From assembly GCA_963794325.1 (NCBI GenBank), contig CAWCDG010000004.1:1472001-1536000 (forward strand): a stretch of 64,000 bases of DNA, in the 5' to 3' direction. Both the position numbers and the translations under genes were made by a program. The notes beneath the pieces are model-generated. The model was not told where the DNA came from, made no database searches, and was given only the letters and a program-made list of their open reading frames with translations. Source of the DNA: an uncultured delta proteobacterium. GTDB taxonomy: Bacteria > Desulfobacterota > Binatia > Binatales > Binataceae. Positions 1 through 64,000 of the stretch are shown one piece after another. Every line of letters begins with the position of its first letter. Within the stretch, counting starts at the first letter, position 1.

Positions 1-89
1 AAAATCGCGCGGACGCGCTTTTGCTCTGAGGGTCGGGGGAGACGTTGACAGGGCGGGTTCTCCTCCACCACAATCGTCGCGATTCAACC

Positions 90-1227
90 ATGGCTCTTTC
101 CGGTTTCAAGATCATCGACGCGGACGGCCACGTCACCGAGCCTGCTTCGCTCTACTCGCGCCATATCGATCCGAAATTCCGCACTGCCGCAGACGCTATA
201 CTGTCGCGGATCGGACCCGGCAACCTCGGAATCGTTCCCGCGATGTATCCGAAGTGGCGAACGGCGGAGCGTCCGCTCGGCGAGACGAACGAAGTGTCTT
301 GGCCTTGGCAAATTGCCGTCGGGCCGCAACCATCCAATGGCCTCGCCTGCGGGCGGCTTCGATCCCGCCGAGCGTATCCACGACATGGACAAGGAGGGCA
401 TCGACGTTGCTGTATGCTTCGCGACGGTCGCGACCTCAGTATGCGCCGCGACTGACCCTGCGATGGAAGCCGCGCTCGCGCGTGCCTACAACCGATGGGT
501 CGGCGAGTACTGTGGCGCGTTCCCTTCGCGAATCAAGGCGGTCGGCATTGTTCCGCAGCGCGAGATGCACCGATGCGCCGAGGAGGTCGAGTATCTCGCG
601 CGCGAGCCGTGGGCAGTCGGCATCATGACCTTCGGCAATCTCGATGGGATGCTACCGGACCATCCTTATTTCGATCTGCTGTATAGAGCCGCGCAGGAGG
701 CCGACTTGCCGATCTGTTTTCATGGCGGCACGGATCGGCCGCCGTTCGCGCCTGGCCGCGAGGATGTCGGCAACAACATGTTCATGATGCATCTGACGGG
801 CCACGTCTGGCATCAGATGCGGGTGATGGCGGCGGCGGTCGGCGGCGGACTATTCGAGCGATACCCGAAGCTCAGGATGGGATTTTTCGAAGGCGGAATC
901 TCGTGGGTGCCGTGGTGGGCCGAGCGGATGGACGCGCACTACAAACACTTCGCGCGTCACACGCCGCATCTGACGCGCAAGCCGTCCGAGCACATGCGCG
1001 GCGATCGATGCTTCTTCACGTTCGATCCCGACGAAGCGATGCTGCCTGAGGCGATGCGCTTGCTTGGTGCGTCACGCCTGATGTGGGCGTCGGACTATCC
1101 GCATTTCGACGCCGAGTTCCCCGACGCTGCCGAAATCGTCGTGAACAACCCGCGGTTGTCGAACGATGAAAAGCGCGCAATCCTCGCCGACAACGCCCTC
1201 CGCTTTTTCACGCGCATCGCCACATAA
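90..1227 (+). pseudogene. Amidohydrolase family (amidohydrolase_2) protein, frameshifted near 297
   Basis: N-terminal IIDADGHVTEP in the frame of ORF 45..455; continues in ORF 313..1227 (DMDKEGID, FHGG, WASDYPHFD, ILADNA). Removing one base at about 297 joins the frames. May be a sequencing error. Confidence 0.85.
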
Positions 1228-1271
1228 GCCAACTTTCCAGACTCATTGAAGTAGTCGCGCCTTTGCCCTCG

Positions 1272-1438
1272 CCTCCCCCGTTCGTGGGGGGAGGCCGACG
1301 CGCGTCTTCGCGCGGCGGGTGGGGACCTTAGCTTCTGAATTTTTCCATTGCCAGAGAGGATGGCGCCGCACCAGACAATCGCGCGCCAATTGTCCCCCAC
1401 CCTAACCCTCCCCCACGAACGGGGGAGGGAATCAGAAA
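1272..1438. repeat. Inverted pair of CTCCCCC-loop-GGGGGAG hairpin repeats (REPIN-like)
   Basis: cctcccccgttcgtggggggagg at 1272 is the near reverse complement of cctcccccacgaacgggggagg near 1407; the right arm recurs at 53641-53706. Confidence 0.8.
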
Positions 1439-1459
1439 AAGCGCGTCTGCGCGAATTTG

Positions 1460-1558
1460 CGATTTCTTTTTCTTAATGTTGGGTGCAGAGCCTGTCCTGA
1501 GCCTTGCCGAAGGAGGTCACCCCCCGCGACGGTGTCGATGCCGCCCGCCGCGCAGGCG
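1460..1558 (-). repeat. Modular GGCAGGGGTGACCCCTGCACCC element, copy 1 (two nested insertions)
   Basis: Minus strand: cgcctgcgcggcgggcggca, about 15 bp insert, ggggtgacc, tccttcggcaaggctcaggacaggct, ctgcaccc, aacattaagaaaa. Confidence 0.85.
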
Positions 1559-1796
1559 TCTGGAATTTGCGTTAATGCGATCGGGAGCGGCTTTGAATAT
1601 GGCGGGGAAAAAGTGCCGGCGCAGAGCGACTCGTTGGACCTGCGAGGCGCATCCGCGCCGGCGACGGACACGGGACCTTTTGTCACGATCGCGGCAAGCC
1701 CGCGATACGGCGGCGACTATATTCCGCAACTCATAATAAGTAAAACGGTCGCGATGAGCACACTGTGGACAAACGGGGAATCAAAGGAAACACAGA

Positions 1797-1833
1797 CGCG
1801 GAGCGCCACGGCTATCAGCCGTATCGCTCCGCG
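1797..1833 (-). terminator. Hairpin downstream of the DUF1329 gene
   Basis: cgcggagcg..acggct/agccgt..cgctccgcg stem followed by T-rich sequence on the minus strand. Confidence 0.55.
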
Positions 1834-1872
1834 CCGCTTCACTAATCAATCAGACAGGTGATGCGGACGCGC

Positions 1873-3171
1873 TCAAGGAGCCGCCGCCACCATCGATTTC
1901 ACTGTGCAGAAATCCTTGTCGATGGCGCCCATGTTGATGTACCAGCATTCGCGCTCGGGCGTGTGCTGGCCGGGCAGATAACACATCGTCGAGAAATTTC
2001 CCTGCGTGTCGATCGACGCCGCACCGACTACGAACTCGCGTTTGAACGGATAGATCGCAACGCGCGCATCGGGCACCGGGCGGTCGCGAAAAGCCAGCCA
2101 GTAGATGTGCGTGCGCCACAGATGACCCTTCTGGTCGTAGGTGTCCACGTACGGCTCGAAACACAATTCGCTGTCGATATAGACGTTGGTCGATTTATCG
2201 AGCGCACCGCTTGCCTCGGAGAGATCGCGCCGCGGAGTCGCCTCGACGATGTACAGATGGCGCATCTCCCAAGCCTCGGGGCATGCGGTCGCACCGCCGT
2301 CGTAGGGGCAGGTATCTTCGGGCGAATGCTCGGCGTGCACGCTCCCAAGCATCTCCCTCTCACCCAGGAATCGGTAGTTGTACTGCTCGGTCTTGGGGTT
2401 GAAGCCTGCATAGTGGTCAGGATCGTAGCTCTGCGCGCCGGTCGCGGTGGAGAGAATCGCCTCGCTCAGACGGCGTACGCGACGGGTGCCGGGGGTCCAA
2501 TCCCAGCTGTCGTCGCCGCGCTTCGGATCAGCGTAGCGATAGCGGATGAGTCCGGTTCCGCGCGCCTCTTGCGGAGCGAGCACCGGGTACAAAGCAAATA
2601 CCCATAAGCGCCCCGACTGTTTGAAGTCGGGATCTACCGGCAGCGGTTCGACTTCGGTTCGTCCGAACAGGTTGTAACCGGCGTAGTGACCGATCTCGAT
2701 GTCATCGATAATTTTCTGGTCCTGACCCGGACGAACGTACTCGCTCTGACAATCATAAAAGCGCAGATCGTAGTCGTCCGTGCTGATCGGGCGGAACACA
2801 TTGTTCCACATGATCTTGGTCGCAACATAAGGATCGTTCGGATCGATCAGCGGAAACGCCTGGCCGGCGACGTAGCCGACCATGCTGCGATGATCGTTGG
2901 TGAGCCGAACCTGTTGCGAATACTTTTCCGTCGCGTCCCGGTATGGCGGCGGCCAATCGACCCGCTCGGGCGCGATTATCTCCATCCGCATCCCATGTTG
3001 GACCGCGTAGTACACGCCGGGCGAAACCAGATCTTTGACCAGTGCCGCGTTGCTGGGCGCAATTACGTCGCCGGCCTTCACGACTGCATTAGCTGAAGCT
3101 GCGACAAGACATAAGCAAATCGTCAGCGTCCCCACGCCGAGCATCGTCTTCCCCAAAACATGCTTGACCAT
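1873..3171 (-). CDS. DUF1329 family secreted protein, paralogue 1
   Basis: Signal peptide; GYVAGQAFP, DP..ATKIMWN, DD.W.W.PGTRRVRRL, WEMRHLYIVEATP and YIDSE..YDQKG.LWR motifs; GGAGG RBS. Confidence 0.85.
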   Translation of the reverse strand: MVKHVLGKTMLGVGTLTICLCLVAASANAVVKAGDVIAPSNAALVKDLVSPGVYYAVQHGMRMEIIAPERVDWPPPYRDATEKYSQQVRLTNDHRSMVGYVAGQAFPLIDPNDPYVATKIMWNNVFRPISTDDYDLRFYDCQSEYVRPGQDQKIIDDIEIGHYAGYNLFGRTEVEPLPVDPDFKQSGRLWVFALYPVLAPQEARGTGLIRYRYADPKRGDDSWDWTPGTRRVRRLSEAILSTATGAQSYDPDHYAGFNPKTEQYNYRFLGEREMLGSVHAEHSPEDTCPYDGGATACPEAWEMRHLYIVEATPRRDLSEASGALDKSTNVYIDSELCFEPYVDTYDQKGHLWRTHIYWLAFRDRPVPDARVAIYPFKREFVVGAASIDTQGNFSTMCYLPGQHTPERECWYINMGAIDKDFCTVKSMVAAAP

Positions 3172-3293
3172 CAGGCATCACCTCCCTCCGTGATTAGAGT
3201 CAATTCTGGGTCTCGAAATTTTACGGAGTCAAGTATCTACCACCTAATATCATCAAAATGTGCATTAATTCTACTAATTGGCTGATACTGGGG

Positions 3294-3338
3294 AAAAAAG
3301 AAGCGGGGCGATGTGGCCTGTTTGCCGCATCGCCCCGC
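3294..3338 (-). terminator. Rho-independent terminator between the DUF1329 paralogues
   Basis: gcggggcgatgtggc/gccgcatcgccccgc stem followed by a T-tract on the minus strand. Confidence 0.75.
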
Positions 3339-3383
3339 CGAGGTTACCGGGAGCTAAGCTCCTGATTTATCTAACGAATCAGC

Positions 3384-4688
3384 TTACGGAGCTGCTTTCA
3401 CCATCGACTGGGTGGTGAAGAAATCCTTGTCCACCGCGCCCATGTTGATGTACCAGCATTCGCGCTCCGGCGTATTCTGTCCCGGCAGATAGCACATTGT
3501 CGCAAAACCCGACTGCACGTCATAGCGGGCCGAACCCACGATGAACTCGCGCTTGAAGGGATAGATTGCGACCTTTGCGTCCGGCACCGGGCGATCGCGA
3601 TACGCTGCCCAGAAGATATTGGTGCGCCACAGTGCGCCCTTCTGGTCGTATCCGTCGACGTACGGCTCGAACCATACTTCTGAGTCCATGTACACGACGG
3701 TGTCTTTGTCGAGCACATTGCCGGCCTCGCCGATGTCGCGGTTAGGCGTCGCCTCGACCACGTACATGTGACGCATCTCCCAATCCTCGGGGCATGCTGA
3801 CGCGCCGCCGTCGGTCGGGCAGGTCACTTCGGGCGAATGCTTCGCATGAACCACCGCGAGCATCTCTTTCTCACCCAGGAACTTGTAGTTGTATTCTTCG
3901 GTCTTTGGATTGAAGCCCGAGTAGTGATCGGGATCGAAGCTCTGGGCACCGGTCGCGGTGCTGTTGAGCGATTCGTTCAGGCGGCGCACGCGGCGGCTGC
4001 CCGGGTTCCACGACCAGGTGTCGTCACCCTGCTTGGGCGCTGCGTAGCGAAAACGAATCAGGCCCTGGCCGCGCGCTTCCTGCGGCGCGAGCAGGGGATA
4101 CAGGCCGAACAGCCACAGACGCCCGGTCTTCTTGAAATCGGGATCGACCGGCAGCGGCTCTACTTCCGTGCGGCCAACCAGATCGTAGCCGGCGTAGTGG
4201 CCGACCTGGATGTCGTTGACGATTCTCTGCTCATGGCCCGGATTGACGTACTCGATCTGGCAATCAAAGAAACGCAGATCGTAGTCGTCGGTGCTGATCG
4301 GGCGGAACACGTTGTTCCACATAATCTTGTTGCCGACTTGCGGGTCGTTGGTGTCGATGAGCGGGAAGGGCTGGCCCGCGACGTAGCCGATAAGCGATCG
4401 ATGGTCGTTGGTCAGGCGCACCTGCGAGGAGTATTTCTCGGTCGCGTCCTTGTACGGTGGCGGCCAATCGATGCGCTCAGACGGCACGATATCCATCTGC
4501 ATTCCGTGCGTCACCATGTAGTAGACGCCGGGCGACACCAGGTCTTTGACCTGCGTCGCGTTTTGGGGAGTGATGACGTCCCCGGGCTTAACTCCGGCCC
4601 GGGCGGTGGCGGCGAATAAACCGAGGCTCATTACGAGCGCGCCGACACCCGCTACTTTCCATGCGATGCGGGTAAAACGGGAAAACAT
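3384..4688 (-). CDS. DUF1329 family secreted protein, paralogue 2
   Basis: Colinear with and closely similar to 1873..3171; start set at MFSRF (4688), which has an AGGAGG RBS. Confidence 0.85.
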   Translation of the reverse strand: MFSRFTRIAWKVAGVGALVMSLGLFAATARAGVKPGDVITPQNATQVKDLVSPGVYYMVTHGMQMDIVPSERIDWPPPYKDATEKYSSQVRLTNDHRSLIGYVAGQPFPLIDTNDPQVGNKIMWNNVFRPISTDDYDLRFFDCQIEYVNPGHEQRIVNDIQVGHYAGYDLVGRTEVEPLPVDPDFKKTGRLWLFGLYPLLAPQEARGQGLIRFRYAAPKQGDDTWSWNPGSRRVRRLNESLNSTATGAQSFDPDHYSGFNPKTEEYNYKFLGEKEMLAVVHAKHSPEVTCPTDGGASACPEDWEMRHMYVVEATPNRDIGEAGNVLDKDTVVYMDSEVWFEPYVDGYDQKGALWRTNIFWAAYRDRPVPDAKVAIYPFKREFIVGSARYDVQSGFATMCYLPGQNTPERECWYINMGAVDKDFFTTQSMVKAAP

Positions 4689-4923
4689 TCTTTGGGAAAC
4701 CTCCTGGGCGGCTGCGAAAAGGCAGGCCATGACATAGTGATGAACAAGCACAGCATCACATCGGTTCCCGGGAGACAATAAGAAGAGATTACTTTGTCTT
4801 CATGACGAGTCAGTAAACATAAGTAATGGTTATGCAAGGCACAACTTTGAATAATGAGCTAAATGGTTGATTTTACGGACTAAATGTCGGAAGAAAGGCG
4901 GGGGTGAAACCAGCCGGACTAAG

Positions 4924-7077
4924 CTATTCGTAGCGCAGGGCGTCGATCGGGTGGAGCAGACTCGCCTTGCGCGCCGGATAGTAGCCGAAGAACACTCCCA
5001 CTGCTGCTGAAAAGATAAAACCACCGATTACCGCAACCGGTGAGACCAGCGTCGGCCATTCGGCCAACGCGGAAATCAGCTTCGATACGAGGATCCCCAG
5101 TACGATTCCCGCGAACCCGCCGGTCACCGACAGCAGCATCGCCTCGACCAGGAACTGCAGCATGATATGGATGCGGCGTGCGCCGATCGCCATACGGATT
5201 CCGATTTCGCGCGTGCGCTCGGTCACCGACACCAGCATGATGTTCATGATTCCGATGCCACCGACCAGCAACGAAATCGACGCGACTGACAAAAGCAGCA
5301 TCGTCATCACTTGCGTCGCGCTTTCGGAGGCCGCCGCTATTTCGCTGAGATTGCGGACGGTGAAATCGTCATCCTGTTTCGCCTGTATGTGATGGCGCTC
5401 ATGCAGGGTGCGCGTGATTTGCGCCAACGCGTTGTCGACCTGGTCTGAGCTGGTCGCCTTGACGAACATGGCGTTGACGACGCCGGTTATCTTCGGCGCG
5501 CCGCCGAATGCGCTCGAGGCTTCGGTGCTCGAGGAGTAAACCGAGTTGGTGGTCGGCACTGACGCGTAAGGATTGGTCGCGTTGGCGGTCGCCACTGCCG
5601 CGGGCGCGGCTTGCGCGATGGGCGCCGAGACGCCGAGCACTTTGCGCTCAGCGGTGTTGAACGGGACGATTACCACGTCGTCCTGATCCTGGCCGTAGCT
5701 CGATTGTCCCTTGACGGCGAGCACGCCGATTACTTTCATCGGGAAGTTCTTGACGCGGATGGTCGAGCCGATCGGATTCTGGCCTTCGCCGAAAAGATTG
5801 TTCACCACTGTCTGTCCGAGCAGGCATACCGCGGCGCCCGCTTTTTCTTCGGAGTCGGTGAAGATGCGTCCGAGCGACAGCGGCCAATCGCGGATCGCAA
5901 AATAGTTCGAGGTGGTACCCTGGATATTCGTGCTCCAGTTGCGATTGCCCGAGACCACCTGCGCGAGCTGCCGATCCATATACGTCACCAGCGCGACTGG
6001 GCCGCCGCCGCGCGCTATAGCCTGCGCGTCGCCTACAGTCAGCGTCGAACTGCTGCCCAGCCCGCCGCGCGTGCCGTTGGCGGTGGTCGCACCCGGCACC
6101 ACAATCAGCAGGTTGGTGCCAAGGCTGTTGATTTGCGCCTCGACCGACGACTTCGCGCCGTCGCCGACCGCGACCATCGTGATCACCGCCGCGACGCCGA
6201 TAAAAATCCCGAGCATCGTGAGCGCCGCGCGCAGCTTGTTGCGCCTGATCGCGCGCGCCGCGGCGACCACCGCCATGCTCGTAAAGGTCCACGCGTCGTC
6301 CACGGCTGACGCCGCCTGCTGCCGCGATGCTCCGGTCGCCGCCGCGATCGCATCCGCGGCTTTGACAGCAGCTTGTTCGCGCTCGGCGGCGCCGTCCTTG
6401 CGCGTATCGGAAATGATCACACCGTCGCGAAAGGTGACGACCCGGTCCGCGTAGGCGGCCACTTCGGGATCGTGCGTCACGACGATCACCGTGATGCCCT
6501 GCTGGCGATTGAGGTTGGTGAGCACGTCCATTATCTCGGCCGAGTTGGTCGAATCGAGATTTCCGGTCGGCTCGTCGGCCAGCAATATCGAGGGCCGATT
6601 CACCAGCGCTCGCGCAATCGCGACGCGCTGCTGCTGTCCGCCGGAGAGCTGATTCGGATGGCTGTTCTCGCGGCCGGCCAGCCCGACCAGCTTCACCAGG
6701 TCGGCCGCGCGGCTCTCGCCGTCGGCGGTCCACGCCGAGTAGAACAGCGGCAGCTCGACGTTCTCGAGGGTCGAGGTTCGTGACAGCAGATTGAAGTTTT
6801 GAAAAACGAATCCGATTCGCTGGCTGCGGATCATCGCCAGCTCCGACTCGTTCAGTCGCGCGACGTCCTCGCCTTCCAGGATGTAACGGCCGCTGGTGGG
6901 CCGGTCCAGGCATCCGAGCATGTTCATCAGCGTCGATTTTCCCGAGCCCGACGCGCCCATCACCGCGATGAACTCGCCGCGCTCGATAGTCAGATCGACG
7001 CCGCGCAGTGCATGAACTTCGACCTCGCCCAGCACGTAGGTCTTGGTCATGCCAACGATTTGAATAACGGTATTCAT
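4924..7077 (-). CDS. macB: MacB-family ABC transporter, fused ATPase and permease
   Basis: Walker A GASGSGKS, LSGGQQQR, LLADEPTG; GGIGIMNIMLVSVTERTREIGIR and PIDALRYE C-terminus. Confidence 0.93.
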   Translation of the reverse strand: MNTVIQIVGMTKTYVLGEVEVHALRGVDLTIERGEFIAVMGASGSGKSTLMNMLGCLDRPTSGRYILEGEDVARLNESELAMIRSQRIGFVFQNFNLLSRTSTLENVELPLFYSAWTADGESRAADLVKLVGLAGRENSHPNQLSGGQQQRVAIARALVNRPSILLADEPTGNLDSTNSAEIMDVLTNLNRQQGITVIVVTHDPEVAAYADRVVTFRDGVIISDTRKDGAAEREQAAVKAADAIAAATGASRQQAASAVDDAWTFTSMAVVAAARAIRRNKLRAALTMLGIFIGVAAVITMVAVGDGAKSSVEAQINSLGTNLLIVVPGATTANGTRGGLGSSSTLTVGDAQAIARGGGPVALVTYMDRQLAQVVSGNRNWSTNIQGTTSNYFAIRDWPLSLGRIFTDSEEKAGAAVCLLGQTVVNNLFGEGQNPIGSTIRVKNFPMKVIGVLAVKGQSSYGQDQDDVVIVPFNTAERKVLGVSAPIAQAAPAAVATANATNPYASVPTTNSVYSSSTEASSAFGGAPKITGVVNAMFVKATSSDQVDNALAQITRTLHERHHIQAKQDDDFTVRNLSEIAAASESATQVMTMLLLSVASISLLVGGIGIMNIMLVSVTERTREIGIRMAIGARRIHIMLQFLVEAMLLSVTGGFAGIVLGILVSKLISALAEWPTLVSPVAVIGGFIFSAAVGVFFGYYPARKASLLHPIDALRYE

Positions 7078-7098
7078 TCCGATCGGCGCCCGCGGATG

Positions 7099-8313
7099 CT
7101 AGTGCGGCAGATGCGGCATCCCGCCGCCGCCCGTGCCGCTGTGCGAGCCGCTCGAAGAATGCGCCGCTGGGTTGCGCACTTCGTCGGTCACCACGCGATC
7201 GCCGGCCTGCACGTCCCCTTCGGCGACTTCGACCCAGGTTCCGTCGCTGAGGCCGGTGGTGATCGTGACCGGCGTGACCTTGCGACTCGCAAGAACCCAG
7301 ACCCGGGTCTGGCGGCCCGGCGTACCGTCAACCGCGGCGGAATCCGCGGGCGGCTGCCCGGCTGGGGCAAAACGCAACGCGTCGATCGGCACCCGCACGA
7401 CGTTGCCCTTCGACGCGGTGACGATGTTCACATTGGCAGTCATGCCGGGCTTCAGCAGCAGCTCCGGATTCTCGACGCTCACGACGACGTCGTAGGTCAC
7501 GACGTTCTGCACGGTGATCGGCGCCTGGCGAACCTGCGTCACCGAGCCCTCGAAATCGCGATCCGGAAACGCGTCGACGCGAAACGTTGCTTTCTGGCCG
7601 GCCTTGACGTAGCCGATATCCGACTCGCTGACGTTCGAATCAACCTGCATCTTGGTCAGGTCCTGCGCGATCAGAAACAGCGTCGGAGTCTGAAAGCTCG
7701 CAGCCACGGTTTGGCCGACGTCGACGTTGCGCGAGACGACGGTGCCGTCAACCGGCGAGACGATATTGGTGTAGTTCAGATTGACTTCGGCGGCCGCGAC
7801 GTTGGCGGTCTGCTGCTGAATATTGGCTTGATCGAGCTTGACCTGCGCGACGTCCATCTGCCACGCGCTGTATGCGGAATCGACCACGTCCTTGGACACG
7901 GCGTCGGCCTTGAAGAGCTCGAGGTTGCGCTGGTAGGTCACCTTCTTATAGTTGAGGTCGGCGGTGTCCTTGCCGAGTTGCGCTTTCGAGTTGGCCAGCG
8001 TCGCATGGGCGATATCGACGGTGACCTGGTACGGGCGCGGGTCGATTTTCGCAATCGATTGGCCCTTCTTCACCGGCGCGTTGTAGTCCGCATAGATCGC
8101 AGTGATCGGTCCCGAGACGTAAGTGCCGACCTGCACCGTGATGACCGGATTCACTGTTCCAGTCGCCGTGACCGAACGGACTATCGGCCCCTCAGTAACC
8201 TTGGCGGTAACGATTTTCGGCGCGGTGGTGCTGTCGGTAAGAAAATACCAGCTCGCTGCGATCGCGACGAAGCCAATCGCGAGCATCCAGGCGCTATTCT
8301 TCGAGAGTTTCAT
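7099..8313 (-). CDS. macA: MacA-like periplasmic adaptor (membrane fusion protein)
   Basis: VTATGTVNP..VQVGTYVSG, SPVDGTVVSRNVDVGQTVAASFQTP, LLKPGMTA; directly upstream of macB. Confidence 0.9.
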   Translation of the reverse strand: MKLSKNSAWMLAIGFVAIAASWYFLTDSTTAPKIVTAKVTEGPIVRSVTATGTVNPVITVQVGTYVSGPITAIYADYNAPVKKGQSIAKIDPRPYQVTVDIAHATLANSKAQLGKDTADLNYKKVTYQRNLELFKADAVSKDVVDSAYSAWQMDVAQVKLDQANIQQQTANVAAAEVNLNYTNIVSPVDGTVVSRNVDVGQTVAASFQTPTLFLIAQDLTKMQVDSNVSESDIGYVKAGQKATFRVDAFPDRDFEGSVTQVRQAPITVQNVVTYDVVVSVENPELLLKPGMTANVNIVTASKGNVVRVPIDALRFAPAGQPPADSAAVDGTPGRQTRVWVLASRKVTPVTITTGLSDGTWVEVAEGDVQAGDRVVTDEVRNPAAHSSSGSHSGTGGGGMPHLPH

Positions 8314-8421
8314 GGACGGTGCTCAATTATCATCCGGTCATTCATCGGTTTCCAGTAACCACCACCTGATAGACGTACCTCTGCCGTCGGGGTTTCGCGG
8401 CAGGAAGGGGGGAGAATTCCT

Positions 8422-9708
8422 TTACAATCGCGGAAGGATTGGGGGCCGGCGGGAGTCGGGCTTGGTCAGCAGCATCTGCACGTCGCCGATGTAGCGCTCG
8501 CGGAAGCCGGCCTCGCTGTAGCGGAGGTAGAACTCCCACATCCGGATGAATTCCTCGGGATAGCCGAGCGCGCGCACGCGATCGATGTTGTTGAACATCC
8601 GCAGGCGCCAGTGCTTGAGGGTCTCGGCGTAGTTCGGCGTGAGGTCTTCGAGATGGAACAGCCGCAGATCGCTCGAGCGCGTTAGCGAATCGCACAGCGC
8701 CGTGACCGACGGCAGAAAGCTGCCCGGGAAAATGTATTTCTTGATGAAATCGACGCGCTTGATTGCGGCCTCGTACTCGCGGTCCGTGATCGTGATCGCC
8801 TGCAGCAGCATCATGCCGTCGGGCTTCAGCAGTTCGCCGCATTTGCGGAAATATGAATCCAGAAACTGATGCCCGACCGCTTCGATCATCTCGATCGAGA
8901 CCGCCTTGTCGAACTGGCCGGTCAGGTCGCGGTAGTCTTTGAACAGCACCGTGATGCGCTCCGAGAGCCCCTCGGCGGCGATTCGTTTGACGGCGTGGTC
9001 GTGCTGCGCACGCGAGATCGTGGTGGTCGTCACGCGGCATCCGTAGTTTTTCGCCGCATGAATCGCGAACCCGCCCCATCCCGTGCCGATCTCGACGAGA
9101 TGATCGTGCGCACGCAGATCGAGCTTGCGGCAGATGCGATCGACCTTGGCCGTCGCGGCGTCCTCGAGGGTGGCGTCGGGGCGCTCGAAGATCGCGCACG
9201 AGTACATCATCAGATCGCGATCGAGAATCAGCTCGAAGAAATCGTTGCCGAGATCGTAGTGTGCCGCGATGTTGCGCTCGCTGCCGGTCCTGGTGTTGCG
9301 ATTGAGGTAGTGAATGAAGCGGCGGACCGGGTTGGCCAGGCGTGCGAGGCCGCTGTCGAGTCCTTCGGTCACGGCGCGGTTGCGAATCATGATTTGGACG
9401 AGTGCGGTTAAATCGTCGGTCGTCCACGAGCCGGCCATGTACGCCTCGCCGGCGCCCATGCTGCCCGCCGCTGCGAGGTCGGAATAAAAGCGGCGGTCGT
9501 GGACGTGGATGGTCGCGCGCAAGTGGGTGTCGGACAAATCCTGGCCAAACGGGATCCGCTCGCCGCCGTCTTCGACCACCAGCCTGCCGCTTTTGATTCC
9601 CGCCAGACGGCTTAGAACAGCGCCGCGCGCGAAACGATCGAGGAATGCCGGGCGCCGCGCGCGGGCCGCATCGACGCCGGACGCGACAATGGAATCAGAC
9701 TTGGGCAT
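8422..9708 (-). CDS. Cyclopropane-fatty-acyl-phospholipid synthase family SAM methyltransferase
   Basis: NIAAHYDLGNDFF, MMYSCA, EIGTGWGG, SIEMIEAVGH, FIKKYIFPG, WEFYL.Y.EAGF; start set at MPKSD. Confidence 0.92.
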   Translation of the reverse strand: MPKSDSIVASGVDAARARRPAFLDRFARGAVLSRLAGIKSGRLVVEDGGERIPFGQDLSDTHLRATIHVHDRRFYSDLAAAGSMGAGEAYMAGSWTTDDLTALVQIMIRNRAVTEGLDSGLARLANPVRRFIHYLNRNTRTGSERNIAAHYDLGNDFFELILDRDLMMYSCAIFERPDATLEDAATAKVDRICRKLDLRAHDHLVEIGTGWGGFAIHAAKNYGCRVTTTTISRAQHDHAVKRIAAEGLSERITVLFKDYRDLTGQFDKAVSIEMIEAVGHQFLDSYFRKCGELLKPDGMMLLQAITITDREYEAAIKRVDFIKKYIFPGSFLPSVTALCDSLTRSSDLRLFHLEDLTPNYAETLKHWRLRMFNNIDRVRALGYPEEFIRMWEFYLRYSEAGFRERYIGDVQMLLTKPDSRRPPILPRL

Positions 9709-9819
9709 CGAGAGAGTCCACCATGTGACCCGTCCCCGATGGGACAGCACCGCATCGAATACACGTGGTCGCATCATGGTGCAAGTGCGGAAGGAGGGGA
9801 GTGGGAGAAGAACTAATTA

Positions 9820-9940
9820 AATGTGAAACCCTTCGCGGGTTTCACGCTTCCGCGGCAGGGGTGACCTCCTTCGGCAAGGCTCAGGACAGGCTCTGCACCC
9901 AGTATTAAGAAAAGATGCGGGACTTCGTCCCTGTTAGAAC
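9820..9940 (+). repeat. Modular element copy 2 (arm A, core with net +25 bp insertion, arm C)
   Basis: atgtgaaacccttcgcgggtttcac, ggcaggggtgacc[tccttcggcaaggctcaggacaggct]ctgcaccc, ttaagaaaagatgcgggacttcgtccctgttagaa. Confidence 0.9.
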
Positions 9941-9961
9941 TTTTTGGGGCGGAGGGATTCT

Positions 9962-10182
9962 ACCTCCCCTTGTCCGAGGGGAGGTCGGCGCGCGCCGAAG
10001 GAGTGCGACGGGAGGGGTGCAGCGCCAAGCCCTCGCAACAATGCCCGTTGTGCTGCTGTCGAGCGGCGAACTGGTTTCTCAGCTTCGAGGTTAAACGAGT
10101 CGAAGTTGGTGGGGTGTCGCACGTTGCACCACACCCGCGCTCACCTTCGGCTCGCGCGACCTCTCCTCGGACAAGGAGAGGT
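9962..10182. repeat. Inverted-repeat doublet with arms of about 60 bp
   Basis: acctccccttgtccgaggggaggtcg..gccgaagg versus ccttcggc..cgacctctcctcggacaaggagaggt. Confidence 0.8.
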
Positions 10183-10201
10183 TAGGATCGGTCGGAACGA
10201 A

Positions 10202-11293
10202 CTAGGGCGTGGGCGTGGGCTCCGGTTCGGTGACTCCTGCGCTATGCGGTGCCAGGTCCGGGAGCGACGGGATTATTCGGCGGCTGGCTTCGATGCTCTC
10301 TCGCGCGTATGCGATTGCAGGGGTGGCCGAAATCGCGCGGGGCTTTGCCGCAACCAGGTCTTCCTCGAGTAGTTCGGGCGGGACCTGGCGGAGGTCCCAT
10401 ATTATCCCGCAGGCCTCGAGCAGTTTGAGGGTGTAATACGTGATGTCGATTTCCCACCAGAAAAATCCGTTGCGCGCGGCTGCCGGGTAGTGATGGTGAT
10501 TGTTGTGCCATCCTTCGCCGAGCGTGACCATCGCGAGTGTGAAACTGTTGCGGCTGTCGTCGTTGGTCTCATAGCGGCGGCGGCCGAAGACGTGCGCGAG
10601 CGAGTTGATCGTGAAGGTACCGTGCGCGAGGACGACGGTCGAAATGAAAAATCCCCAGATAAGCATCTGCGCGCCGGTCGTGTGCAGGCCTGGTGCGTGA
10701 CGCTGGAGGAACGAACCCAGCCCGAACATCGCGAAGCCGAGAATCGTCGGGACCAGAATGTCGAAGCGATCGAGAAAAATCAGCTCGGGAAACTTCGCGA
10801 GATCGCGGACCACGCGCAGCTCCGAGCGAAAGTTGGCCTCGGACGTGATCCATCCGATGTGACTCCAGATGAAACCCTGCTGACCCGGCGAATGAACATC
10901 GGTCGGCTCGTCGGAACGTTGATGATGCAGCCGATGATGCGACGCCCACCATAGCGCGCCGCGCTGCACCGCAGTCGCGCCGATCGCGGCGAAGATGAAT
11001 TGGCCGATGCGCGAAGTCTTGAACGAGCGATGAGAAAAATAGCGATGGTAGAATCCGGTGATCGCAAACATTCGGATGAAATACATCGCGATGGCGACAC
11101 CGACTGCGATCGGACTCCATCCGACCCAGATCACGCCGAGGCACATTAGATGAACGACGACGAACGGGATGCATCGAAACCAATCGGTCTTCTGCGGTGC
11201 GTCGGGATCGGGAGGGCCGCCGGCCGAAGTATCAAACCATCGCGCGATCGCAATTAGAAACCTGCGGGATTTTCCCGCCGTCGCTGACGTCAT
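10202..11293 (-). CDS. Acyl-CoA/acyl-lipid desaturase (delta-9 type)
   Basis: His boxes HRYFSH, HRLHH, HNNHH; INSLAH and GEGWH motifs. Confidence 0.92.
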   Translation of the reverse strand: MTSATAGKSRRFLIAIARWFDTSAGGPPDPDAPQKTDWFRCIPFVVVHLMCLGVIWVGWSPIAVGVAIAMYFIRMFAITGFYHRYFSHRSFKTSRIGQFIFAAIGATAVQRGALWWASHHRLHHQRSDEPTDVHSPGQQGFIWSHIGWITSEANFRSELRVVRDLAKFPELIFLDRFDILVPTILGFAMFGLGSFLQRHAPGLHTTGAQMLIWGFFISTVVLAHGTFTINSLAHVFGRRRYETNDDSRNSFTLAMVTLGEGWHNNHHHYPAAARNGFFWWEIDITYYTLKLLEACGIIWDLRQVPPELLEEDLVAAKPRAISATPAIAYARESIEASRRIIPSLPDLAPHSAGVTEPEPTPTP

Positions 11294-11386
11294 TCTATCT
11301 CCCCACCCATGCGCGGTAAGCCCAGCCGCATGGCGTAGTCATAATGCCCAGATTTGCGTTTGTATGTTAACAGGCACCAGAACGCG

Positions 11387-12259
11387 TCACTTGGCGGGCG
11401 TAAGCATCTCGATCTCGTCGAACCGCGCGTAGTCGACGCTTCGGCTGCCGTCGGGGTGGAGCACCAGCACGTCCGCAAAGCGTGCGCCCCAGACGATCTC
11501 GTCAAGTTCGTAGGTATGTCGGGCGTGGACAGTCTGTGAGAACGTCTCGTCGAGTCCAATGATAGACACGATGATCTCGGCTGCGCAATTGGCGAGAGAT
11601 TCGTGGGTCTGGCCGAACAGCGGCGTGCCCTCGACGATCTGATGGACCGCGGTCCACGACAACGCGAACATCGCGCTGCGGCCGCGCGTCATCGGAAGAT
11701 CGTACAGGCGCCGAATCGTGTCGCCTTCGGCGGTGACTTCCTGGCGCGCGAGCACGACGTGAATATCGGCCTCGACGATCCGGTTCGCGCGCAAGTTGGC
11801 GGCACGGATCATCAGGCTGTTAACGCCGTCGCGCGGACTGATCACCACGCAGCGGGTGAATCTCACTCGGGCGGTCGGCCGCGAGAACTTCGAGAAAACC
11901 AGTCCGGTCATGAGCGCGAGCGCGAGCAGTCCGGTGAGCGCCTCGACTGAGACCAGGATGTTCGAGAAGATCGTGACCGGCTCCATCTTGCCGTATCCGA
12001 TCGTCGCCATGGTCTGGACGCTGAAAAAAAACATGTCGGCGAACGAGCCGGAACGCGCGTTCTCGATTCCCTGATCGAGGTAATAGCCGAGGGCAAAGAG
12101 CAGGTTGGCGATGGTGAAGGCGGCGGCGATCAAACCAATCAGCGCGGGCCACGAAGACGTCACGAGGAAGTGATAGAGATCCTCGAAGACGCTGGTGGGT
12201 GCGCCGCGAATCACGCGGTCGCCCTTGAGGCTGCCAATCTGCACTGTTCGCTTCGCCAT
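11387..12259 (-). CDS. Inward-rectifier potassium channel (KirBac)
   Basis: FFFSVQTMATIGYG pore motif, FSKFSRP, RAANLR.N.I, H.I...PL cytoplasmic domain. Confidence 0.93.
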   Translation of the reverse strand: MAKRTVQIGSLKGDRVIRGAPTSVFEDLYHFLVTSSWPALIGLIAAAFTIANLLFALGYYLDQGIENARSGSFADMFFFSVQTMATIGYGKMEPVTIFSNILVSVEALTGLLALALMTGLVFSKFSRPTARVRFTRCVVISPRDGVNSLMIRAANLRANRIVEADIHVVLARQEVTAEGDTIRRLYDLPMTRGRSAMFALSWTAVHQIVEGTPLFGQTHESLANCAAEIIVSIIGLDETFSQTVHARHTYELDEIVWGARFADVLVLHPDGSRSVDYARFDEIEMLTPAK

Positions 12260-12374
12260 CGCGGTGGAATATAGCGGAGCACGCGTCGCGCAGTCAGCAG
12301 GGGGAAGCCTGCGATTCGCGGCGGCGGGTCGCGAAGTGCTACCTTGCGTGCGGAAGATGGCGGGACCTGGTTTC

Positions 12375-12549
12375 AGTGGGGCGGGCCGCCGCGCCCGCCA
12401 TCTCTCCTCGAGGTTGCGGTCACGCGCTGCGATACTCTGTAGTGCGGCAGGCGTCTGCGGTAGAAGTAAAATGAGTCACTCATCGGTAGGCGTGGGCGCG
12501 GACGCCCGCGCGTCGACGGCGGGCACGGCGGCCCGCCCCACTATAAAAG
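12375..12549. repeat. GTGG-type REP inverted pair; right copy overlaps the start of the next gene
   Basis: agtggggcgggccgccgcgcccgcc (12375) versus ggcgggcacggcggcccgccccact (12518); 12488-12549 matches 55100-55161 with one mismatch. Confidence 0.85.
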
Positions 12550-13851
12550 TCAGGCTTCAGATAATTTTGTTCTTGTTCTCGCTGGCGGTGTTCCTGGCGG
12601 CGCCAGTCGTCGAGGTTTCCGATTCCCGATACACGGCTCTCCTGAGCGAGAGCTTGTTGCACCATCGGACGCCCAACCTGGACGAGCACTACAGGGTGCC
12701 GGTGCCGTGGATCACTGGAGACACTGCTGATCCTAAAGACGCGAACGAATACCAACTGGTCAAGGCGCGCGGCCACGTGACGTATTTCTTCGGGCACGGC
12801 AGCTCGATGCTGTCGATGCCGCTGGTAGCGGCGATGAACGCGGTCGGGATCTCGGCGGCGACGCAGGACGGACGCTTGAACCTGGCCGGTGAGATTCGAA
12901 TCCAGCGCGTGATCGCATCAGTCCTGATGGCGGCGCTGACCTGCGTTTTTTTCGCGATGGCGCAGATGATGCTGCCGCTGACCTGGAGTGCGGTGGTCGC
13001 GCTCGGCGCGTCGCTGGGATCGCAGATCTTGAGCACTGCGAGCTCGCGGCCTGTGGGCGCATACCTGGGAGATCTTCCTGGTCGGGTTGATAGCGCATTC
13101 GATACTCAGCAGCGAGCATCGCGCCGCGCGACTCCGACCCGTGTGGCTGGCGACCCTGGTGGCATGGACCTACTACGTGCGGCCGACGGGAGCGATACCG
13201 ATAGTGCTCGTCAGCATTTACGTATTTTGGGTTCATCGCGAGGACTTGGTCGTGTCCGGCTGCGTACTCGCAGGATGGTTGGCGGCGTTTGTCGGATACT
13301 CGTGGACGATATTCGGCACGATCATTCCACCTTACTACTCAGCCTCGCGGCTGAAATTGTATGACCTGATAGTGCCGCTGGCCGGCAACCTGATTAGTCC
13401 ATCGCGAGGACTGCTGGTATATGTGCCGACCACGATCTTCGCGGTGTACCTGGCAGTGCGCTATCGCAAGGGTCTGGCGTACAAGCCGCTCGCAGTTCTG
13501 GCATTCGCCGAGATCATCGCGCTCGAGATCGTAATGTGCACTAACAAGGACTGGACGGGGGGATTTTGTTACGGGCCGCGATTTTTCACCGATGCAATCC
13601 CTTGGTTCGTGCTGCTTGCGATTCTCGGCCTGGATGCGATGCGCCGCGCGCCCGGCAGGTTGGGTCATCGGAGGGAAATTGTGGCGGCGATTTTCCTGCT
13701 GCTGGTGAGCGTCGCGATGAACGCGCGTGGTGCCTGGTCTTATGAAGCCCTCGATTGGAGTCTAGGCCCCTTCCATGCGCGTTCCCCCAGCATCTTCGAC
13801 TGGCGCTATCCGCAATTCATGGCGGGACTGATCGAGCCGCCGAAGAACTGA
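12471..13851 (+). pseudogene. Polytopic membrane protein, GT-C glycosyltransferase-like, frameshifted near 13044
   Basis: Removing one base gives TASRGLWAHTWEIF, joining ORFs 12195..13364 and 13087..13851; SPSRGLLVY and W.GG.CYGPRFF.DAIP motifs. Start uncertain. Confidence 0.7.
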
Positions 13852-13860
13852 CCTCGGCGG

Positions 13861-14805
13861 TTACCGCGCGAAGGCTACCCTCAATGCGTCGGCGGCCTGG
13901 CGCTGGCCTTCTTTGCCTTTGTCGAGACCGTCGGCGAAGCTGACGAAGCCGTGGGTGACGCCTTCATAGCGGGTGCAGGTGGTTTTGACGCCGGCGGCTA
14001 TCAGGCGCTCGGCGAATCGCTCGCCCTCGTCGCGCAGCGGATCGTGGCTGGCGGTCAGCACGAGCGCGGGCGGCAGGTTCTTCAGATCCTTTGCGCGAAA
14101 CGGGCATGCGTAAGGATTATTTTTTTCAGCGCTCGTATCGCAATAATTTTTCCAGAACCATTCCATGTCGGCGCGTGACAGGACGTAACCGTCGGCGGCG
14201 AATTCCTTTTGCGAAGGAGTGTCGAGCGCGCAATCGGTGACCGGATACATGAGCAACTGAAAGTTGATACCGGGACCGCCTCGATCGCGCGCCATCATCG
14301 AGACTACCGCCGCCAGGTTTCCACCGGCACTGTCGCCGCCGACTGCGAGGCGCGAGCCGTCCGCGCCGAGCGAGGCCGCATTTTCGGCAACCCACTTGGT
14401 CGCGGCGTAGCAATCTTCGGCGCCGGCCGGAAAAACGTGCTCCGGCGCGAGCCGGTAGTCGACCGACACGATGACGCATCCCGCCTGATTCGCAAGCGCG
14501 CGGCATACCCGGTCGTGGCTTTCGAGATCGCCGAGCACCCATCCGCCGCCGTGGAAATAAACCAGCACGCCCATCGGCGGATTTCCCTCGGGCGTATAAA
14601 CTCGCGCGGCGATATTACCGTCGGCACCCGTGATGTGCCGATCCTCGACGCGATAGATGGCAGGCGGCGGAATCGGATTCGCTTCGAGCAGCGCGCGCAT
14701 CTTGGCCCGCGCCTGCTCGGCGGTCTCCGCGCGCAGGAACATCGGGCCCGCGGCATTGAACACATCGAGCATTATCTTCATCTGGGGATCGAGGTCTTTA
14801 GGCAT
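13861..14805 (-). CDS. Alpha/beta hydrolase, HSL-family esterase/lipase
   Basis: YFHGGGW, VDYRLAPEH, GDSAGGNL, DPLRDEG, HGF. Confidence 0.95.
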   Translation of the reverse strand: MPKDLDPQMKIMLDVFNAAGPMFLRAETAEQARAKMRALLEANPIPPPAIYRVEDRHITGADGNIAARVYTPEGNPPMGVLVYFHGGGWVLGDLESHDRVCRALANQAGCVIVSVDYRLAPEHVFPAGAEDCYAATKWVAENAASLGADGSRLAVGGDSAGGNLAAVVSMMARDRGGPGINFQLLMYPVTDCALDTPSQKEFAADGYVLSRADMEWFWKNYCDTSAEKNNPYACPFRAKDLKNLPPALVLTASHDPLRDEGERFAERLIAAGVKTTCTRYEGVTHGFVSFADGLDKGKEGQRQAADALRVAFAR

Positions 14806-14863
14806 GCGAGATCATTAGGTGAGGAGAGTCGAAGAGGCAAGCGGTAACGCGGCGCGGGAATCG

Positions 14864-15125
14864 AATGCGAGGCTGCGCGCCCCGCGCCCGCGGCAGGGGT
14901 GACCCCTGCACCCAGTATTCGGAAACGAAAGATGCGGGACTTCGTCCCTGTTAGAACTATTTCGGGAAGAACGATCGAGGTGCATCTGCGCCGCTGGACA
15001 CGAGCACGCTTCGCGTCCTCGCGCCCAAAACCTCCTAACAGGGCGTCAGCCCGCATCTTTTTCTTTCTTAATACTGGGTGCAGGGGTCACCCCTGCCGCG
15101 GGTGCGGGGCGCGCAGCCCCGCATT
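14864..15125. mobile_element. MITE/REPIN-like inverted doublet of the modular element (copies 3 and 4)
   Basis: Arms of about 90 bp (14864-14956 and 15035-15125) are reverse complements, each arm F, core, arm C, around a spacer of about 80 bp. Confidence 0.75.
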
Positions 15126-15890
15126 TCAATTCTCGAATTTGTGGAAGTCGGCGCGCCAGTGGGCGCGGAACCAGGGATCGCCGTCGCGCGAGCCGAATAC
15201 GTCGGCGCTCACCAGCATGTCATTGCCGGCGATACGACAGTCGAGATTGGTGATCTCGTCAACCGCAAAGGTCGGCGAGAAACCATCCATACGCGTTTTG
15301 TACTCGTTGAAGTCCAACCGCGAGCGCATCGTGGCGTAGCCGCGCCCGTCGGTCGAGATTGGCACGACCTGGCCGCGCGGATTGATAATCTTGTCGCTCG
15401 GCTCGACGCCGGTTTCTGTGAACGTGAGCTTGAACGGTTGATTGCCAACGCGCTGGTAGCAGAGACGATAAGTCTTTGGCGTCCAGAAACCGATTTTATG
15501 TGCGCCCGGCTCGCTCCTGATCCAATCGAGCTGACTAACCTCTCCCTGCCAGCATCCGCGGAACACTGCGGGCAGGGCCGGCGCTGCCTGCGCCGTCATC
15601 GGCGCGACGTTCACCGGCGGCGGTGGCGGTGCCGCGGGTTGAGGTTGCGCCGGCGCGGGCTTGTTCCAATTCGGCAGCAGTTGAATCGTGTTGCCGCCAT
15701 CACCGTTCGACGGCGCCAACCTGATTAGCGGCGGCTGACTCGGTGGAATATACGGTTGATTCTGATTCGAAGGTGCCGGAACCTCCATCGTGCTTTGCGC
15801 GCGAACGGATCGCGTAGCAATCGAAGCCAGTCCGCATAGAAGGGTGCACAATATAAGGATACGGGTTCGCATCGAGCGGCTCAGTTCCAT
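15126..15890 (-). CDS. Hypothetical secreted protein with Pro-rich linker
   Basis: Signal peptide, PAPAQPQPAAPPPPP linker, then a globular domain with three Cys; no family recognised. Confidence 0.7.
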   Translation of the reverse strand: MELSRSMRTRILILCTLLCGLASIATRSVRAQSTMEVPAPSNQNQPYIPPSQPPLIRLAPSNGDGGNTIQLLPNWNKPAPAQPQPAAPPPPPVNVAPMTAQAAPALPAVFRGCWQGEVSQLDWIRSEPGAHKIGFWTPKTYRLCYQRVGNQPFKLTFTETGVEPSDKIINPRGQVVPISTDGRGYATMRSRLDFNEYKTRMDGFSPTFAVDEITNLDCRIAGNDMLVSADVFGSRDGDPWFRAHWRADFHKFEN

Positions 15891-16042
15891 TCTATTATAT
15901 ACGAAGCATATTCAGTGCCGCTTCATTCGGCAGATCGATGCGTAGATTGACCCCGTCGCGACGGCTACGATCAGAAAAAGATCCAACGGAGCGCGGCAAT
16001 ATTGCTCAAAAAATCCGCGCGCGACAACGGAGCGCGGCCTGA

Positions 16043-16750
16043 ATGCTTGAAAAGAATCAAACCATAGATTTCGAAGCGGCGTGGGCTGTCAGCCAAGCGC
16101 CCGCGACCGGACGGCGCGCCCAGGCGCATCGATTGGCCAACGCGATGCGGCGGGTTATCGACCATCTGGTGCAAGTTGCGGCGCCAGAAGAAGATCTGTC
16201 GGCTGCGGCCGACGCCCTCGAGCGCTACGCGAAACGGTTGTCGAAGTATCCGATTTCGCGCAGTTACGAGGGGTTTGCCGAAAGCGCCAACGCCGGCGAT
16301 CCGCATGCGTTTTTCGATCACAGCCCGCTGATTGGAATCTCGAATCCGCTCGCGCCGCCGATTCGGCTCGCGGTGATCGGCGACAAGGTCGAAGGGCGCG
16401 GTACGTTCGGCGTCGCGTATGAAGGCCCGCCGGGACATGTGCACGGCGGGTTTCTCGCCGCCGCGTTCGACGAAGTGCTCGGGATGGCGCAGTCGCTGAC
16501 CGGCAATCCCGGGATGACCGGGACGCTGACGATTCGCTACCGGCGCCCGACCCCGCTGCTGACCGAGCTGGTCTTCGAGGCATACGTCGATCGCGTCGAG
16601 GGCCGGAAGATCTTCACGCACGGAACATTGTCGGCCAACGGCGTGTTGACGGCGGAAGCCGAGGGACTGTTCATCGCAGTCGGGCAGGAGCGTTTCGCCG
16701 CGATGGCCGCGATGGTGACGGAGCGCGCGAACCCGCCGCCAAAAAAATAA
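16043..16750 (+). CDS. PaaI/hotdog-fold thioesterase
   Basis: SP..G.SNPLAPP, YEGPPGHVHGG, FDEVLG, TGTLTIRYRRPTPL. Confidence 0.92.
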   Translation: MLEKNQTIDFEAAWAVSQAPATGRRAQAHRLANAMRRVIDHLVQVAAPEEDLSAAADALERYAKRLSKYPISRSYEGFAESANAGDPHAFFDHSPLIGISNPLAPPIRLAVIGDKVEGRGTFGVAYEGPPGHVHGGFLAAAFDEVLGMAQSLTGNPGMTGTLTIRYRRPTPLLTELVFEAYVDRVEGRKIFTHGTLSANGVLTAEAEGLFIAVGQERFAAMAAMVTERANPPPKK

Positions 16751-16769
16751 GACCTTCTGCGCGGCAATA

Positions 16770-16882
16770 CACTTTATTTAATGTGAAACCCGCGGTGGGT
16801 TTCACGTTTTTCACGTTCCTTCGGCAGGGGTGACCCCTGCACCCGGTGTAGTCGCGAAACGTTGAGGACAACCTTTCGCTCT
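16770..16882 (+). repeat. Modular element copy 5 (arm A, core, arm D)
   Basis: cactttatttaatgtgaaacccgcggtgggtttcac..ccttcggcaggggtgacccctgcaccc..tcgcgaaacgttgaggacaacctttcgctct. Confidence 0.9.
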
Positions 16883-17094
16883 GATGGTCAGCTGTCTGCC
16901 TAAAAACCGTCCTGTTACAGTGTAAGTTATCAGGCCTTCGATTCGGGTAGTTCTTACGCGCGAAATCTGACGTGTTATCAGGCTTATTCCCGGACCACCC
17001 GGCGAGTCTGAACATTCTTCCAATCGATAGGGTTCCAGATTCGCGGTGGTCCGATTCGAAACCCGCTGAATCCAAGTACTTTTCATTTTCATTG

Positions 17095-17110
17095 TGGCAG
17101 CGCTCTTGCT
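17095..17110 (+). promoter_or_regulatory. Candidate sigma54 (-24/-12) promoter
   Basis: TGGCAGCGCTCTTGCT, GG-N10-GC, upstream of the gene at 17244. Confidence 0.5.
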
Positions 17111-17243
17111 GCATCACAGTCGCGCTTTCCACTTTGGCGATCGGTAGAGATCGCTAATCCTGCTGAGTGAACGCGTCGGCGATATCAGAGGCCCATTTTA
17201 TCGCCGTGATTTCATTTATTGGGTCAAAATGTGAGGTAACGAT

Positions 17244-17690
17244 ATGACTCTAACCCGCAAAGTATTGGCTGCAGGAGCCGTCGCGGCCTTCGTCGCGTTC
17301 CCGATTTCCGGGGCCTTCGCTCAGAGCTCGGGCTCGATGAACGACAGCGGATCAGCGGCCTCGGCGCCGCCATCGGAGGGCGCTCCCGCGGCTGAGAATG
17401 CTCAGCCGGCTCCGGCTGCTGCCCAGGTAGATGATGCGACCCTGCAGAAGGCGGCCAAGGCCTACGTGAAGGTCAAACAGATTGTGCATCAAACGAAGCA
17501 GGCGGAGTCGGCCAGCAATGGTGCTACACCTGATCAGTCGGCTGCGCAGTCAGAGAAAATTGCGGCGGTGAAGAATGAAGGCCTGGATCCTCAGCAGTAC
17601 GATCAGGTCATCCAGATGGTTCAGAACGATCCCGGGCTTCAGCAGAAATTCGCGAACTACGTGAATCAGAACGGCGGCGACACCGACTAA
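17244..17690 (+). CDS. DUF4168-like secreted protein
   Basis: Signal peptide, Ala/Pro linker, VDDATLQKAAKAY..V..EGL....Y..V...Q.DP.LQQK; GAGG RBS. Confidence 0.75.
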   Translation: MTLTRKVLAAGAVAAFVAFPISGAFAQSSGSMNDSGSAASAPPSEGAPAAENAQPAPAAAQVDDATLQKAAKAYVKVKQIVHQTKQAESASNGATPDQSAAQSEKIAAVKNEGLDPQQYDQVIQMVQNDPGLQQKFANYVNQNGGDTD

Positions 17691-17717
17691 AGTCGGAGCG
17701 CCGACCGCCCTCGCAGA

Positions 17718-17751
17718 CGACCTCTCCCGCAGGATCCTGCGGGAGAGGTCG
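17718..17751. repeat. 34 bp perfect palindrome (possible terminator or REP)
   Basis: cgacctctcccgcaggatcctgcgggagaggtcg is its own reverse complement. Confidence 0.8.
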
Positions 17752-17768
17752 AAGGCGGAACTATAAGA

Positions 17769-17851
17769 ATAATCGCCTGCGCGGCGAGCGGCAGGGGTGA
17801 CCCCTGCACCCAGTGTGAATCGCGAAATGTTGAGGACAACCTTTCGCTCTC
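17769..17851 (+). repeat. Modular element copy 6 (arm E, core, arm D)
   Basis: ataatcgcctgcgcggcgagc, ggcaggggtgacccctgcaccc, tcgcgaaatgttgaggacaacctttcgctct. Confidence 0.9.
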
Positions 17852-17976
17852 AGGGTCGAGGTGAGGAGGGCGAACATAAAGCTGTGATGTTCGGCTTTCA
17901 TCCATCAGGGTGCGCAGCGGATGATCAACTAACCCTTCGCACGCGAAGAGACCTTTGCATAACTGGTCGCCGCCTC

Positions 17977-18015
17977 TTCCCCTCTCCCATCGGGAGAGGA
18001 TTAAGCTGAGGGACC
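17977..18015. repeat. CCTCTCCC-loop-GGGAGAGG hairpin repeat
   Basis: Its reverse complement matches 39985-40026. Confidence 0.7.
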
Positions 18016-18124
18016 TTATACAGCGCGCTTTTTTGAGCGCGATTCAAGATTCTGTTGCTCCTCTAATTCTATCGACCGAGGTTACGCGAAGGTCTCAAGG
18101 GAAAGGAGAACCGGATCTTTCTCA

Positions 18125-19813
18125 TTAGTCAGGACGCACCAGTCCGGATAGACCGGCGAACAGGAGGGGCGTGATCGTCCAGCCGGCCAAAATGTGTAGC
18201 CATAGGTAGTATCTTAACAGGCGGCTGGGGAGGGAGCTGGCGTCGGGGGACTGGTCGGTGCGGGTTACTCGGCCGGATACGACGTGGCGCGGGTTGGGGC
18301 GCCAGTATTTGTCCTGGTGCAATTCGACTACCGGCAGGAAATTTTCCAGGGAATAGATCAGCGGATGGAAGACCGGATAATGCGGCGGCGCTTCTCCGGT
18401 CGCGACGAACTCGCGATAGGCGGCCTCCTCGGTCGGCGTGATGACGCGCATCCGATAGCCCCATCCGAATAGAATCGTGCCGAGGCCGACGAAACCGCCA
18501 ATCCACCAGAGCGCGCGCAACGGCACGTAGCCGAAGCCGATCGTCGATTGCATCACCAGGCTCCACGCCCGCCGCGCGAGGCTCTCATGGCCGAGGCGGC
18601 GCTGCGCGATTTCCTTGGCGATACGCACCTGGATCGCGCCGTCGTCGCGGCCCATCTCGCTTAAGACTTTTGCCAGTTGGCGATATGGCTGCGGATGGTA
18701 TTCCGCCGGTTGCAACCCGAGCCATCGCAAGCGCGAGTCGCCGTCGCTGGGACCGCCGGCGATGTCGTTGTACACGAAACCGTTGACGATCAGATTGCCG
18801 GGTGCAGGCCAGCTCTCCTCGTCATCCCAAATTGCGCCGGCGTGCGCGTCCTCGAGGTCGAGCACGGTCTTGGGTGTATGCTTCACCTCAACCCAATAGA
18901 ACGTGCCGTCGATAGTCGCGCGCTCGGCATCGAGTTGTCCGTCGCCCTTGAACTCGACGCCGTGAAAGCTGAGGTCGTGGCCGATCTTTGCCAGCCGCGC
19001 GTACACTATGCCGTCGGTGGTGAAGCCGTCGTGAAACAGCACGTCGCCGCCGACGTTGGTTTCGATCAGGTCAACGGCGTCGTAGCCGGGATTGGAGATT
19101 CGGGCGCCGGACAAGTCCAGGGTCCCGTCGATTCGCGCGCGCATGAAGCTAACGGGCCCGAACTCGCCCATCAAAAACGACGCGTCGCCGTGGATGTTCG
19201 CGAGGTTGCCGAAGATCGCGCCGGTGCGCGAGCGCCGCACGGTTATGTCCTGCAGATGGGCGGATAGCAGGTTGATTCCGTCGGGGAGGTAGCATCGGAT
19301 GAGCGTCAGTGGCTTGTCGACGGTGGCGTAGGAGAGATCGAGATTGCCGGCAATTCGCGCGCCCGCCAGAGCCAGTCCGCTGGGATGAACGAATCGCGAC
19401 GCATTGGGATCGCTGAGCAGCCAAACGACCACTTCGGCGCGGACGGTGCGATCGATTCCCCAAGTCTCGCCGTGCGCGGTATCGTTGGTGGCGTTATCGG
19501 TATCGTCGCTGGGGCCGAACCACGGCACGTCGCGCAACGGCGCCGCATGCAGAAGTTTTCGTTCTGCCGCGCTAATCGAAGCGCCGAATTTCTGCTGCGC
19601 CATCGCATTCAGCGCGACTTCCGAACTATTTCCACTTGAATCGGCCACGCCGGCCGCGGCCGCGAAGGACGCCGATGCTGTGACGGTCAGTAATGCGATC
19701 ACGATCGCCGCTGCGGATACTTTTCGACTTATGAATATCAGTGGACGCAAAGCTTTGATGCCGCGCAAGCGCGGTCGGTCGCATCGGGGAATATCAGCGG
19801 CGAGCCGAAGCAT
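18125..19813 (-). CDS. Uncharacterised protein with beta-helix/pentapeptide-like repeats and a C-terminal membrane domain (family often annotated as membrane-associated oxidoreductase)
   Basis: L.GARI.G.LDLS repeats, WDDE.SWP..G.L...GFVY, PQPYRQLAKVL, GFGY.P.RA, YSLENFLP, H...GW. Start uncertain (19813 or 19750). Confidence 0.75.
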   Translation of the reverse strand: MLRLAADIPRCDRPRLRGIKALRPLIFISRKVSAAAIVIALLTVTASASFAAAAGVADSSGNSSEVALNAMAQQKFGASISAAERKLLHAAPLRDVPWFGPSDDTDNATNDTAHGETWGIDRTVRAEVVVWLLSDPNASRFVHPSGLALAGARIAGNLDLSYATVDKPLTLIRCYLPDGINLLSAHLQDITVRRSRTGAIFGNLANIHGDASFLMGEFGPVSFMRARIDGTLDLSGARISNPGYDAVDLIETNVGGDVLFHDGFTTDGIVYARLAKIGHDLSFHGVEFKGDGQLDAERATIDGTFYWVEVKHTPKTVLDLEDAHAGAIWDDEESWPAPGNLIVNGFVYNDIAGGPSDGDSRLRWLGLQPAEYHPQPYRQLAKVLSEMGRDDGAIQVRIAKEIAQRRLGHESLARRAWSLVMQSTIGFGYVPLRALWWIGGFVGLGTILFGWGYRMRVITPTEEAAYREFVATGEAPPHYPVFHPLIYSLENFLPVVELHQDKYWRPNPRHVVSGRVTRTDQSPDASSLPSRLLRYYLWLHILAGWTITPLLFAGLSGLVRPD

Positions 19814-19876
19814 GCAAGCAAAGGAGCGCTGCGCGATTTCAAAACCGGAACCGGCTCCGCTATGGCGAAGCTGTCC

Positions 19877-19921
19877 GAGATCCTTCCTGCCGCTCGCGTT
19901 GCTCGCTCTGTCAGGATGACA
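19877..19921 (-). repeat. TGTCATCCTGA..GCGA..AGGATCTC-type REP
   Basis: Minus strand tgtcatcctgacagagcgagc..aaggatctc; related copy at 35734-35761. Confidence 0.6.
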
Positions 19922-19930
19922 AACAAAGCG

Positions 19931-19964
19931 AAAAAAAGCCGCGCCGGGATTAACCGGCGCGGCC
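19931..19964 (-). terminator. Rho-independent terminator
   Basis: gccgcgccgg/ccggcgcggc stem plus 7 T on the minus strand, just after the stop at 19989. Confidence 0.85.
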
Positions 19965-19988
19965 TTCGATTGTGATTGATCGGATTGT

Positions 19989-20657
19989 TTAACCCCTGCG
20001 TTTGCGATGGTGAAGGGGCGTAGGCTTCGGCGGTATCGGGGCACCAATTATCGCGTTATCGATGTCGAAGCAGAACAGCCCTTCGAACGGCCCGGAGTGG
20101 TCCTCATCGCCTATCCAGATCGACATGGGATTCTGCGTGATCGAGGACAGGTCGAGCCCGGTCGCCTCGACGTTCATGGTCCAGGCACCGCAACCCTCGC
20201 CTACGGGAGGCGTCAAGATCCGGACGATTCGCGCAGATACGGTTTCCGGCCCATTAAGCCCGAAGAACGTTCCGTAGTTGGACCCGTTGACGGTATGAGA
20301 AACGAATGGCTCGATATCGTAGTCGAACGGGAAGATCGGGAGAAGAGGGGTATACACGCAAGTTCCGGGAAGGTCGCAGGGGCAACTCTGCTGGGCGAGG
20401 GCGACTTCGACGCCCGACGCGATCGGATCATCCTTGCCATCGTCGCAATCATAGTCGGGATAGTCACCGTTGTTGGTGAAGGTGATATTGAAATTCGTGA
20501 AGTCAGCGTTACCTCCAACATGGACAATCTGCACTCGCTCGGGCCCCAGAGTAATTTCCCCGTTTGGAGCCGGTTGTGCCGATGCCGCGCGCGGCAACAG
20601 ACATAGGGCCACTGCACCCAAAGAACCGATTATCAGACCTTGCAAAGAGAATTTCAT
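19989..20657 (-). CDS. Hypothetical secreted acidic, Cys-containing protein
   Basis: GGGAGG RBS before MKFSLQ, signal peptide, Pro/basic C-terminal tail PIPPKPTPLHHRKRRG. Confidence 0.75.
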   Translation of the reverse strand: MKFSLQGLIIGSLGAVALCLLPRAASAQPAPNGEITLGPERVQIVHVGGNADFTNFNITFTNNGDYPDYDCDDGKDDPIASGVEVALAQQSCPCDLPGTCVYTPLLPIFPFDYDIEPFVSHTVNGSNYGTFFGLNGPETVSARIVRILTPPVGEGCGAWTMNVEATGLDLSSITQNPMSIWIGDEDHSGPFEGLFCFDIDNAIIGAPIPPKPTPLHHRKRRG

Positions 20658-20921
20658 CGTCGACCCTCCCGGTTTGGGCTTGCCCTGCCCCTGATTGCGT
20701 ACGAGATACGGAGCCCCCGCCCCATTCGAGAGCCTCATATACCACGTTGCGTCGTCAAAGGGTAATTGCTCGACTCACATGCCGCTTTGTGAAGTTTGAA
20801 CGATCCTTGTCCATTTCGCAGACAATCCTGCGCACAACCTGTTCGTACGCGGGATGTTGAAACGCTCGAAATCGAAGACGACAATCATCCGAGTTTTTCA
20901 ACCTCCTGCCAGGAGCGTTCC

Positions 20922-21365
20922 GTGGAAGATTCACAGAGAGAGAGGCTGGCTGCGTTGCTGGCTGAGGTTCAGGTTGCGATTCTGGTAACGCAAGGTGAGC
21001 AGTGGCCGACGGCGACGATGCAGGCGTTCGCCGAGACGCCGGAGTTCGATTTGTTGTTCATCATGAACGACGCGACCGAGAAGTTTCAGAATCTGATCAA
21101 GCATCCGTACGTGACGGTGTTCCTCGATGCGCGAGATAAGGGGAAGGTCGAGACGTTCGAGATCTCGCGGGCGCTGATCCAGGGGATAGCCAGCGAAATC
21201 GCGCGCGACGGCGCCGAGTGGGAGTCGATGAAGGAGGTGTTCCTGAAGAAGAGTCCCTTCGAAGCGCCGTTCTTCAAGTATCCGACGCTACGCATGCTGC
21301 GCGTGCGCCCATCGCGGCTGTCGTACGCCGGTGCGGACCGAGTCACGTTCAAAGCGGAGTTCTGA
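20922..21365 (+). CDS. Pyridoxamine 5'-phosphate oxidase-like (split-barrel flavin-binding) protein
   Basis: AILVT..P.AT.., TEKFQNLIKHPYVTVFLD, IQG.A; GTG start with AGGAG RBS. Confidence 0.75.
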   Translation: MEDSQRERLAALLAEVQVAILVTQGEQWPTATMQAFAETPEFDLLFIMNDATEKFQNLIKHPYVTVFLDARDKGKVETFEISRALIQGIASEIARDGAEWESMKEVFLKKSPFEAPFFKYPTLRMLRVRPSRLSYAGADRVTFKAEF

Positions 21366-21425
21366 GGAGAGACTGGTGCGACGACAGCGCGTCGCCGCAC
21401 CTTTATCTGTTGGTCGCCTTGCGGG

Positions 21426-21977
21426 CTACTTCACGTCAACTTCCATGCGCATCCAGGGATGGATGCAGCACTGGAATAGATGCTTGCCCTTCGACAGGCC
21501 AGCGATATTGAGCGTGCTGCCTTGCAGGATCCGGGTCCTGGCCACTGCGACGTTGCCAAAGCCGCCACTGCATTCAGGAATAACGCTGGTAGCGCTGCCG
21601 GGGTTGAGCGGCGGCAGGAATCCGTTACCGAAGGCTTTCACCTCCGTAAAGGTGTGGGGCTCGCCGCCTTGGTCGACCACGGAAACGACGGTCCCCTCCT
21701 TGATCGCGAGTGTGTCCGGTTCGAAGTCCCAACCAGGATCGGGCATTCCAGCCTCCGCCCCTGCAAGTAGATTGGCCAGCATGGTGCTATATCCAAGCGT
21801 GATGTTCTTGCAAAAGTCAGGGCCCAGTGCAGCATTGAACGTGGTCGGATCGCATTCGTCCAATGCCACAACTTGGGCGATGTCTGCCGAGTTTCCATTT
21901 CCTTGCGCCCTCACGCGAGGCGCGCCGGCCAGGATCACCCACCCAGCCAGAAGAATCAGCGTTGCTGCCTTTTTCAT
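21426..21977 (-). CDS. Secreted cupredoxin/plastocyanin-like copper protein
   Basis: Signal peptide, W.F.P....IKEG, GGEPHTFT, FQCCIHPWM (His/Cys/His/Met ligand set); AAGGAGG RBS. Confidence 0.8.
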   Translation of the reverse strand: MKKAATLILLAGWVILAGAPRVRAQGNGNSADIAQVVALDECDPTTFNAALGPDFCKNITLGYSTMLANLLAGAEAGMPDPGWDFEPDTLAIKEGTVVSVVDQGGEPHTFTEVKAFGNGFLPPLNPGSATSVIPECSGGFGNVAVARTRILQGSTLNIAGLSKGKHLFQCCIHPWMRMEVDVK

Positions 21978-22062
21978 TACTCGTTCCTCCTTTTGAAGCG
22001 AACCATTCGTTTATCGCCGCCCGTGTTCAGGCAGCCTGAGTCGCTAGCCAATGGACCGAGGC

Positions 22063-22099
22063 TGAACTTCTCTTGAACTCTGTCTGAACTCGTTGAACT
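22063..22099. promoter_or_regulatory. Four TGAACT direct repeats, candidate operator
   Basis: TGAACT at 22063, 22074, 22085 and 22094 (spacing 11, 11, 9). Confidence 0.5.
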
Positions 22100-22198
22100 G
22101 AGTCGTTCCTGACACTGAGGCGTGACGGATCAGGGCACGACGTGCCGTTATCGGGCACGAATCAGGGGGCGGCGCGAATTGGCGCGCGAGAGAGGAAT

Positions 22199-24076
22199 CT
22201 ACAACTGCCAGGAGACTGGATGCGTGGGGTCGGGATCGTAGGCGCAAAAGTTACCGGTCTTGATGGAAGCGGCGAGATAGCGGCCCAGCGAAGCGTCGCC
22301 GGTGCGGATCCTGATGATCGCTGCCTTGATCGCCTTAGTCACCATCAGCCGCGCCCGCTCGCTGTGAGAAGCGGCCTTCCGGACTCGTCCGCCCAACCCT
22401 ACCGCGGCGCCAATCTGATCGCGAAGCGCCTCCAGCTCGGAGCGGAGGTGCGATGCCCGCGATGCGTCGTTGAGCTCCGCAGCTTCCGCCAGTTCCGCGC
22501 GCAGCTCGCCGATGCGGGCGCGGTATTGCCCGCAGGCCTTGGCATCGAGCAACGCGCCGGCGTCGCCGAGGTTTGCGGCGGTGCCGACCCCATCTATCGA
22601 TGCGCGTCGTTTACCGTTTGGTGTCGCAGCGGCGGCAAGTTCGTAGGCCAGAACCTGACGGCCGGGATTCGCCAACAGGTAGGCGATGTAGTGAAAGCCC
22701 TTAGCGTGCTTGAGGCGGATCACCTTGCCTCGCGATGAAACCGTCCAATATTCGCCTTCTCGCCGGAATACCGCTCGGGTCGAGGCGGTAACTTGCTGAG
22801 ATCCGTTCCTTGCTCCCCCTGCACTATTGCCGCCGTTGGCGCGGACGAGGTCGCCTTCCACACCGTCAATCCAACTCTGGTCCGCACCGTGTCCGCGATA
22901 GATCTCGATTGCCTTGTCGAGCTTTTCGATCGCCGCCCGACGATTGGCGCCTGCCAGCAGCGCGTGGCCCCAACTCTGGAATGTCCGCGCCTCCTGCCAC
23001 ACCATCCCATGGCGTCGAAAGGTTTCGGCTGCCTTAACGAATTGTGCTTCGGACTCGCTCCACGATCCTCGTGACGCAGCGACCACTGCTTCAGCCCGCG
23101 CGACCAGCCCGGCCAGCCCTTCCTCGCCGGAAGCGAGAATCTCGCGGCATCTTTCGAGTTCCGCGATAGCGTCGTCCGCACTTGCCGATTCGTCGCCGGC
23201 CATATCGCCGGAGACGGCGTCGGCCAGAGTTTGTTCGGGCCGTGGGCTATGAGGCTCCCCGGTTATGAATTCCTCGGTCTGGTCGAGAAGGAAGTCCAGC
23301 AGGTCCCGATCCAGAGCTTGAAGCGCGTGGTCGTCGCCAGGCAGCTCGACATATTTGGCTCCCGGGATATTACTGGCCAGGTACCGTCCGTTTTCGACCC
23401 GAACAGTCGCATCGCCCACGCGATGCAAGATAAGGGTCGGGACCCGTATCGACGGCAGAAGATCGCCGACGTCTATCTCATAGTTCGCCCGCATCAAGGC
23501 GAGGATCGCGCTCGGACTGGCAACGGCTCGCTCGAGCCGGCCCATCATCTGGAGATACGCTCTATCTTGCGCGCGGCTCGGCGCATTGACGCCGACCAGG
23601 ATGCCTTCACCCCAATGGTCTTCGAGCATCTTAAGGAATTTTTCATAGTCCTCGCGACTGATGGGCTTCGGGGGCGACTTTATCGACGCATAGGTACCGT
23701 ACAGGACAAGGCTCGAGACGCGCTCGGGATACATAGCGGCGAACTTGAGACACATCTGGCCGCCTTCCGACCAGCCATAAACCGTCGCGCGCTTCGACCC
23801 GACCGCATCCATCACCGCCTGCATGTCGCTGACGCGCTCTTCCAGTGTCTGGCTGGCGTCCCGATCCGAGAGTCCCTGGCCACGCTTGTCGAAGATGATT
23901 ACCCGCGCGAAGGAGGCCAGTCGTCTCAGCATGTACCCGTAAGCAGGCATCTCCCAGAAGAGCTCGACGTGCGAGACGGTGCCCGGCACAAGTATGATGT
24001 CGCGCGGGCCGTCGCCGAAGACGCGGTACGCGAGGTGAACGTCGCCGTTTTTGGCGTACCTGGTTTCAGCTTCCAT
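22199..24076 (-). CDS. Alpha/beta hydrolase fused to a TPR-like segment and a putative DNA-binding regulator domain
   Basis: LipJ-type N-terminus (TRYAK.GDVHLAY, FDKRG.GLSDR, GWSEGG); C-terminus FRREGEYWTV..KG..YIA.LL..PG..GDAG.LLD..ERAR..VTKAI..SIKTG.FC.Y. Confidence 0.8.
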   Translation of the reverse strand: MEAETRYAKNGDVHLAYRVFGDGPRDIILVPGTVSHVELFWEMPAYGYMLRRLASFARVIIFDKRGQGLSDRDASQTLEERVSDMQAVMDAVGSKRATVYGWSEGGQMCLKFAAMYPERVSSLVLYGTYASIKSPPKPISREDYEKFLKMLEDHWGEGILVGVNAPSRAQDRAYLQMMGRLERAVASPSAILALMRANYEIDVGDLLPSIRVPTLILHRVGDATVRVENGRYLASNIPGAKYVELPGDDHALQALDRDLLDFLLDQTEEFITGEPHSPRPEQTLADAVSGDMAGDESASADDAIAELERCREILASGEEGLAGLVARAEAVVAASRGSWSESEAQFVKAAETFRRHGMVWQEARTFQSWGHALLAGANRRAAIEKLDKAIEIYRGHGADQSWIDGVEGDLVRANGGNSAGGARNGSQQVTASTRAVFRREGEYWTVSSRGKVIRLKHAKGFHYIAYLLANPGRQVLAYELAAAATPNGKRRASIDGVGTAANLGDAGALLDAKACGQYRARIGELRAELAEAAELNDASRASHLRSELEALRDQIGAAVGLGGRVRKAASHSERARLMVTKAIKAAIIRIRTGDASLGRYLAASIKTGNFCAYDPDPTHPVSWQL

Positions 24077-24201
24077 GAGAACCGAGCCTCCGCCAGGCAT
24101 CAGCCAATCCGGCTATGCTGTTTTCGAAACCTCATCGCGCGGGATTATATCAAGGCGCATCCTAGTAACAACTTGCGCGACAGGACCGGCACAGCGCCTC
24201 G

Positions 24202-25731
24202 TCAGAGCGTACCGAGAAAAGCTACCAGGTCCGATTTCTCCTGATCTGTGAAGCCGATTCCGAAGCGCTGATCATAGAAATTCACGACGTCGCCCAGCGT
24301 AACGGCTGAACCGTTGTGGAAGTACGGCGCGCGCGACGCCAATGCGTGCAGGATCGGTCCCTTTACTTTCCCAACATCCGTGCAGACTCCACTGATAAGA
24401 GCCTTGCCGAGATCGGTCACCTCGAATTTCTGCCCGATGAGCGGACCCGCGGTGCATTTCACCTCGAACATGGGCAATCCGGAAACGTCGAGCGCCGGCG
24501 GGGACGCGTCCGCAATTCCGATATTGATAGCCAGCTTCTTCGAATGGTTCCCGACGTTGGGCGAGTCGTGGCAGGTGCCGCAGGTCCCGACGATCGTGTT
24601 CGCGCCCAGCGGATCACTCGCGAACAAGTTGAGGCCGTTTACCCCGCTAATCGTGATGGGCTTGCTGTTGAACACGATCTCGCCGCGTGCGACAGCCGCA
24701 CGGGGGTCATTGAGGCCTGCCGCCGGGGCGTTCTCCCATGGAAGGTAGAGGGTGAAAATTTCCGAGGTGAATCCCGGCGACAGCGCGTCGTTGATCCCGA
24801 TATAAAATTCCTGCTGCGACAGCGCCGCCGGCCCGCCAGTAGCCTGACGTGCATGCAGGTTGCCCGCCTCGTTGTCGAACTCCTGCGCGTCGAAGATAGC
24901 GCTTTCAAAGTTCACGATCTGTGCGATCTCGGGGCCGGTCGGAGGGTTGACCGCCTGCGCGTGGCCGAGCGTCGCGTCGATCGACTGGCTCTCCAGCGAC
25001 GGCTCTCTGCCGTCCCACATGATCGATAGCGGCGCGCAGGTGGTCTGATTCGGCGGGCATTCGGTCAAGAAGCGCAGGTTGGCCGACGGCAGCGGACGCC
25101 GATAGACGGAGATCACCGGCGAGCTGGAAAGCAAATCTGTGCACCCGTAAGGATCGCTAATCACAGAGACTTCATAGTCTCTGGGCACTGCTGGATTGGA
25201 CCCCAGCTGAGTCGCAGGCAATGGCAGGAAGATCCGGATCAGACCCTTGGCAAGCAACAGCTTGTAGGCCTCGCGCTTCGCTGCGAGCGTGCTGACGTCG
25301 TCGCTCGGACAGGTCGCGCCGTCGACCAGTCGGAAGATCGGATCGGTGCCATTGCTCTGGTCGAAGCGATCCTGAATCGAAGCCGTGCTGACTCCCCATC
25401 CGCTGCGCGGCTCGTGGCAAGTCGCGCACGCGCGACCGTTGGTGCCCAAACTCTGAAAGAAAGGATTGGTGGCAGTGTGGGTAGGAGCAGCGAGATTGTA
25501 AGTCTCGACGACGCCGTCTGGATCCGGGTTTTGGAGAATATGCTCTATCACCGGCGGAAAGACTCCGGTGGAGGAGCTCGCGGGCCCGGTATCGTGAACC
25601 TTTAGTGCCAGACCGTGAACCACGGCGGCCCAATGCGGAATCGCTTGATGGTCAGATTGGGTGGCCGCGTTCCCCGACACGGCCAGGAAGAGAATCATCG
25701 CGATACAGCCAACGGTTCGGTTCAGACGCAT
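24202..25731 (-). CDS. Secreted diheme cytochrome c (peroxidase/MauG-like superfamily)
   Basis: Two CxxCH motifs (CATCH, CGTCH), MWDGRE, APYFHNGSA.TL.DVV.FY, EK.DLVAFL. Confidence 0.85.
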   Translation of the reverse strand: MRLNRTVGCIAMILFLAVSGNAATQSDHQAIPHWAAVVHGLALKVHDTGPASSSTGVFPPVIEHILQNPDPDGVVETYNLAAPTHTATNPFFQSLGTNGRACATCHEPRSGWGVSTASIQDRFDQSNGTDPIFRLVDGATCPSDDVSTLAAKREAYKLLLAKGLIRIFLPLPATQLGSNPAVPRDYEVSVISDPYGCTDLLSSSPVISVYRRPLPSANLRFLTECPPNQTTCAPLSIMWDGREPSLESQSIDATLGHAQAVNPPTGPEIAQIVNFESAIFDAQEFDNEAGNLHARQATGGPAALSQQEFYIGINDALSPGFTSEIFTLYLPWENAPAAGLNDPRAAVARGEIVFNSKPITISGVNGLNLFASDPLGANTIVGTCGTCHDSPNVGNHSKKLAINIGIADASPPALDVSGLPMFEVKCTAGPLIGQKFEVTDLGKALISGVCTDVGKVKGPILHALASRAPYFHNGSAVTLGDVVNFYDQRFGIGFTDQEKSDLVAFLGTL

Positions 25732-25895
25732 ACGCCAAACCTCCCTAATAATGGCCTAATCATTCAGAATGGAACTTGCTGTAGCAGAATGCGTCTCATA
25801 GGGCTACACGTGCATGGAGTCCGATCGCGGGCTGGCGATCGCGTGCAATAAGTGGAATTCTGAGAAGGTCGAGAAACTATTCGGGGGGCAATCCT

Positions 25896-26150
25896 ATGAC
25901 GGAGAGAAAATTGTTCGGGGTGGTTGTTCGGGCGTTCGGCCTTTGGTCCATCGTTCTCGGTGTCTCTGCGATCCATGGAGTCATACAGATCTTCGGCGTT
26001 CGAACCGTAAGTAACTATGATTGGCAACCCGCAGTAGCTTTTGCGGCCTTCTATATGGTTGCGGGTATTGGGCTATTGCGTAAATCAGAACCGATCGTGG
26101 AATTCGCGTACGCTTCGCGCGACTCAAAATCGACCGACAACTCAATTTAG
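25896..26150 (+). CDS. Small two-TM membrane protein
   Basis: 84 aa, two hydrophobic segments, GGGGG RBS-like run. Confidence 0.6.
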   Translation: MTERKLFGVVVRAFGLWSIVLGVSAIHGVIQIFGVRTVSNYDWQPAVAFAAFYMVAGIGLLRKSEPIVEFAYASRDSKSTDNSI

Positions 26151-26218
26151 CGCGCTGCCTATAAGAATTGCGGGTTTCAACCGCGTGCTATAAGAAGAGC
26201 TATGCCGAGGATCTATAA

Positions 26219-27109
26219 GTGACGACTCTCGCCGATAAAATCGCGCCGTATGCGGCTCAGTTCCGGCGTGACGGGTTCGTCATGGTGCCCGATTTGCTCA
26301 GTCTGGACGAACTCGAGCGGTACGGCGCGGCGGTCGATGAAGCGGTGGCGCGGCGCAAGCGCTTCGACAATCGCAAGCTCGGCGAGAAGACGCCATACGA
26401 GCAGTCGTTCATCCAGTGCATCAACCTGTGGGAGGACGCGCCCGCGGTTCGACCGCTCACGTTTCATCCGATTGTATGCGAGGCGGCGGCGCGCCTGATC
26501 GGCGTCGAGCGGCTGCGGCTATGGCACGATCAGGCGCTGTACAAGGAAGCTGGCGGGCGGCTGACCGATCCGCATCAGGATCAACCGTACTGGCCGATGG
26601 TCGAGACCGACACGATCACGGCGTGGATTCCGTTCGACGGATCGTCGCACACCACCGGATGCATGGGCTATGTGCCGGGATCGCACGCGGTAGGCCTGCG
26701 GGAGTTCGTGAACATCTTCAAGCCCGAGGACGCGCTCGAAATTCTGAAGATGCCGCAGATCAAGGACACGCCACCGGTGTGGGTCGAGGTGCCGCGCGGC
26801 GGAGTCGCGTTCCATCACGGCCTGACGGTGCATATGGCGAAGCCGAATCTCGGATCGCGGACGCGTCGCGTGCATACGATGATTTTTTTTCGCGACGGAT
26901 CGACCCGCAAGAATAATTTCCCGCATGATTCCGTCGAGCGCTATCACGTCGAGATCGGCGCGCCGATCGACAGCCCGGTGACTCCGATTGCGTGGCCGCG
27001 CGCGGCAGGAGACCTGCCCGAACCGCCTGACGCGCCAATCTCGGCGATATTCGCAAAGGCGGTCGAGCTCGGTTCGTTTCCCGACAAAACCGGCCGCGCC
27101 GACCGCTAG
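26219..27109 (+). CDS. Phytanoyl-CoA dioxygenase (PhyH) family Fe/2OG oxygenase
   Basis: F.RDGF, PHQDQPYW, TAWIPFD, CM.YVPGSH, FHH.LTVH. Confidence 0.9.
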   Translation: MTTLADKIAPYAAQFRRDGFVMVPDLLSLDELERYGAAVDEAVARRKRFDNRKLGEKTPYEQSFIQCINLWEDAPAVRPLTFHPIVCEAAARLIGVERLRLWHDQALYKEAGGRLTDPHQDQPYWPMVETDTITAWIPFDGSSHTTGCMGYVPGSHAVGLREFVNIFKPEDALEILKMPQIKDTPPVWVEVPRGGVAFHHGLTVHMAKPNLGSRTRRVHTMIFFRDGSTRKNNFPHDSVERYHVEIGAPIDSPVTPIAWPRAAGDLPEPPDAPISAIFAKAVELGSFPDKTGRADR

Positions 27110-27141
27110 CTATCAGCAGTCGCACGCGGCCAGCAAGGCGC

Positions 27142-28350
27142 CTACATCAATCCGGGCGGCAAGCCGTAAGGTCCCATGCCTCCGCCGCCACCGCTGTGAG
27201 ATTTCTTGGTGGTGACGTCGAACTTGCCGAAGATTCCCTCGCTCTCCATGTGCGGGCCCGCGGTGAAATACAGCGAAGTAATTGCCGCATTGTTCGAGCC
27301 GTTGCCGAAGACCAGCGCCCACAGTCCGTCCACATTCAACGGCTTGCCTTTGTTGTTTTTGGGCTGGCCGACCTGAGTGCCTACGCCGGTGGCTGCATTG
27401 ATGGTATACGCGTTGATGTTTCCGTCGCCGAAGTTTCCGATCCAGAAGTCGCCGCCCAGCGGACCGAAGGTCGACGGCGTCAGCACCATCCCCCACGGCG
27501 CGTTGAGGTTGCCGCCGGTCGCGAAACGAGCCTCGAATACGCCGTCGGTGCTGAAGATATCGATATAACCGGCGCCCACCTGATGCACCGGGTCGTGTTT
27601 GGCAGCGTCCTGCAGCGCGTAGCTGACCCACAAATTGCTGGTGCCGAACAGTGTGATTCCGAAGGGCGCATAGCCGGCCAGCGGGTTCGGGTCGGTGAAG
27701 GACCCGCTTAGCGAGGTTACCGGGTTGTAGGAGCTATCGAAGACGTCGACGTTACCCGATCGGAAATTGGTCGCGTAAAGAAACTGACGTCCGTTCAGCG
27801 TGGCGACGGCGAGGCCTTTGTAAACCGCGCCGTTGCCGGAAGAGGGCACCGAAGAGTTATCCACGTGGAGCACGGCTCCGGTGCCATCGGACTGTTGCCA
27901 TCCTGAAATCGTGCCATCCTCGGTGGCAAATATAAAAAGGTCGCCGCCAAAATCTCCCGAGACACCGTTGAATACGATCCCATCCGGCGTTGCTTGCGCG
28001 TTGCTGCCGTTAGGCGGTGGAATCGTCACGACGAAAGGCACCTTCTTGTTGCCGACCTGGACCGTAAAAGGCTTTCCGTTGCCGTCGTAGAGAGTAGATA
28101 CTCCCGCGTTGTTGTCCGAAATCCAGAACGGCGTCGGACCCTGCACCAAGCCCCAGGCATTGAGCAGATTCTTGTCGCGGATCTTGCCCTTCAAAGGCTT
28201 CCCCGACGTGACGAGGTTGCTTTGCGAGTAAGATGCCGTCTTGGTCTTGGTGTTGTTGTCCGGCGTCGACGGCATCTGGGCGAATGCGCTCGCGGTCGCG
28301 GCGAGCATGATAACGCACGCGCTCAACGCTGTTAGTGATTTGCGGTTCAT
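27142..28350 (-). CDS. TIGR03118-family secreted beta-propeller protein
   Basis: LLNAWGL, PFWISDN, FIFATEDGTISGW, AVYKGLA, GYAPFG, GNFGDG.INAY, LYFTAGP. Confidence 0.88.
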   Translation of the reverse strand: MNRKSLTALSACVIMLAATASAFAQMPSTPDNNTKTKTASYSQSNLVTSGKPLKGKIRDKNLLNAWGLVQGPTPFWISDNNAGVSTLYDGNGKPFTVQVGNKKVPFVVTIPPPNGSNAQATPDGIVFNGVSGDFGGDLFIFATEDGTISGWQQSDGTGAVLHVDNSSVPSSGNGAVYKGLAVATLNGRQFLYATNFRSGNVDVFDSSYNPVTSLSGSFTDPNPLAGYAPFGITLFGTSNLWVSYALQDAAKHDPVHQVGAGYIDIFSTDGVFEARFATGGNLNAPWGMVLTPSTFGPLGGDFWIGNFGDGNINAYTINAATGVGTQVGQPKNNKGKPLNVDGLWALVFGNGSNNAAITSLYFTAGPHMESEGIFGKFDVTTKKSHSGGGGGMGPYGLPPGLM

Positions 28351-28589
28351 CGTTTCCTCCATATGAAAAGCCAGCGAGACAAATTGTCTGGCTTACGGGT
28401 CTAAACCGGCGATGAACTCCGATGGTTCCCGCACGCGCGCGGGAAATTGGGCAGGGCTTGAAAAATTCTTTATTGACTCTCGCGAGCCACTAACCGAACG
28501 TCACTCGTCGGCGGGAGGGACCTGTCTTCCCGCGTGACAACGGAGCGCGTCTTAAACACTGCGCCGCCGTCGCCACGGCTGCTGACTGG

Positions 28590-29021
28590 CTATTTACAGT
28601 TCACGCTCTTGATTACGTTGGCGCCGCCGAGGAAACGCTCGTTGTGATTGAGCACGACGTCGCATCGGCTGACGCTCTCTGGCAATCGCCGTGAGATCTG
28701 CGCAGTTGTGTTCGCATAGTTGCACTGAATCCAGTAGCCGCGATCGCTCTTCTGCAATTGCCAGACCTGGATAATATTGTCGCCGCTGGTCTTCTCGCTG
28801 TCGGGCACCAGCGACGCCTGCTGCGCCGGCGGTCCGTCGAAAATAGTGACGCCCGCAACCGCTGTCTCGTAGCCGGAGTATGAAACCGCCCAATCGGGCG
28901 CGGGTGCGGACGCTCTCTGTTCGACTGCCACAGTTGCCGGGCAAGCGGACTCGGCCTGCGCGAAATACGCGGGCGCAATCGCGCACGCGAACACGATCAA
29001 AATAAATGTCTGTCGCTTCAT
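28590..29021 (-). CDS. STY0301-like small secreted protein
   Basis: Signal peptide, CP..., FDGPP...ASLVPD, YWIQCNY, LP..V..C; GAGGAGG RBS. Confidence 0.7.
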   Translation of the reverse strand: MKRQTFILIVFACAIAPAYFAQAESACPATVAVEQRASAPAPDWAVSYSGYETAVAGVTIFDGPPAQQASLVPDSEKTSGDNIIQVWQLQKSDRGYWIQCNYANTTAQISRRLPESVSRCDVVLNHNERFLGGANVIKSVNCK

Positions 29022-29509
29022 CTCGTTCCTCCTCACAACCGGTGCGAGTCTAGAATGCTTCGCGGGGAAAAACGAGCGCGGGGCGGAGTCGCGATTCATT
29101 TCGCGCTTCCGCCCCGCGTATCGGCGATATGCTTCGGCGGCGTTGCTGCCGCGGGCGTGGGTCGATCGGGTTACCGCTCGACGCTCGGTCTTTTGGAATA
29201 TGGTCTCGCGGGCCGCGCGATTATCACAACCGCGATAGCCAGTCCTGCCAACAATGATAAAACTTCCATCTTACTAACTCACTTGCGCGTGCGGACCCTT
29301 TCGATCGATTTCCAACAGCGCGCGATTTTAAGGTCGATTGTCCTTTTTCACCGGCTCATCGAACCGCACTTGCCAGCCGCCGTGCGTTCGTGCCGCGACG
29401 CGCGCATCTGTCTGTGAAGTGACTGAGGAACGCTGCGGGAAGCCGATACGAAGTCGATGTGAATCGTTTCGAACCGGTTTCTTCCCGTGCGTGGTATGCG
29501 ACGCGTTGC

Positions 29510-29683
29510 TTACAGGCTCACGAACGAGAGAACGATGTACGCCAGGGTCAGGAATGCGAACGCGACACCGGGCAATTCGCTGAGCAAACTGTTCTGCGCG
29601 ATACGGTCCGCGGCGACAGTCTCGGTCTGCTCCTTCACCTGCTGAAAGCCTGCGAGGGTTTGATTAATCGTGGTAGCAGCCAT
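29510..29683 (-). CDS. 57 aa protein with C-terminal TM helix
   Basis: GGAGGT RBS, ATG at 29683, MAATTINQ...LPGVAFAFLTLAYIVLSFVSL. Confidence 0.7.
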   Translation of the reverse strand: MAATTINQTLAGFQQVKEQTETVAADRIAQNSLLSELPGVAFAFLTLAYIVLSFVSL

Positions 29684-29721
29684 TTTCGTTACCTCCCGTT
29701 CCAGATCGTTGACAGGGGTAG

Positions 29722-29738
29722 AGCAAGGCCGATGCCAA
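29722..29738 (-). promoter_or_regulatory. Sigma54 promoter of the 57 aa ORF
   Basis: TTGGCATCGGCCTTGCT on the minus strand, near consensus; upstream palindrome TTTGCG-ttt-CGCAAA at 29791-29805. Confidence 0.7.
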
Positions 29739-29920
29739 TGACCGAATGCTTTGTTTTGTTCAACTATTTTCGATAGGCGCAGTCTGCTCGTTTGCGTTTC
29801 GCAAAAGATCGGCCTTTTGTCGCGAAAACTCCGCGATTTGCGCAGAGTCACTCGAAGCAGCCGAGCGACTGCATGCAGCAGATTCATGCCGTCGCGCTCG
29901 AGCGGATTGTTGCGCGTGCG

Positions 29921-31411
29921 TTACGGACGTCGCGGCATCTCGATGGCTCCCACGGCATACGCGACGGCCGCCGACGAGGTCAGCAAGTCGGCGCGGCTCT
30001 GGACGATCGTGTAGCGCGCGTTGGCGAGATCGCGATCGGCGGTCAGCAACTCGACGATGGTGCTGAGGCCCTGGCGGTAGGTGTCGAGGTTGGCGTCGTA
30101 GCTCTCCTGTGATGCGGCCAGCAGAGCCTTGGCATAGGTGTAGCGGCTGAGCGCGGTCTGGAACTCATAGTATGCGCGCCACACCGAGCTGATCGCGTCG
30201 ACCTCGAGCGAACGGAGCTGCGCGCTGGCAGCGTCGCGATCGGCCTCGGCCTGGCGGACGTCGTTGAGGCGTTTGAAACCGGTGAAGATGTCCCAGTTTA
30301 TCGACAGCAACGCGGCGTATTGCGGCTGGTTGTCGGTGACGGTGTGCGTGCCGTCAATCCGGTAGTTCCAGGACTGCTCGCCGTAGCTGCCCATCACGCC
30401 GATGATGGGATAGAAAGCGTCCTTCCTTTGTTCGACTAAGGCGCGGCGCGCATCGAGAGTCGCGACCTGCGCTGCGAGATCGGGACGGCTGCGCACCGCG
30501 GTTTCGATCAATTGATCAACCTCGCTGCCCAAGCCGGCGGGAATCGGGATGCTGTCGAGGGTCGGCACGTCGAGCGCGGTGTTGGCGGCGACGCCCAACG
30601 CGACGGCCATGCTCGCCTGCGCTTCGCGCACCAGCAGGCGCGCGCTCGCGAGATCGTACTGCGACTGCGCGACGCGCTGGCGCGAGAGCAGCAACTCGGG
30701 CTGAGTTGCTAATCCGAGATCGACACGCCGGCTGACCGCCTCGTCATCGGTCTTCGCGAGTTCGACGTTCTGTTCCGCGGCCTGCACGGCGGCCTTCGCG
30801 GCGCCGATCGAATAGAACGAGCGCTGCGTCGCGAAGACGACGTCCTGCAACTTGCGATTGAACGAGAAGTTCGCGGCAGCCAACTGGTCGCGCGCGGCGG
30901 CGGCTCCGGCGCTGCGGCGGCCGAAGTCGATCAGCGTGTAAGTGAACTCTAGCGTCGGGGTTATCTGCCATTGCTTGAGCACCGCATTCTGGCCGGGCAA
31001 CTCGTACAGTTCGCGCTCGTAGCCACCTGGAACTTTCGCGTCCACGACCGGATAGAACGGCGCGCGCGAGGCTCCGTACGACGCAGCCGCGGCGCGAGCT
31101 TGCTCCCACGTCTGGCGGGTGTCGGGATTGTTGCTCAGCGCGATGTCGATCAGCGCGGACAGGTCGTACTGATTCCCGGCCGCGGTGGCGTGCGGCTCAG
31201 GCAGCGTGCTCGCCGGCCGCGCCTGCATCGGTATCGCATATTCGCTCGACTTGGGAATCCACGCGCGATCGGATTCCGCCGGCGCGAATTTGTCGGGATA
31301 CACTTCGGGCTGCTCGGCAAAGTAGGAGCAACCGCCCGCGCACACCGCGAGGCCGAGTGTCGCTACGATAACCTGCCGTCGCGCGCGACTTATTTCGAAA
31401 TTCTTCTTCAT
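29921..31411 (-). CDS. TolC-family outer membrane efflux protein
   Basis: Lipobox-like AGGC, LIDIALSNNP, DFGRR, RPDL, Y..GL.TIVELL.A; start set at MKKNF. Confidence 0.9.
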   Translation of the reverse strand: MKKNFEISRARRQVIVATLGLAVCAGGCSYFAEQPEVYPDKFAPAESDRAWIPKSSEYAIPMQARPASTLPEPHATAAGNQYDLSALIDIALSNNPDTRQTWEQARAAAASYGASRAPFYPVVDAKVPGGYERELYELPGQNAVLKQWQITPTLEFTYTLIDFGRRSAGAAAARDQLAAANFSFNRKLQDVVFATQRSFYSIGAAKAAVQAAEQNVELAKTDDEAVSRRVDLGLATQPELLLSRQRVAQSQYDLASARLLVREAQASMAVALGVAANTALDVPTLDSIPIPAGLGSEVDQLIETAVRSRPDLAAQVATLDARRALVEQRKDAFYPIIGVMGSYGEQSWNYRIDGTHTVTDNQPQYAALLSINWDIFTGFKRLNDVRQAEADRDAASAQLRSLEVDAISSVWRAYYEFQTALSRYTYAKALLAASQESYDANLDTYRQGLSTIVELLTADRDLANARYTIVQSRADLLTSSAAVAYAVGAIEMPRRP

Positions 31412-31504
31412 ATAGAATTCCCCACTGCTGCCGTTGAATCCGCTCCGCGCCATTGAATCCTGCAACGTGCTTTTGCACAATCCGGCGCGTACAATCTTCG
31501 ACGC

Positions 31505-31780
31505 ATGCAATCCAGCTCAACGCCCGGAATCAGACTCTCGCTACCACTAGCCGCCGCAGTCTCGATCGCCGGATGCGATCCCGTCGTCAATATCGCGGGC
31601 GCCAATTTCCCGAGTTGGCTGTTCTGCGCAATCTGCGGCGCGATCCTGATGATCGCGATTCGCCCGATCTTTGTGGTCACTCGCGTCGAGGCCTACCTGT
31701 GGCCGCTGCCGGTCGTGTATCTCAGCCTCGCGATCCTCATGGGATGCATCGTGTGGCTTGTCTTCTTCAATAGAATCTGA
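31505..31780 (+). CDS. YtcA-family lipoprotein
   Basis: AGC.P..NIAGANFPSWLFC...L.Y.SL motif, directly upstream of an MdtN-like gene. Confidence 0.85.
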   Translation: MQSSSTPGIRLSLPLAAAVSIAGCDPVVNIAGANFPSWLFCAICGAILMIAIRPIFVVTRVEAYLWPLPVVYLSLAILMGCIVWLVFFNRI

Positions 31781-32847
31781 TGAACACCGCGACCAGGATC
31801 GAGACCGAATCATCGATGCCACTGCGCTTCGCCGGCCGCGTGCTGAGCGCCGCGATCATAATCGCCACCATCGTCGTCGGGCTCTACGTCGCACGCCTCT
31901 ACTACCTGTATCCGCGCACCGACGACGCTTACGTTCGCGCCAACTCGGTCGGAATCGCGCCTCACGTGAGCGGGCCGATTACCGAACTGCCGATCGTCGA
32001 TAATCAGTACGTCAAGCAGGGCGAGTTGCTCTTCATCGTCGATCCGCGCCCCTATCAATCGGTGCTGGACGCTGCGGTCGCCAAGCTGCAATTGACCGAG
32101 CTCAATATCAAGGCGCTCGACGATGCGATCCGGACCGCGAAGGCGGATCAAGTACGGCTCGAAGCTGATGCGGCTTATGCCAAGCAGTACCTCGATCGAA
32201 TCCAGCCGCTGCTCGCCAAACATTTCGTCACTGCCAACGACGTCTTCAACGCGCGCTCACGGGTTAGCGCTGCCGAGGCCGCGGTGCAGGCGGCGCGCTC
32301 CAGCGTCGGTAAGGCGCAGAACGAACTGGGCCAGTACAAAGATATCAACGCGCTGCGCAAAGCCGCGGAGGCCGCCGTTTATGACGCGAAACTCAACGTC
32401 GGTTATTGCTACGTGCGCGCGCCGTACAACGGATGGGTCACGAATCTGAACATCGCAGAGGGCCAATACGCCAACGAAGGCCGCGAAGTCGTCAGCCTGA
32501 TCGACGATCGCAAGTGGTACGTCATCGCGAATTTCCGCGAGACGTTTCTCTCCCACATCCAGCCCGGGATGACTGCCGAGGTCTTCATCCTCGCCTATCC
32601 CAACAAGCGCTTTCGCGGACGCGTGCAAGGCGTCGGATGGGCGCTCTATCAGGAAAACGGCGCGACCGTCCAAGGCCTGCCGCAAGTCGAGACGACGCTC
32701 AATTGGGTGCGCCTCTCGCAGCGCTTCCCCGTACGCATTGTACTCGAGGATCGCGACCCGAAGTTCCCGTTCAGGATGGGCAACACCGCCGTCGTAACAA
32801 TCCAGGGCTATCGCGATCAGGATGATCGCCAGCAACCTAACCCCTAA
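31780..32847 (+). CDS. MdtN/AaeA-like membrane fusion protein (HlyD family)
   Basis: PRTDDAYV.A..V.IAP.VSG, VRAP..GWVTNL, ANFRET, WVRLSQRFPVRI. Confidence 0.9.
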   Translation: MNTATRIETESSMPLRFAGRVLSAAIIIATIVVGLYVARLYYLYPRTDDAYVRANSVGIAPHVSGPITELPIVDNQYVKQGELLFIVDPRPYQSVLDAAVAKLQLTELNIKALDDAIRTAKADQVRLEADAAYAKQYLDRIQPLLAKHFVTANDVFNARSRVSAAEAAVQAARSSVGKAQNELGQYKDINALRKAAEAAVYDAKLNVGYCYVRAPYNGWVTNLNIAEGQYANEGREVVSLIDDRKWYVIANFRETFLSHIQPGMTAEVFILAYPNKRFRGRVQGVGWALYQENGATVQGLPQVETTLNWVRLSQRFPVRIVLEDRDPKFPFRMGNTAVVTIQGYRDQDDRQQPNP

Positions 32848-32938
32848 CCGCTTCCCTCGAGGGAAGGGGAACCGGATTTGAGGCAACATTGCGCCCCGTC
32901 CTATCCCCCTCACCCCCTTTCCCGCGGGAAAGGGTGAA
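32832..32938 (+). repeat. Two CCTAACCCC/CCTCACCCC plus purine-pyrimidine hairpin repeats
   Basis: gcaacctaacccctaaccgcttccctcgagggaaggggaac matches 37617-37657 and, inverted, 53458-53500. Confidence 0.85.
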
Positions 32939-32950
32939 CAGAAAGAACTT

Positions 32951-33060
32951 GAGAGCGAAATGTCGTCTTCGCCGTTTCGCGATTTCTTTCACTGGGTGCA
33001 GGGGTCACCCCTGCCGAAGGAAGCGTGAAACCCGCGGAGGGTTTCACATTCAATAAAGTG
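32951..33060 (-). repeat. Modular element copy 7 (arm A, core, arm D)
   Basis: Reverse complement aligns along the whole length of 16770-16882. Confidence 0.9.
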
Positions 33061-33109
33061 GATTGAATTCCATTTGACCGCGCCGCACTACTCGGCCTTT
33101 AATGCCCTC

Positions 33110-34520
33110 ATGGCTGGAATTGTTTCTTACGGTTCATACGTTCCTTATCGACGACTCAAGCGCTCGGCGATCGCAGCCGTTCTCGGCACTCCTGCCGGCA
33201 AGGGCGAGCGCGCAATCGCCAGCTTCGACGAAGACAGCGTCTCGATGGCGGTCGAGGCGGTGCGCGATGCGCTGAAATCCGCGCCGCCCGGTGAGATACA
33301 GACGCTCATCTTCGCGACCACAACGCCGCCGTATGCAGAGAAGCTCAGCGCCGCGGTGATCGGCGCGGCCGCCCAGCTTCCGGCGGAGATTCGCGCGTCG
33401 GATATGACAGGGCTCGGTGCGCGCCGGCATGTCGGCGATTCTGCAAGGCGCCGACGCGGTCAGCGGCGGGGCGAAGCGCGCGCTCGTCGCGATTGGCGAT
33501 TGCCGCCTCGCGGCGCCAGAGGGCAAGGCCGAGCAGACCACCGGCGACGGCGCGGTCGCGTTTGTGCTCGGTGCGGACAATGTGATCGCCGAAATCGTGG
33601 CAAGCGCGTCGCTCACGCGCGAGTTCCTTGATACGTGGCGCGCGAATGGCGAGCGCTTTGCGCATTCGTGGGAAGAGCGCTTCACCCTGACGCAGGCGCA
33701 TTCTCCGCTGCTCGGCACCGTAATCAAGAACGTGCTCGAGAAGGCGAAAGTCGCGCCGGGCGATCTGTCGAAGGTGATCCTCGACGCGCCCAACGCCCGC
33801 GCCGCCGACGAGATCGCGCGCGCACTCAAGATCGATCCCGCTAAATTCTCCGATTCGTTTGCGTTGACCGTCGGGCAGACCGGCGCCGCGCATGCGGGCC
33901 TGATGCTGGCGGCCGCGCTGCCGTCCGCCAAGCCCGGTGATCTAATCCTGGTCGCGACGGTCGCCGATGGCGCCGACGCCATTTTAGTGAAAGTGACTCC
34001 AGCGAACGCCGCCTTCAAGCCGGTGCATTCCGTCGGCCGCATGATCGAATCCAAGGGCGACGTGTCCTACGCCAACTATCTCAAGTGGCGCGAGATTCTG
34101 CCGACCGAGCCGCCGCGCCGCCCCGACCCCGACCGGCCAGCGGGACCGCCGATGATGCGCTCGGAGAAGTGGAAGTTCGGATTCATCGGATCGCGATGCA
34201 CCAACTGCGGGACGCCGCAACTTCCGCCGCAGCTGGTATGCGTGAAATGCCACAAGCGCGGTTTCATGGAGCCGTATCAGTTCGCCGATCGCACCGCGAA
34301 AATCGCGACCTACGCCATCGATCGCCTCGCCTATTCTCTTAACCCGCCGACTGTTAACGTCGTGGCAGACTTCGAGGGCGGCGGCCGTTTCCTGTGCGAG
34401 ATGACCGATTGCGAGCCCGACAAGGTCGCGATTGGCGACGAAGTCGAAATGACGTTTCGCCGGCTCTTTACCGCCGACGGCGTTAACAACTATTTCTGGA
34501 AAGCGCGCCCCAGGCGTTAG
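33110..34520 (+). pseudogene. HMG-CoA synthase-like / DUF35 (Zn-ribbon, OB-fold) fusion, frameshifted near 33411
   Basis: MAGIVSYGSYVPYRRL, DEDSVSMAVEA, GDGAVAF, C..CG..QLPP...C..C, GDEVEMTFRR, YFWKARP; removing one G gives DMTGSVRAG. Confidence 0.85.
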
Positions 34521-34537
34521 CAGCCGAGGAGAAAATC

Positions 34538-35722
34538 ATGGCCAGCAGAGGAATCAAGGACCGCGTCGCGATCATCGGGATGGGATGCACCAAGTTCGGC
34601 GAGCATTGGGACAAGGGGCCCGATGATCTGCTGGTCGATGCGGCCTACCAGGCCTACGAATCGGCCGGCGTCGAGCCCAACGACGTCGACGCGTACTGGC
34701 TCGGCACGATGGGCTCGGGAATCTCGGGGCTGACGCTCAGCGAGCCGCTCAAGATTCAGTACAAGCCCGTCACTCGCGTCGAGAACATGTGCGCGACAGG
34801 ATCCGAAGCACTGCGGCAGGCATGCTACGCGGTCGCGTCGGGCGCATTCGACATGGCGATGGCTATCGGCGTCGAGAAGCTCAAGGACTCGGGCTACTCG
34901 GGGCTCGTCATGAATGCGCCGCCGAACGACGGCACCGAGGGCAGCATGACGGCGCCCGCGTCGTTCTCGCTGCTGGCGCCCGCGTACTTCAAGAAGTACG
35001 GACTCGACCCGGACAAGGGCAAGGACGTCCTCACGCGAATCGCGTGGAAGAATCACAAGAACGGCGCCAAGAATCCCAAGGCGCAATTCCAGAAGGAAGT
35101 GTCGCTCGAGACGATCAAGAACTCGCCCAAGATTGCCGACCCGCTCGGAATCATGGATTGCTCGGGCGTCTCGGACGGATCGGCGGCGGCGATCGTCGTT
35201 CGCGCCGAGGACGCGCACAAGTACTGTAAGAATCCCATCTACATAAAGGCGCTGTCGTTCATCGCGGGACCGGCGGAAGGACCGCTGTCGCAGGACTACG
35301 ACTTCACGACGTTCCGCGAAGTCGTCGCGACTGCCAAAGACGCCTACGCGCAGGCGGGCATCACCGATCCTCGCAAGCAGATCAGCATGGCCGAGGTTCA
35401 CGATTGCTTCACGCCGACCGAGCTCGTGCTCTACGAGGACCTCGGCTTCAGCCCGCGCGGCACCGCATGGCAGGACGTGATGGACGGGTTTTTCGACCTC
35501 GAAGGCACGCTGCCGGTAAATCCCGACGGCGGCCTCAAGTCGTTCGGTCATCCGATTGGCGCGTCAGGCCTGCGCATGATGTACGAGATGTGGCTGCAGA
35601 TGCGCGGTGAAGCGGGTCCGCGCCAAATCAAGAATCCGAAAGTAGGCCTCACGCACAACCTGGGCGGCGCCCCCGGCCGATGCGTCAGCTTCGTATCGGT
35701 AGTAGGCAGCCAGGTAGGCTAG
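34538..35722 (+). CDS. Thiolase, SCP2/archaeal type
   Basis: VENMCATG, EVHDCF, NPDGGLK.FGHPIGASG, HNLGG. Confidence 0.93.
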   Translation: MASRGIKDRVAIIGMGCTKFGEHWDKGPDDLLVDAAYQAYESAGVEPNDVDAYWLGTMGSGISGLTLSEPLKIQYKPVTRVENMCATGSEALRQACYAVASGAFDMAMAIGVEKLKDSGYSGLVMNAPPNDGTEGSMTAPASFSLLAPAYFKKYGLDPDKGKDVLTRIAWKNHKNGAKNPKAQFQKEVSLETIKNSPKIADPLGIMDCSGVSDGSAAAIVVRAEDAHKYCKNPIYIKALSFIAGPAEGPLSQDYDFTTFREVVATAKDAYAQAGITDPRKQISMAEVHDCFTPTELVLYEDLGFSPRGTAWQDVMDGFFDLEGTLPVNPDGGLKSFGHPIGASGLRMMYEMWLQMRGEAGPRQIKNPKVGLTHNLGGAPGRCVSFVSVVGSQVG

Positions 35723-35733
35723 CTCTTCTCTTG

Positions 35734-35761
35734 TGTCATTCTAGAGCGAAGCGAAGAATCC
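35734..35761 (+). repeat. TGTCATTCT..GAGCGAAGCGAAGAATC REP
   Basis: tgtcattctagagcgaagcgaagaatcc; related to 19877-19921. Confidence 0.6.
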
Positions 35762-35784
35762 CGGTTCTTCGCTAGACTGATCAC

Positions 35785-35817
35785 AACGGCCGGCATCATA
35801 AGAATGCCGGCCGTTTT
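35785..35817 (+). terminator. Rho-independent terminator
   Basis: aacggccggcat/atgccggccgtt stem plus T-run. Confidence 0.75.
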
Positions 35818-35835
35818 CCATTTGCGTGACTGACA

Positions 35836-36117
35836 ATGCAGACCCTATCTCCATTACTCAGCCGATTAGCCACTCTGCTAGTCGCCGTAGCTATCGTCCT
35901 ATACATCGGCGACTACCTCGTCATGAGACTAAGAAGCAATCCAACGGGAACCTGTCAAATCACCAAGCTCTACTCGGTGCCTCAAAAGGACGGTAAGACT
36001 GAATACGAAGCAGGCGAGCCAGAAACCCAAACTTGCGCAAATTCAATCTTCCCGCATATGGGTTACAGCTCCTGCTGGTATGTAGAGCGTCACAAAACCC
36101 AGCAGGTAAATCTGTGA
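35836..36117 (+). CDS. Small membrane-anchored hypothetical protein
   Basis: N-terminal TM; C.NSIFPH.GY..CWY..RH motif. Confidence 0.7.
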   Translation: MQTLSPLLSRLATLLVAVAIVLYIGDYLVMRLRSNPTGTCQITKLYSVPQKDGKTEYEAGEPETQTCANSIFPHMGYSSCWYVERHKTQQVNL

Positions 36118-36202
36118 CCCCCCGCGGCACTAACCACTCTGCAGAGTGTTGTGATAGAATCGTTCACTGAGAGTTAGCGGCCCTCGGGCCGTTTAGGCTC
36201 AG

Positions 36203-36985
36203 ATGACTTATAAATTCTGCGCAGCCTTCCTTTCTTCCGTTCTACTGATCGCAACCACGCTTCTCGGTGCAGCTTACTCCCGGAGCGCGTCCGCTTCAGA
36301 CTCGAACGATACTGATAACGCCGTCGCTGAATATCTGGATGGCGCGACAGAAAATACGCGTGGACAAGATCATCGCCAGGTACTGAAGCAAGCCTTGAAC
36401 GACATGCTCAATTTGCCAGTCAAGAAACTCTGCGACAAGTACTACCCGGACTACGAGATGCATCCGGACGCTTGGTCGATAACCGTGATCCTCGATCGTT
36501 ACATTGTCCCCAAGCGTCAGGATTTGACGATCGGCGACGACGAGTTTTTCGACGATATGAGGAAACCGGAGGCGCGACGAGCGATCCGTGCGTGGTTAGT
36601 GAAACTGAACGCCGAAGACGTAAATGGCCCCGGGTCAACGCGCCCTCGCAACACCGTGGAAGACTACCTCAATGGCGCGGAAGAACAGTCCGAAACCGAT
36701 GATCAGAAGGCCGTAATCAAGCAGGCCTTCGTTGATATGCTGAATGAACCGATCGAGAGTCTTCGCAAGAAACGTTATCCCGACTACCAGTTGCACCCTC
36801 ACCAGTGGCCGGCCACTGAAGTCTTATACCGTTATATCGTACCAGATCCACTAATCTCGTTCGACGACGACGAGCTATTTCGCGACGTGAAGAAGCCCCA
36901 AGCTCGAGAAATGATTCAAGAGTGGCTCAACTACCTGGATAATCCTGACGGCAAGCTCGGTCCGGCACGAAGACAATGGCCGTAA
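36203..36985 (+). CDS. Secreted protein with a tandemly duplicated domain of about 105 aa
   Basis: Signal peptide; N.V..YL.GA..KQA..DMLN.P...L..K.YPDY..HP..W....L.RYIVP..DDE.F.D..KP.AR..I..WL occurs twice. Confidence 0.8.
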   Translation: MTYKFCAAFLSSVLLIATTLLGAAYSRSASASDSNDTDNAVAEYLDGATENTRGQDHRQVLKQALNDMLNLPVKKLCDKYYPDYEMHPDAWSITVILDRYIVPKRQDLTIGDDEFFDDMRKPEARRAIRAWLVKLNAEDVNGPGSTRPRNTVEDYLNGAEEQSETDDQKAVIKQAFVDMLNEPIESLRKKRYPDYQLHPHQWPATEVLYRYIVPDPLISFDDDELFRDVKKPQAREMIQEWLNYLDNPDGKLGPARRQWP

Positions 36986-37010
36986 CCAAACCGCCCGCCG
37001 TGAGGTTCCT

Positions 37011-37510
37011 ATGCCACGATGCCATCTTCATCAGGCCGAGAAGCGGTCTTCGAATACAATCGAGTTCAATACTGCGCTAAGTGTAAGTCGGGAATACTCT
37101 CTGCCGTAGGGAATGTGCGCCGCGACGTCGAGCCTAAAGTTTGTTTCATCTGGTACCAGGGCAATGACGATTGGGAGCCGATCCCGGGAACCGGGTGCGC
37201 CCACTGGGTGGCGCATGAGAAAGACATTCAATCGGGTCGAGCCCTCGATAGATGTCTGTTCGGATTCACCTATTGAGTCCCCGTGCTCATTGAGAGATGC
37301 GGAGAGGTGGAGTTGGAAAATGTTCGAAGCGGTGACATTTGGGTCAATGACGCCGAGAATCACGCAGGTCTGGTCATTCGAGTCATGCCAAACCTTTACC
37401 CTGATGAAATGCCTGAAATTACCATCTGCCACGATTCAAGCGGACAGCATGGCCTCGCCATCAACGACTTTGAGCGCTACTTTCACGGACGGGGTTCGTT
37501 CTGGCGCTGA
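37011..37510 (+). pseudogene. Zn-finger plus papain/NlpC-P60-like amidase, with frameshift (about 37032) and in-frame TGA (37274)
   Basis: GAGG RBS and ATG at 37011; adding one C gives MPRCHLHPGREAVF..YCAKC; GCAHWVAH, GDIW....HAGLV, ICHDSS; ORFs 37019 and 37283 share a frame. Confidence 0.65.
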
Positions 37511-37616
37511 AGAATTTATGGAGATTCTTTCCCAGCCTCTTGATCAGCTCACGGACGCCGGACGGCTCGGGTGGGGTCCGACTTGCCCGAATTCCTGGTC
37601 CGTTTCGCTCCGCCCG

Positions 37617-37657
37617 GCAACCTAACCCCTAACCCCTTCCCTCGAGGGAAGGGGAAC
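37617..37657 (+). repeat. CCTAACCCCTAACCCC hairpin repeat
   Basis: Near identical to 32832-32872. Confidence 0.85.
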
Positions 37658-37685
37658 AATCGCGTGGAGAGGAGTAGCGCGAGTT

Positions 37686-38846
37686 CTACTTCCTACTTTC
37701 CAATCCCATCCTACGCGCGATGATCACCTTCATGATTTCATTCGTGCCTGCGTAGATCGATTGCACCGCGGCGTCCGCGTAGTCCGTTGACACCGGGTAC
37801 TCCATCATGAAGCCGTAGCCGCCGTGTAGCTGAAGGCATTGGCTCGCGATCTTCTTCTGTAGGTCGGTGGTCCACCATTTTGCCATGCTTACTTCGGCTA
37901 CTATCTCGTCGCCGCGGACGTGGGCTTGCAGGAGCTTGTCAACGAAGGCTTGTCCTACTTCTACTTCCGTCATCATCTCGGCGAGCTTGAACTGGGTGTT
38001 TTGAAACTCCGCGATCGGCTGTCCGAATGCTTTGCGATTCTTGCAATAGGCGATGGTGTCCTCGAGCGTGCGCCAGCAACTAGCTATCGAGGCGACTCCT
38101 ATACATAGCCGCTCCTGCTGGAGTTTCTCCATCAGCATCTTGAAACCCGTGCCCTCCTTACCGAGCAGGTTGCCGGCCGGGACGCGGCAGTCTTCGAAGA
38201 ACAACTCGCTGGTATCCTGGCCGCGCAGCCCGAGCTTGTCGAGCTTGCGGCCGCGAACGAAGCCGGGTGCGCTCGCATCGACCAGCATCAGGCTGACGCC
38301 CTTATGCGGCGGGTTAGCCTTCGGATCGGTCTTGCACGCGACAATTACGAGGTCGGCAATCTGCCCATTGGAAATGAAAATCTTCGAGCCGTTGATCACG
38401 TAATGGTCGCCGTCGCGGCGCGCTGTCGTCTGCACGGCGGCAAGATCGGACCCGGTGCCCGGCTCGGTCATCGCGATCGCGAGGATTATCTCGCCGGCGA
38501 TCGCACCGGGCAGGTAGCGGCGCTTCTGCTCCTGGTTGCCGAAGCTCGCGATGTAAGGCATGCAGATGTCCGAATGCAGCGACATCATGAGGCCATGCGC
38601 GCGCACGCGCGACAGCTCTTCCATCACGATGGCGTCGTAGATGAAATCCACGCCGCCACCGCCGTATTCCGCGGGCGCGTTCGCGCCAAGGAATCCAGCC
38701 TCACCCATCTTGCGCCAGCTCGCGCGATCGCTCATCCCAACGCGATTCCATTCGGGCACCTTCGGCTCGATCTCGGAATCGACAAACCGCCGCACCTGCG
38801 AGCGAAACATCTCGTGCTCTTCAGTAAAAATATCTCGTCGCATCAT
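37686..38846 (-). CDS. Acyl-CoA dehydrogenase (long-chain type)
   Basis: AIAMTEPGTGSDL, NGSKIFISNG, R.AFGQPI..FQ, QLHGGYG.M.EY, IYAGTNEIMK. Confidence 0.95.
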   Translation of the reverse strand: MMRRDIFTEEHEMFRSQVRRFVDSEIEPKVPEWNRVGMSDRASWRKMGEAGFLGANAPAEYGGGGVDFIYDAIVMEELSRVRAHGLMMSLHSDICMPYIASFGNQEQKRRYLPGAIAGEIILAIAMTEPGTGSDLAAVQTTARRDGDHYVINGSKIFISNGQIADLVIVACKTDPKANPPHKGVSLMLVDASAPGFVRGRKLDKLGLRGQDTSELFFEDCRVPAGNLLGKEGTGFKMLMEKLQQERLCIGVASIASCWRTLEDTIAYCKNRKAFGQPIAEFQNTQFKLAEMMTEVEVGQAFVDKLLQAHVRGDEIVAEVSMAKWWTTDLQKKIASQCLQLHGGYGFMMEYPVSTDYADAAVQSIYAGTNEIMKVIIARRMGLESRK

Positions 38847-38857
38847 TGTGAGATCAC

Positions 38858-39145
38858 CTACGCAGCCTTGAACGACCGCACCCGGATTCGATTCGCGCGG
38901 CTGCGCGCCTGCCAAAGATCGTAGGCCATCTGCATCCCGAGCCACGTCTCCGGACTGGAGCCGAACGCCTTCGAGAGCCGAATCGCCATCTCGACCGACA
39001 CCGCCGCTCTTTGATTCACCACGTCCGAAAGCGCCTGCCGGGTGACGCCCAAAGCCTTAGCGGCTTCGGTTACCGAGAGGCCCAAAGGTTCGAGGCACTG
39101 GCGTCGTACGATGCCGCCCGGATGAGGAGGATTGTGCATAGCCAT
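38858..39145 (-). CDS. higA: HigA antitoxin (XRE HTH)
   Basis: MHNPPHPG, LSVTEAAKALGVTRQALS, MAIRLSKAFG..PE.WL.MQ..YDL. Confidence 0.92.
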   Translation of the reverse strand: MAMHNPPHPGGIVRRQCLEPLGLSVTEAAKALGVTRQALSDVVNQRAAVSVEMAIRLSKAFGSSPETWLGMQMAYDLWQARSRANRIRVRSFKAA

Positions 39146-39156
39146 AAGGTTCGCTC

Positions 39157-39435
39157 CTAATGATAGTCGATGTAGTCCAGATCTACGACGTGCCCCTCCT
39201 CGAAACGGAAGATGACCCGCCAATTTCCGGACACCGAAACTGCATAGTGCCCTTTCAAGACTCCTTTCAATGCGTGGAGCCGAAAGCCGGGGACATTCGC
39301 ATCTTGAGCCGTGTGGCTTCGGTCCAGGACCGCAAGAATGTCGCGCAGCTTGTCGATATGCTGAGGAGCCACGTGCCCACTCGTCCGGCCATCGTACAAG
39401 GCCTTGAGGCCGCGATGTTTGAACGAGCGGATCAC
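39157..39435 (-). CDS. higB: HigB toxin (RelE/ParE family)
   Basis: MIRSFKHRGL, PGFRLH.LKG, V.VSGNWRVIFRF, DYIDYH; lies upstream of higA. Confidence 0.93.
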   Translation of the reverse strand: MIRSFKHRGLKALYDGRTSGHVAPQHIDKLRDILAVLDRSHTAQDANVPGFRLHALKGVLKGHYAVSVSGNWRVIFRFEEGHVVDLDYIDYH

Positions 39436-39436
39436 T

Positions 39437-39472
39437 CTACATTTTTGTAGCCTGTCACTTGTCGCTTGTCAA
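39437..39472 (-). promoter_or_regulatory. Sigma70 promoter of higBA with overlapping palindrome
   Basis: TTGACA-N17-TACAAA on the minus strand; CTACA-tttt-TGTAG palindrome at 39437-39450. Confidence 0.6.
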
Positions 39473-39933
39473 TCGCGCATCTTCGTGTTGGTGCGCAGCG
39501 CAATCAAGCCCGGCAGATCGTATTGTGGGAGGTCGTCGGCGATTTCGAACCATGGCGGGTTCAGCTCGATGAAGATGTGCTTGTCGGGTCTGATGCCGGG
39601 ATCGTCGTCGAGCAGGCCGGCGGGAATTTCGAGCAATCCTGAACGGCCGCGGGTCTTTTTCGGTTCTGGATCAGGATTTGGCACCGGCGAACCACAGCGG
39701 CTGCAGAACGACGCGCGAAAGGCGGGAGGCGTGCGCAATATCGGCGCCTCGTAGGTGGTGATTAGCTCCTTGCCCTGCACGAGGCGAAAGTCCCCGAAGC
39801 TGACATAGAGTCCTGAAAAAAATGCGGAGCCGGTGACTTTGCGGCATCGCGTGCAATGGCAGAGCTCGAAGGGGCCGGCTGGTTTGCTGATTTCGAAACG
39901 AATTCCGCCGCACAGACAGCTTCCGTGGATCAT
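39469..39933 (-). CDS. GFA (CENP-V) family Zn protein
   Basis: GSCLCG.IRF, CHC..CRK, FC..CGSP. Confidence 0.9.
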   Translation of the reverse strand: MIHGSCLCGGIRFEISKPAGPFELCHCTRCRKVTGSAFFSGLYVSFGDFRLVQGKELITTYEAPILRTPPAFRASFCSRCGSPVPNPDPEPKKTRGRSGLLEIPAGLLDDDPGIRPDKHIFIELNPPWFEIADDLPQYDLPGLIALRTNTKMRD

Positions 39934-39984
39934 TTGATGCACCTCCCGGATCAGAGTCAGAATCTTGAATCGCGCGCTGTGATC

Positions 39985-40026
39985 GGACCTTCACCTTCGA
40001 TCCTCTCCCATTTTGGGAGAGGGGAA
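39985..40026. repeat. CCTCTCCC-loop-GGGAGAGG hairpin repeat
   Basis: Homologous to the reverse complement of 17977-18015. Confidence 0.7.
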
Positions 40027-40156
40027 TAAAGAGCTTTGCAATTTTACTAAACGATTGGTATGTGATTGGAAGCCTTGGTGAATCGCAATTGTCGGGTTGC
40101 GGTACATTACTCGTGACAACTGAAACTGAAAGCCCGGCCTCATGGAGGATCTCCGA

Positions 40157-41239
40157 ATGAAAGTTGGTGGCGCTGTTATTTTTCAGAATCCGCACAATGT
40201 GCGATCGGATCGCGACGTTTATGTCGAAGACCTGCGGATCGGCGACCTCTACGAGCCGCTTGGCTTCGATTCCATCTGGAGCGTCGAGCATCATTTCGAC
40301 GACTACACGATGTGCCCCGACGTGCTGCAGTTCCTGACCTACTTCGCCGGGCGCACGAAGACGGTTCAGCTCGGATCGATGGTGGTCGTGATGCCGTGGC
40401 ATGACCCGATGCGCGTCGCCGAGCAGGTATCAGTCGTCGATCACATGTCGAACGGGCGCATGATTCTCGGACTTGGGCGCGGCCTTGCGCGCATCGAGTT
40501 CGAGGGCTTTCGCGTTCCGCTCGGCGAATCGCGCGAGCGCTTTATCGAATCGGCCGAGATGCTGATCCAGGGTCTCGAGAAGGGCTACTGCGAATACGAC
40601 GGCAAGTACATCAAGCAGCCGCGCCGCGACATCCGGCCCAAGCCGTTCAAGTCGTTCAAGGGACGCACTTACGCGGCCGCGGTCTCGCCCGAGTCGGCGC
40701 GAATCATGGCGAAGCTCGGCATCGGCATTTTGATAATTCCGCAAAAGCCATGGGAAGCCGTCGCGCAGGAACTCGGCGAGTATCGCACTATCTACAAACA
40801 GGTGAATGGCGGAGAGCCGCTGCCGACAATCGCGGCGGGCTGGACCTTCTGCGACAAGAGCGCCGACCGCGCGCGCGAGATGGCGGTCAAGTACATCGGC
40901 GGCTACTGGGACACCGCGCTGCGTCATTACGAGATGGCGAGCGAGAATTTCGGCAAGGCCAAGGGCTACGAATATTACGAGCAGATGGCGAAGGCCTTGA
41001 AGGGCAACACGAGCGCGTCGATCGAGTATTTCCTGAGCCTGCAGGTGTGGGGCACGCCCGAGATGTGCTTCAACAAGATCGACGAGATTCGCCAGAAGGT
41101 CGGCGCGGACCATTACACCGGCGTGTTCAGCTATTCAGGGATGCCGATCGAGGACGCGGAGAAGAGCCTGCGGCTTTTCGCGGCCGAGGTGATGCCGGAG
41201 TTGAAGAAGCTCAACGGAGTGAAGGCCGAGGCTGCGTAG
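40157..41239 (+). CDS. LLM-class flavin-dependent oxidoreductase
   Basis: GFDSIWSVEHHF, P.RVAE...VD..S.GR..LGLGRG, LFAAEVMP; GGAGG RBS. Confidence 0.93.
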   Translation: MKVGGAVIFQNPHNVRSDRDVYVEDLRIGDLYEPLGFDSIWSVEHHFDDYTMCPDVLQFLTYFAGRTKTVQLGSMVVVMPWHDPMRVAEQVSVVDHMSNGRMILGLGRGLARIEFEGFRVPLGESRERFIESAEMLIQGLEKGYCEYDGKYIKQPRRDIRPKPFKSFKGRTYAAAVSPESARIMAKLGIGILIIPQKPWEAVAQELGEYRTIYKQVNGGEPLPTIAAGWTFCDKSADRAREMAVKYIGGYWDTALRHYEMASENFGKAKGYEYYEQMAKALKGNTSASIEYFLSLQVWGTPEMCFNKIDEIRQKVGADHYTGVFSYSGMPIEDAEKSLRLFAAEVMPELKKLNGVKAEAA

Positions 41240-41253
41240 GAAGAACCGAGATG

Positions 41254-41334
41254 ATAATCGCCTGCGCGGCGGGCGGCAGGGGTGACCCCTGCACCCGGTG
41301 TTAAGAAAGATGCGGGACTTCGTCCCTGTTAGAA
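41254..41334 (+). repeat. Modular element copy 8 (arm E, core, arm C)
   Basis: ataatcgcctgcgcggcgggc, ggcaggggtgacccctgcaccc, ttaagaaagatgcgggacttcgtccctgttagaa. Confidence 0.9.
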
Positions 41335-41386
41335 AGTTCTTGAAGGGAGACGAATCGCGGTAGGTTTCCCGTTTCCTATTTGCAGG

Positions 41387-42175
41387 CTACTTGCAGACGA
41401 ATTTGCCGGGACGCCTCTCTGCTACTGCTTTGACGCCTTCGCGATGATCCTCGGTGCGGAACAGCCACGACTGTTCCTTGAACTCGTGATCGGTTTGCGC
41501 TTTGACCGCGTCGGCGAGGCCCTGGCGGATAGTCCCTCGCGTCGATAGCAGTGCGAGCGGCGCGCCTCCGGCGATTTCTTCCGCGAGCGAGAGCGCGGCG
41601 TCGCGCAGGTCCTCCGAGTCCACGAGTTGATCGCACAGCCCCCATTCCAGCGCCTCCGTACCTTCTATCCGGCGGCCCGTGAGGAACATCAGGCTGGCTT
41701 TTTGCACGCCGATTAAACGCGGGAGCGTGTAGGTCAGGCCGAAGCCGGGATGGATGCCGATCTTCACGAAGTTGGCAGCGAAGCGCGCGTCGGGAGTTGC
41801 TACGCGGAAGTCGGCGACCAGCGCGAGTCCCAATCCTCCGCCGATTGCGGGTCCTTGTATCGCGGCGATGACCGGCTTTTTGCATCGGAACAATCGCACG
41901 CCCTCGACGTACAACGGATTCTCGCCAGTGCGCGCCGGCGCCTCGCCGCTTTGCGCATCGCGATTCGCAAAGTTCGCGCCTGCGCAAAATGACTTGCCGT
42001 CCGAGCAGAGCATCAGCGCACGGCACTCAGTCTCATTGTCGAGCGCCTCGAACGCATCGGCCAGATCGTGAATCAGCTTGAAGTCGAAGAAATTGTGCGG
42101 CGGCCGGTGAATCTCGAGGGTCGCCACATTGCCGTCGAGCGCGACCGATACGTCGCCATACTTTGCTTCCAACAT
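41387..42175 (-). CDS. Enoyl-CoA hydratase/isomerase family protein
   Basis: FCAGA, KPVIAAIQGPAIGGG, GIHPGFG....LPRLIG, D.REG. Confidence 0.93.
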   Translation of the reverse strand: MLEAKYGDVSVALDGNVATLEIHRPPHNFFDFKLIHDLADAFEALDNETECRALMLCSDGKSFCAGANFANRDAQSGEAPARTGENPLYVEGVRLFRCKKPVIAAIQGPAIGGGLGLALVADFRVATPDARFAANFVKIGIHPGFGLTYTLPRLIGVQKASLMFLTGRRIEGTEALEWGLCDQLVDSEDLRDAALSLAEEIAGGAPLALLSTRGTIRQGLADAVKAQTDHEFKEQSWLFRTEDHREGVKAVAERRPGKFVCK

Positions 42176-42235
42176 TAGATGCTCCCTGATGCGCCTATAG
42201 CCTGAACTCGTGCAAGCTGCTACAAGGTTATAGTT

Positions 42236-42406
42236 CGAACGTCAAGGAAGACACGCACGATGATAGCCAATATCGAAAGGACCCGGGGAACCTCCCGTGG
42301 TGGTGTGTCTGCGACGTTCGGTCATCATTGACTCGATAGCATAATAAGAACGCGAAAGACGGCCACGGGTGTTAAGTGAAAACACTCCGTGGCCGTTTTG
42401 TTTTTT
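42236..42406 (+). ncRNA. Candidate structured leader (attenuator) or small RNA ending in an intrinsic terminator
   Basis: Stems cgaacgtc/gacgttcg and agacac/gtgtct; strong hairpin 42358-42397 plus T-tract, 37 nt before the ABC gene ATG; family not recognised. Confidence 0.45.
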
Positions 42407-42443
42407 GGAGATGAAAACGCGCGCGTTAAAGGCAGGTAATTCA

Positions 42444-43184
42444 ATGCTGGTAGAAGTTGAAAATTTGACTAAGACGTTCGACGAATTTCGCGCTGTCGAT
42501 GACGTCAGCTTCGGAATCGAGCGCGGCGAGATCATCGGGATGCTTGGGCCCAACGGCGCCGGCAAGACCACGACGATTCATATGATTCTCGGGTTGATCA
42601 CGCCGACCTCGGGACGCATCAGCATTTTCGGGAAGTCGATGGCGACGCATCGCGGCGAAATCCTCGAGCGGATGAATTTCACCTCGCCGTACGTCGCGTT
42701 TCCATGGCGGCTGACGGTGCTCGAGAACCTGAAGGTCTTCGCGCGCATCTACAACCTGAAAAAGCCGCGCGAGCGAATCGACCAGCTGCTCGAGCAGTTC
42801 GGCATCACCAAGCTGCGCGACAAGGCGGTCGCGCGTCTGTCGTCGGGCGAGAATACGCGCGTCGGACTGTGCAAGGCGTTCATGAACGATCCGGAACTCC
42901 TGCTGCTCGACGAGCCGACGGCGTATCTCGATCCGGAGGTCTCGTGGCAGGTGAAGAATGCGCTGCTCGACGCGCAACGCGAAAAGGGAACGACGATTCT
43001 GTACACGTCGCACAACATGGCCGAGGTCGAGCGGATGTGTAAGCGGATCGTTTTTCTCCATCACGGGAAAGTGATCGCCGTGGGCAGTCCGATCGAAATC
43101 ACGCAGGCGCTTCTCGAAGAAGAACGCGAAGAACCCGCGCTCGAGGAAGTCTTCCTGCGCGTGGTCAAAGGCAAGGCAGCATGA
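42444..43184 (+). CDS. ABC exporter ATP-binding subunit (DrrA/NodI-like)
   Basis: GPNGAGKT, LSSGE, LLLDEPT, SHNM.E. Confidence 0.93.
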   Translation: MLVEVENLTKTFDEFRAVDDVSFGIERGEIIGMLGPNGAGKTTTIHMILGLITPTSGRISIFGKSMATHRGEILERMNFTSPYVAFPWRLTVLENLKVFARIYNLKKPRERIDQLLEQFGITKLRDKAVARLSSGENTRVGLCKAFMNDPELLLLDEPTAYLDPEVSWQVKNALLDAQREKGTTILYTSHNMAEVERMCKRIVFLHHGKVIAVGSPIEITQALLEEEREEPALEEVFLRVVKGKAA

Positions 43185-43969
43185 AGTTACATCGCATCAA
43201 CGCCGTCATCGAGCGGCATTTATATGAATCGCGGCGCAACTTCGATCGCGTCGTCGATATGATCTGGTGGCCGGTGCTCGACATCGTCATGTGGGGCTTC
43301 TTCACGGTTTACCTGGCGCACAGCAACCGTCTGCAGCCGAATGTAGTTAGCTGTCTGCTCGGCGGAATAATTCTGTGGGGAACCTTCTACAGCTTTCAGC
43401 GCGACATGGCGGTCGGATTCATCGACGAACTATGGTGCCGCAACCTCATCAACCTGTTCTCGACGCCGTTGACGCTGGCTGAATACATGGCGGGCCTCCT
43501 GACGGTGTGCCTGATGAAGGTGATGGTCGGACTGATTGCCGCATCGGCGATCGCATGGGCGGCGTACTCATTCGACATCATTCCGTGGCTGCCGACGTTC
43601 ATTCCCTACATGGCAAACCTGTTGTTCTTCGCGCTGGCGATCGGAATCGCGATCACCGGCATGATCTTTCGCTACACGACCAAAGTGCAGGCGCTGGCGT
43701 GGGGCTTCGCGGGTCTGCTGATGCCGGTATCGTGCGTCATGTATCCGATGTCGTCGCTGCCGCATTGGCTTCAGGGCATCGCGTGGGTGATGCCGACAGC
43801 GCATTCGTTCGAAGGGATGCGCGGCATTCTCAATGGCCAGGGATTTTCCCCGATGCATTTCTGGTGGGGCGTCGGGTTGAACGTCGTATATTTCGCGGTG
43901 GCGATCGTTTTCTTCGGCTGGATTTACGAGAAGGCGCGCAACCGGGGCTTGTTGGTCAAGCAGGAATAG
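43181..43969 (+). CDS. ABC-2 type permease
   Basis: Six TM segments, S.V.YP...LP.WLQ, ATGA overlap with the ATPase gene. Confidence 0.9.
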   Translation: MKLHRINAVIERHLYESRRNFDRVVDMIWWPVLDIVMWGFFTVYLAHSNRLQPNVVSCLLGGIILWGTFYSFQRDMAVGFIDELWCRNLINLFSTPLTLAEYMAGLLTVCLMKVMVGLIAASAIAWAAYSFDIIPWLPTFIPYMANLLFFALAIGIAITGMIFRYTTKVQALAWGFAGLLMPVSCVMYPMSSLPHWLQGIAWVMPTAHSFEGMRGILNGQGFSPMHFWWGVGLNVVYFAVAIVFFGWIYEKARNRGLLVKQE

Positions 43970-43986
43970 CCGCGATGCGCCATTGC

Positions 43987-44097
43987 ATTTCAATGAAATT
44001 TGCATCGAACGGCACGATGCATTTTGAAATGTCGCCTTATCAAAAGATCCAAAAAGCCTTATGGAACGGGCGTTTCCGCGTTGGCACGCGCGGTGCT
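43987..44097 (+). promoter_or_regulatory. Candidate sigma54 promoter and upstream activator sites of the kdp operon
   Basis: TTGGCACGCGCGGTGCT at 44081-44097 (GG-N10-GC); palindromes ATTTCA-a-TGAAAT (43987) and CATTT-tg-AAATG (44020). Confidence 0.6.
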
Positions 44098-44140
44098 GTT
44101 ACCCCTGTCGGAAGGAATCCGACGGAGGCTGACACATCCA

Positions 44141-44482
44141 ATGAAACCTGGAATCGAAACCAAGACGCCGCACCTGTTTGCGATCAAAGTCCTCGACAAA
44201 CTTCCCGGCCTCTTCAAGCCTCGCCGGTACCTTTATCATTGCGTGCGCTGCAAGTGGTCGTTCGTCGTCAACGACGGACGCCGCGGCGCGCTAAAGCCGA
44301 TCCCGGACAACGGCACGCCCCTGACGCGTGACGAAGTCGTCGCACGCGCCGAAACATTCGCGGCCGGCCCATGCCCTGCGATGCGAGTGGTGGCGGAGGC
44401 GCACTTGCACCTAAACGGATCGAACGGCCACGCTCCCGCTCATGCCGAAACCCCGGCGCGTTTTGATCTGGGTTCGCGCTGA
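44141..44482 (+). CDS. 113 aa hypothetical protein with HCxxC and GPCP
   Basis: ATG at 44141 within ORF 44000..44482, GGAGG upstream; first gene after the sigma54 site. Confidence 0.65.
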   Translation: MKPGIETKTPHLFAIKVLDKLPGLFKPRRYLYHCVRCKWSFVVNDGRRGALKPIPDNGTPLTRDEVVARAETFAAGPCPAMRVVAEAHLHLNGSNGHAPAHAETPARFDLGSR

Positions 44483-44520
44483 CTACTGCACTAAACTTTT
44501 TTCACAGACTGGAGACCTGT

Positions 44521-44604
44521 ATGTGGGATTTGATCTCAATTCTCGCCAGCATCGCCTTTTTCGTAATCGCGATCGAATACGTTCGGGGGTGCGACAACCT
44601 ATGA
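44521..44604 (+). CDS. 27 aa hydrophobic peptide upstream of kdpF
   Basis: GGAG RBS; MWDLISILASIAFFVIAIEYVRGCDNL; ATGA overlap with kdpF. Confidence 0.8.
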   Translation: MWDLISILASIAFFVIAIEYVRGCDNL

Positions 44605-44693
44605 GCCCGGTTGAAACTGTACTCGGTGGAGTCTGCGCGCTCTTGCTGGGCGCCTACTTGATTTACGCACTGATCCGCCCCGAACGATTCTAA
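44601..44693 (+). CDS. kdpF: K+-transporting ATPase subunit F
   Basis: MSPVETVLGGVCALLLGAYLIYALIRPERF, with the YL.YAL..PE.F signature. Confidence 0.92.
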   Translation: MSPVETVLGGVCALLLGAYLIYALIRPERF

Positions 44694-44718
44694 GTCCTGC
44701 TAGCCGGTAAATTACTAC

Positions 44719-46446
44719 ATGCTATCCAATTCCATTATTCAGCTCGCTGTCTATTTCATTCTCGTGACGGCGATCAGCGTGCCGCTCGGTCTGTACATGG
44801 CGCGAGTGTTCTCCAATGAGCGCACCTTTTTGGACCCGGTGCTCTCACCGATCGAGAGATCGATCTACCGGATTTGCGGGATCGACCCTCGCGCCGAGAC
44901 GGGCTGGGCGGCATATTCGATCGCGATGCTCGCGTTCAGCTTGATCTCGATGATCTTTCTGTACGCGCTGCAGCGGCTCCAATATTACCTGCCGCTGAAC
45001 CCGCAGGGACTCGCTGGTGTTCCGCCAGGCCTGGCCTTCAACACGGCCGCCAGCTTCACGACCAATACCAACTGGCAGGCATACTCGGGCGAGCAGACGC
45101 TGAGTTATCTGACGCAGATGGTCGGGCTGACCTCGCACAATTTTCTATCGGCCGCAGCCGGAATCGCGATGGCGGCGGCGGTGATTCGCGGGTTCGCGCG
45201 CCGCAGTGCCAGGACCATCGGTAATTTCTGGGTCGATCTCACGCGTACGACGCTGTGGGTGCTGCTGCCAATCTCCATTATCTTCGCGTTGGTCCTTGTC
45301 TGGCAGGGCGTTCCTGACAATTTCAGTCCGTACGTGAACGCGAAGACGCTCGAGGGCGCATCGCAAACGATAGCCGAAGGGCCGGTCGCGTCACAGGAAA
45401 TTATCAAGGAGCTCGGCACCAACGGCGGCGGCTTCATGAACTCGAACTCGTCGCATCCGTATGAGAATCCGACGCCGATTACCAACCTGCTCGAGATGCT
45501 CGCGATTTTTTCGATTGGCGCGGGCCTGACTCACACCTTCGGCAAGATGGTCGGCGATCGCCGCCAAGGATGGGCGCTGTTCGCAGTGATGGGAATTCTT
45601 TTCCTCGCGGGCGCGGCGCCGGCAATTTGGGCCGAGCAACACGGTAATCCACAATTCGCAATGATGGGACTCGACCAGCATGCCTCCGCGACGCAAAGCG
45701 GCGGCAACATGGAGGGCAAGGAGACCCGTTTCGGAATCGTCGAGTCCGCGATGTGGGCGACCGTTACCACCGACACTTCGTGCGGCGCCGTCAACTCGAT
45801 GCACGACAGCTACACGCCGCTCGGCGGGCTGGTGCCTCTAATCAACATGCAGCTCGGCGAGGTGATCTTCGGCGGCGTCGGCTCGGGACTTTACGGGATC
45901 ATCGTGATGGCGGTGCTGGCGGTGTTCATCGCGGGCCTGATGGTCGGTCGGACGCCTGAGTATCTCGGGAAGAAAATTGAAGCTCGCGAGATGAAGCTCG
46001 CGATGCTCTACGTGCTGATTTTCCCGGCCGTCATCCTGATCCCAAGCGCGATCGGAGTGGTCATTCCCGCGGGCACCTCGAGCATGTCCAATCCCGGGCC
46101 GCACGGATTGTCCCAGGTGCTCTACGCGTTCACCGAGGCGGGCGCGAACAACGGCTCCGCATTCGCAGGACTCAACGCCAACGTGCCCTTCTACAACGTG
46201 ACGATGGCGATTGTGATGCTGCTCGGCCGATTCATGATGGCGATTCCCGCGCTCGCGATCGCCGGCTCGGTCGCCGCCAAGAAAACTACCGCCGCCAGCG
46301 CCGGGACGTTCCCGACCGACGGCATTCCGTTCGTGTTCCTGCTGATTGGCGTAATCCTGATCGTCGGCGCGCTGACGTTCTTCTGCGCCGATGCGCTCGG
46401 ACCCATTGTCGAACAATTGCTGATGATGGCCGGGAAACTCTTCTAG
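44719..46446 (+). CDS. kdpA: K+-transporting ATPase subunit A
   Basis: [43 protein letters not shown]. Confidence 0.98.
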
Positions 46447-46462
46447 GTCTGGTGTCCCAACT

Positions 46463-48505
46463 ATGAGTGATCGCAAGGCTCCCGCTCTCTGGAATCGCGA
46501 AATCGTCTCGCGCGCGTCGATCGAATCGTTTACCAAGCTCGACCCGCGCCTGATGATCAAAAATCCGGTGATGTTCGTGGTCGAAGTGACCAGCGTCATG
46601 GTTATGTTCACGCTGTTTCGCGACATCCTGGCTCACAAGACGGTGCTGGCGGGATTTGAATTTCAAATCGCGCTGTGGCTGTGGTTCACCGTCCTTTTTG
46701 CGAACTTCGCCGAGGCAATGGCGGAAGGTCGCGGCAAGGCACAGGCCGAAAATCTGCGCAAGACTCGCACTGAAACCCAGGCCAAGCTGATCGGCGCCGA
46801 TGGCCAGACGAAACTCGTGCCGGCCGCGCAGCTCCGCCGTGGCGACATCGTGATGGTAGCGGCGGGCGACGTAATTCCCGGCGACGGCGAAGTGATCGAG
46901 GGCATCGCCGCAGTCAACGAAGCTGCTATCACCGGAGAATCCGCACCGGTCATTCGCGAAAGCGGCGGCGATCGCAGCGGCGTCACCGGCGGGACCACCG
47001 TCATCTCCGACTGGATCAAGGTGAAGATCACCGCCAATCCCGGCGAGACCTTCCTCGATCGCATGATTGCGCTGGTCGAAGGTGCGCAGCGTCAAAAGAC
47101 CCCCAACGAAATCGCCTTGAGCATCCTGCTGTCCGGCCTCACGATCGTCTTTTTGCTCGTCGTCGTCACGCTCTATCCGTACGGGCTGTACGGCGGGACT
47201 AAGCTGAGTCTGCCAGTGCTGGTGTCGCTGCTGGTGTGCCTGATTCCGACGACGATCGGAGGATTGCTCTCGGCGATCGGAATCGCGGGGATGGATCGGC
47301 TTGTGCAGCACAACGTGCTCGCGATGTCGGGGCGCTCGGTCGAGGCGGCCGGCGATGTAGATACGCTGCTGCTCGACAAGACCGGAACTATCACTCTGGG
47401 AAACCGGATGGCCGCGGAGTTCATTCCAGTGCAAGGCGTGGAACCGCTCGAACTTGCCGAGGCCGCGCAGCTCGCGTCGCTGGCGGATGAGACACCGGAA
47501 GGACGCTCGATCGTCGTACTGGCCAAGCGCGAATTTAACCTGCGCGGCCGCGAGCTCGGCGAGGACGGCGCCACCTTTATACCGTTCTCCGCGCAAACCA
47601 GGATGAGCGGCGTGGACATCGGCGGCCGTCGAATCCGCAAGGGCGCCGCCGATCAGGTCGCAAATTTCGTCAAGGAAAACAACGGCATGCCGCCGACCGA
47701 CTTGCAGGCAATCGTCGAGCGCATCGCACGCAGCGGCGGAACTCCGCTGGTGGTCGCCGACGAGTCGAAGGCGCTTGGCGTGATTTATTTGAAAGACGTG
47801 GTCAAGGAAGGAATCCGCGAACGCTTCGAGCGCCTGCGCGCCATGGGTTTGCGCACCGTCATGATTACCGGCGACAATCCGCTGACCGCCGCCGCGATCG
47901 CCAAGGAATCCGGCGTCGACGATTTTCTGGCCGAGGCAACTCCCGAAACCAAGCTGCGGCTGATTCGCGAGGAGCAGAATCAGGGCAAGCTGGTCGCAAT
48001 GATTGGCGACGGCACCAACGACGCGCCCGCGCTCGCGCAGGCTGACGTGGGAATCGCGATGAACGCGGGCACCCAGGCCGCGCGCGAGGCCGGCAACATG
48101 ATCGATCTCGACTCGAATCCAACCAAGGTGATGGAGGTGGTCGAGATCGGCAAGCAGCTTCTAATGACCCGCGGCGCGCTGACGACCTTCTCCATCGCCA
48201 ACGACGTCGCCAAGTACTTCGCAATTATCCCCGCGCTGTTCATCGTCGAGTATCCAGAACTGCAGCGGCTCAACGTGATGCATCTGGCGACCCCGCAGAG
48301 CGCGATTCTGTCGGCGGTAATTTTCAACGCGCTGATTATCATCGCGTTGATTCCGCTGGCGCTGCGTGGCGTGCAATACCGTCCGGTCGGTGCGGCCGCG
48401 ATTCTGACTCGCAATCTTTTTATCTATGGATTCGGCGGCGTGATTATTCCGTTCATCGGCATCAAGGCCATCGACATCATGATCGCCGCGCTCCATCTCG
48501 CTTGA
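46463..48505 (+). CDS. kdpB: K+-transporting ATPase subunit B
   Basis: [38 protein letters not shown]. Confidence 0.98.
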
Positions 48506-48515
48506 GGTGTTTTCA

Positions 48516-49139
48516 GTGAAGACGTTCAAGACTGCTCTGCTAGCTACCGCGGTGCTCACCATCATCACCGGCATCATCTATCCGTTGGCGATGTGGGGAA
48601 TCGCGCAGGTGATTTTCCCGAGTCAGGCTGGCGGCAGCCTCGTCGTCGCCGGCAACAAGGTCGTCGGCTCGAGCCTTATCGGCCAGAATTTTGCATCGCC
48701 GCGCTACTTCCAGGGCCGACCCTCCGCCGCTGGTGACAAGGGCTACGCCGCCGACAACTCCGGCGGCTCGAATCTGGGCCCGACCAACAAGGCGCTGATC
48801 GACGCGGTCAAGTTGCGGCTGAAAAACTTCGTCGAAAGTAATCCCGGCACCGACCCACACCAGGTTCCAGTTGACCTGGTCACGGCTTCAGGCAGCGGGC
48901 TGGATCCCGAGATAAGTCCGGCGGCGGCCGACCTGCAAATTCCACGTGTTGCTCACGCGCGCGGTCTGAGCGAAGATCAGGTGCGGCAGTTGATCGCTGA
49001 AAACACGCGGCCGCGATCGGCGGGGATCTTCGGGGAGCCGGGGGTGAACGTACTGTTGCTGAACCTGGCCCTCGATCGCACCACTGGTAGTCATGCTGCG
49101 CGCGCCGCGGGAAGTCATGCTAGAACTCCCGGGACTTGA
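48516..49139 (+). CDS. kdpC: K+-transporting ATPase subunit C
   Basis: GS.LIGQ.F, YFQGRPSA, SGGSNLGP, VTASGSGLDPEIS, VNVL.LNLALD; GTG start at 48516 or 48507. Confidence 0.97.
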   Translation: MKTFKTALLATAVLTIITGIIYPLAMWGIAQVIFPSQAGGSLVVAGNKVVGSSLIGQNFASPRYFQGRPSAAGDKGYAADNSGGSNLGPTNKALIDAVKLRLKNFVESNPGTDPHQVPVDLVTASGSGLDPEISPAAADLQIPRVAHARGLSEDQVRQLIAENTRPRSAGIFGEPGVNVLLLNLALDRTTGSHAARAAGSHARTPGT

Positions 49140-50300
49140 ATGAGCGATGACAAACGACTCGAGCCCGAAGCTTTTCTCGATCTCGTGCCCCAGACTCAAC
49201 GGGGACGCCTCAAAGTCTATATTGGCGCCGCCGCCGGCGTAGGCAAGACATACCGGATGCTCGAGGAGGCGCATCAGCTCCGTGACCGGGGAGTGGATGT
49301 CGTGTTGGGCTTCGTCGAAACGCATCATCGCCGCGAGACCGAGGAGCGGATTGGCAACCTCGAGATCGTTCCGCGCAGCAAGATCAAATATCGCGACGTT
49401 GAGATCGAGGAGATGGACCTTGACGCGATCATCGCGCGCAAGCCCGACGTGGTGGTCATCGACGAGCTCGCGCATACTAACGCCCCCGGCTCGCGTCATC
49501 CAAAGCGCTACCAGGACGCCGAGGAGATCGTCGGCACCGGCATCAACGTGATCACCGCCGTCAATATCCAGCACGTCGAAAGCCTCAACGCGCTGATGCG
49601 GCGCGTCACCGGCATCGATGTGCGCGAGACGGTGCCCGATTCGTTCCTGGGGCGCGCCGATCAAATCGTCAATATCGACGTGCCGGTGGAGGCGCTGCGC
49701 GAACGGCTGCGCGAGGGCAAGATTTATCCGCGCGAGCAGATCGAAAACGCGCTCAAGAACTTTTTCAAGCCGAGCAATCTCGCGTCGCTGCGCGAACTGG
49801 CGCTGCGCGAGGTCGCACGCAGCCTCGATCGCCAGCGGCAAGTCCGCGACGAGATCAAGCTCGGCGGCGGTCACCGCACGAACGTGGTCGATCGCATCAT
49901 GGTCGGCGTCTCGTCCAACGCGTCCGACACCGGGCAGTTGCTGCGCAAGGCGTCGCGCATCGCCGGGCAGCTCAACGCCGAATGGTACGCCGTGCATATC
50001 GAGACGCCCGCCGAGTCGGTGAAAAATATCGGCACCAGCGATTTCGTCGCGCTGCTCGACAATATCAACGTGGCCAGCGACCTCGGCGCCGAAACCGTGT
50101 GGCTCAAGTCCGACGACGTGGTCAAAGCGCTGATCGATTTCGCTCACGAAAAGGGCGTGTCGAAGGTGATCGTCGGCCGGACCCATCAGCCGCGATGGCG
50201 CCGCCTGCTCAAAGGTGACGTGGTCGCGCGGCTGGTCGCCGACGCAACCGACCTCGACGTGGAAATTGTCGCGACCGACGAACGGGAGGACTCGCGATGA
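49140..50300 (+). CDS. kdpD: Stand-alone KdpD N-terminal module (KdpD plus USP domains, no TM or kinase)
   Basis: GRLKVYIGAAAGVGKTY.ML, DELAHTN, N.QH.ESLN, RL.EGKIY, LRELALR; then a USP-like domain and stop. Confidence 0.93.
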   Translation: MSDDKRLEPEAFLDLVPQTQRGRLKVYIGAAAGVGKTYRMLEEAHQLRDRGVDVVLGFVETHHRRETEERIGNLEIVPRSKIKYRDVEIEEMDLDAIIARKPDVVVIDELAHTNAPGSRHPKRYQDAEEIVGTGINVITAVNIQHVESLNALMRRVTGIDVRETVPDSFLGRADQIVNIDVPVEALRERLREGKIYPREQIENALKNFFKPSNLASLRELALREVARSLDRQRQVRDEIKLGGGHRTNVVDRIMVGVSSNASDTGQLLRKASRIAGQLNAEWYAVHIETPAESVKNIGTSDFVALLDNINVASDLGAETVWLKSDDVVKALIDFAHEKGVSKVIVGRTHQPRWRRLLKGDVVARLVADATDLDVEIVATDEREDSR

Positions 50301-52084
50301 ACGCACCTTCGTTGCAGCGCCGAATCCGCAACGGCACGTTGCTGATGCTGGCATTGGTCGTTCTGCTCGGGCTCTACACGCTGCCGCGGGTGTATCGGCT
50401 CGGCGGTGCGATCCGGCAGACGCTCTATAAGAACTACGTCAGCATCGAAGCTGCCCAGAACATGCATGCCGCGCTCAATACGCTGCAGGTGGCCGATCAC
50501 GACGGCAAAGCCAAAGACAGTCTGCCCGGCGCACGGCACGATTTTCTGCAGTGGGACGACGTCGAGAATCACAACTTTACCGAAGTCGGAGAGCCTGACC
50601 TCGCCGCCGATATCACCAGGCGCGCAAACCAACTGTTCGCCGACGTCGCGGCGGCGCCGCCCGGCAGTTATCAGGATCGCGAATTCGCCGAACTGCACGG
50701 CCGCCTCGACGATCTGATCGCGATGAACAAGGCTGCGATGTTTCGCGCGGACAGCCGCTCGGTCCAGTTGGGCAAGCATCTCGCTTACGAGTTCGCCGGC
50801 GGCCTCGTGCTAGTGCTTCTGGTAGGCGCCGCGGTGTCGTGGGGACTCGGATGGCGGCTCTCAAAGCCATTGACCGAGCTCACTGAGCGGCTGCGCGGAA
50901 TCAGCCAGCGCAAGTCACAGGTGCGGCTCGGACCCCAGCCACTTGCTGAACTGGAAGCGGTGGCTCGCGAATTCAACCAGATGGCCGAGCGGCTCGAGCA
51001 GTATGACAAGCTCAACGTCGAGCGGCTGGTCTATGAGAAGAGCAAGACCGAGGCGATCATCGAGAGCCTCGAAGACGGCGTCGTGCTGATCGACACCGAA
51101 GGAATCGTCGCGCACATAAATGAGATCGCGTCGCTGATCCTCGGCGTCGATCTCCAGGACGCACTCGGCAGCCCGTTCGACGATCTCAGCAGCAATCATC
51201 CTCACTACCTGCGGGTTCGCGATGCGTTGCGCACCTTGCAGAGGGCCGGCCCCGAAGGTCATCGCACCGAAATCGATCTTCACGTTCGCGGCCGCGAGCA
51301 CTCTTACGTGCTGAAGCCGGTGCCGCTCCATCATACGGTCGGCAAATCGCTCGGCACGCTGCTGATTCTGCAGGACGTGACCTACATCCGCGATCAGGAT
51401 CGCGCCCGCACCAACCTGGTCGCCACGCTGTCGCATGAACTCAGGACGCCGCTCACGTCGCTTGCGCTTTCGGCGGAGTTGCTGAGCCGCGAGGACGTCG
51501 ACCGCAACGCGAAGAGCGGCGAGTTGCTGCAAGTGATCCTCGAGGAATGTACGCGGATGCGTCAGCTTACCGACAACCTGCTCAACCTTGCGCGCGGCGA
51601 GGTGCCCGCGATCGCGGTCCGGCAGAAGCGGCTCGATCTGGCGCGGCTGGCGTCCGACGTCACCCGCCGGTTCGCGATCCAGGCGCGGGAAAAGCACGTC
51701 GAGATCGAGGAGCACATCGGATCGGTGCCCGAGATTATCGGTGACCCGGTCAAGCTCTCGTGGGTGATTTCGAACCTGCTGGGCAACGCGTTGCGCTACA
51801 CTCCCGCCGGCGGAACGATCAACGTCTCGGCGCGCGGCACCGATCAGGTCACGCGGCTGGAAGTTACAGACTCAGGCCCAGGCATACCCGCCGACATGAA
51901 AGATTATATTTTCGAACGCTTCGTGCAGTACGGTTCGGATGGCTTCGAGAAGGGATCGGCCGGGCTGGGTTTGTCGATCGTCAAGGAAATCGTCGAGGCC
52001 CACGGCGGCAGGATCTTCGTCGAGAACGCCAACTCACATGGTGCGCGGTTCATCGTCGAAATTCCCGCCGCGCAGGAGATTTGA
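50297..52084 (+). CDS. Sensor histidine kinase (2 TM, HAMP, PAS, HisKA, HATPase)
   Basis: SHELRTPLTS, NLLGNALRYT, DSGPGI, GLGLSIV; ATGA-coupled to kdpD. Confidence 0.93.
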   Translation: MNAPSLQRRIRNGTLLMLALVVLLGLYTLPRVYRLGGAIRQTLYKNYVSIEAAQNMHAALNTLQVADHDGKAKDSLPGARHDFLQWDDVENHNFTEVGEPDLAADITRRANQLFADVAAAPPGSYQDREFAELHGRLDDLIAMNKAAMFRADSRSVQLGKHLAYEFAGGLVLVLLVGAAVSWGLGWRLSKPLTELTERLRGISQRKSQVRLGPQPLAELEAVAREFNQMAERLEQYDKLNVERLVYEKSKTEAIIESLEDGVVLIDTEGIVAHINEIASLILGVDLQDALGSPFDDLSSNHPHYLRVRDALRTLQRAGPEGHRTEIDLHVRGREHSYVLKPVPLHHTVGKSLGTLLILQDVTYIRDQDRARTNLVATLSHELRTPLTSLALSAELLSREDVDRNAKSGELLQVILEECTRMRQLTDNLLNLARGEVPAIAVRQKRLDLARLASDVTRRFAIQAREKHVEIEEHIGSVPEIIGDPVKLSWVISNLLGNALRYTPAGGTINVSARGTDQVTRLEVTDSGPGIPADMKDYIFERFVQYGSDGFEKGSAGLGLSIVKEIVEAHGGRIFVENANSHGARFIVEIPAAQEI

Positions 52085-53418
52085 TGGCCAGGCTGCTCAT
52101 CGTTGACGACGAGCGGAATATCCGCCGCAGCCTTACGACCTTCTTCGAGTCGCTGGGCCACGAGGTTCGCGCCGCCGAGAGCGGGACGCAGGCGGTTGCG
52201 ATGCTGGCCGAGACGCAATTCGATCTCATTCTGACCGACTACAAGATGGCCGAGATGAGCGGCCTTGAATTGCTGCGCGAAATCAAGCGGCGCGCGCCCG
52301 AGTCCCTCGTGATCCTGATGACCGCTTACGCGACCGTCGAAAATGCGGTCGAAGCGATGAAGTCCGGCGCCTACGACTACGTCACCAAGCCGTTCTCGCT
52401 CGAGCAGATTCAGCACACCGTCGACAGAGCGCTGCATGTGGGGGTGCTGACCGCCGAAAATCGCGCTTTGCGCATCGCGATCGACGAGGAACCGCTGCTC
52501 GACTCGGAGAGTCCCGCGATGCAACGACTGCTCGAGACCGCCCGCCAAGCCGCGGCCAGCGACGCGACGATTCTGCTCACCGGCGAGAGCGGCACCGGCA
52601 AGAACGTGATCGCGCGGCAGATCCATCGCTGGAGCCGTCGTCAGAGCAAGCCGTTCGTCGTCGTCAATTGCACCACGCTCTCGGAAGAACTCCTCGAGAG
52701 CGAATTGTTCGGTCACATGCGCGGTGCGTTCACCGGCGCGGTCAAGGACAAGCCCGGCCGTCTCGAGGCGGCCAACGGTGGGAGCGTCTTTCTCGACGAG
52801 ATTGCCGACCTGACGCCGACCCTGCAGACCAAGTTTCTGCGCTTCCTGCAGGATCAGAACTTCGAGCGGGTCGGTGGCGAGCGCACGATTCACGTCGATG
52901 CGCGAATAATCGCGGCGTCGAATCGCGACCTCGAGTCCGAAGTCGGGGCCCATCATTTTCGCGAGGATCTCTACTATCGCCTGAACGTCATCACGTTACG
53001 CGTCCCTCCGCTGCGCGAACGCCGCGAAGATATTCTGCCGCTGGCGGAGTGGCTGCTGAACATCGCCGCCATCCGCAACTCGCATCCCGGCCTGGCATTT
53101 TCACCGGGAGCGACCGCCGCGCTGACGCGCTATCGATGGCCCGGAAACGTCCGCGAACTACGCAACGCGATCGAGCGCGGCACCGTCCTGATGCGTGGTG
53201 AGACGATCGCGCCAGACGACTTGCCCGATTCGCTGTTCCACGAAACGACCGAAGCAGCACTGGCCGGCATCCCCAACGCAGCCAGCCTCGACGAAGTAGA
53301 GCGCGAGCACATCGCGCGCGTCCTCGGCGCCAGCGCGACCCTCGAGGAAGCCGCCGAAACCCTCGGCATCAACGTAACAACCCTATGGCGCAAGCGCCGC
53401 CGCTACGGAATCGAATAG
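52084..53418 (+). CDS. Sigma54-dependent NtrC-family response regulator
   Basis: Receiver LLIVDDE, GESGTGK, ESELFGH.RGAFTGA, FREDLYYRLNV, WPGNVREL, C-terminal HTH. Confidence 0.95.
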   Translation: MARLLIVDDERNIRRSLTTFFESLGHEVRAAESGTQAVAMLAETQFDLILTDYKMAEMSGLELLREIKRRAPESLVILMTAYATVENAVEAMKSGAYDYVTKPFSLEQIQHTVDRALHVGVLTAENRALRIAIDEEPLLDSESPAMQRLLETARQAAASDATILLTGESGTGKNVIARQIHRWSRRQSKPFVVVNCTTLSEELLESELFGHMRGAFTGAVKDKPGRLEAANGGSVFLDEIADLTPTLQTKFLRFLQDQNFERVGGERTIHVDARIIAASNRDLESEVGAHHFREDLYYRLNVITLRVPPLRERREDILPLAEWLLNIAAIRNSHPGLAFSPGATAALTRYRWPGNVRELRNAIERGTVLMRGETIAPDDLPDSLFHETTEAALAGIPNAASLDEVEREHIARVLGASATLEEAAETLGINVTTLWRKRRRYGIE

Positions 53419-53457
53419 TCACTCCGACTGTCCCCTCTCCACCACGCCCCCCCCGCG

Positions 53458-53745
53458 TCCGGTTCCCCTTCCCGCTCGGGAAGGGGTTAGGGGTTAGGTT
53501 CCCATTCGCTACGCGCACCGATGAAAGCTGTACCAGCAATCTTCACGCCGTGAGCCGTGGCATTACTCGTTTGCGGCTCGACTCTCTTGATAGGACCTCG
53601 TAGGGAGCAAAGAATCACCGGCTGAAGTCGGTGCCACTTCAGACAATCGCGCCGCAATGGTCCTCCACCCTAACCCTCCTCCCACGTTGGAGGAGGGAAT
53701 CAGAAAGTCAGGCAGGGATTTTTGCGGCACAGGCTTTAGCCTGTG
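53458..53745. repeat. Cluster of REP-like repeats from three families
   Basis: CCTAACCCC type inverted (53458-53500); GTGGCAC type (53616-53637 inverted; 53724-53745); CTCC hairpin type 53641-53706 matching 1373-1438. Confidence 0.8.
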
Positions 53746-53812
53746 ATTTTTCTGGATAGGTTGTTTGGATCATTCGCAACGCCCGGCCACAGCTACGGAA
53801 TCGAATAGCTGC

Positions 53813-55021
53813 TCAGGCGATCACGCCGTACGTGCGCAGGCGTTTCAGGTCGTCTGCCGAGTAGCCGTGGGCGGCGAGGATTTCGTCGGTGTGCTCGCCT
53901 ACCAATGGCGGGCGCGTGATTTTCCCGGGCGTCGATTCCAGCTTGGCCGCCAACCCCGTCGTCAGATACTCGCCGAGTTCCGGATGCGGTAGTCGCAGTA
54001 GCATCTCGCGCGCCGCGGTCTGCGGATGCTTGAACATTTCCTCGATCGTGAGAATCGGGCCCGACGGGATTCCTTCGCGATTGAGTAATTGAATCCAATG
54101 CTCCGCGGGATGCGACGCCAGCGCGCGATTTATTTCTTCAGTCAGCGCGGCGCGATTTTTGATGCGGCGGCCGCTGCTCTTGAATCGATCGTCGCCGGCC
54201 AGTTCCGGACGGCCAATAACGCCGACGAAATTTTTCCACATCGCTTCGTTGCCGCACGCGATATTGAACGGCCGATCGGACGCTTTGAAAACGCCGTGCG
54301 GAGAAGATAGCGGATGATTGTTGCCGGCTGGTCCGGGCGTCTTGCCGGTCTCGAAATAAATTCCCGCCGACCAGGTCAGGATGCTGACGATGGATTCGAG
54401 CAGCGAGGTCTCGACCCGCTGGCCGCGGCCGTCGCGATGGCGCGCTTCGAGCGCGAGCAGGATGCCCTGCGCCGAGAAAATTCCGCCGAGCAGATCGCAT
54501 ATCGCGATGCCGACGCGGGTCGGGCCGCTCTCGACGGTGCCGGTCACACTCATCAGCCCCGACATTCCCTGCGCGATTTGGTCGAAGCCGGGGAAATCGC
54601 GCAGCGGTCCGGTCGATCCGAAGCCGGATATGGAGCAGGTGATGATGCGCGCGTTTCGCAGCGCGAGCGTTTCGTAATCGAGGCCGATCGCTTTCATCAC
54701 GCCGGGGCGGAAGTTGTCGACGACGACGTCGGCAGCGTCGATCAGTCGCATCAGGACTTCGCGGCCTTCGGGTTTTTTGATCGCGAGCCGGATACTTTTC
54801 TTCGATCGATTTGCGGACAGAAAGAAATAGCTGTCGTGCCGCTTGCCGTCTTCACTGCTGCCCAGCTCGCCGCGCGGATTTTCGACCGGCTCGATCTTGA
54901 GAATCTCCGCGCCGTAGTCGCCGAGGATTTGCGTGCAGAACGGCCCGGCAAGGTATCGCGTGAGATCGACGACTTTGATTCCCGCCAGCGGCGGCTGTTG
55001 CGTTTGCGCCATGAGCGTCAA
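53813..55021 (-). CDS. CoA-transferase family III (CaiB/BaiF)
   Basis: PLAGIKVVDL..LAGP, NRSKKS, DNFRPG, SGFG..GP....GFD.IAQ, PLVGEHT. Confidence 0.95.
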   Translation of the reverse strand: MTLMAQTQQPPLAGIKVVDLTRYLAGPFCTQILGDYGAEILKIEPVENPRGELGSSEDGKRHDSYFFLSANRSKKSIRLAIKKPEGREVLMRLIDAADVVVDNFRPGVMKAIGLDYETLALRNARIITCSISGFGSTGPLRDFPGFDQIAQGMSGLMSVTGTVESGPTRVGIAICDLLGGIFSAQGILLALEARHRDGRGQRVETSLLESIVSILTWSAGIYFETGKTPGPAGNNHPLSSPHGVFKASDRPFNIACGNEAMWKNFVGVIGRPELAGDDRFKSSGRRIKNRAALTEEINRALASHPAEHWIQLLNREGIPSGPILTIEEMFKHPQTAAREMLLRLPHPELGEYLTTGLAAKLESTPGKITRPPLVGEHTDEILAAHGYSADDLKRLRTYGVIA

Positions 55022-55083
55022 GTTACTCGGTCCGAGTGAATTCGCTCAAGCTCTCCTCAAGGTTGTGGCCCCAGCGACAATAG

Positions 55084-55173
55084 GTGAGTCATTCTTGGGA
55101 GGCGTGGGCGCGGACGCCCGCGCGTCGATGGCGGGCACGGCGGCCCGCCCCACTATAAAAGCCCCCACTATAA
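55084..55173 (+). repeat. Second copy of the 12471-12549 REP element
   Basis: 62 bp with one mismatch to 12488-12549; terminal ccccactataa is tandemly duplicated. Confidence 0.9.
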
Positions 55174-55215
55174 GACTGTAAGCTCCTACTCATGCTAGGT
55201 GCGGTCGATGCCCGG

Positions 55216-55255
55216 TTGACAACAGCAATAACTAGATGGTAGTGATTATCATCTA
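55216..55255 (+). promoter_or_regulatory. Promoter with Fur/Per box
   Basis: TTGACA at 55216; inverted repeat TAGATGGTA-gtgat-TATCATCTA containing TGGTAGTGATTATCA (7-1-7 Fur-type). Confidence 0.7.
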
Positions 55256-55259
55256 AATT

Positions 55260-58008
<2,749 letters not shown>

Positions 58009-58016
58009 TCCCAGTG

Positions 58017-58050
58017 GAGCGGCGTTTCAAATTGTTTTGAGACGCCGCTC
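58017..58050 (+). terminator. Hairpin after katG
   Basis: gagcggcgtttcaaa/tttgagacgccgctc stem; weak T-tract. Confidence 0.55.
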
Positions 58051-58173
58051 TCACGCTTTGCCCTCATGATCCGCGGATCGCGTCAGGACTCAAACTGGCG
58101 GGACGATGTTTCTTAAATCGTTTCCAACGTAGAGATCCCGAATCGACGGAATTCGAAACGCGGAAGAAGGAAA

Positions 58174-58590
58174 ATGCCAAATCTTAAAGGAACCAAAACT
58201 CATCAGAACCTGAAGGACGCGTTCGCCGGCGAGAGCCAGGCTAACCGGCGCTATCTATATTTCGCCAAGATTGCCGACGTCGAAGGGCAGCTGGAAATCG
58301 CGGGGCTGTTTCGCGACACGGCGGAAGGCGAGACCGGGCACGCGCACGGGCATCTCGATTATCTTAAGTCGGCGGGCGATCCGGTGACCGATCAGCCGAT
58401 CGGCGATTCGATGCTTAACCTCAAATCCGCGGTACATGGCGAGACCTACGAGTACACCGACATGTACCCGGGAATGGCGAAGACTGCGCGCGAAGAAGGC
58501 TTCGCGGAAATCGCCGACTGGTTCGAGACACTCGCCAAGGCGGAGAAGTCGCACGCCGGGCGTTTCGCCAAGGCGCAGACCACGCTCTAG
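58174..58590 (+). CDS. Rubrerythrin, short form without rubredoxin domain
   Basis: [40 protein letters not shown]. Confidence 0.93.
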
Positions 58591-58656
58591 CAGGAGTCGC
58601 GCGAGTACCATGCGGAGCGGGTGGGCCTCCTGGCCCGCGCGCGTTTTGGGAAATTG

Positions 58657-60000
58657 ATGGCTAAGCGAATCGAGTCCAGGCCGACCGACGGCCTCTCTTA
58701 TAATTCTACCGAGGCGAAGTATTGGGACCGGGCCGGGCTCGACAAGGAGGTCGAGCGCGTCTTCGACATCTGTCACGGCTGCCGCTTGTGTTTCAATCTT
58801 TGCCCGTCGTTTCCGGCGTTGTTCGACGCGGTAGATCGCAACGACGGCGAGGTGCGAGCGATGACGGCGGCCGAGAAGGAGCGCGTCATCGACTTGTGCT
58901 ACGGATGCAAGCTCTGCGAAATCAAATGTCCGTACACGCCGCATGACGGCCACGAATTCCAGCTCGATTTTCCACGACTGATTCTTCGCGCCAAGGCGAT
59001 CAACGCTAAAGAAAATGGCGTCGGGTTGCGCGAGCGCGTGCTGGCGCATCCTGACCAGATCGGCAAGCTGGGAGCGTTGAATCCGTCACTCGCAAACATG
59101 ATGTGCCGGCAGAAGTTTCAGCGGGTGGTGATGGAGAAGATGCTGGGGATTCATCGCGACAAGCTGTTGCCCGAATTTCCCGCCGAGACTTTCGACCAGT
59201 GGCTCAAGCGCAACCCACTGCCCCCGATTCCGGCTGAACCAACTGCCAAGGTCGCAGTTTTTCCGACCTGCTTCATCAATTACTACAATCCCGGGCCGGG
59301 CAAGGCAGCGGTCGAAGTGTTTGCCAAAAACGGATGCGCGGTGAAATGTCCGAAGCAGAATTGTTGCGGGATGCCGGCGCTCGACAGCGGCGACGTCGAG
59401 TTCGCGCGCAAGGAAGCGCGGGCGAACGTCGATTCGATGCTGCCGCTGGTGCGCCAGGGTTACAAAATCGCCGCGATCAATCCGACCTGTTCGCTCATGA
59501 TGCGGCTGGAGTATCCGAACCTGCTCCTAGGCAGCGACGTCAAGGAATTCGCGGCCGCCATCGTCGATTCGCACGAGTTGCTCGATCAACTTCGCCGCGC
59601 CGGAAAGTTCAACACGGAATTTCAATCGACCCCCGGCACTATCGCTTATCACGTGCCGTGTCATCTGAAGGCACAGGACATCGGGCTGCGCTCGCGCGAG
59701 CTGATGCGCCAGATTCCGGGCGTCCAGGTGACGACCGTCGATGCATGCACGGCGCATGACGGGACGTGGGCGATGAAAAAGGAATTCTTTGAGCTCTCGA
59801 TGAAGTCGGGCGAGAGGGCGTTCAGCGGGATGCGTGATGTGGGCGCGCGCGTGATGGCGACGGACTGTCCGCTGGCCGCCGTGCAAATCGAGCAGGCGAC
59901 GGGGGTGCGTCCGCTGCATCCGATCGAAGTGATCGCGCGCTCTTACCAGCGGGGCGGTTTTCCGGACGCGGTACCTCCGACCGTGCCACAAGGAGAATGA
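58657..60000 (+). CDS. Rubrerythrin-associated Fe-S oxidoreductase (GlpC/Hdr-like CCG domains)
   Basis: CHGCRLCFNLCPSF, CYGCKLC..KCPY, CCGMP, YHVPCH, TDCPLA. Confidence 0.9.
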   Translation: MAKRIESRPTDGLSYNSTEAKYWDRAGLDKEVERVFDICHGCRLCFNLCPSFPALFDAVDRNDGEVRAMTAAEKERVIDLCYGCKLCEIKCPYTPHDGHEFQLDFPRLILRAKAINAKENGVGLRERVLAHPDQIGKLGALNPSLANMMCRQKFQRVVMEKMLGIHRDKLLPEFPAETFDQWLKRNPLPPIPAEPTAKVAVFPTCFINYYNPGPGKAAVEVFAKNGCAVKCPKQNCCGMPALDSGDVEFARKEARANVDSMLPLVRQGYKIAAINPTCSLMMRLEYPNLLLGSDVKEFAAAIVDSHELLDQLRRAGKFNTEFQSTPGTIAYHVPCHLKAQDIGLRSRELMRQIPGVQVTTVDACTAHDGTWAMKKEFFELSMKSGERAFSGMRDVGARVMATDCPLAAVQIEQATGVRPLHPIEVIARSYQRGGFPDAVPPTVPQGE

Positions 60001-60584
60001 CGATGAAGAAAATCGCGCCCGACGAAATACTTGCGCTGACCGATTACGAACGCGTGCGCGACCGGCTGCGGCCGTTGTTCATTCATGAGAAGGAGCGCCG
60101 CCGCCTGCATGTCGGGTCGCATCTCACGTTTATTTTCGAGAATCCGCAGACTGCGTGGTACCAGATCGAAGAAATGATCAGGACTGAAAAAATGACGGAT
60201 GGCGCCGCGATTCAGCACGAAATCGACACATACAACGAGTTGATCCCCGCCGAGGGCGAGCTGGCTGCGACGCTGTTGATCGAATACGCCGATCCGCGCG
60301 AGCGCGCCGCCGCGTTGACTCGCCTGGTTGGGCTCGAGCGGCATCTGTGGCTCAAGCTCGGTGAAAAAAGAATCGCGGCGAGATTAGACGATCGTCAGAT
60401 GTCTGATGAGAGAATCAGCGCGGTGCAGTTTGTCAGATTCAGCCTCGAGGGCGTCGATGCGACGCGGCTGATCGAACTCGCCAGCAAGGGCGAGCTGGCG
60501 GTCGAGGCGGATCATCCCAGCCTTGCGGCGCGCGGCGAGATAGCCGGCCTGCTCGCATCGTCGCTGGCCGAGGATCTGGGTTAG
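59997..60584 (+). CDS. DUF3501 family protein
   Basis: T..FEN..T..YQIEEM.R.E, YNELIP..GEL.ATL.IE, SAVQF.RF; usual position after the Fe-S oxidoreductase. Confidence 0.88.
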   Translation: MTMKKIAPDEILALTDYERVRDRLRPLFIHEKERRRLHVGSHLTFIFENPQTAWYQIEEMIRTEKMTDGAAIQHEIDTYNELIPAEGELAATLLIEYADPRERAAALTRLVGLERHLWLKLGEKRIAARLDDRQMSDERISAVQFVRFSLEGVDATRLIELASKGELAVEADHPSLAARGEIAGLLASSLAEDLG

Positions 60585-60613
60585 CGGCGGCGCGAGTCAG
60601 GGGGCCCGAAACA

Positions 60614-60649
60614 CGAACGCCGAATCCGGAATTCCGGATTCGGCGTTCG
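60614..60649. terminator. 36 bp perfect palindrome between convergent genes
   Basis: cgaacgccgaatccggaattccggattcggcgttcg is self-complementary. Confidence 0.7.
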
Positions 60650-60675
60650 CAGTTTTACAGTCTCGCGAGAGTCAG

Positions 60676-62331
60676 TTAGTTCGACAAAGCCGAGCTCGTA
60701 TCCCTGGAGGACGGGGAGAAATTGGGCAGGGCGATGTCGACCGGGAAGTTCAACTTGGTGTTTCTGCCCTGGACAATCAGCGTCGGTGCAATGTTGCCAC
60801 CTTCCTCATCGGAGCTGAAGTCGGTAAACATTTCGAACGAATTTTTTAGGTTGTTCACGACGTAGAGAGCCCCGGTTTCGTCGCTCACTGCGATGCCTTC
60901 GGGACGGCCCAATTTGGTGCTTCCACCCTTAATCGTCCCGAGCTGCGTGCCTTCGTAAAAGAAGGTCGGCGTGGTGACATCGAAATTCGTGAAGGGAGAG
61001 AAAACCTTAATACTGTTATCGCCTACGTCGGTCACGAAGATCACGTCATCATTGAAGTCGAAGTCAGAGCTAACTGCGATCTTTGCGGGGTCTTTGAACG
61101 TGCCTGGAGGTGTTGAGCCGCCCTCTCCCGGAGGACATAGCGGACACGATATCAAGCCGATGGCGGCGAAGGGGAATGCATCTCCATACGCGCCGGGCGG
61201 ATAGACGGTTACGAAGCCGGGGCCACCTGCAGCCACTCCAGCTTCGTTCACTACAAACAGGAAGCCAGATTCGTCAAATGCGGCGGCGACAGGGCCTAGC
61301 AGGAAAGTGAGGCATCCGCCGATAGTGGCGTTGTTGACACTGCCGATTGGGCAGTACGTCGGCGGCTCATCAAAGTCTGGCGGAATAGCGATGGCTGGAA
61401 GGGTACACACCGGATTATTGTTAAAAGGCGCGACATTGTCGTTGTAGCCCGGAGCGAGCGCCGCTCTATCAAACTCGGCAATCGTGCCGACGGTGAATCC
61501 GCCGAAAGCGGCACACGCGGCGCCACCATTGCTACCGTCAACGAGATCCGTGGTCGAAAAGAAGTTAACTGGCAGCGTGTTCGTAATCGCCACGATATCC
61601 CTGCCGGGATTAACGCCGTCGTACGGATCTTCAAATCCAGCGCCCTGGGCGGTGTTAACGCCCGAAGTATTGAATTCGCAGGTACCGGCCGCCGGCCCGG
61701 TGCAACACGGAAGGGGATCTTGGACGCCCACACAACCTGCGAATACGTTGTCCAACGTAACATTGCGCGTGCCGATAATGCTCTCCGGCGCCGAATTTCC
61801 AGTCGCACCCGGAGAGAAAATCTCGGCGAAACCCGTCCCAGGTCCACACACGCCAGTAGCTGGCCCGGTGCAACACGGCACAGGCGCGCCCGCGCCGGTA
61901 CAAGCAAGAGCGGATGGAAATCCGCCAAAACCCGTCAGGTCGATAAGATCGATCGGCACAGTAACCGCAAGGTGGTCGTCGAGCGAGCTCACCGCTACAC
62001 CGGCAGGTCCGGTTCCAGCACTTAGCAGCGTGTTGGTGCCTTTGACCCATAGGTAGGGGCCCGCTTTGGGTCCTGCGCCCGCTTTGAATGTCTCGAGGGT
62101 GCCCCCGAACGCGGAGCCGTTGTTCGTCACCGTGACTGCGTTGAGCGTCACCGGGCCGCTGCGATGATGCGCGTAGCTGGTGCCTGCTGTTCCCGCGAGC
62201 GCAGCAATTACGAACATCGCGACCACAACCGAAAACCGACGAGCGACCCCCATCAGCCTCAGCGCTTTTTTGGGCGCCAACGAAATCCCATCCCTACCCT
62301 GAGTCATCGTCTGCATCCTTCCATGCGTCAT
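60676..62331 (-). CDS. Secreted acidic beta-propeller (NHL-like) protein with Cys-rich inserts
   Basis: Signal peptide, I.G..T.L..P.GIA repeats, LYVVN/IFVTD strands, two C.G...P.PCCTGP..G.C modules; start uncertain. Confidence 0.7.
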   Translation of the reverse strand: MTHGRMQTMTQGRDGISLAPKKALRLMGVARRFSVVVAMFVIAALAGTAGTSYAHHRSGPVTLNAVTVTNNGSAFGGTLETFKAGAGPKAGPYLWVKGTNTLLSAGTGPAGVAVSSLDDHLAVTVPIDLIDLTGFGGFPSALACTGAGAPVPCCTGPATGVCGPGTGFAEIFSPGATGNSAPESIIGTRNVTLDNVFAGCVGVQDPLPCCTGPAAGTCEFNTSGVNTAQGAGFEDPYDGVNPGRDIVAITNTLPVNFFSTTDLVDGSNGGAACAAFGGFTVGTIAEFDRAALAPGYNDNVAPFNNNPVCTLPAIAIPPDFDEPPTYCPIGSVNNATIGGCLTFLLGPVAAAFDESGFLFVVNEAGVAAGGPGFVTVYPPGAYGDAFPFAAIGLISCPLCPPGEGGSTPPGTFKDPAKIAVSSDFDFNDDVIFVTDVGDNSIKVFSPFTNFDVTTPTFFYEGTQLGTIKGGSTKLGRPEGIAVSDETGALYVVNNLKNSFEMFTDFSSDEEGGNIAPTLIVQGRNTKLNFPVDIALPNFSPSSRDTSSALSN

Positions 62332-62994
62332 GTTATCTAACCCCCGCCGAGGCGAATCGGAGCCCCGTCTGCTGACCAATCAGCCTAAAAAACCCCGCGA
62401 CCTTCAGGTTCGTTCTGTCCCCACGCAAAGAGTAACTAAAACCCCACCAAGGACCGGACGTCCTCCCAGACGCGCATTCGGTGGTCGTACCTACACTGAT
62501 CAGATGACAAATTCAAGTGCGACGTAATTCTTTGTTCATCAATCGCAACCGATTGCTCAAACGGGCATCAGTCTCATGAATCACATCCAATCGGGACGGA
62601 ACGTTATTCGTTTTCCTGCAACGATCGCAAGCGCGGCCATTTGCCAAAAGCTGGCCATTATCTCAGCGCCGATTTTTTAAGCATCAACAACTGAGGGCGG
62701 ATGCCCGGGCGAAGAATCGATTTGATCGCTCAGCAGCGCAGTGTGTGCACGCTCTGTCCCAAATTGAAAGACCGAGTCGCGATCTCGCCAACATCACAAT
62801 CTGCTTACGTCATTGTTGCAGGCATGTGACTGGCGCATGCACCCTTCTTGACAAGGTAGGCAGGGGAATGGTAGCTAAGCCGCGTTCGTAGGTTTCCTTG
62901 CGCGCGAATGGGGAATCAGAGTCTGACGCTTGCCTGACGAGGAATCAGGCGAGGAGTTCGACGTAACCACGAGGGCTCCAGCTTGGGGGTGTCT

Positions 62995-64000
62995 ATGCAG
63001 AACGGGAACAAGGGATTCGGAGGAACGCGGTGGCGGAGTTTGTTGGTGGCTGCCGTGGCAACGATCGGAACACTCTGGACCTCAGTCGCAATGGCGACGA
63101 TCACTCAGGGTGATTTTTCAGTTTTCGGATTTTTCGAAAGCCGCGAGGCGGGTCACTGGGGTGAAGGCAGCTCGAGTATCAACTCGACTCAAACCACGCT
63201 GGTTCACCCGACTGTCACCTCGACCTTTTCGATTCCCGGCCAGTCGTTCGGGATCACCGGCGGCAGTTTCGATTTCAATCATTGGGATCTGGCCGAGATG
63301 CGGCAGCTGGCCGACGTACGGCCCGATTACCACACGGTCAAGAACTACAAACTGCTCGGCCGCTTCGACACGCTGTTCGTCAAGGATGCCGACTTTTTCG
63401 CATACTACCGGCCCTGGTACGACGCGGTAGGATCGCTGAAAAGTATCGGACGCTCGCGGCCCAATACTGACGCCATTCCGTACTCACATAGCCAGTCCAC
63501 CGATAGCGGGCTCACGCAGAATGGCTCGCTGCAGAACGAATATTTCAAAAACGATCTTCGCGAATATTATGGGCAGTTGAATTTTACCGACAACTTCTCC
63601 GCCCGTATCGGCAAGCAGCAGGTCATCTGGTCGGAAGCTGACGCGCTGTCCGGGACCGAAGTTACCAATCCGGTCAACGCGACCTGGCACGGAGTTTACG
63701 GCGCAGAGTCGGCCGAAGACACGCGCACGAATCTCCGGATGGTCAAGCTGAACTACATCCTGCCCGACTTCCTGAAGACCGCCAACAACGAGTTGGAAGG
63801 CTTCTGGATTCCGGGCGACTTTCAGGGCGACGGAATTAAGCTGAACGGCGATCCGCGCAATCCGTACGTTGTCCCGGCTGCATTCGGCGGCGGCTGCGTA
63901 ACCTGTGGAAGTGGCCCGGACGGGATCTTCCCGGTTAACATCAACCAGAACGGCCAAATCATCAACGCCAGCGAGGTCCCGAATTTCGACCCCAAGGGGA
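62995..64000 (+). CDS. DUF1302-like outer membrane protein, truncated by the window end
   Basis: Open frame from ATG 62995 (MQNGNKG..., signal peptide) with LREYY..ARIGKQQVIWSEAD..VTNP; absent from the ORF track because there is no stop. Confidence 0.75.
   Translation, partial: MQNGNKGFGGTRWRSLLVAAVATIGTLWTSVAMATITQGDFSVFGFFESREAGHWGEGSSSINSTQTTLVHPTVTSTFSIPGQSFGITGGSFDFNHWDLAEMRQLADVRPDYHTVKNYKLLGRFDTLFVKDADFFAYYRPWYDAVGSLKSIGRSRPNTDAIPYSHSQSTDSGLTQNGSLQNEYFKNDLREYYGQLNFTDNFSARIGKQQVIWSEADALSGTEVTNPVNATWHGVYGAESAEDTRTNLRMVKLNYILPDFLKTANNELEGFWIPGDFQGDGIKLNGDPRNPYVVPAAFGGGCVTCGSGPDGIFPVNINQNGQIINASEVPNFDPKG

Follow-up and report, generated by a model that had tools for sequence, protein, structure and literature searches.

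Mosaic hairpin repeats with a near-invariant core and reassorted arms in a genus of Binataceae

Mosaic hairpin repeats are known from the REP/BIME system of E. coli and other proteobacteria, which goes with RAYT/TnpA-REP and consists of high-copy extragenic hairpins with alternative modules and linkers. These repeats cluster, form inverted doublets, lie downstream of genes, keep their palindromes through complementary changes and are polymorphic between strains and species; REPs carry a GT(A/G)G head 5' of the palindrome foot (PMC2817692, PMC3333891), and BIMEs can be diversified when TnpA(REP) cleaves at alternative sites (PMC3333891). The BOX elements (boxA-boxB(n)-boxC; ~100-600 nt) found in Streptococcus pneumoniae are modular and non-coding, occur preferentially downstream of genes and in convergent intergenic regions, and are transcribed as untranslated regions; they often overlap or supply the stop of the upstream gene (36 CDSs have their stop codon inside a BOX element), and they have no proven autonomous partner (PMC3049150). 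REPINs of Pseudomonas are inverted doublets of a short palindromic repeat that evolve within genomes (PMC3116915), and MITEs such as Correia, RUP and Nezha are small, structured, non-autonomous intergenic elements of variable presence.

Here we describe a family that, apart from the differences given below, shares each of these sets of traits (its place in the 3' untranslated region being predicted from sequence) and that is a variant of this already known sort. It occurs in a soil bacterium, a Candidatus Binatus-type MAG of the phylum Binatota, of which a 64,000-nt stretch (hereafter, the window) was analyzed. As in REPs, the unit is a short extragenic imperfect palindrome (20-40 nt in the definition) with more than 100 copies per genome, and as in BIMEs it forms a mosaic of a limited motif set, with a linkage break at the core. 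However, it has neither the GT(A/G)G head nor a cognate RAYT, and its host belongs to Binatota; moreover, whereas BIMEs are built of alternating palindromic units with conserved linkers, here three different hairpins stand in fixed direct order, one nearly invariant and its neighbors swapped, and alternating orientation is confined to 16 tail-to-tail doublets. The likeness to BOX is one of organization only, and the sequences are probably unrelated. BOX is bounded by terminal inverted repeats, and ISSpn2 has been proposed as its IS partner; here no terminal inverted repeats and no related IS were found. BOX also varies in its number of boxB modules, whereas the alternative hairpins here share one position. 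Unlike REPINs, only 32 of 208 copies lie in doublets, whose halves often differ in their arms, and no RAYT is involved; unlike MITEs, the elements end in unrelated hairpins rather than terminal inverted repeats, are not AT-rich, and have no related IS in the genome nor one attached to the core. New here are the adjacency to stop codons, the consistently tail-to-tail orientation of close pairs (16/16, only 5 of them between convergent genes) and the differing central hairpins of sister lineages.

The core, GGCAGGGGTGACCCCTGCACCC, has six exact matches in the window (14892+, 15076-, 16823+, 17790+, 32994- and 41275+) and none in shuffled sequences, and two more cores (9854+ and ~1540-) are interrupted by an identical 26-nt insertion. 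Neither a looser core pattern nor an A-arm pattern yielded further copies in the window, and none lies past 41334. The eight copies of the initial annotation, six with intact and two with interrupted cores, were thus all found again with the arms it had listed, and its intergenic placement also stands, all eight falling outside the listed long ORFs. They are as follows, with left arms termed A, E or F and right arms C or D:

1434..1560, minus strand: element 1; E-like left arm (gacgcctgcgcggcgggc), core with two interruptions (atcgacaccgtcgcgggg and the 26-nt insert), D-like hairpin on the right; the upstream ORF in the same orientation, 1873..3171(-), ends 313 nt off.
9810..9939, plus strand: element 2, A-C; A hairpin, core spanning 9854-9900 with its 26-nt insert, linker, C hairpin; folded; antisense to minus-strand ORFs on either side.
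14864..14956, plus strand: element 3, F-C; F hairpin, core 14892-14913, linker, C hairpin; folded; left half of a tail-to-tail doublet with element 4.
15035..15125, minus strand: element 4, F-C; F hairpin, core 15076-15097, linker and a variant of the C hairpin; forms the doublet's right half; its F arm comes to within 1 nt of the stop of ORF 15126..15890(-).
16770..16882, plus strand: element 5, A-D; left extension, A hairpin, core 16823-16844, D hairpin; folded; starts 20 nt past the stop of ORF 16043..16750(+).
17768..17857, plus strand: element 6, E-D; E hairpin, core 17790-17811, D hairpin whose loop is AGGA; folded; 78 nt past the end of ORF 17244..17690(+), from whose stop it is separated by another, GC-rich hairpin.
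32945..33060, minus strand: element 7, A-D; left extension, A hairpin, core 32994-33015, D hairpin; folded; 74 nt past the stop of ORF 33134..34054(-).
41254..41334, plus strand: element 8, E-C; E hairpin, core 41275-41296, linker, C hairpin; folded; starts 15 nt past the TAG at 41237-41239.

Only three of the eight abut a co-oriented stop, and two others lie 74-78 nt away. The doublet of elements 3 and 4 is also present at the orthologous site in one of 29 other genomes of the genus (L212); in most of them, the site of element 5 is either vacant or taken up by other repeats. At the site of element 8, with orthologous flanks on both sides, another species (L052) has E-core-D, and the element is missing after the same gene in 27/27 genomes of other genera.

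Each copy is a single composite unit of ~90-130 nt, non-coding and non-autonomous, in which hairpin 1 (A, E or F, optionally preceded by a G-rich left extension, GGAAGGGnAAATCACTTnATT) is followed by the core hairpin, a purine-rich linker and hairpin 3 (C or D in most copies, another type or no hairpin in the rest), with spacing and order fixed. The core is a 17-nt palindrome within a conserved 22-mer; its almost invariant hairpin of 7 bp is followed by ACC(C)AGT. Among 156 loci found through their A arm, 104 contain the exact 21-mer and 118 contain it with at most one mismatch, and the outer positions of the core stem vary by no more than 3.5%, compared with up to 15-29% in the A stem. In genome searches with HMMs, arms nearly always lay beside a core: 239 of 255 matches for A, 25 of 31 for E (the other six showing the insert-bearing core), all 15 for F, 58 of 60 for C and 84 of 89 for D (the other five showing variant cores). 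Within the stems, 98.2% of cells are paired, and double changes occur in 8 pairs, against 3.2 ± 1.1 in shuffles (0/500 reach 8), compensatory variants being counted as copies rather than as independent events; the AGGA apical loop of D is kept across different stems. Nor was there a match to a described RNA family: Rfam 15 gave no match at gathering scores over the whole window, and none at E <= 1 between 14700 and 18000.

Genome-wide, 210 core-like hits were tabulated (~208 non-redundant copies), with 177 matches to the core 22-mer at <=2 mismatches, and the arm combinations of the window come up again. With the A left arm there are 51 A-C, 64 A-D, 8 A-G and 29 A-none; with E, 5 E-C, 20 E-D, 1 E-G and 3 E-none; and with F, 10 F-C, 2 F-D and 4 F-none. 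A left arm was not recognized in 13 hits, nor a right arm in 45. Associations are strong within the left half (loop class by pre-core 4-mer, Cramér's V 0.81, p 6e-71) and present within the right half (post-core base by right-arm subtype, V 0.46, p 3e-5); across the core, the pre-core 4-mer shows V 0.17 and p 0.38 both with the post-core bases and with right-arm type. Left and right halves are thus reassorted, as proposed in the initial annotation from the shuffled arms of the window, and it is at the core that their linkage breaks; orthologous sites show the same core with different arms.

Elements also come and go between species: for 97 elements of other species with an orthologous flank in this genome, 49 sites are occupied here and 48 are empty. 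In the 49 occupied pairs, the left class agrees in 45 (26.1 ± 2.8 by chance) and the right-arm type in 21 (16.1 ± 3.1 by chance). At the level of subtypes, agreement between species is no better than chance, the A subtype matching in 9 of 32 A-A pairs, where 9.3 are expected by chance, and the right arm in 14, where 10.9 are expected. Of the 152 A arms here, 56 belong to subtype A1, compared with only 2 of 85 in other species; A1 is also present at 13 orthologous sites where the other species have A2 or A3. After a gene ending in ..gaaggagTGA, four species have A-G, A-D, A-none and A-C, respectively. None of these genomes yielded the junction of a recent event, the nearest being only ~85% identical, and metagenome contigs broke at the repeats.

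The family is essentially limited to one genus of Binataceae, the exact 21-mer being present in 43 of 47 genomes of the genus (2-165 copies) but in no more than 3 of 58 from other genera (2-9 copies). Sister lineages of the genus have mutually exclusive central motifs in an unchanged architecture: an alternative motif occurs 60 times in G063, 63 times in G061 and never in the genome studied, and a third type 17 times in G065 and 5 times in G076. One copy in G061, at a tRNA 3' end, has a 23-nt direct repeat on both flanks that includes masked bases. The empty and filled sites compared for target-site duplications come from genomes <=85% identical, whose intergenic DNA is unalignable.

The eight copies form one family of BIME/BOX-like mosaic repeats that shows no tie to a RAYT. 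We assign a probability of roughly 60% to the reading that its halves are exchanged by gene conversion or copy-choice at the core, with concerted evolution and with the hairpins tolerated or used in 3' untranslated regions. Copies would swap halves with each other by either process, the invariant core and fixed flank (~26 nt) serving as shared homology or junction, and new arm combinations would arise continually; such exchange would lead to concerted evolution within each genome. The whole element may then act like the BIMEs of E. coli or pneumococcal BOX, tolerated, and perhaps used, as a 3'-UTR hairpin. However, ordinary gene conversion requires homology beyond the replaced arm, and in several replacements of C by D (e.g., 41275 vs L052) such homology is not evident, so that homology-driven conversion may not explain the turnover of right arms. 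Similar patterns would also result if elements were excised and re-inserted time and again at the same sites near stops.

Usually, the element lies in the 3' untranslated region, adjoining the stop of a co-oriented gene. By a crude in-house ORF caller, according to which 24 of 210 cores fall within ORFs and 186 outside, a co-oriented stop is within 80 nt of the core in 104 of the 186 placed elements (null 41.4 ± 4.9, maximum 57 in 2000 runs), and the distance from stop to hairpin 1 in class A has a median of 26 nt (74 of 98 at -5..40 nt). Convergent intergenic regions hold 33% of elements (baseline 20%) and divergent ones 11% (baseline 27%). Elements between co-directional genes are more often sense than antisense (69 vs 35), and in convergent regions the co-oriented gene is the nearer one in 50 of 62. 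Such placement, along with the compensatory changes in stems, the AGGA loop retained on different stems of D and the precedent of REP and BOX (PMC3049150), is what would be expected if the elements were functional RNA structures kept beside stops by selection, a tentative reading that is compatible with any spreading mechanism; they could protect mRNA 3' ends or modulate translation termination, decay or read-through. Against this, wobble shows no strand asymmetry (23 G·T and 25 A·C mismatches in A and D stems), ~30% of copies run antisense or point toward the start of a gene, and no consistent U-tract was found after hairpin 3; moreover, CsrA, a reader of GGA loops, was not found in the 85%-complete genome, and Rfam offers no match.

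Somewhat less probable, and in our view rather doubtful, is that a site-specific enzyme other than RAYT reads the core hairpin, inserts, excises or swaps hairpin cassettes and targets DNA near stops, with the arms as its cargo. In favor of such an enzyme, the outer core stem varies far less than the A stem, right arms change with no homology to be seen beyond them, other genomes contain tandem direct strings of core and hairpin units, close pairs are all tail-to-tail and few of them lie between convergent genes, and placement beside stops is tight. The lineage-specific central motifs, as expected from co-evolution with a recognition protein, point the same way, but bursts of different master copies can also give lineage-specific cores. 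No candidate gene was found: neither a core-flanked ORF nor a multi-copy long sequence attached to cores was detected (1.5-kb flanks are repeated in only 9 of 416 cases, all of them contig-end duplications or small duplications), and the genome itself contains no reverse transcriptase or TnpB and a single IS110 transposase, with no core nearby.

The initial annotation had read the core as a recombination site or as the target of a RAYT-type nuclease; of this, the reassortment at the core holds, and a role of RAYT is not supported. That a RAYT (Y1 HUH transposase) shuffles arms through cleavage and strand transfer at a REP-type core is now highly improbable and largely refuted, despite the diversification of BIMEs proposed for TnpA(REP) (PMC3333891), the presence of inverted doublets and the two RAYT-class proteins of the genome (NF047646, 112 and 81 bits with a cut-off of 80; G000:C4:286760-287293 and 486370-486816). 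Copies of the core, which the annotation suggested looking for, flank neither gene; other REP families stand there instead (cacaggctNNagcctgtg, whose head is GTGG, and a GC-rich REP with a GTAG head), and none of 51 RAYT loci in genomes of the family and genus has a core within ~1.5 kb. RAYT was found in 15 of 47 genomes of the genus, including two of the four that lack the core, and gave no hit in 30 of the 43 that carry it, among them G081 (1 contig, 66 exact cores), G078 (3 contigs, 129) and G096 (4 contigs, 140). No GT(A/G)G head stands beside the core, which is preceded, depending on the arm, by CCGC, CTTC, CTTG, CCTG or GGGC, and on the opposite strand by GGGT. Least credible is that the arms are independent small REP-like repeats nested beside a separate core repeat, as the initial annotation had also considered: unrelated repeat families do pile up side by side in intergenic regions here and some cores lack a recognized arm, but the reading is contradicted because arms almost never occur without the core and keep their spacing and order.

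There is a small chance that the core is the attachment site of a putative RAYT-independent recombination system, with insertion near stops, cassette swaps on the 3' side and a co-evolved recognition protein. Co-evolution of such a protein with the core would explain why central hairpins are mutually exclusive in sister lineages and, if true, the core system would be a miniature non-coding analogue of the integron attachment site.

The 22-mer GGCAGGGGTGACCCCTGCACCC has six exact matches in the window (14892+, 15076-, 16823+, 17790+, 32994- and 41275+) and is contained in none of 100 shuffles; two further copies of the core, near 9854+ and 1540-, carry an identical 26-nt insertion within it. 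Each copy is the central hairpin of a mosaic element, which consists of an optional G-rich left extension, a left arm (hairpin 1, class A, E or F), the core, a purine-rich linker and a right arm (hairpin 3, class C, D or G):

Element 1: 1434..1560 (-), insertion-bearing core
Element 2: 9810..9939 (+), insertion-bearing core
Element 3: 14864..14956 (+), intact core
Element 4: 15035..15125 (-), intact core
Element 5: 16770..16882 (+), intact core
Element 6: 17768..17857 (+), intact core
Element 7: 32945..33060 (-), intact core
Element 8: 41254..41334 (+), intact core

The arm pairs in the window are A-C, A-D (twice), E-C, E-D, F-C (twice, as a tail-to-tail pair) and E-like with D-like (once). 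These copies and arm combinations are the ones that the initial annotation had listed, with six intact and two interrupted cores; looser pattern searches of the window found no extra copies, and none past 41334. The 26-nt insertion (tccttcggcaaggctcaggacaggct, or a cttc variant; window 9867-9892 and 1489-1514) occupies one fixed site within the core, lengthens the hairpin and is present in five copies genome-wide, and several E-type copies have a second insertion, atcgacaccgtcgcgggg, at the core's 5' edge.

The host genome (4.45 Mb in 10 contigs, 60% G+C, 85% complete) contains 177 core matches at two or fewer mismatches and 210 core-like matches, 208 of them non-overlapping. An identical 21-mer accounts for 151 of the 189 pattern matches in the genome, and minor core variants, such as GGGCTAAGCCC and GGGTTAAACCC, preserve the stem through paired changes. 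The exact core also occurs in other-species records labelled Candidatus Binatus, Binataceae or 'uncultured delta proteobacterium', and no Rfam family matches the mosaic element. The exact 22-mer is found as well in Polymorphobacter (Sphingomonadales; loci L005, L032, L059, L071, L076 and L080), where its flanks are unrelated (gcctccggcg precedes it) and it is part of a different inverted-repeat element; this occurrence could reflect convergence or chance.

Profiles of the five main arms were searched against the genome and the matches scored for an adjoining core:

Arm profile matches that adjoin a core
A arm: 239 of 255
E arm: 25 of 31, the other 6 with an insert-bearing core
F arm: 15 of 15
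C arm: 58 of 60
D arm: 84 of 89, the other 5 adjoining variant cores

The profiles thus match almost only at cores, which contradicts an alternative raised in the initial annotation, that the arms are independent REPs inserted beside the core: the mosaic element is a single composite unit and not a set of neighbouring REPs. Among 156 loci ascertained by the A arm, the exact core 21-mer is present in 104 and a version with at most one mismatch in 118, the core being absent from about five. Arms A, E and F are built alike (AAT, hairpin, short linker, core), the purine-rich linker precedes both main right arms, C and D, and about one-third of A-type copies (50 of 152) have a G-rich box that is always offset by -25/-26 from hairpin 1. 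Folding recovers each of the three hairpins, and an alignment of 26 A-core-D copies (24 from other species) supports them: 98.2% of its cells are paired and two-sided changes affect 8 pairs, compared with 3.2 ± 1.1 in shuffles (0 of 500 reach 8), with the core invariant by ascertainment and the counts representing copies and not independent events. A closing stem that would pair the left extension with the linker behind the core was rejected as too weak for a helix (duplex energy -4.94 native vs -4.63 permuted; 2 of 200 permutations did as well).

Gene context was taken from a crude in-house ORF caller (3,838 ORFs, about 85% of the genome), and 24 cores lie within called ORFs, besides the 186 that could be placed between them:

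Placement of 186 elements relative to genes
Convergent intergenic: 62 (33% vs a baseline of 20%)
Divergent intergenic: 20 (11% vs a baseline of 27%)
Co-directional, sense: 69
Co-directional, antisense: 35

A co-oriented gene lies upstream of 131 elements, whose cores begin a median of 54 nt (IQR 38-68) beyond its stop codon; distances to the downstream gene are broad (medians 161-220 nt). Measured to hairpin 1, the median distance is 26 nt for class A (74 of 98 within -5 to 40 nt), 19.5 nt for class E (13 of 18) and 16 nt for class F (8 of 9), so that the mosaic element starts at the stop codon or a few bases from it. A co-oriented stop codon lies within 80 nt of 104 of the 186 elements, where uniform placement with random orientation in the same intergenic regions predicts 41.4 ± 4.9 (maximum 57 in 2000 runs). 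In the window a stop codon directly adjoins just three elements (4, 5 and 8); it lies 78, 74 and 313 nt from elements 6, 7 and 1, and 2 and 3 face the starts of genes. Between element 6 and the stop codon of the ORF at 17244..17690 lies a separate GC-rich hairpin, cctctcccgcaggatcctgcgggagagg (17718-17755), which looks like that ORF's own terminator stem. At two loci, G000:C4:773512 in the host genome and L056, left arm, core and linker fill the entire gap between two co-directional genes, and the linker, which there abuts the next start codon, may double as a ribosome-binding region. A function in 3'-UTR RNA is plausible, if tentative; the wobble asymmetry by which RNA might be told from DNA structure (G·U vs A·C in arms A and D, 23 vs 25) is uninformative.

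Copies less than 500 bp apart form 16 pairs (4.9 expected), and all 16 are arranged tail-to-tail with their right arms facing, the two halves often bearing different arms. This arrangement is not explained by gene ends alone, because only 5 of the 16 pairs lie between convergent genes. Other genomes of the genus also contain cores and variable hairpins alternating in direct tandem strings.

Arms combine around the core as follows:

Genome-wide pairing of left and right arms
Left A: C 51, D 64, G 8, none 29
Left E: C 5, D 20, G 1, none 3
Left F: C 10, D 2, G 0, none 4
No recognised left arm: 13 core-like matches

Tested as a 3×2 table (A/E/F by C/D), the pairing gives p = 0.0012; left and right arms therefore pair nearly, and not fully, freely. 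Within the left half, loop class is tightly associated with the pre-core 4-mer (Cramér's V 0.81, p = 6e-71) and with the extension (V 0.58); within the right half, the post-core base is moderately associated with right-arm subtype (V 0.46, p = 3e-5). Across the core there is no association, either of pre-core with post-core sequence or of pre-core sequence with right-arm type (V 0.17 and p = 0.38 in both cases). The reassortment of arms around a fixed core, as proposed from the window alone, is real, and the break in linkage is located at the core.

Orthologous sites give a second view of this process. For 97 elements of other species whose upstream flank has an ortholog in the host genome, the host site is occupied in 49 cases (41 distinct sites) and empty in 48. 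Among the occupied pairs, the left class is the same in 45 of 49 (chance 26.1 ± 2.8) and the right-arm type in only 21 of 49 (chance 16.1 ± 3.1); in the 32 A-A pairs, the A subtype, defined by the pre-core 4-mer, agrees in 9 (chance 9.3) and the right arm in 14 (chance 10.9). In the host genome, 56 of 152 A arms are of subtype A1, vs 2 of 85 in the other species sampled, and this subtype occupies 13 orthologous sites at which other species have A2 or A3. One orthologous site carries A-G, A-D, A-none and A-C in four species, another an A-core in the host genome and an E-core in a second species, and the 41275 site, which has orthologous DNA to either side, is E-C in the host and E-D in another species. 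Copies at fixed sites are thus overwritten or replaced within each lineage, the two halves behaving independently.

Occupancy itself also varies. The gene preceding the 41254 element is followed by no element in any of 27 genomes from other genera, and the four elements at 14.8-17.9 kb are mostly absent from 29 other genomes of the same genus, one of which has the F-C doublet in common with the host. The site after 16750 has an A-D(+) element in the host genome, an opposite-strand E-type element in three other species and unrelated repeats elsewhere, with three different downstream contexts among species at this one site. Among public sequencing runs, the matches listed were 20 soil metagenomes and no RNA run. 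Contigs from four runs showed, over 9000-18900, only depth spikes at the four element sites and element-to-element joints; such contigs derive from repeats at other loci or in other organisms, and neither an excision nor an empty-site junction was readable in them.

Element halves have been exchanged between copies. Our preferred account, to which we assign a probability of about 0.6 as a whole, is that copies would exchange halves by using the core as shared sequence. Its least secure step is the replacement of right arms without homology on the far side, which leaves room for an enzyme specific to the core; such an enzyme is a candidate only, and the less likely of the two. An autonomous partner was not seen among the 1.5-kb flanks, only 9 of 416 being repeated, all explained by contig-end duplication or small duplications; neither a reverse transcriptase nor TnpB was found in the host genome, and its sole IS110 transposase was rejected, having no core or arm within 1.5 kb. 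CsrA, considered as a reader of the GGA loop of arm D, was not found in the 85%-complete genome.

The initial annotation had suggested a RAYT-type nuclease as one possibility, and the host genome does encode two RAYT-class genes, both flanked by repeats other than the core. The first (G000:C4:286760-287293, outside the window; L001 1318-1851; 177 aa, NF047646, 112 bits) lies among clustered cacaggctNNagcctgtg REPs that have a GTGG head, the whole forming a classical REP-RAYT unit; the cacaggctNNagcctgtg REP often lies behind D arms of the mosaic element. The second (G000:C4:486370-486816; L002 1351-1797; 148 aa, 81 bits, just above the cut-off) is directly behind a rho-like gene, between GTAG-headed GC-rich REPs in inverted orientation (gtagtggggcgggccgccgtgcccgc), a REP also present at the site after window 16750 in other species. 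No core lies within about 1.5 kb of any of 51 RAYT loci (61 family and 47 genus genomes). Of the 47 genus genomes, 43 have the exact core (2-165 copies) and 15 a RAYT; 30 core-bearing genomes have no RAYT match, including assemblies of one contig (66 cores), three contigs (129) and four contigs (140), and two of the four core-less genomes have one. The GT(A/G)G head, a REP-defining feature according to two accounts (PMC2817692, PMC3333891), is absent from the core. A RAYT as the core's enzyme consequently fails on flanks, phyletic distribution and head, and because the core has neither the defining head nor a RAYT that it flanks, the family falls outside the REP/RAYT system.

Other repeats adjoin the elements. 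ccggttccccttcccgcNcgggaaggggttaggggttagg, with 77 placed copies genome-wide, lies to the right of many cores, is likewise near stop codons (median 38 nt) and at times occupies the place of the right arm ('G'), and the unit tgtgtcattc(t/a)gagcgaagcgaagaatcccgg recurs behind D and C arms in the host genome and in other species. Host contig C8 has inverted duplicates of 99% identity at its two ends (about 5-11 kb and 97-102.6 kb), which represent either an assembly feature or a large inverted repeat.

Beyond the genus, the core occurs in only 3 of 58 family genomes, at 2-9 copies. The four core-less genus genomes likewise contain elements of this type with A hairpins: G063 and G061 place a different central motif between A and C arms (60 and 63 copies, 0 in the host genome), and G065 and G076 have a third arrangement, A, a D-like hairpin and A' (17 and 5 copies, the G076 figures coming from a genome flagged unpublished). 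The core is lineage-specific; the architecture is not. In G061, which otherwise has the alternative motif, a single standard core was seen, at L242 (G061:C69, ~106050-106160): together with an A arm it adjoins the 3' end of a tRNA gene, and 23 nt of the tRNA end are directly repeated on either side, with two bases inside masked.

The elements therefore form a genus-restricted, non-autonomous family of mosaic hairpins with a near-invariant central hairpin, situated mostly in 3' UTRs by the stop codon. Binatota, the host phylum, is uncultured, and to our knowledge nothing is known of its gene regulation. Among the matches listed by a full-text literature search on repeats in Binatota, none concerned genomic repeats. 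The closest known kinds of element are BIMEs and pneumococcal BOX elements; the latter, as portrayed in one account, are modular, enriched behind genes and often overlap stop codons (PMC3049150), and the mosaic family resembles them in modularity, gene-end enrichment and stop-codon adjacency. For the problem of how REP-like sequences spread and diversify when no RAYT is involved, this family is an unusually clean case: a fixed hairpin with swappable neighbours, a measurable linkage break at that hairpin, within-genome homogenisation at orthologous sites and three lineage-specific central hairpins in one genus. These features make a phyletic-profiling search for the responsible factor directly feasible. 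The repeats also fragment short-read assemblies of these common soil bacteria, and metagenome contigs broke at them. For the bacteria themselves, the tight placement at stop codons suggests some influence on the 3' ends of mRNAs or on how translation terminates.
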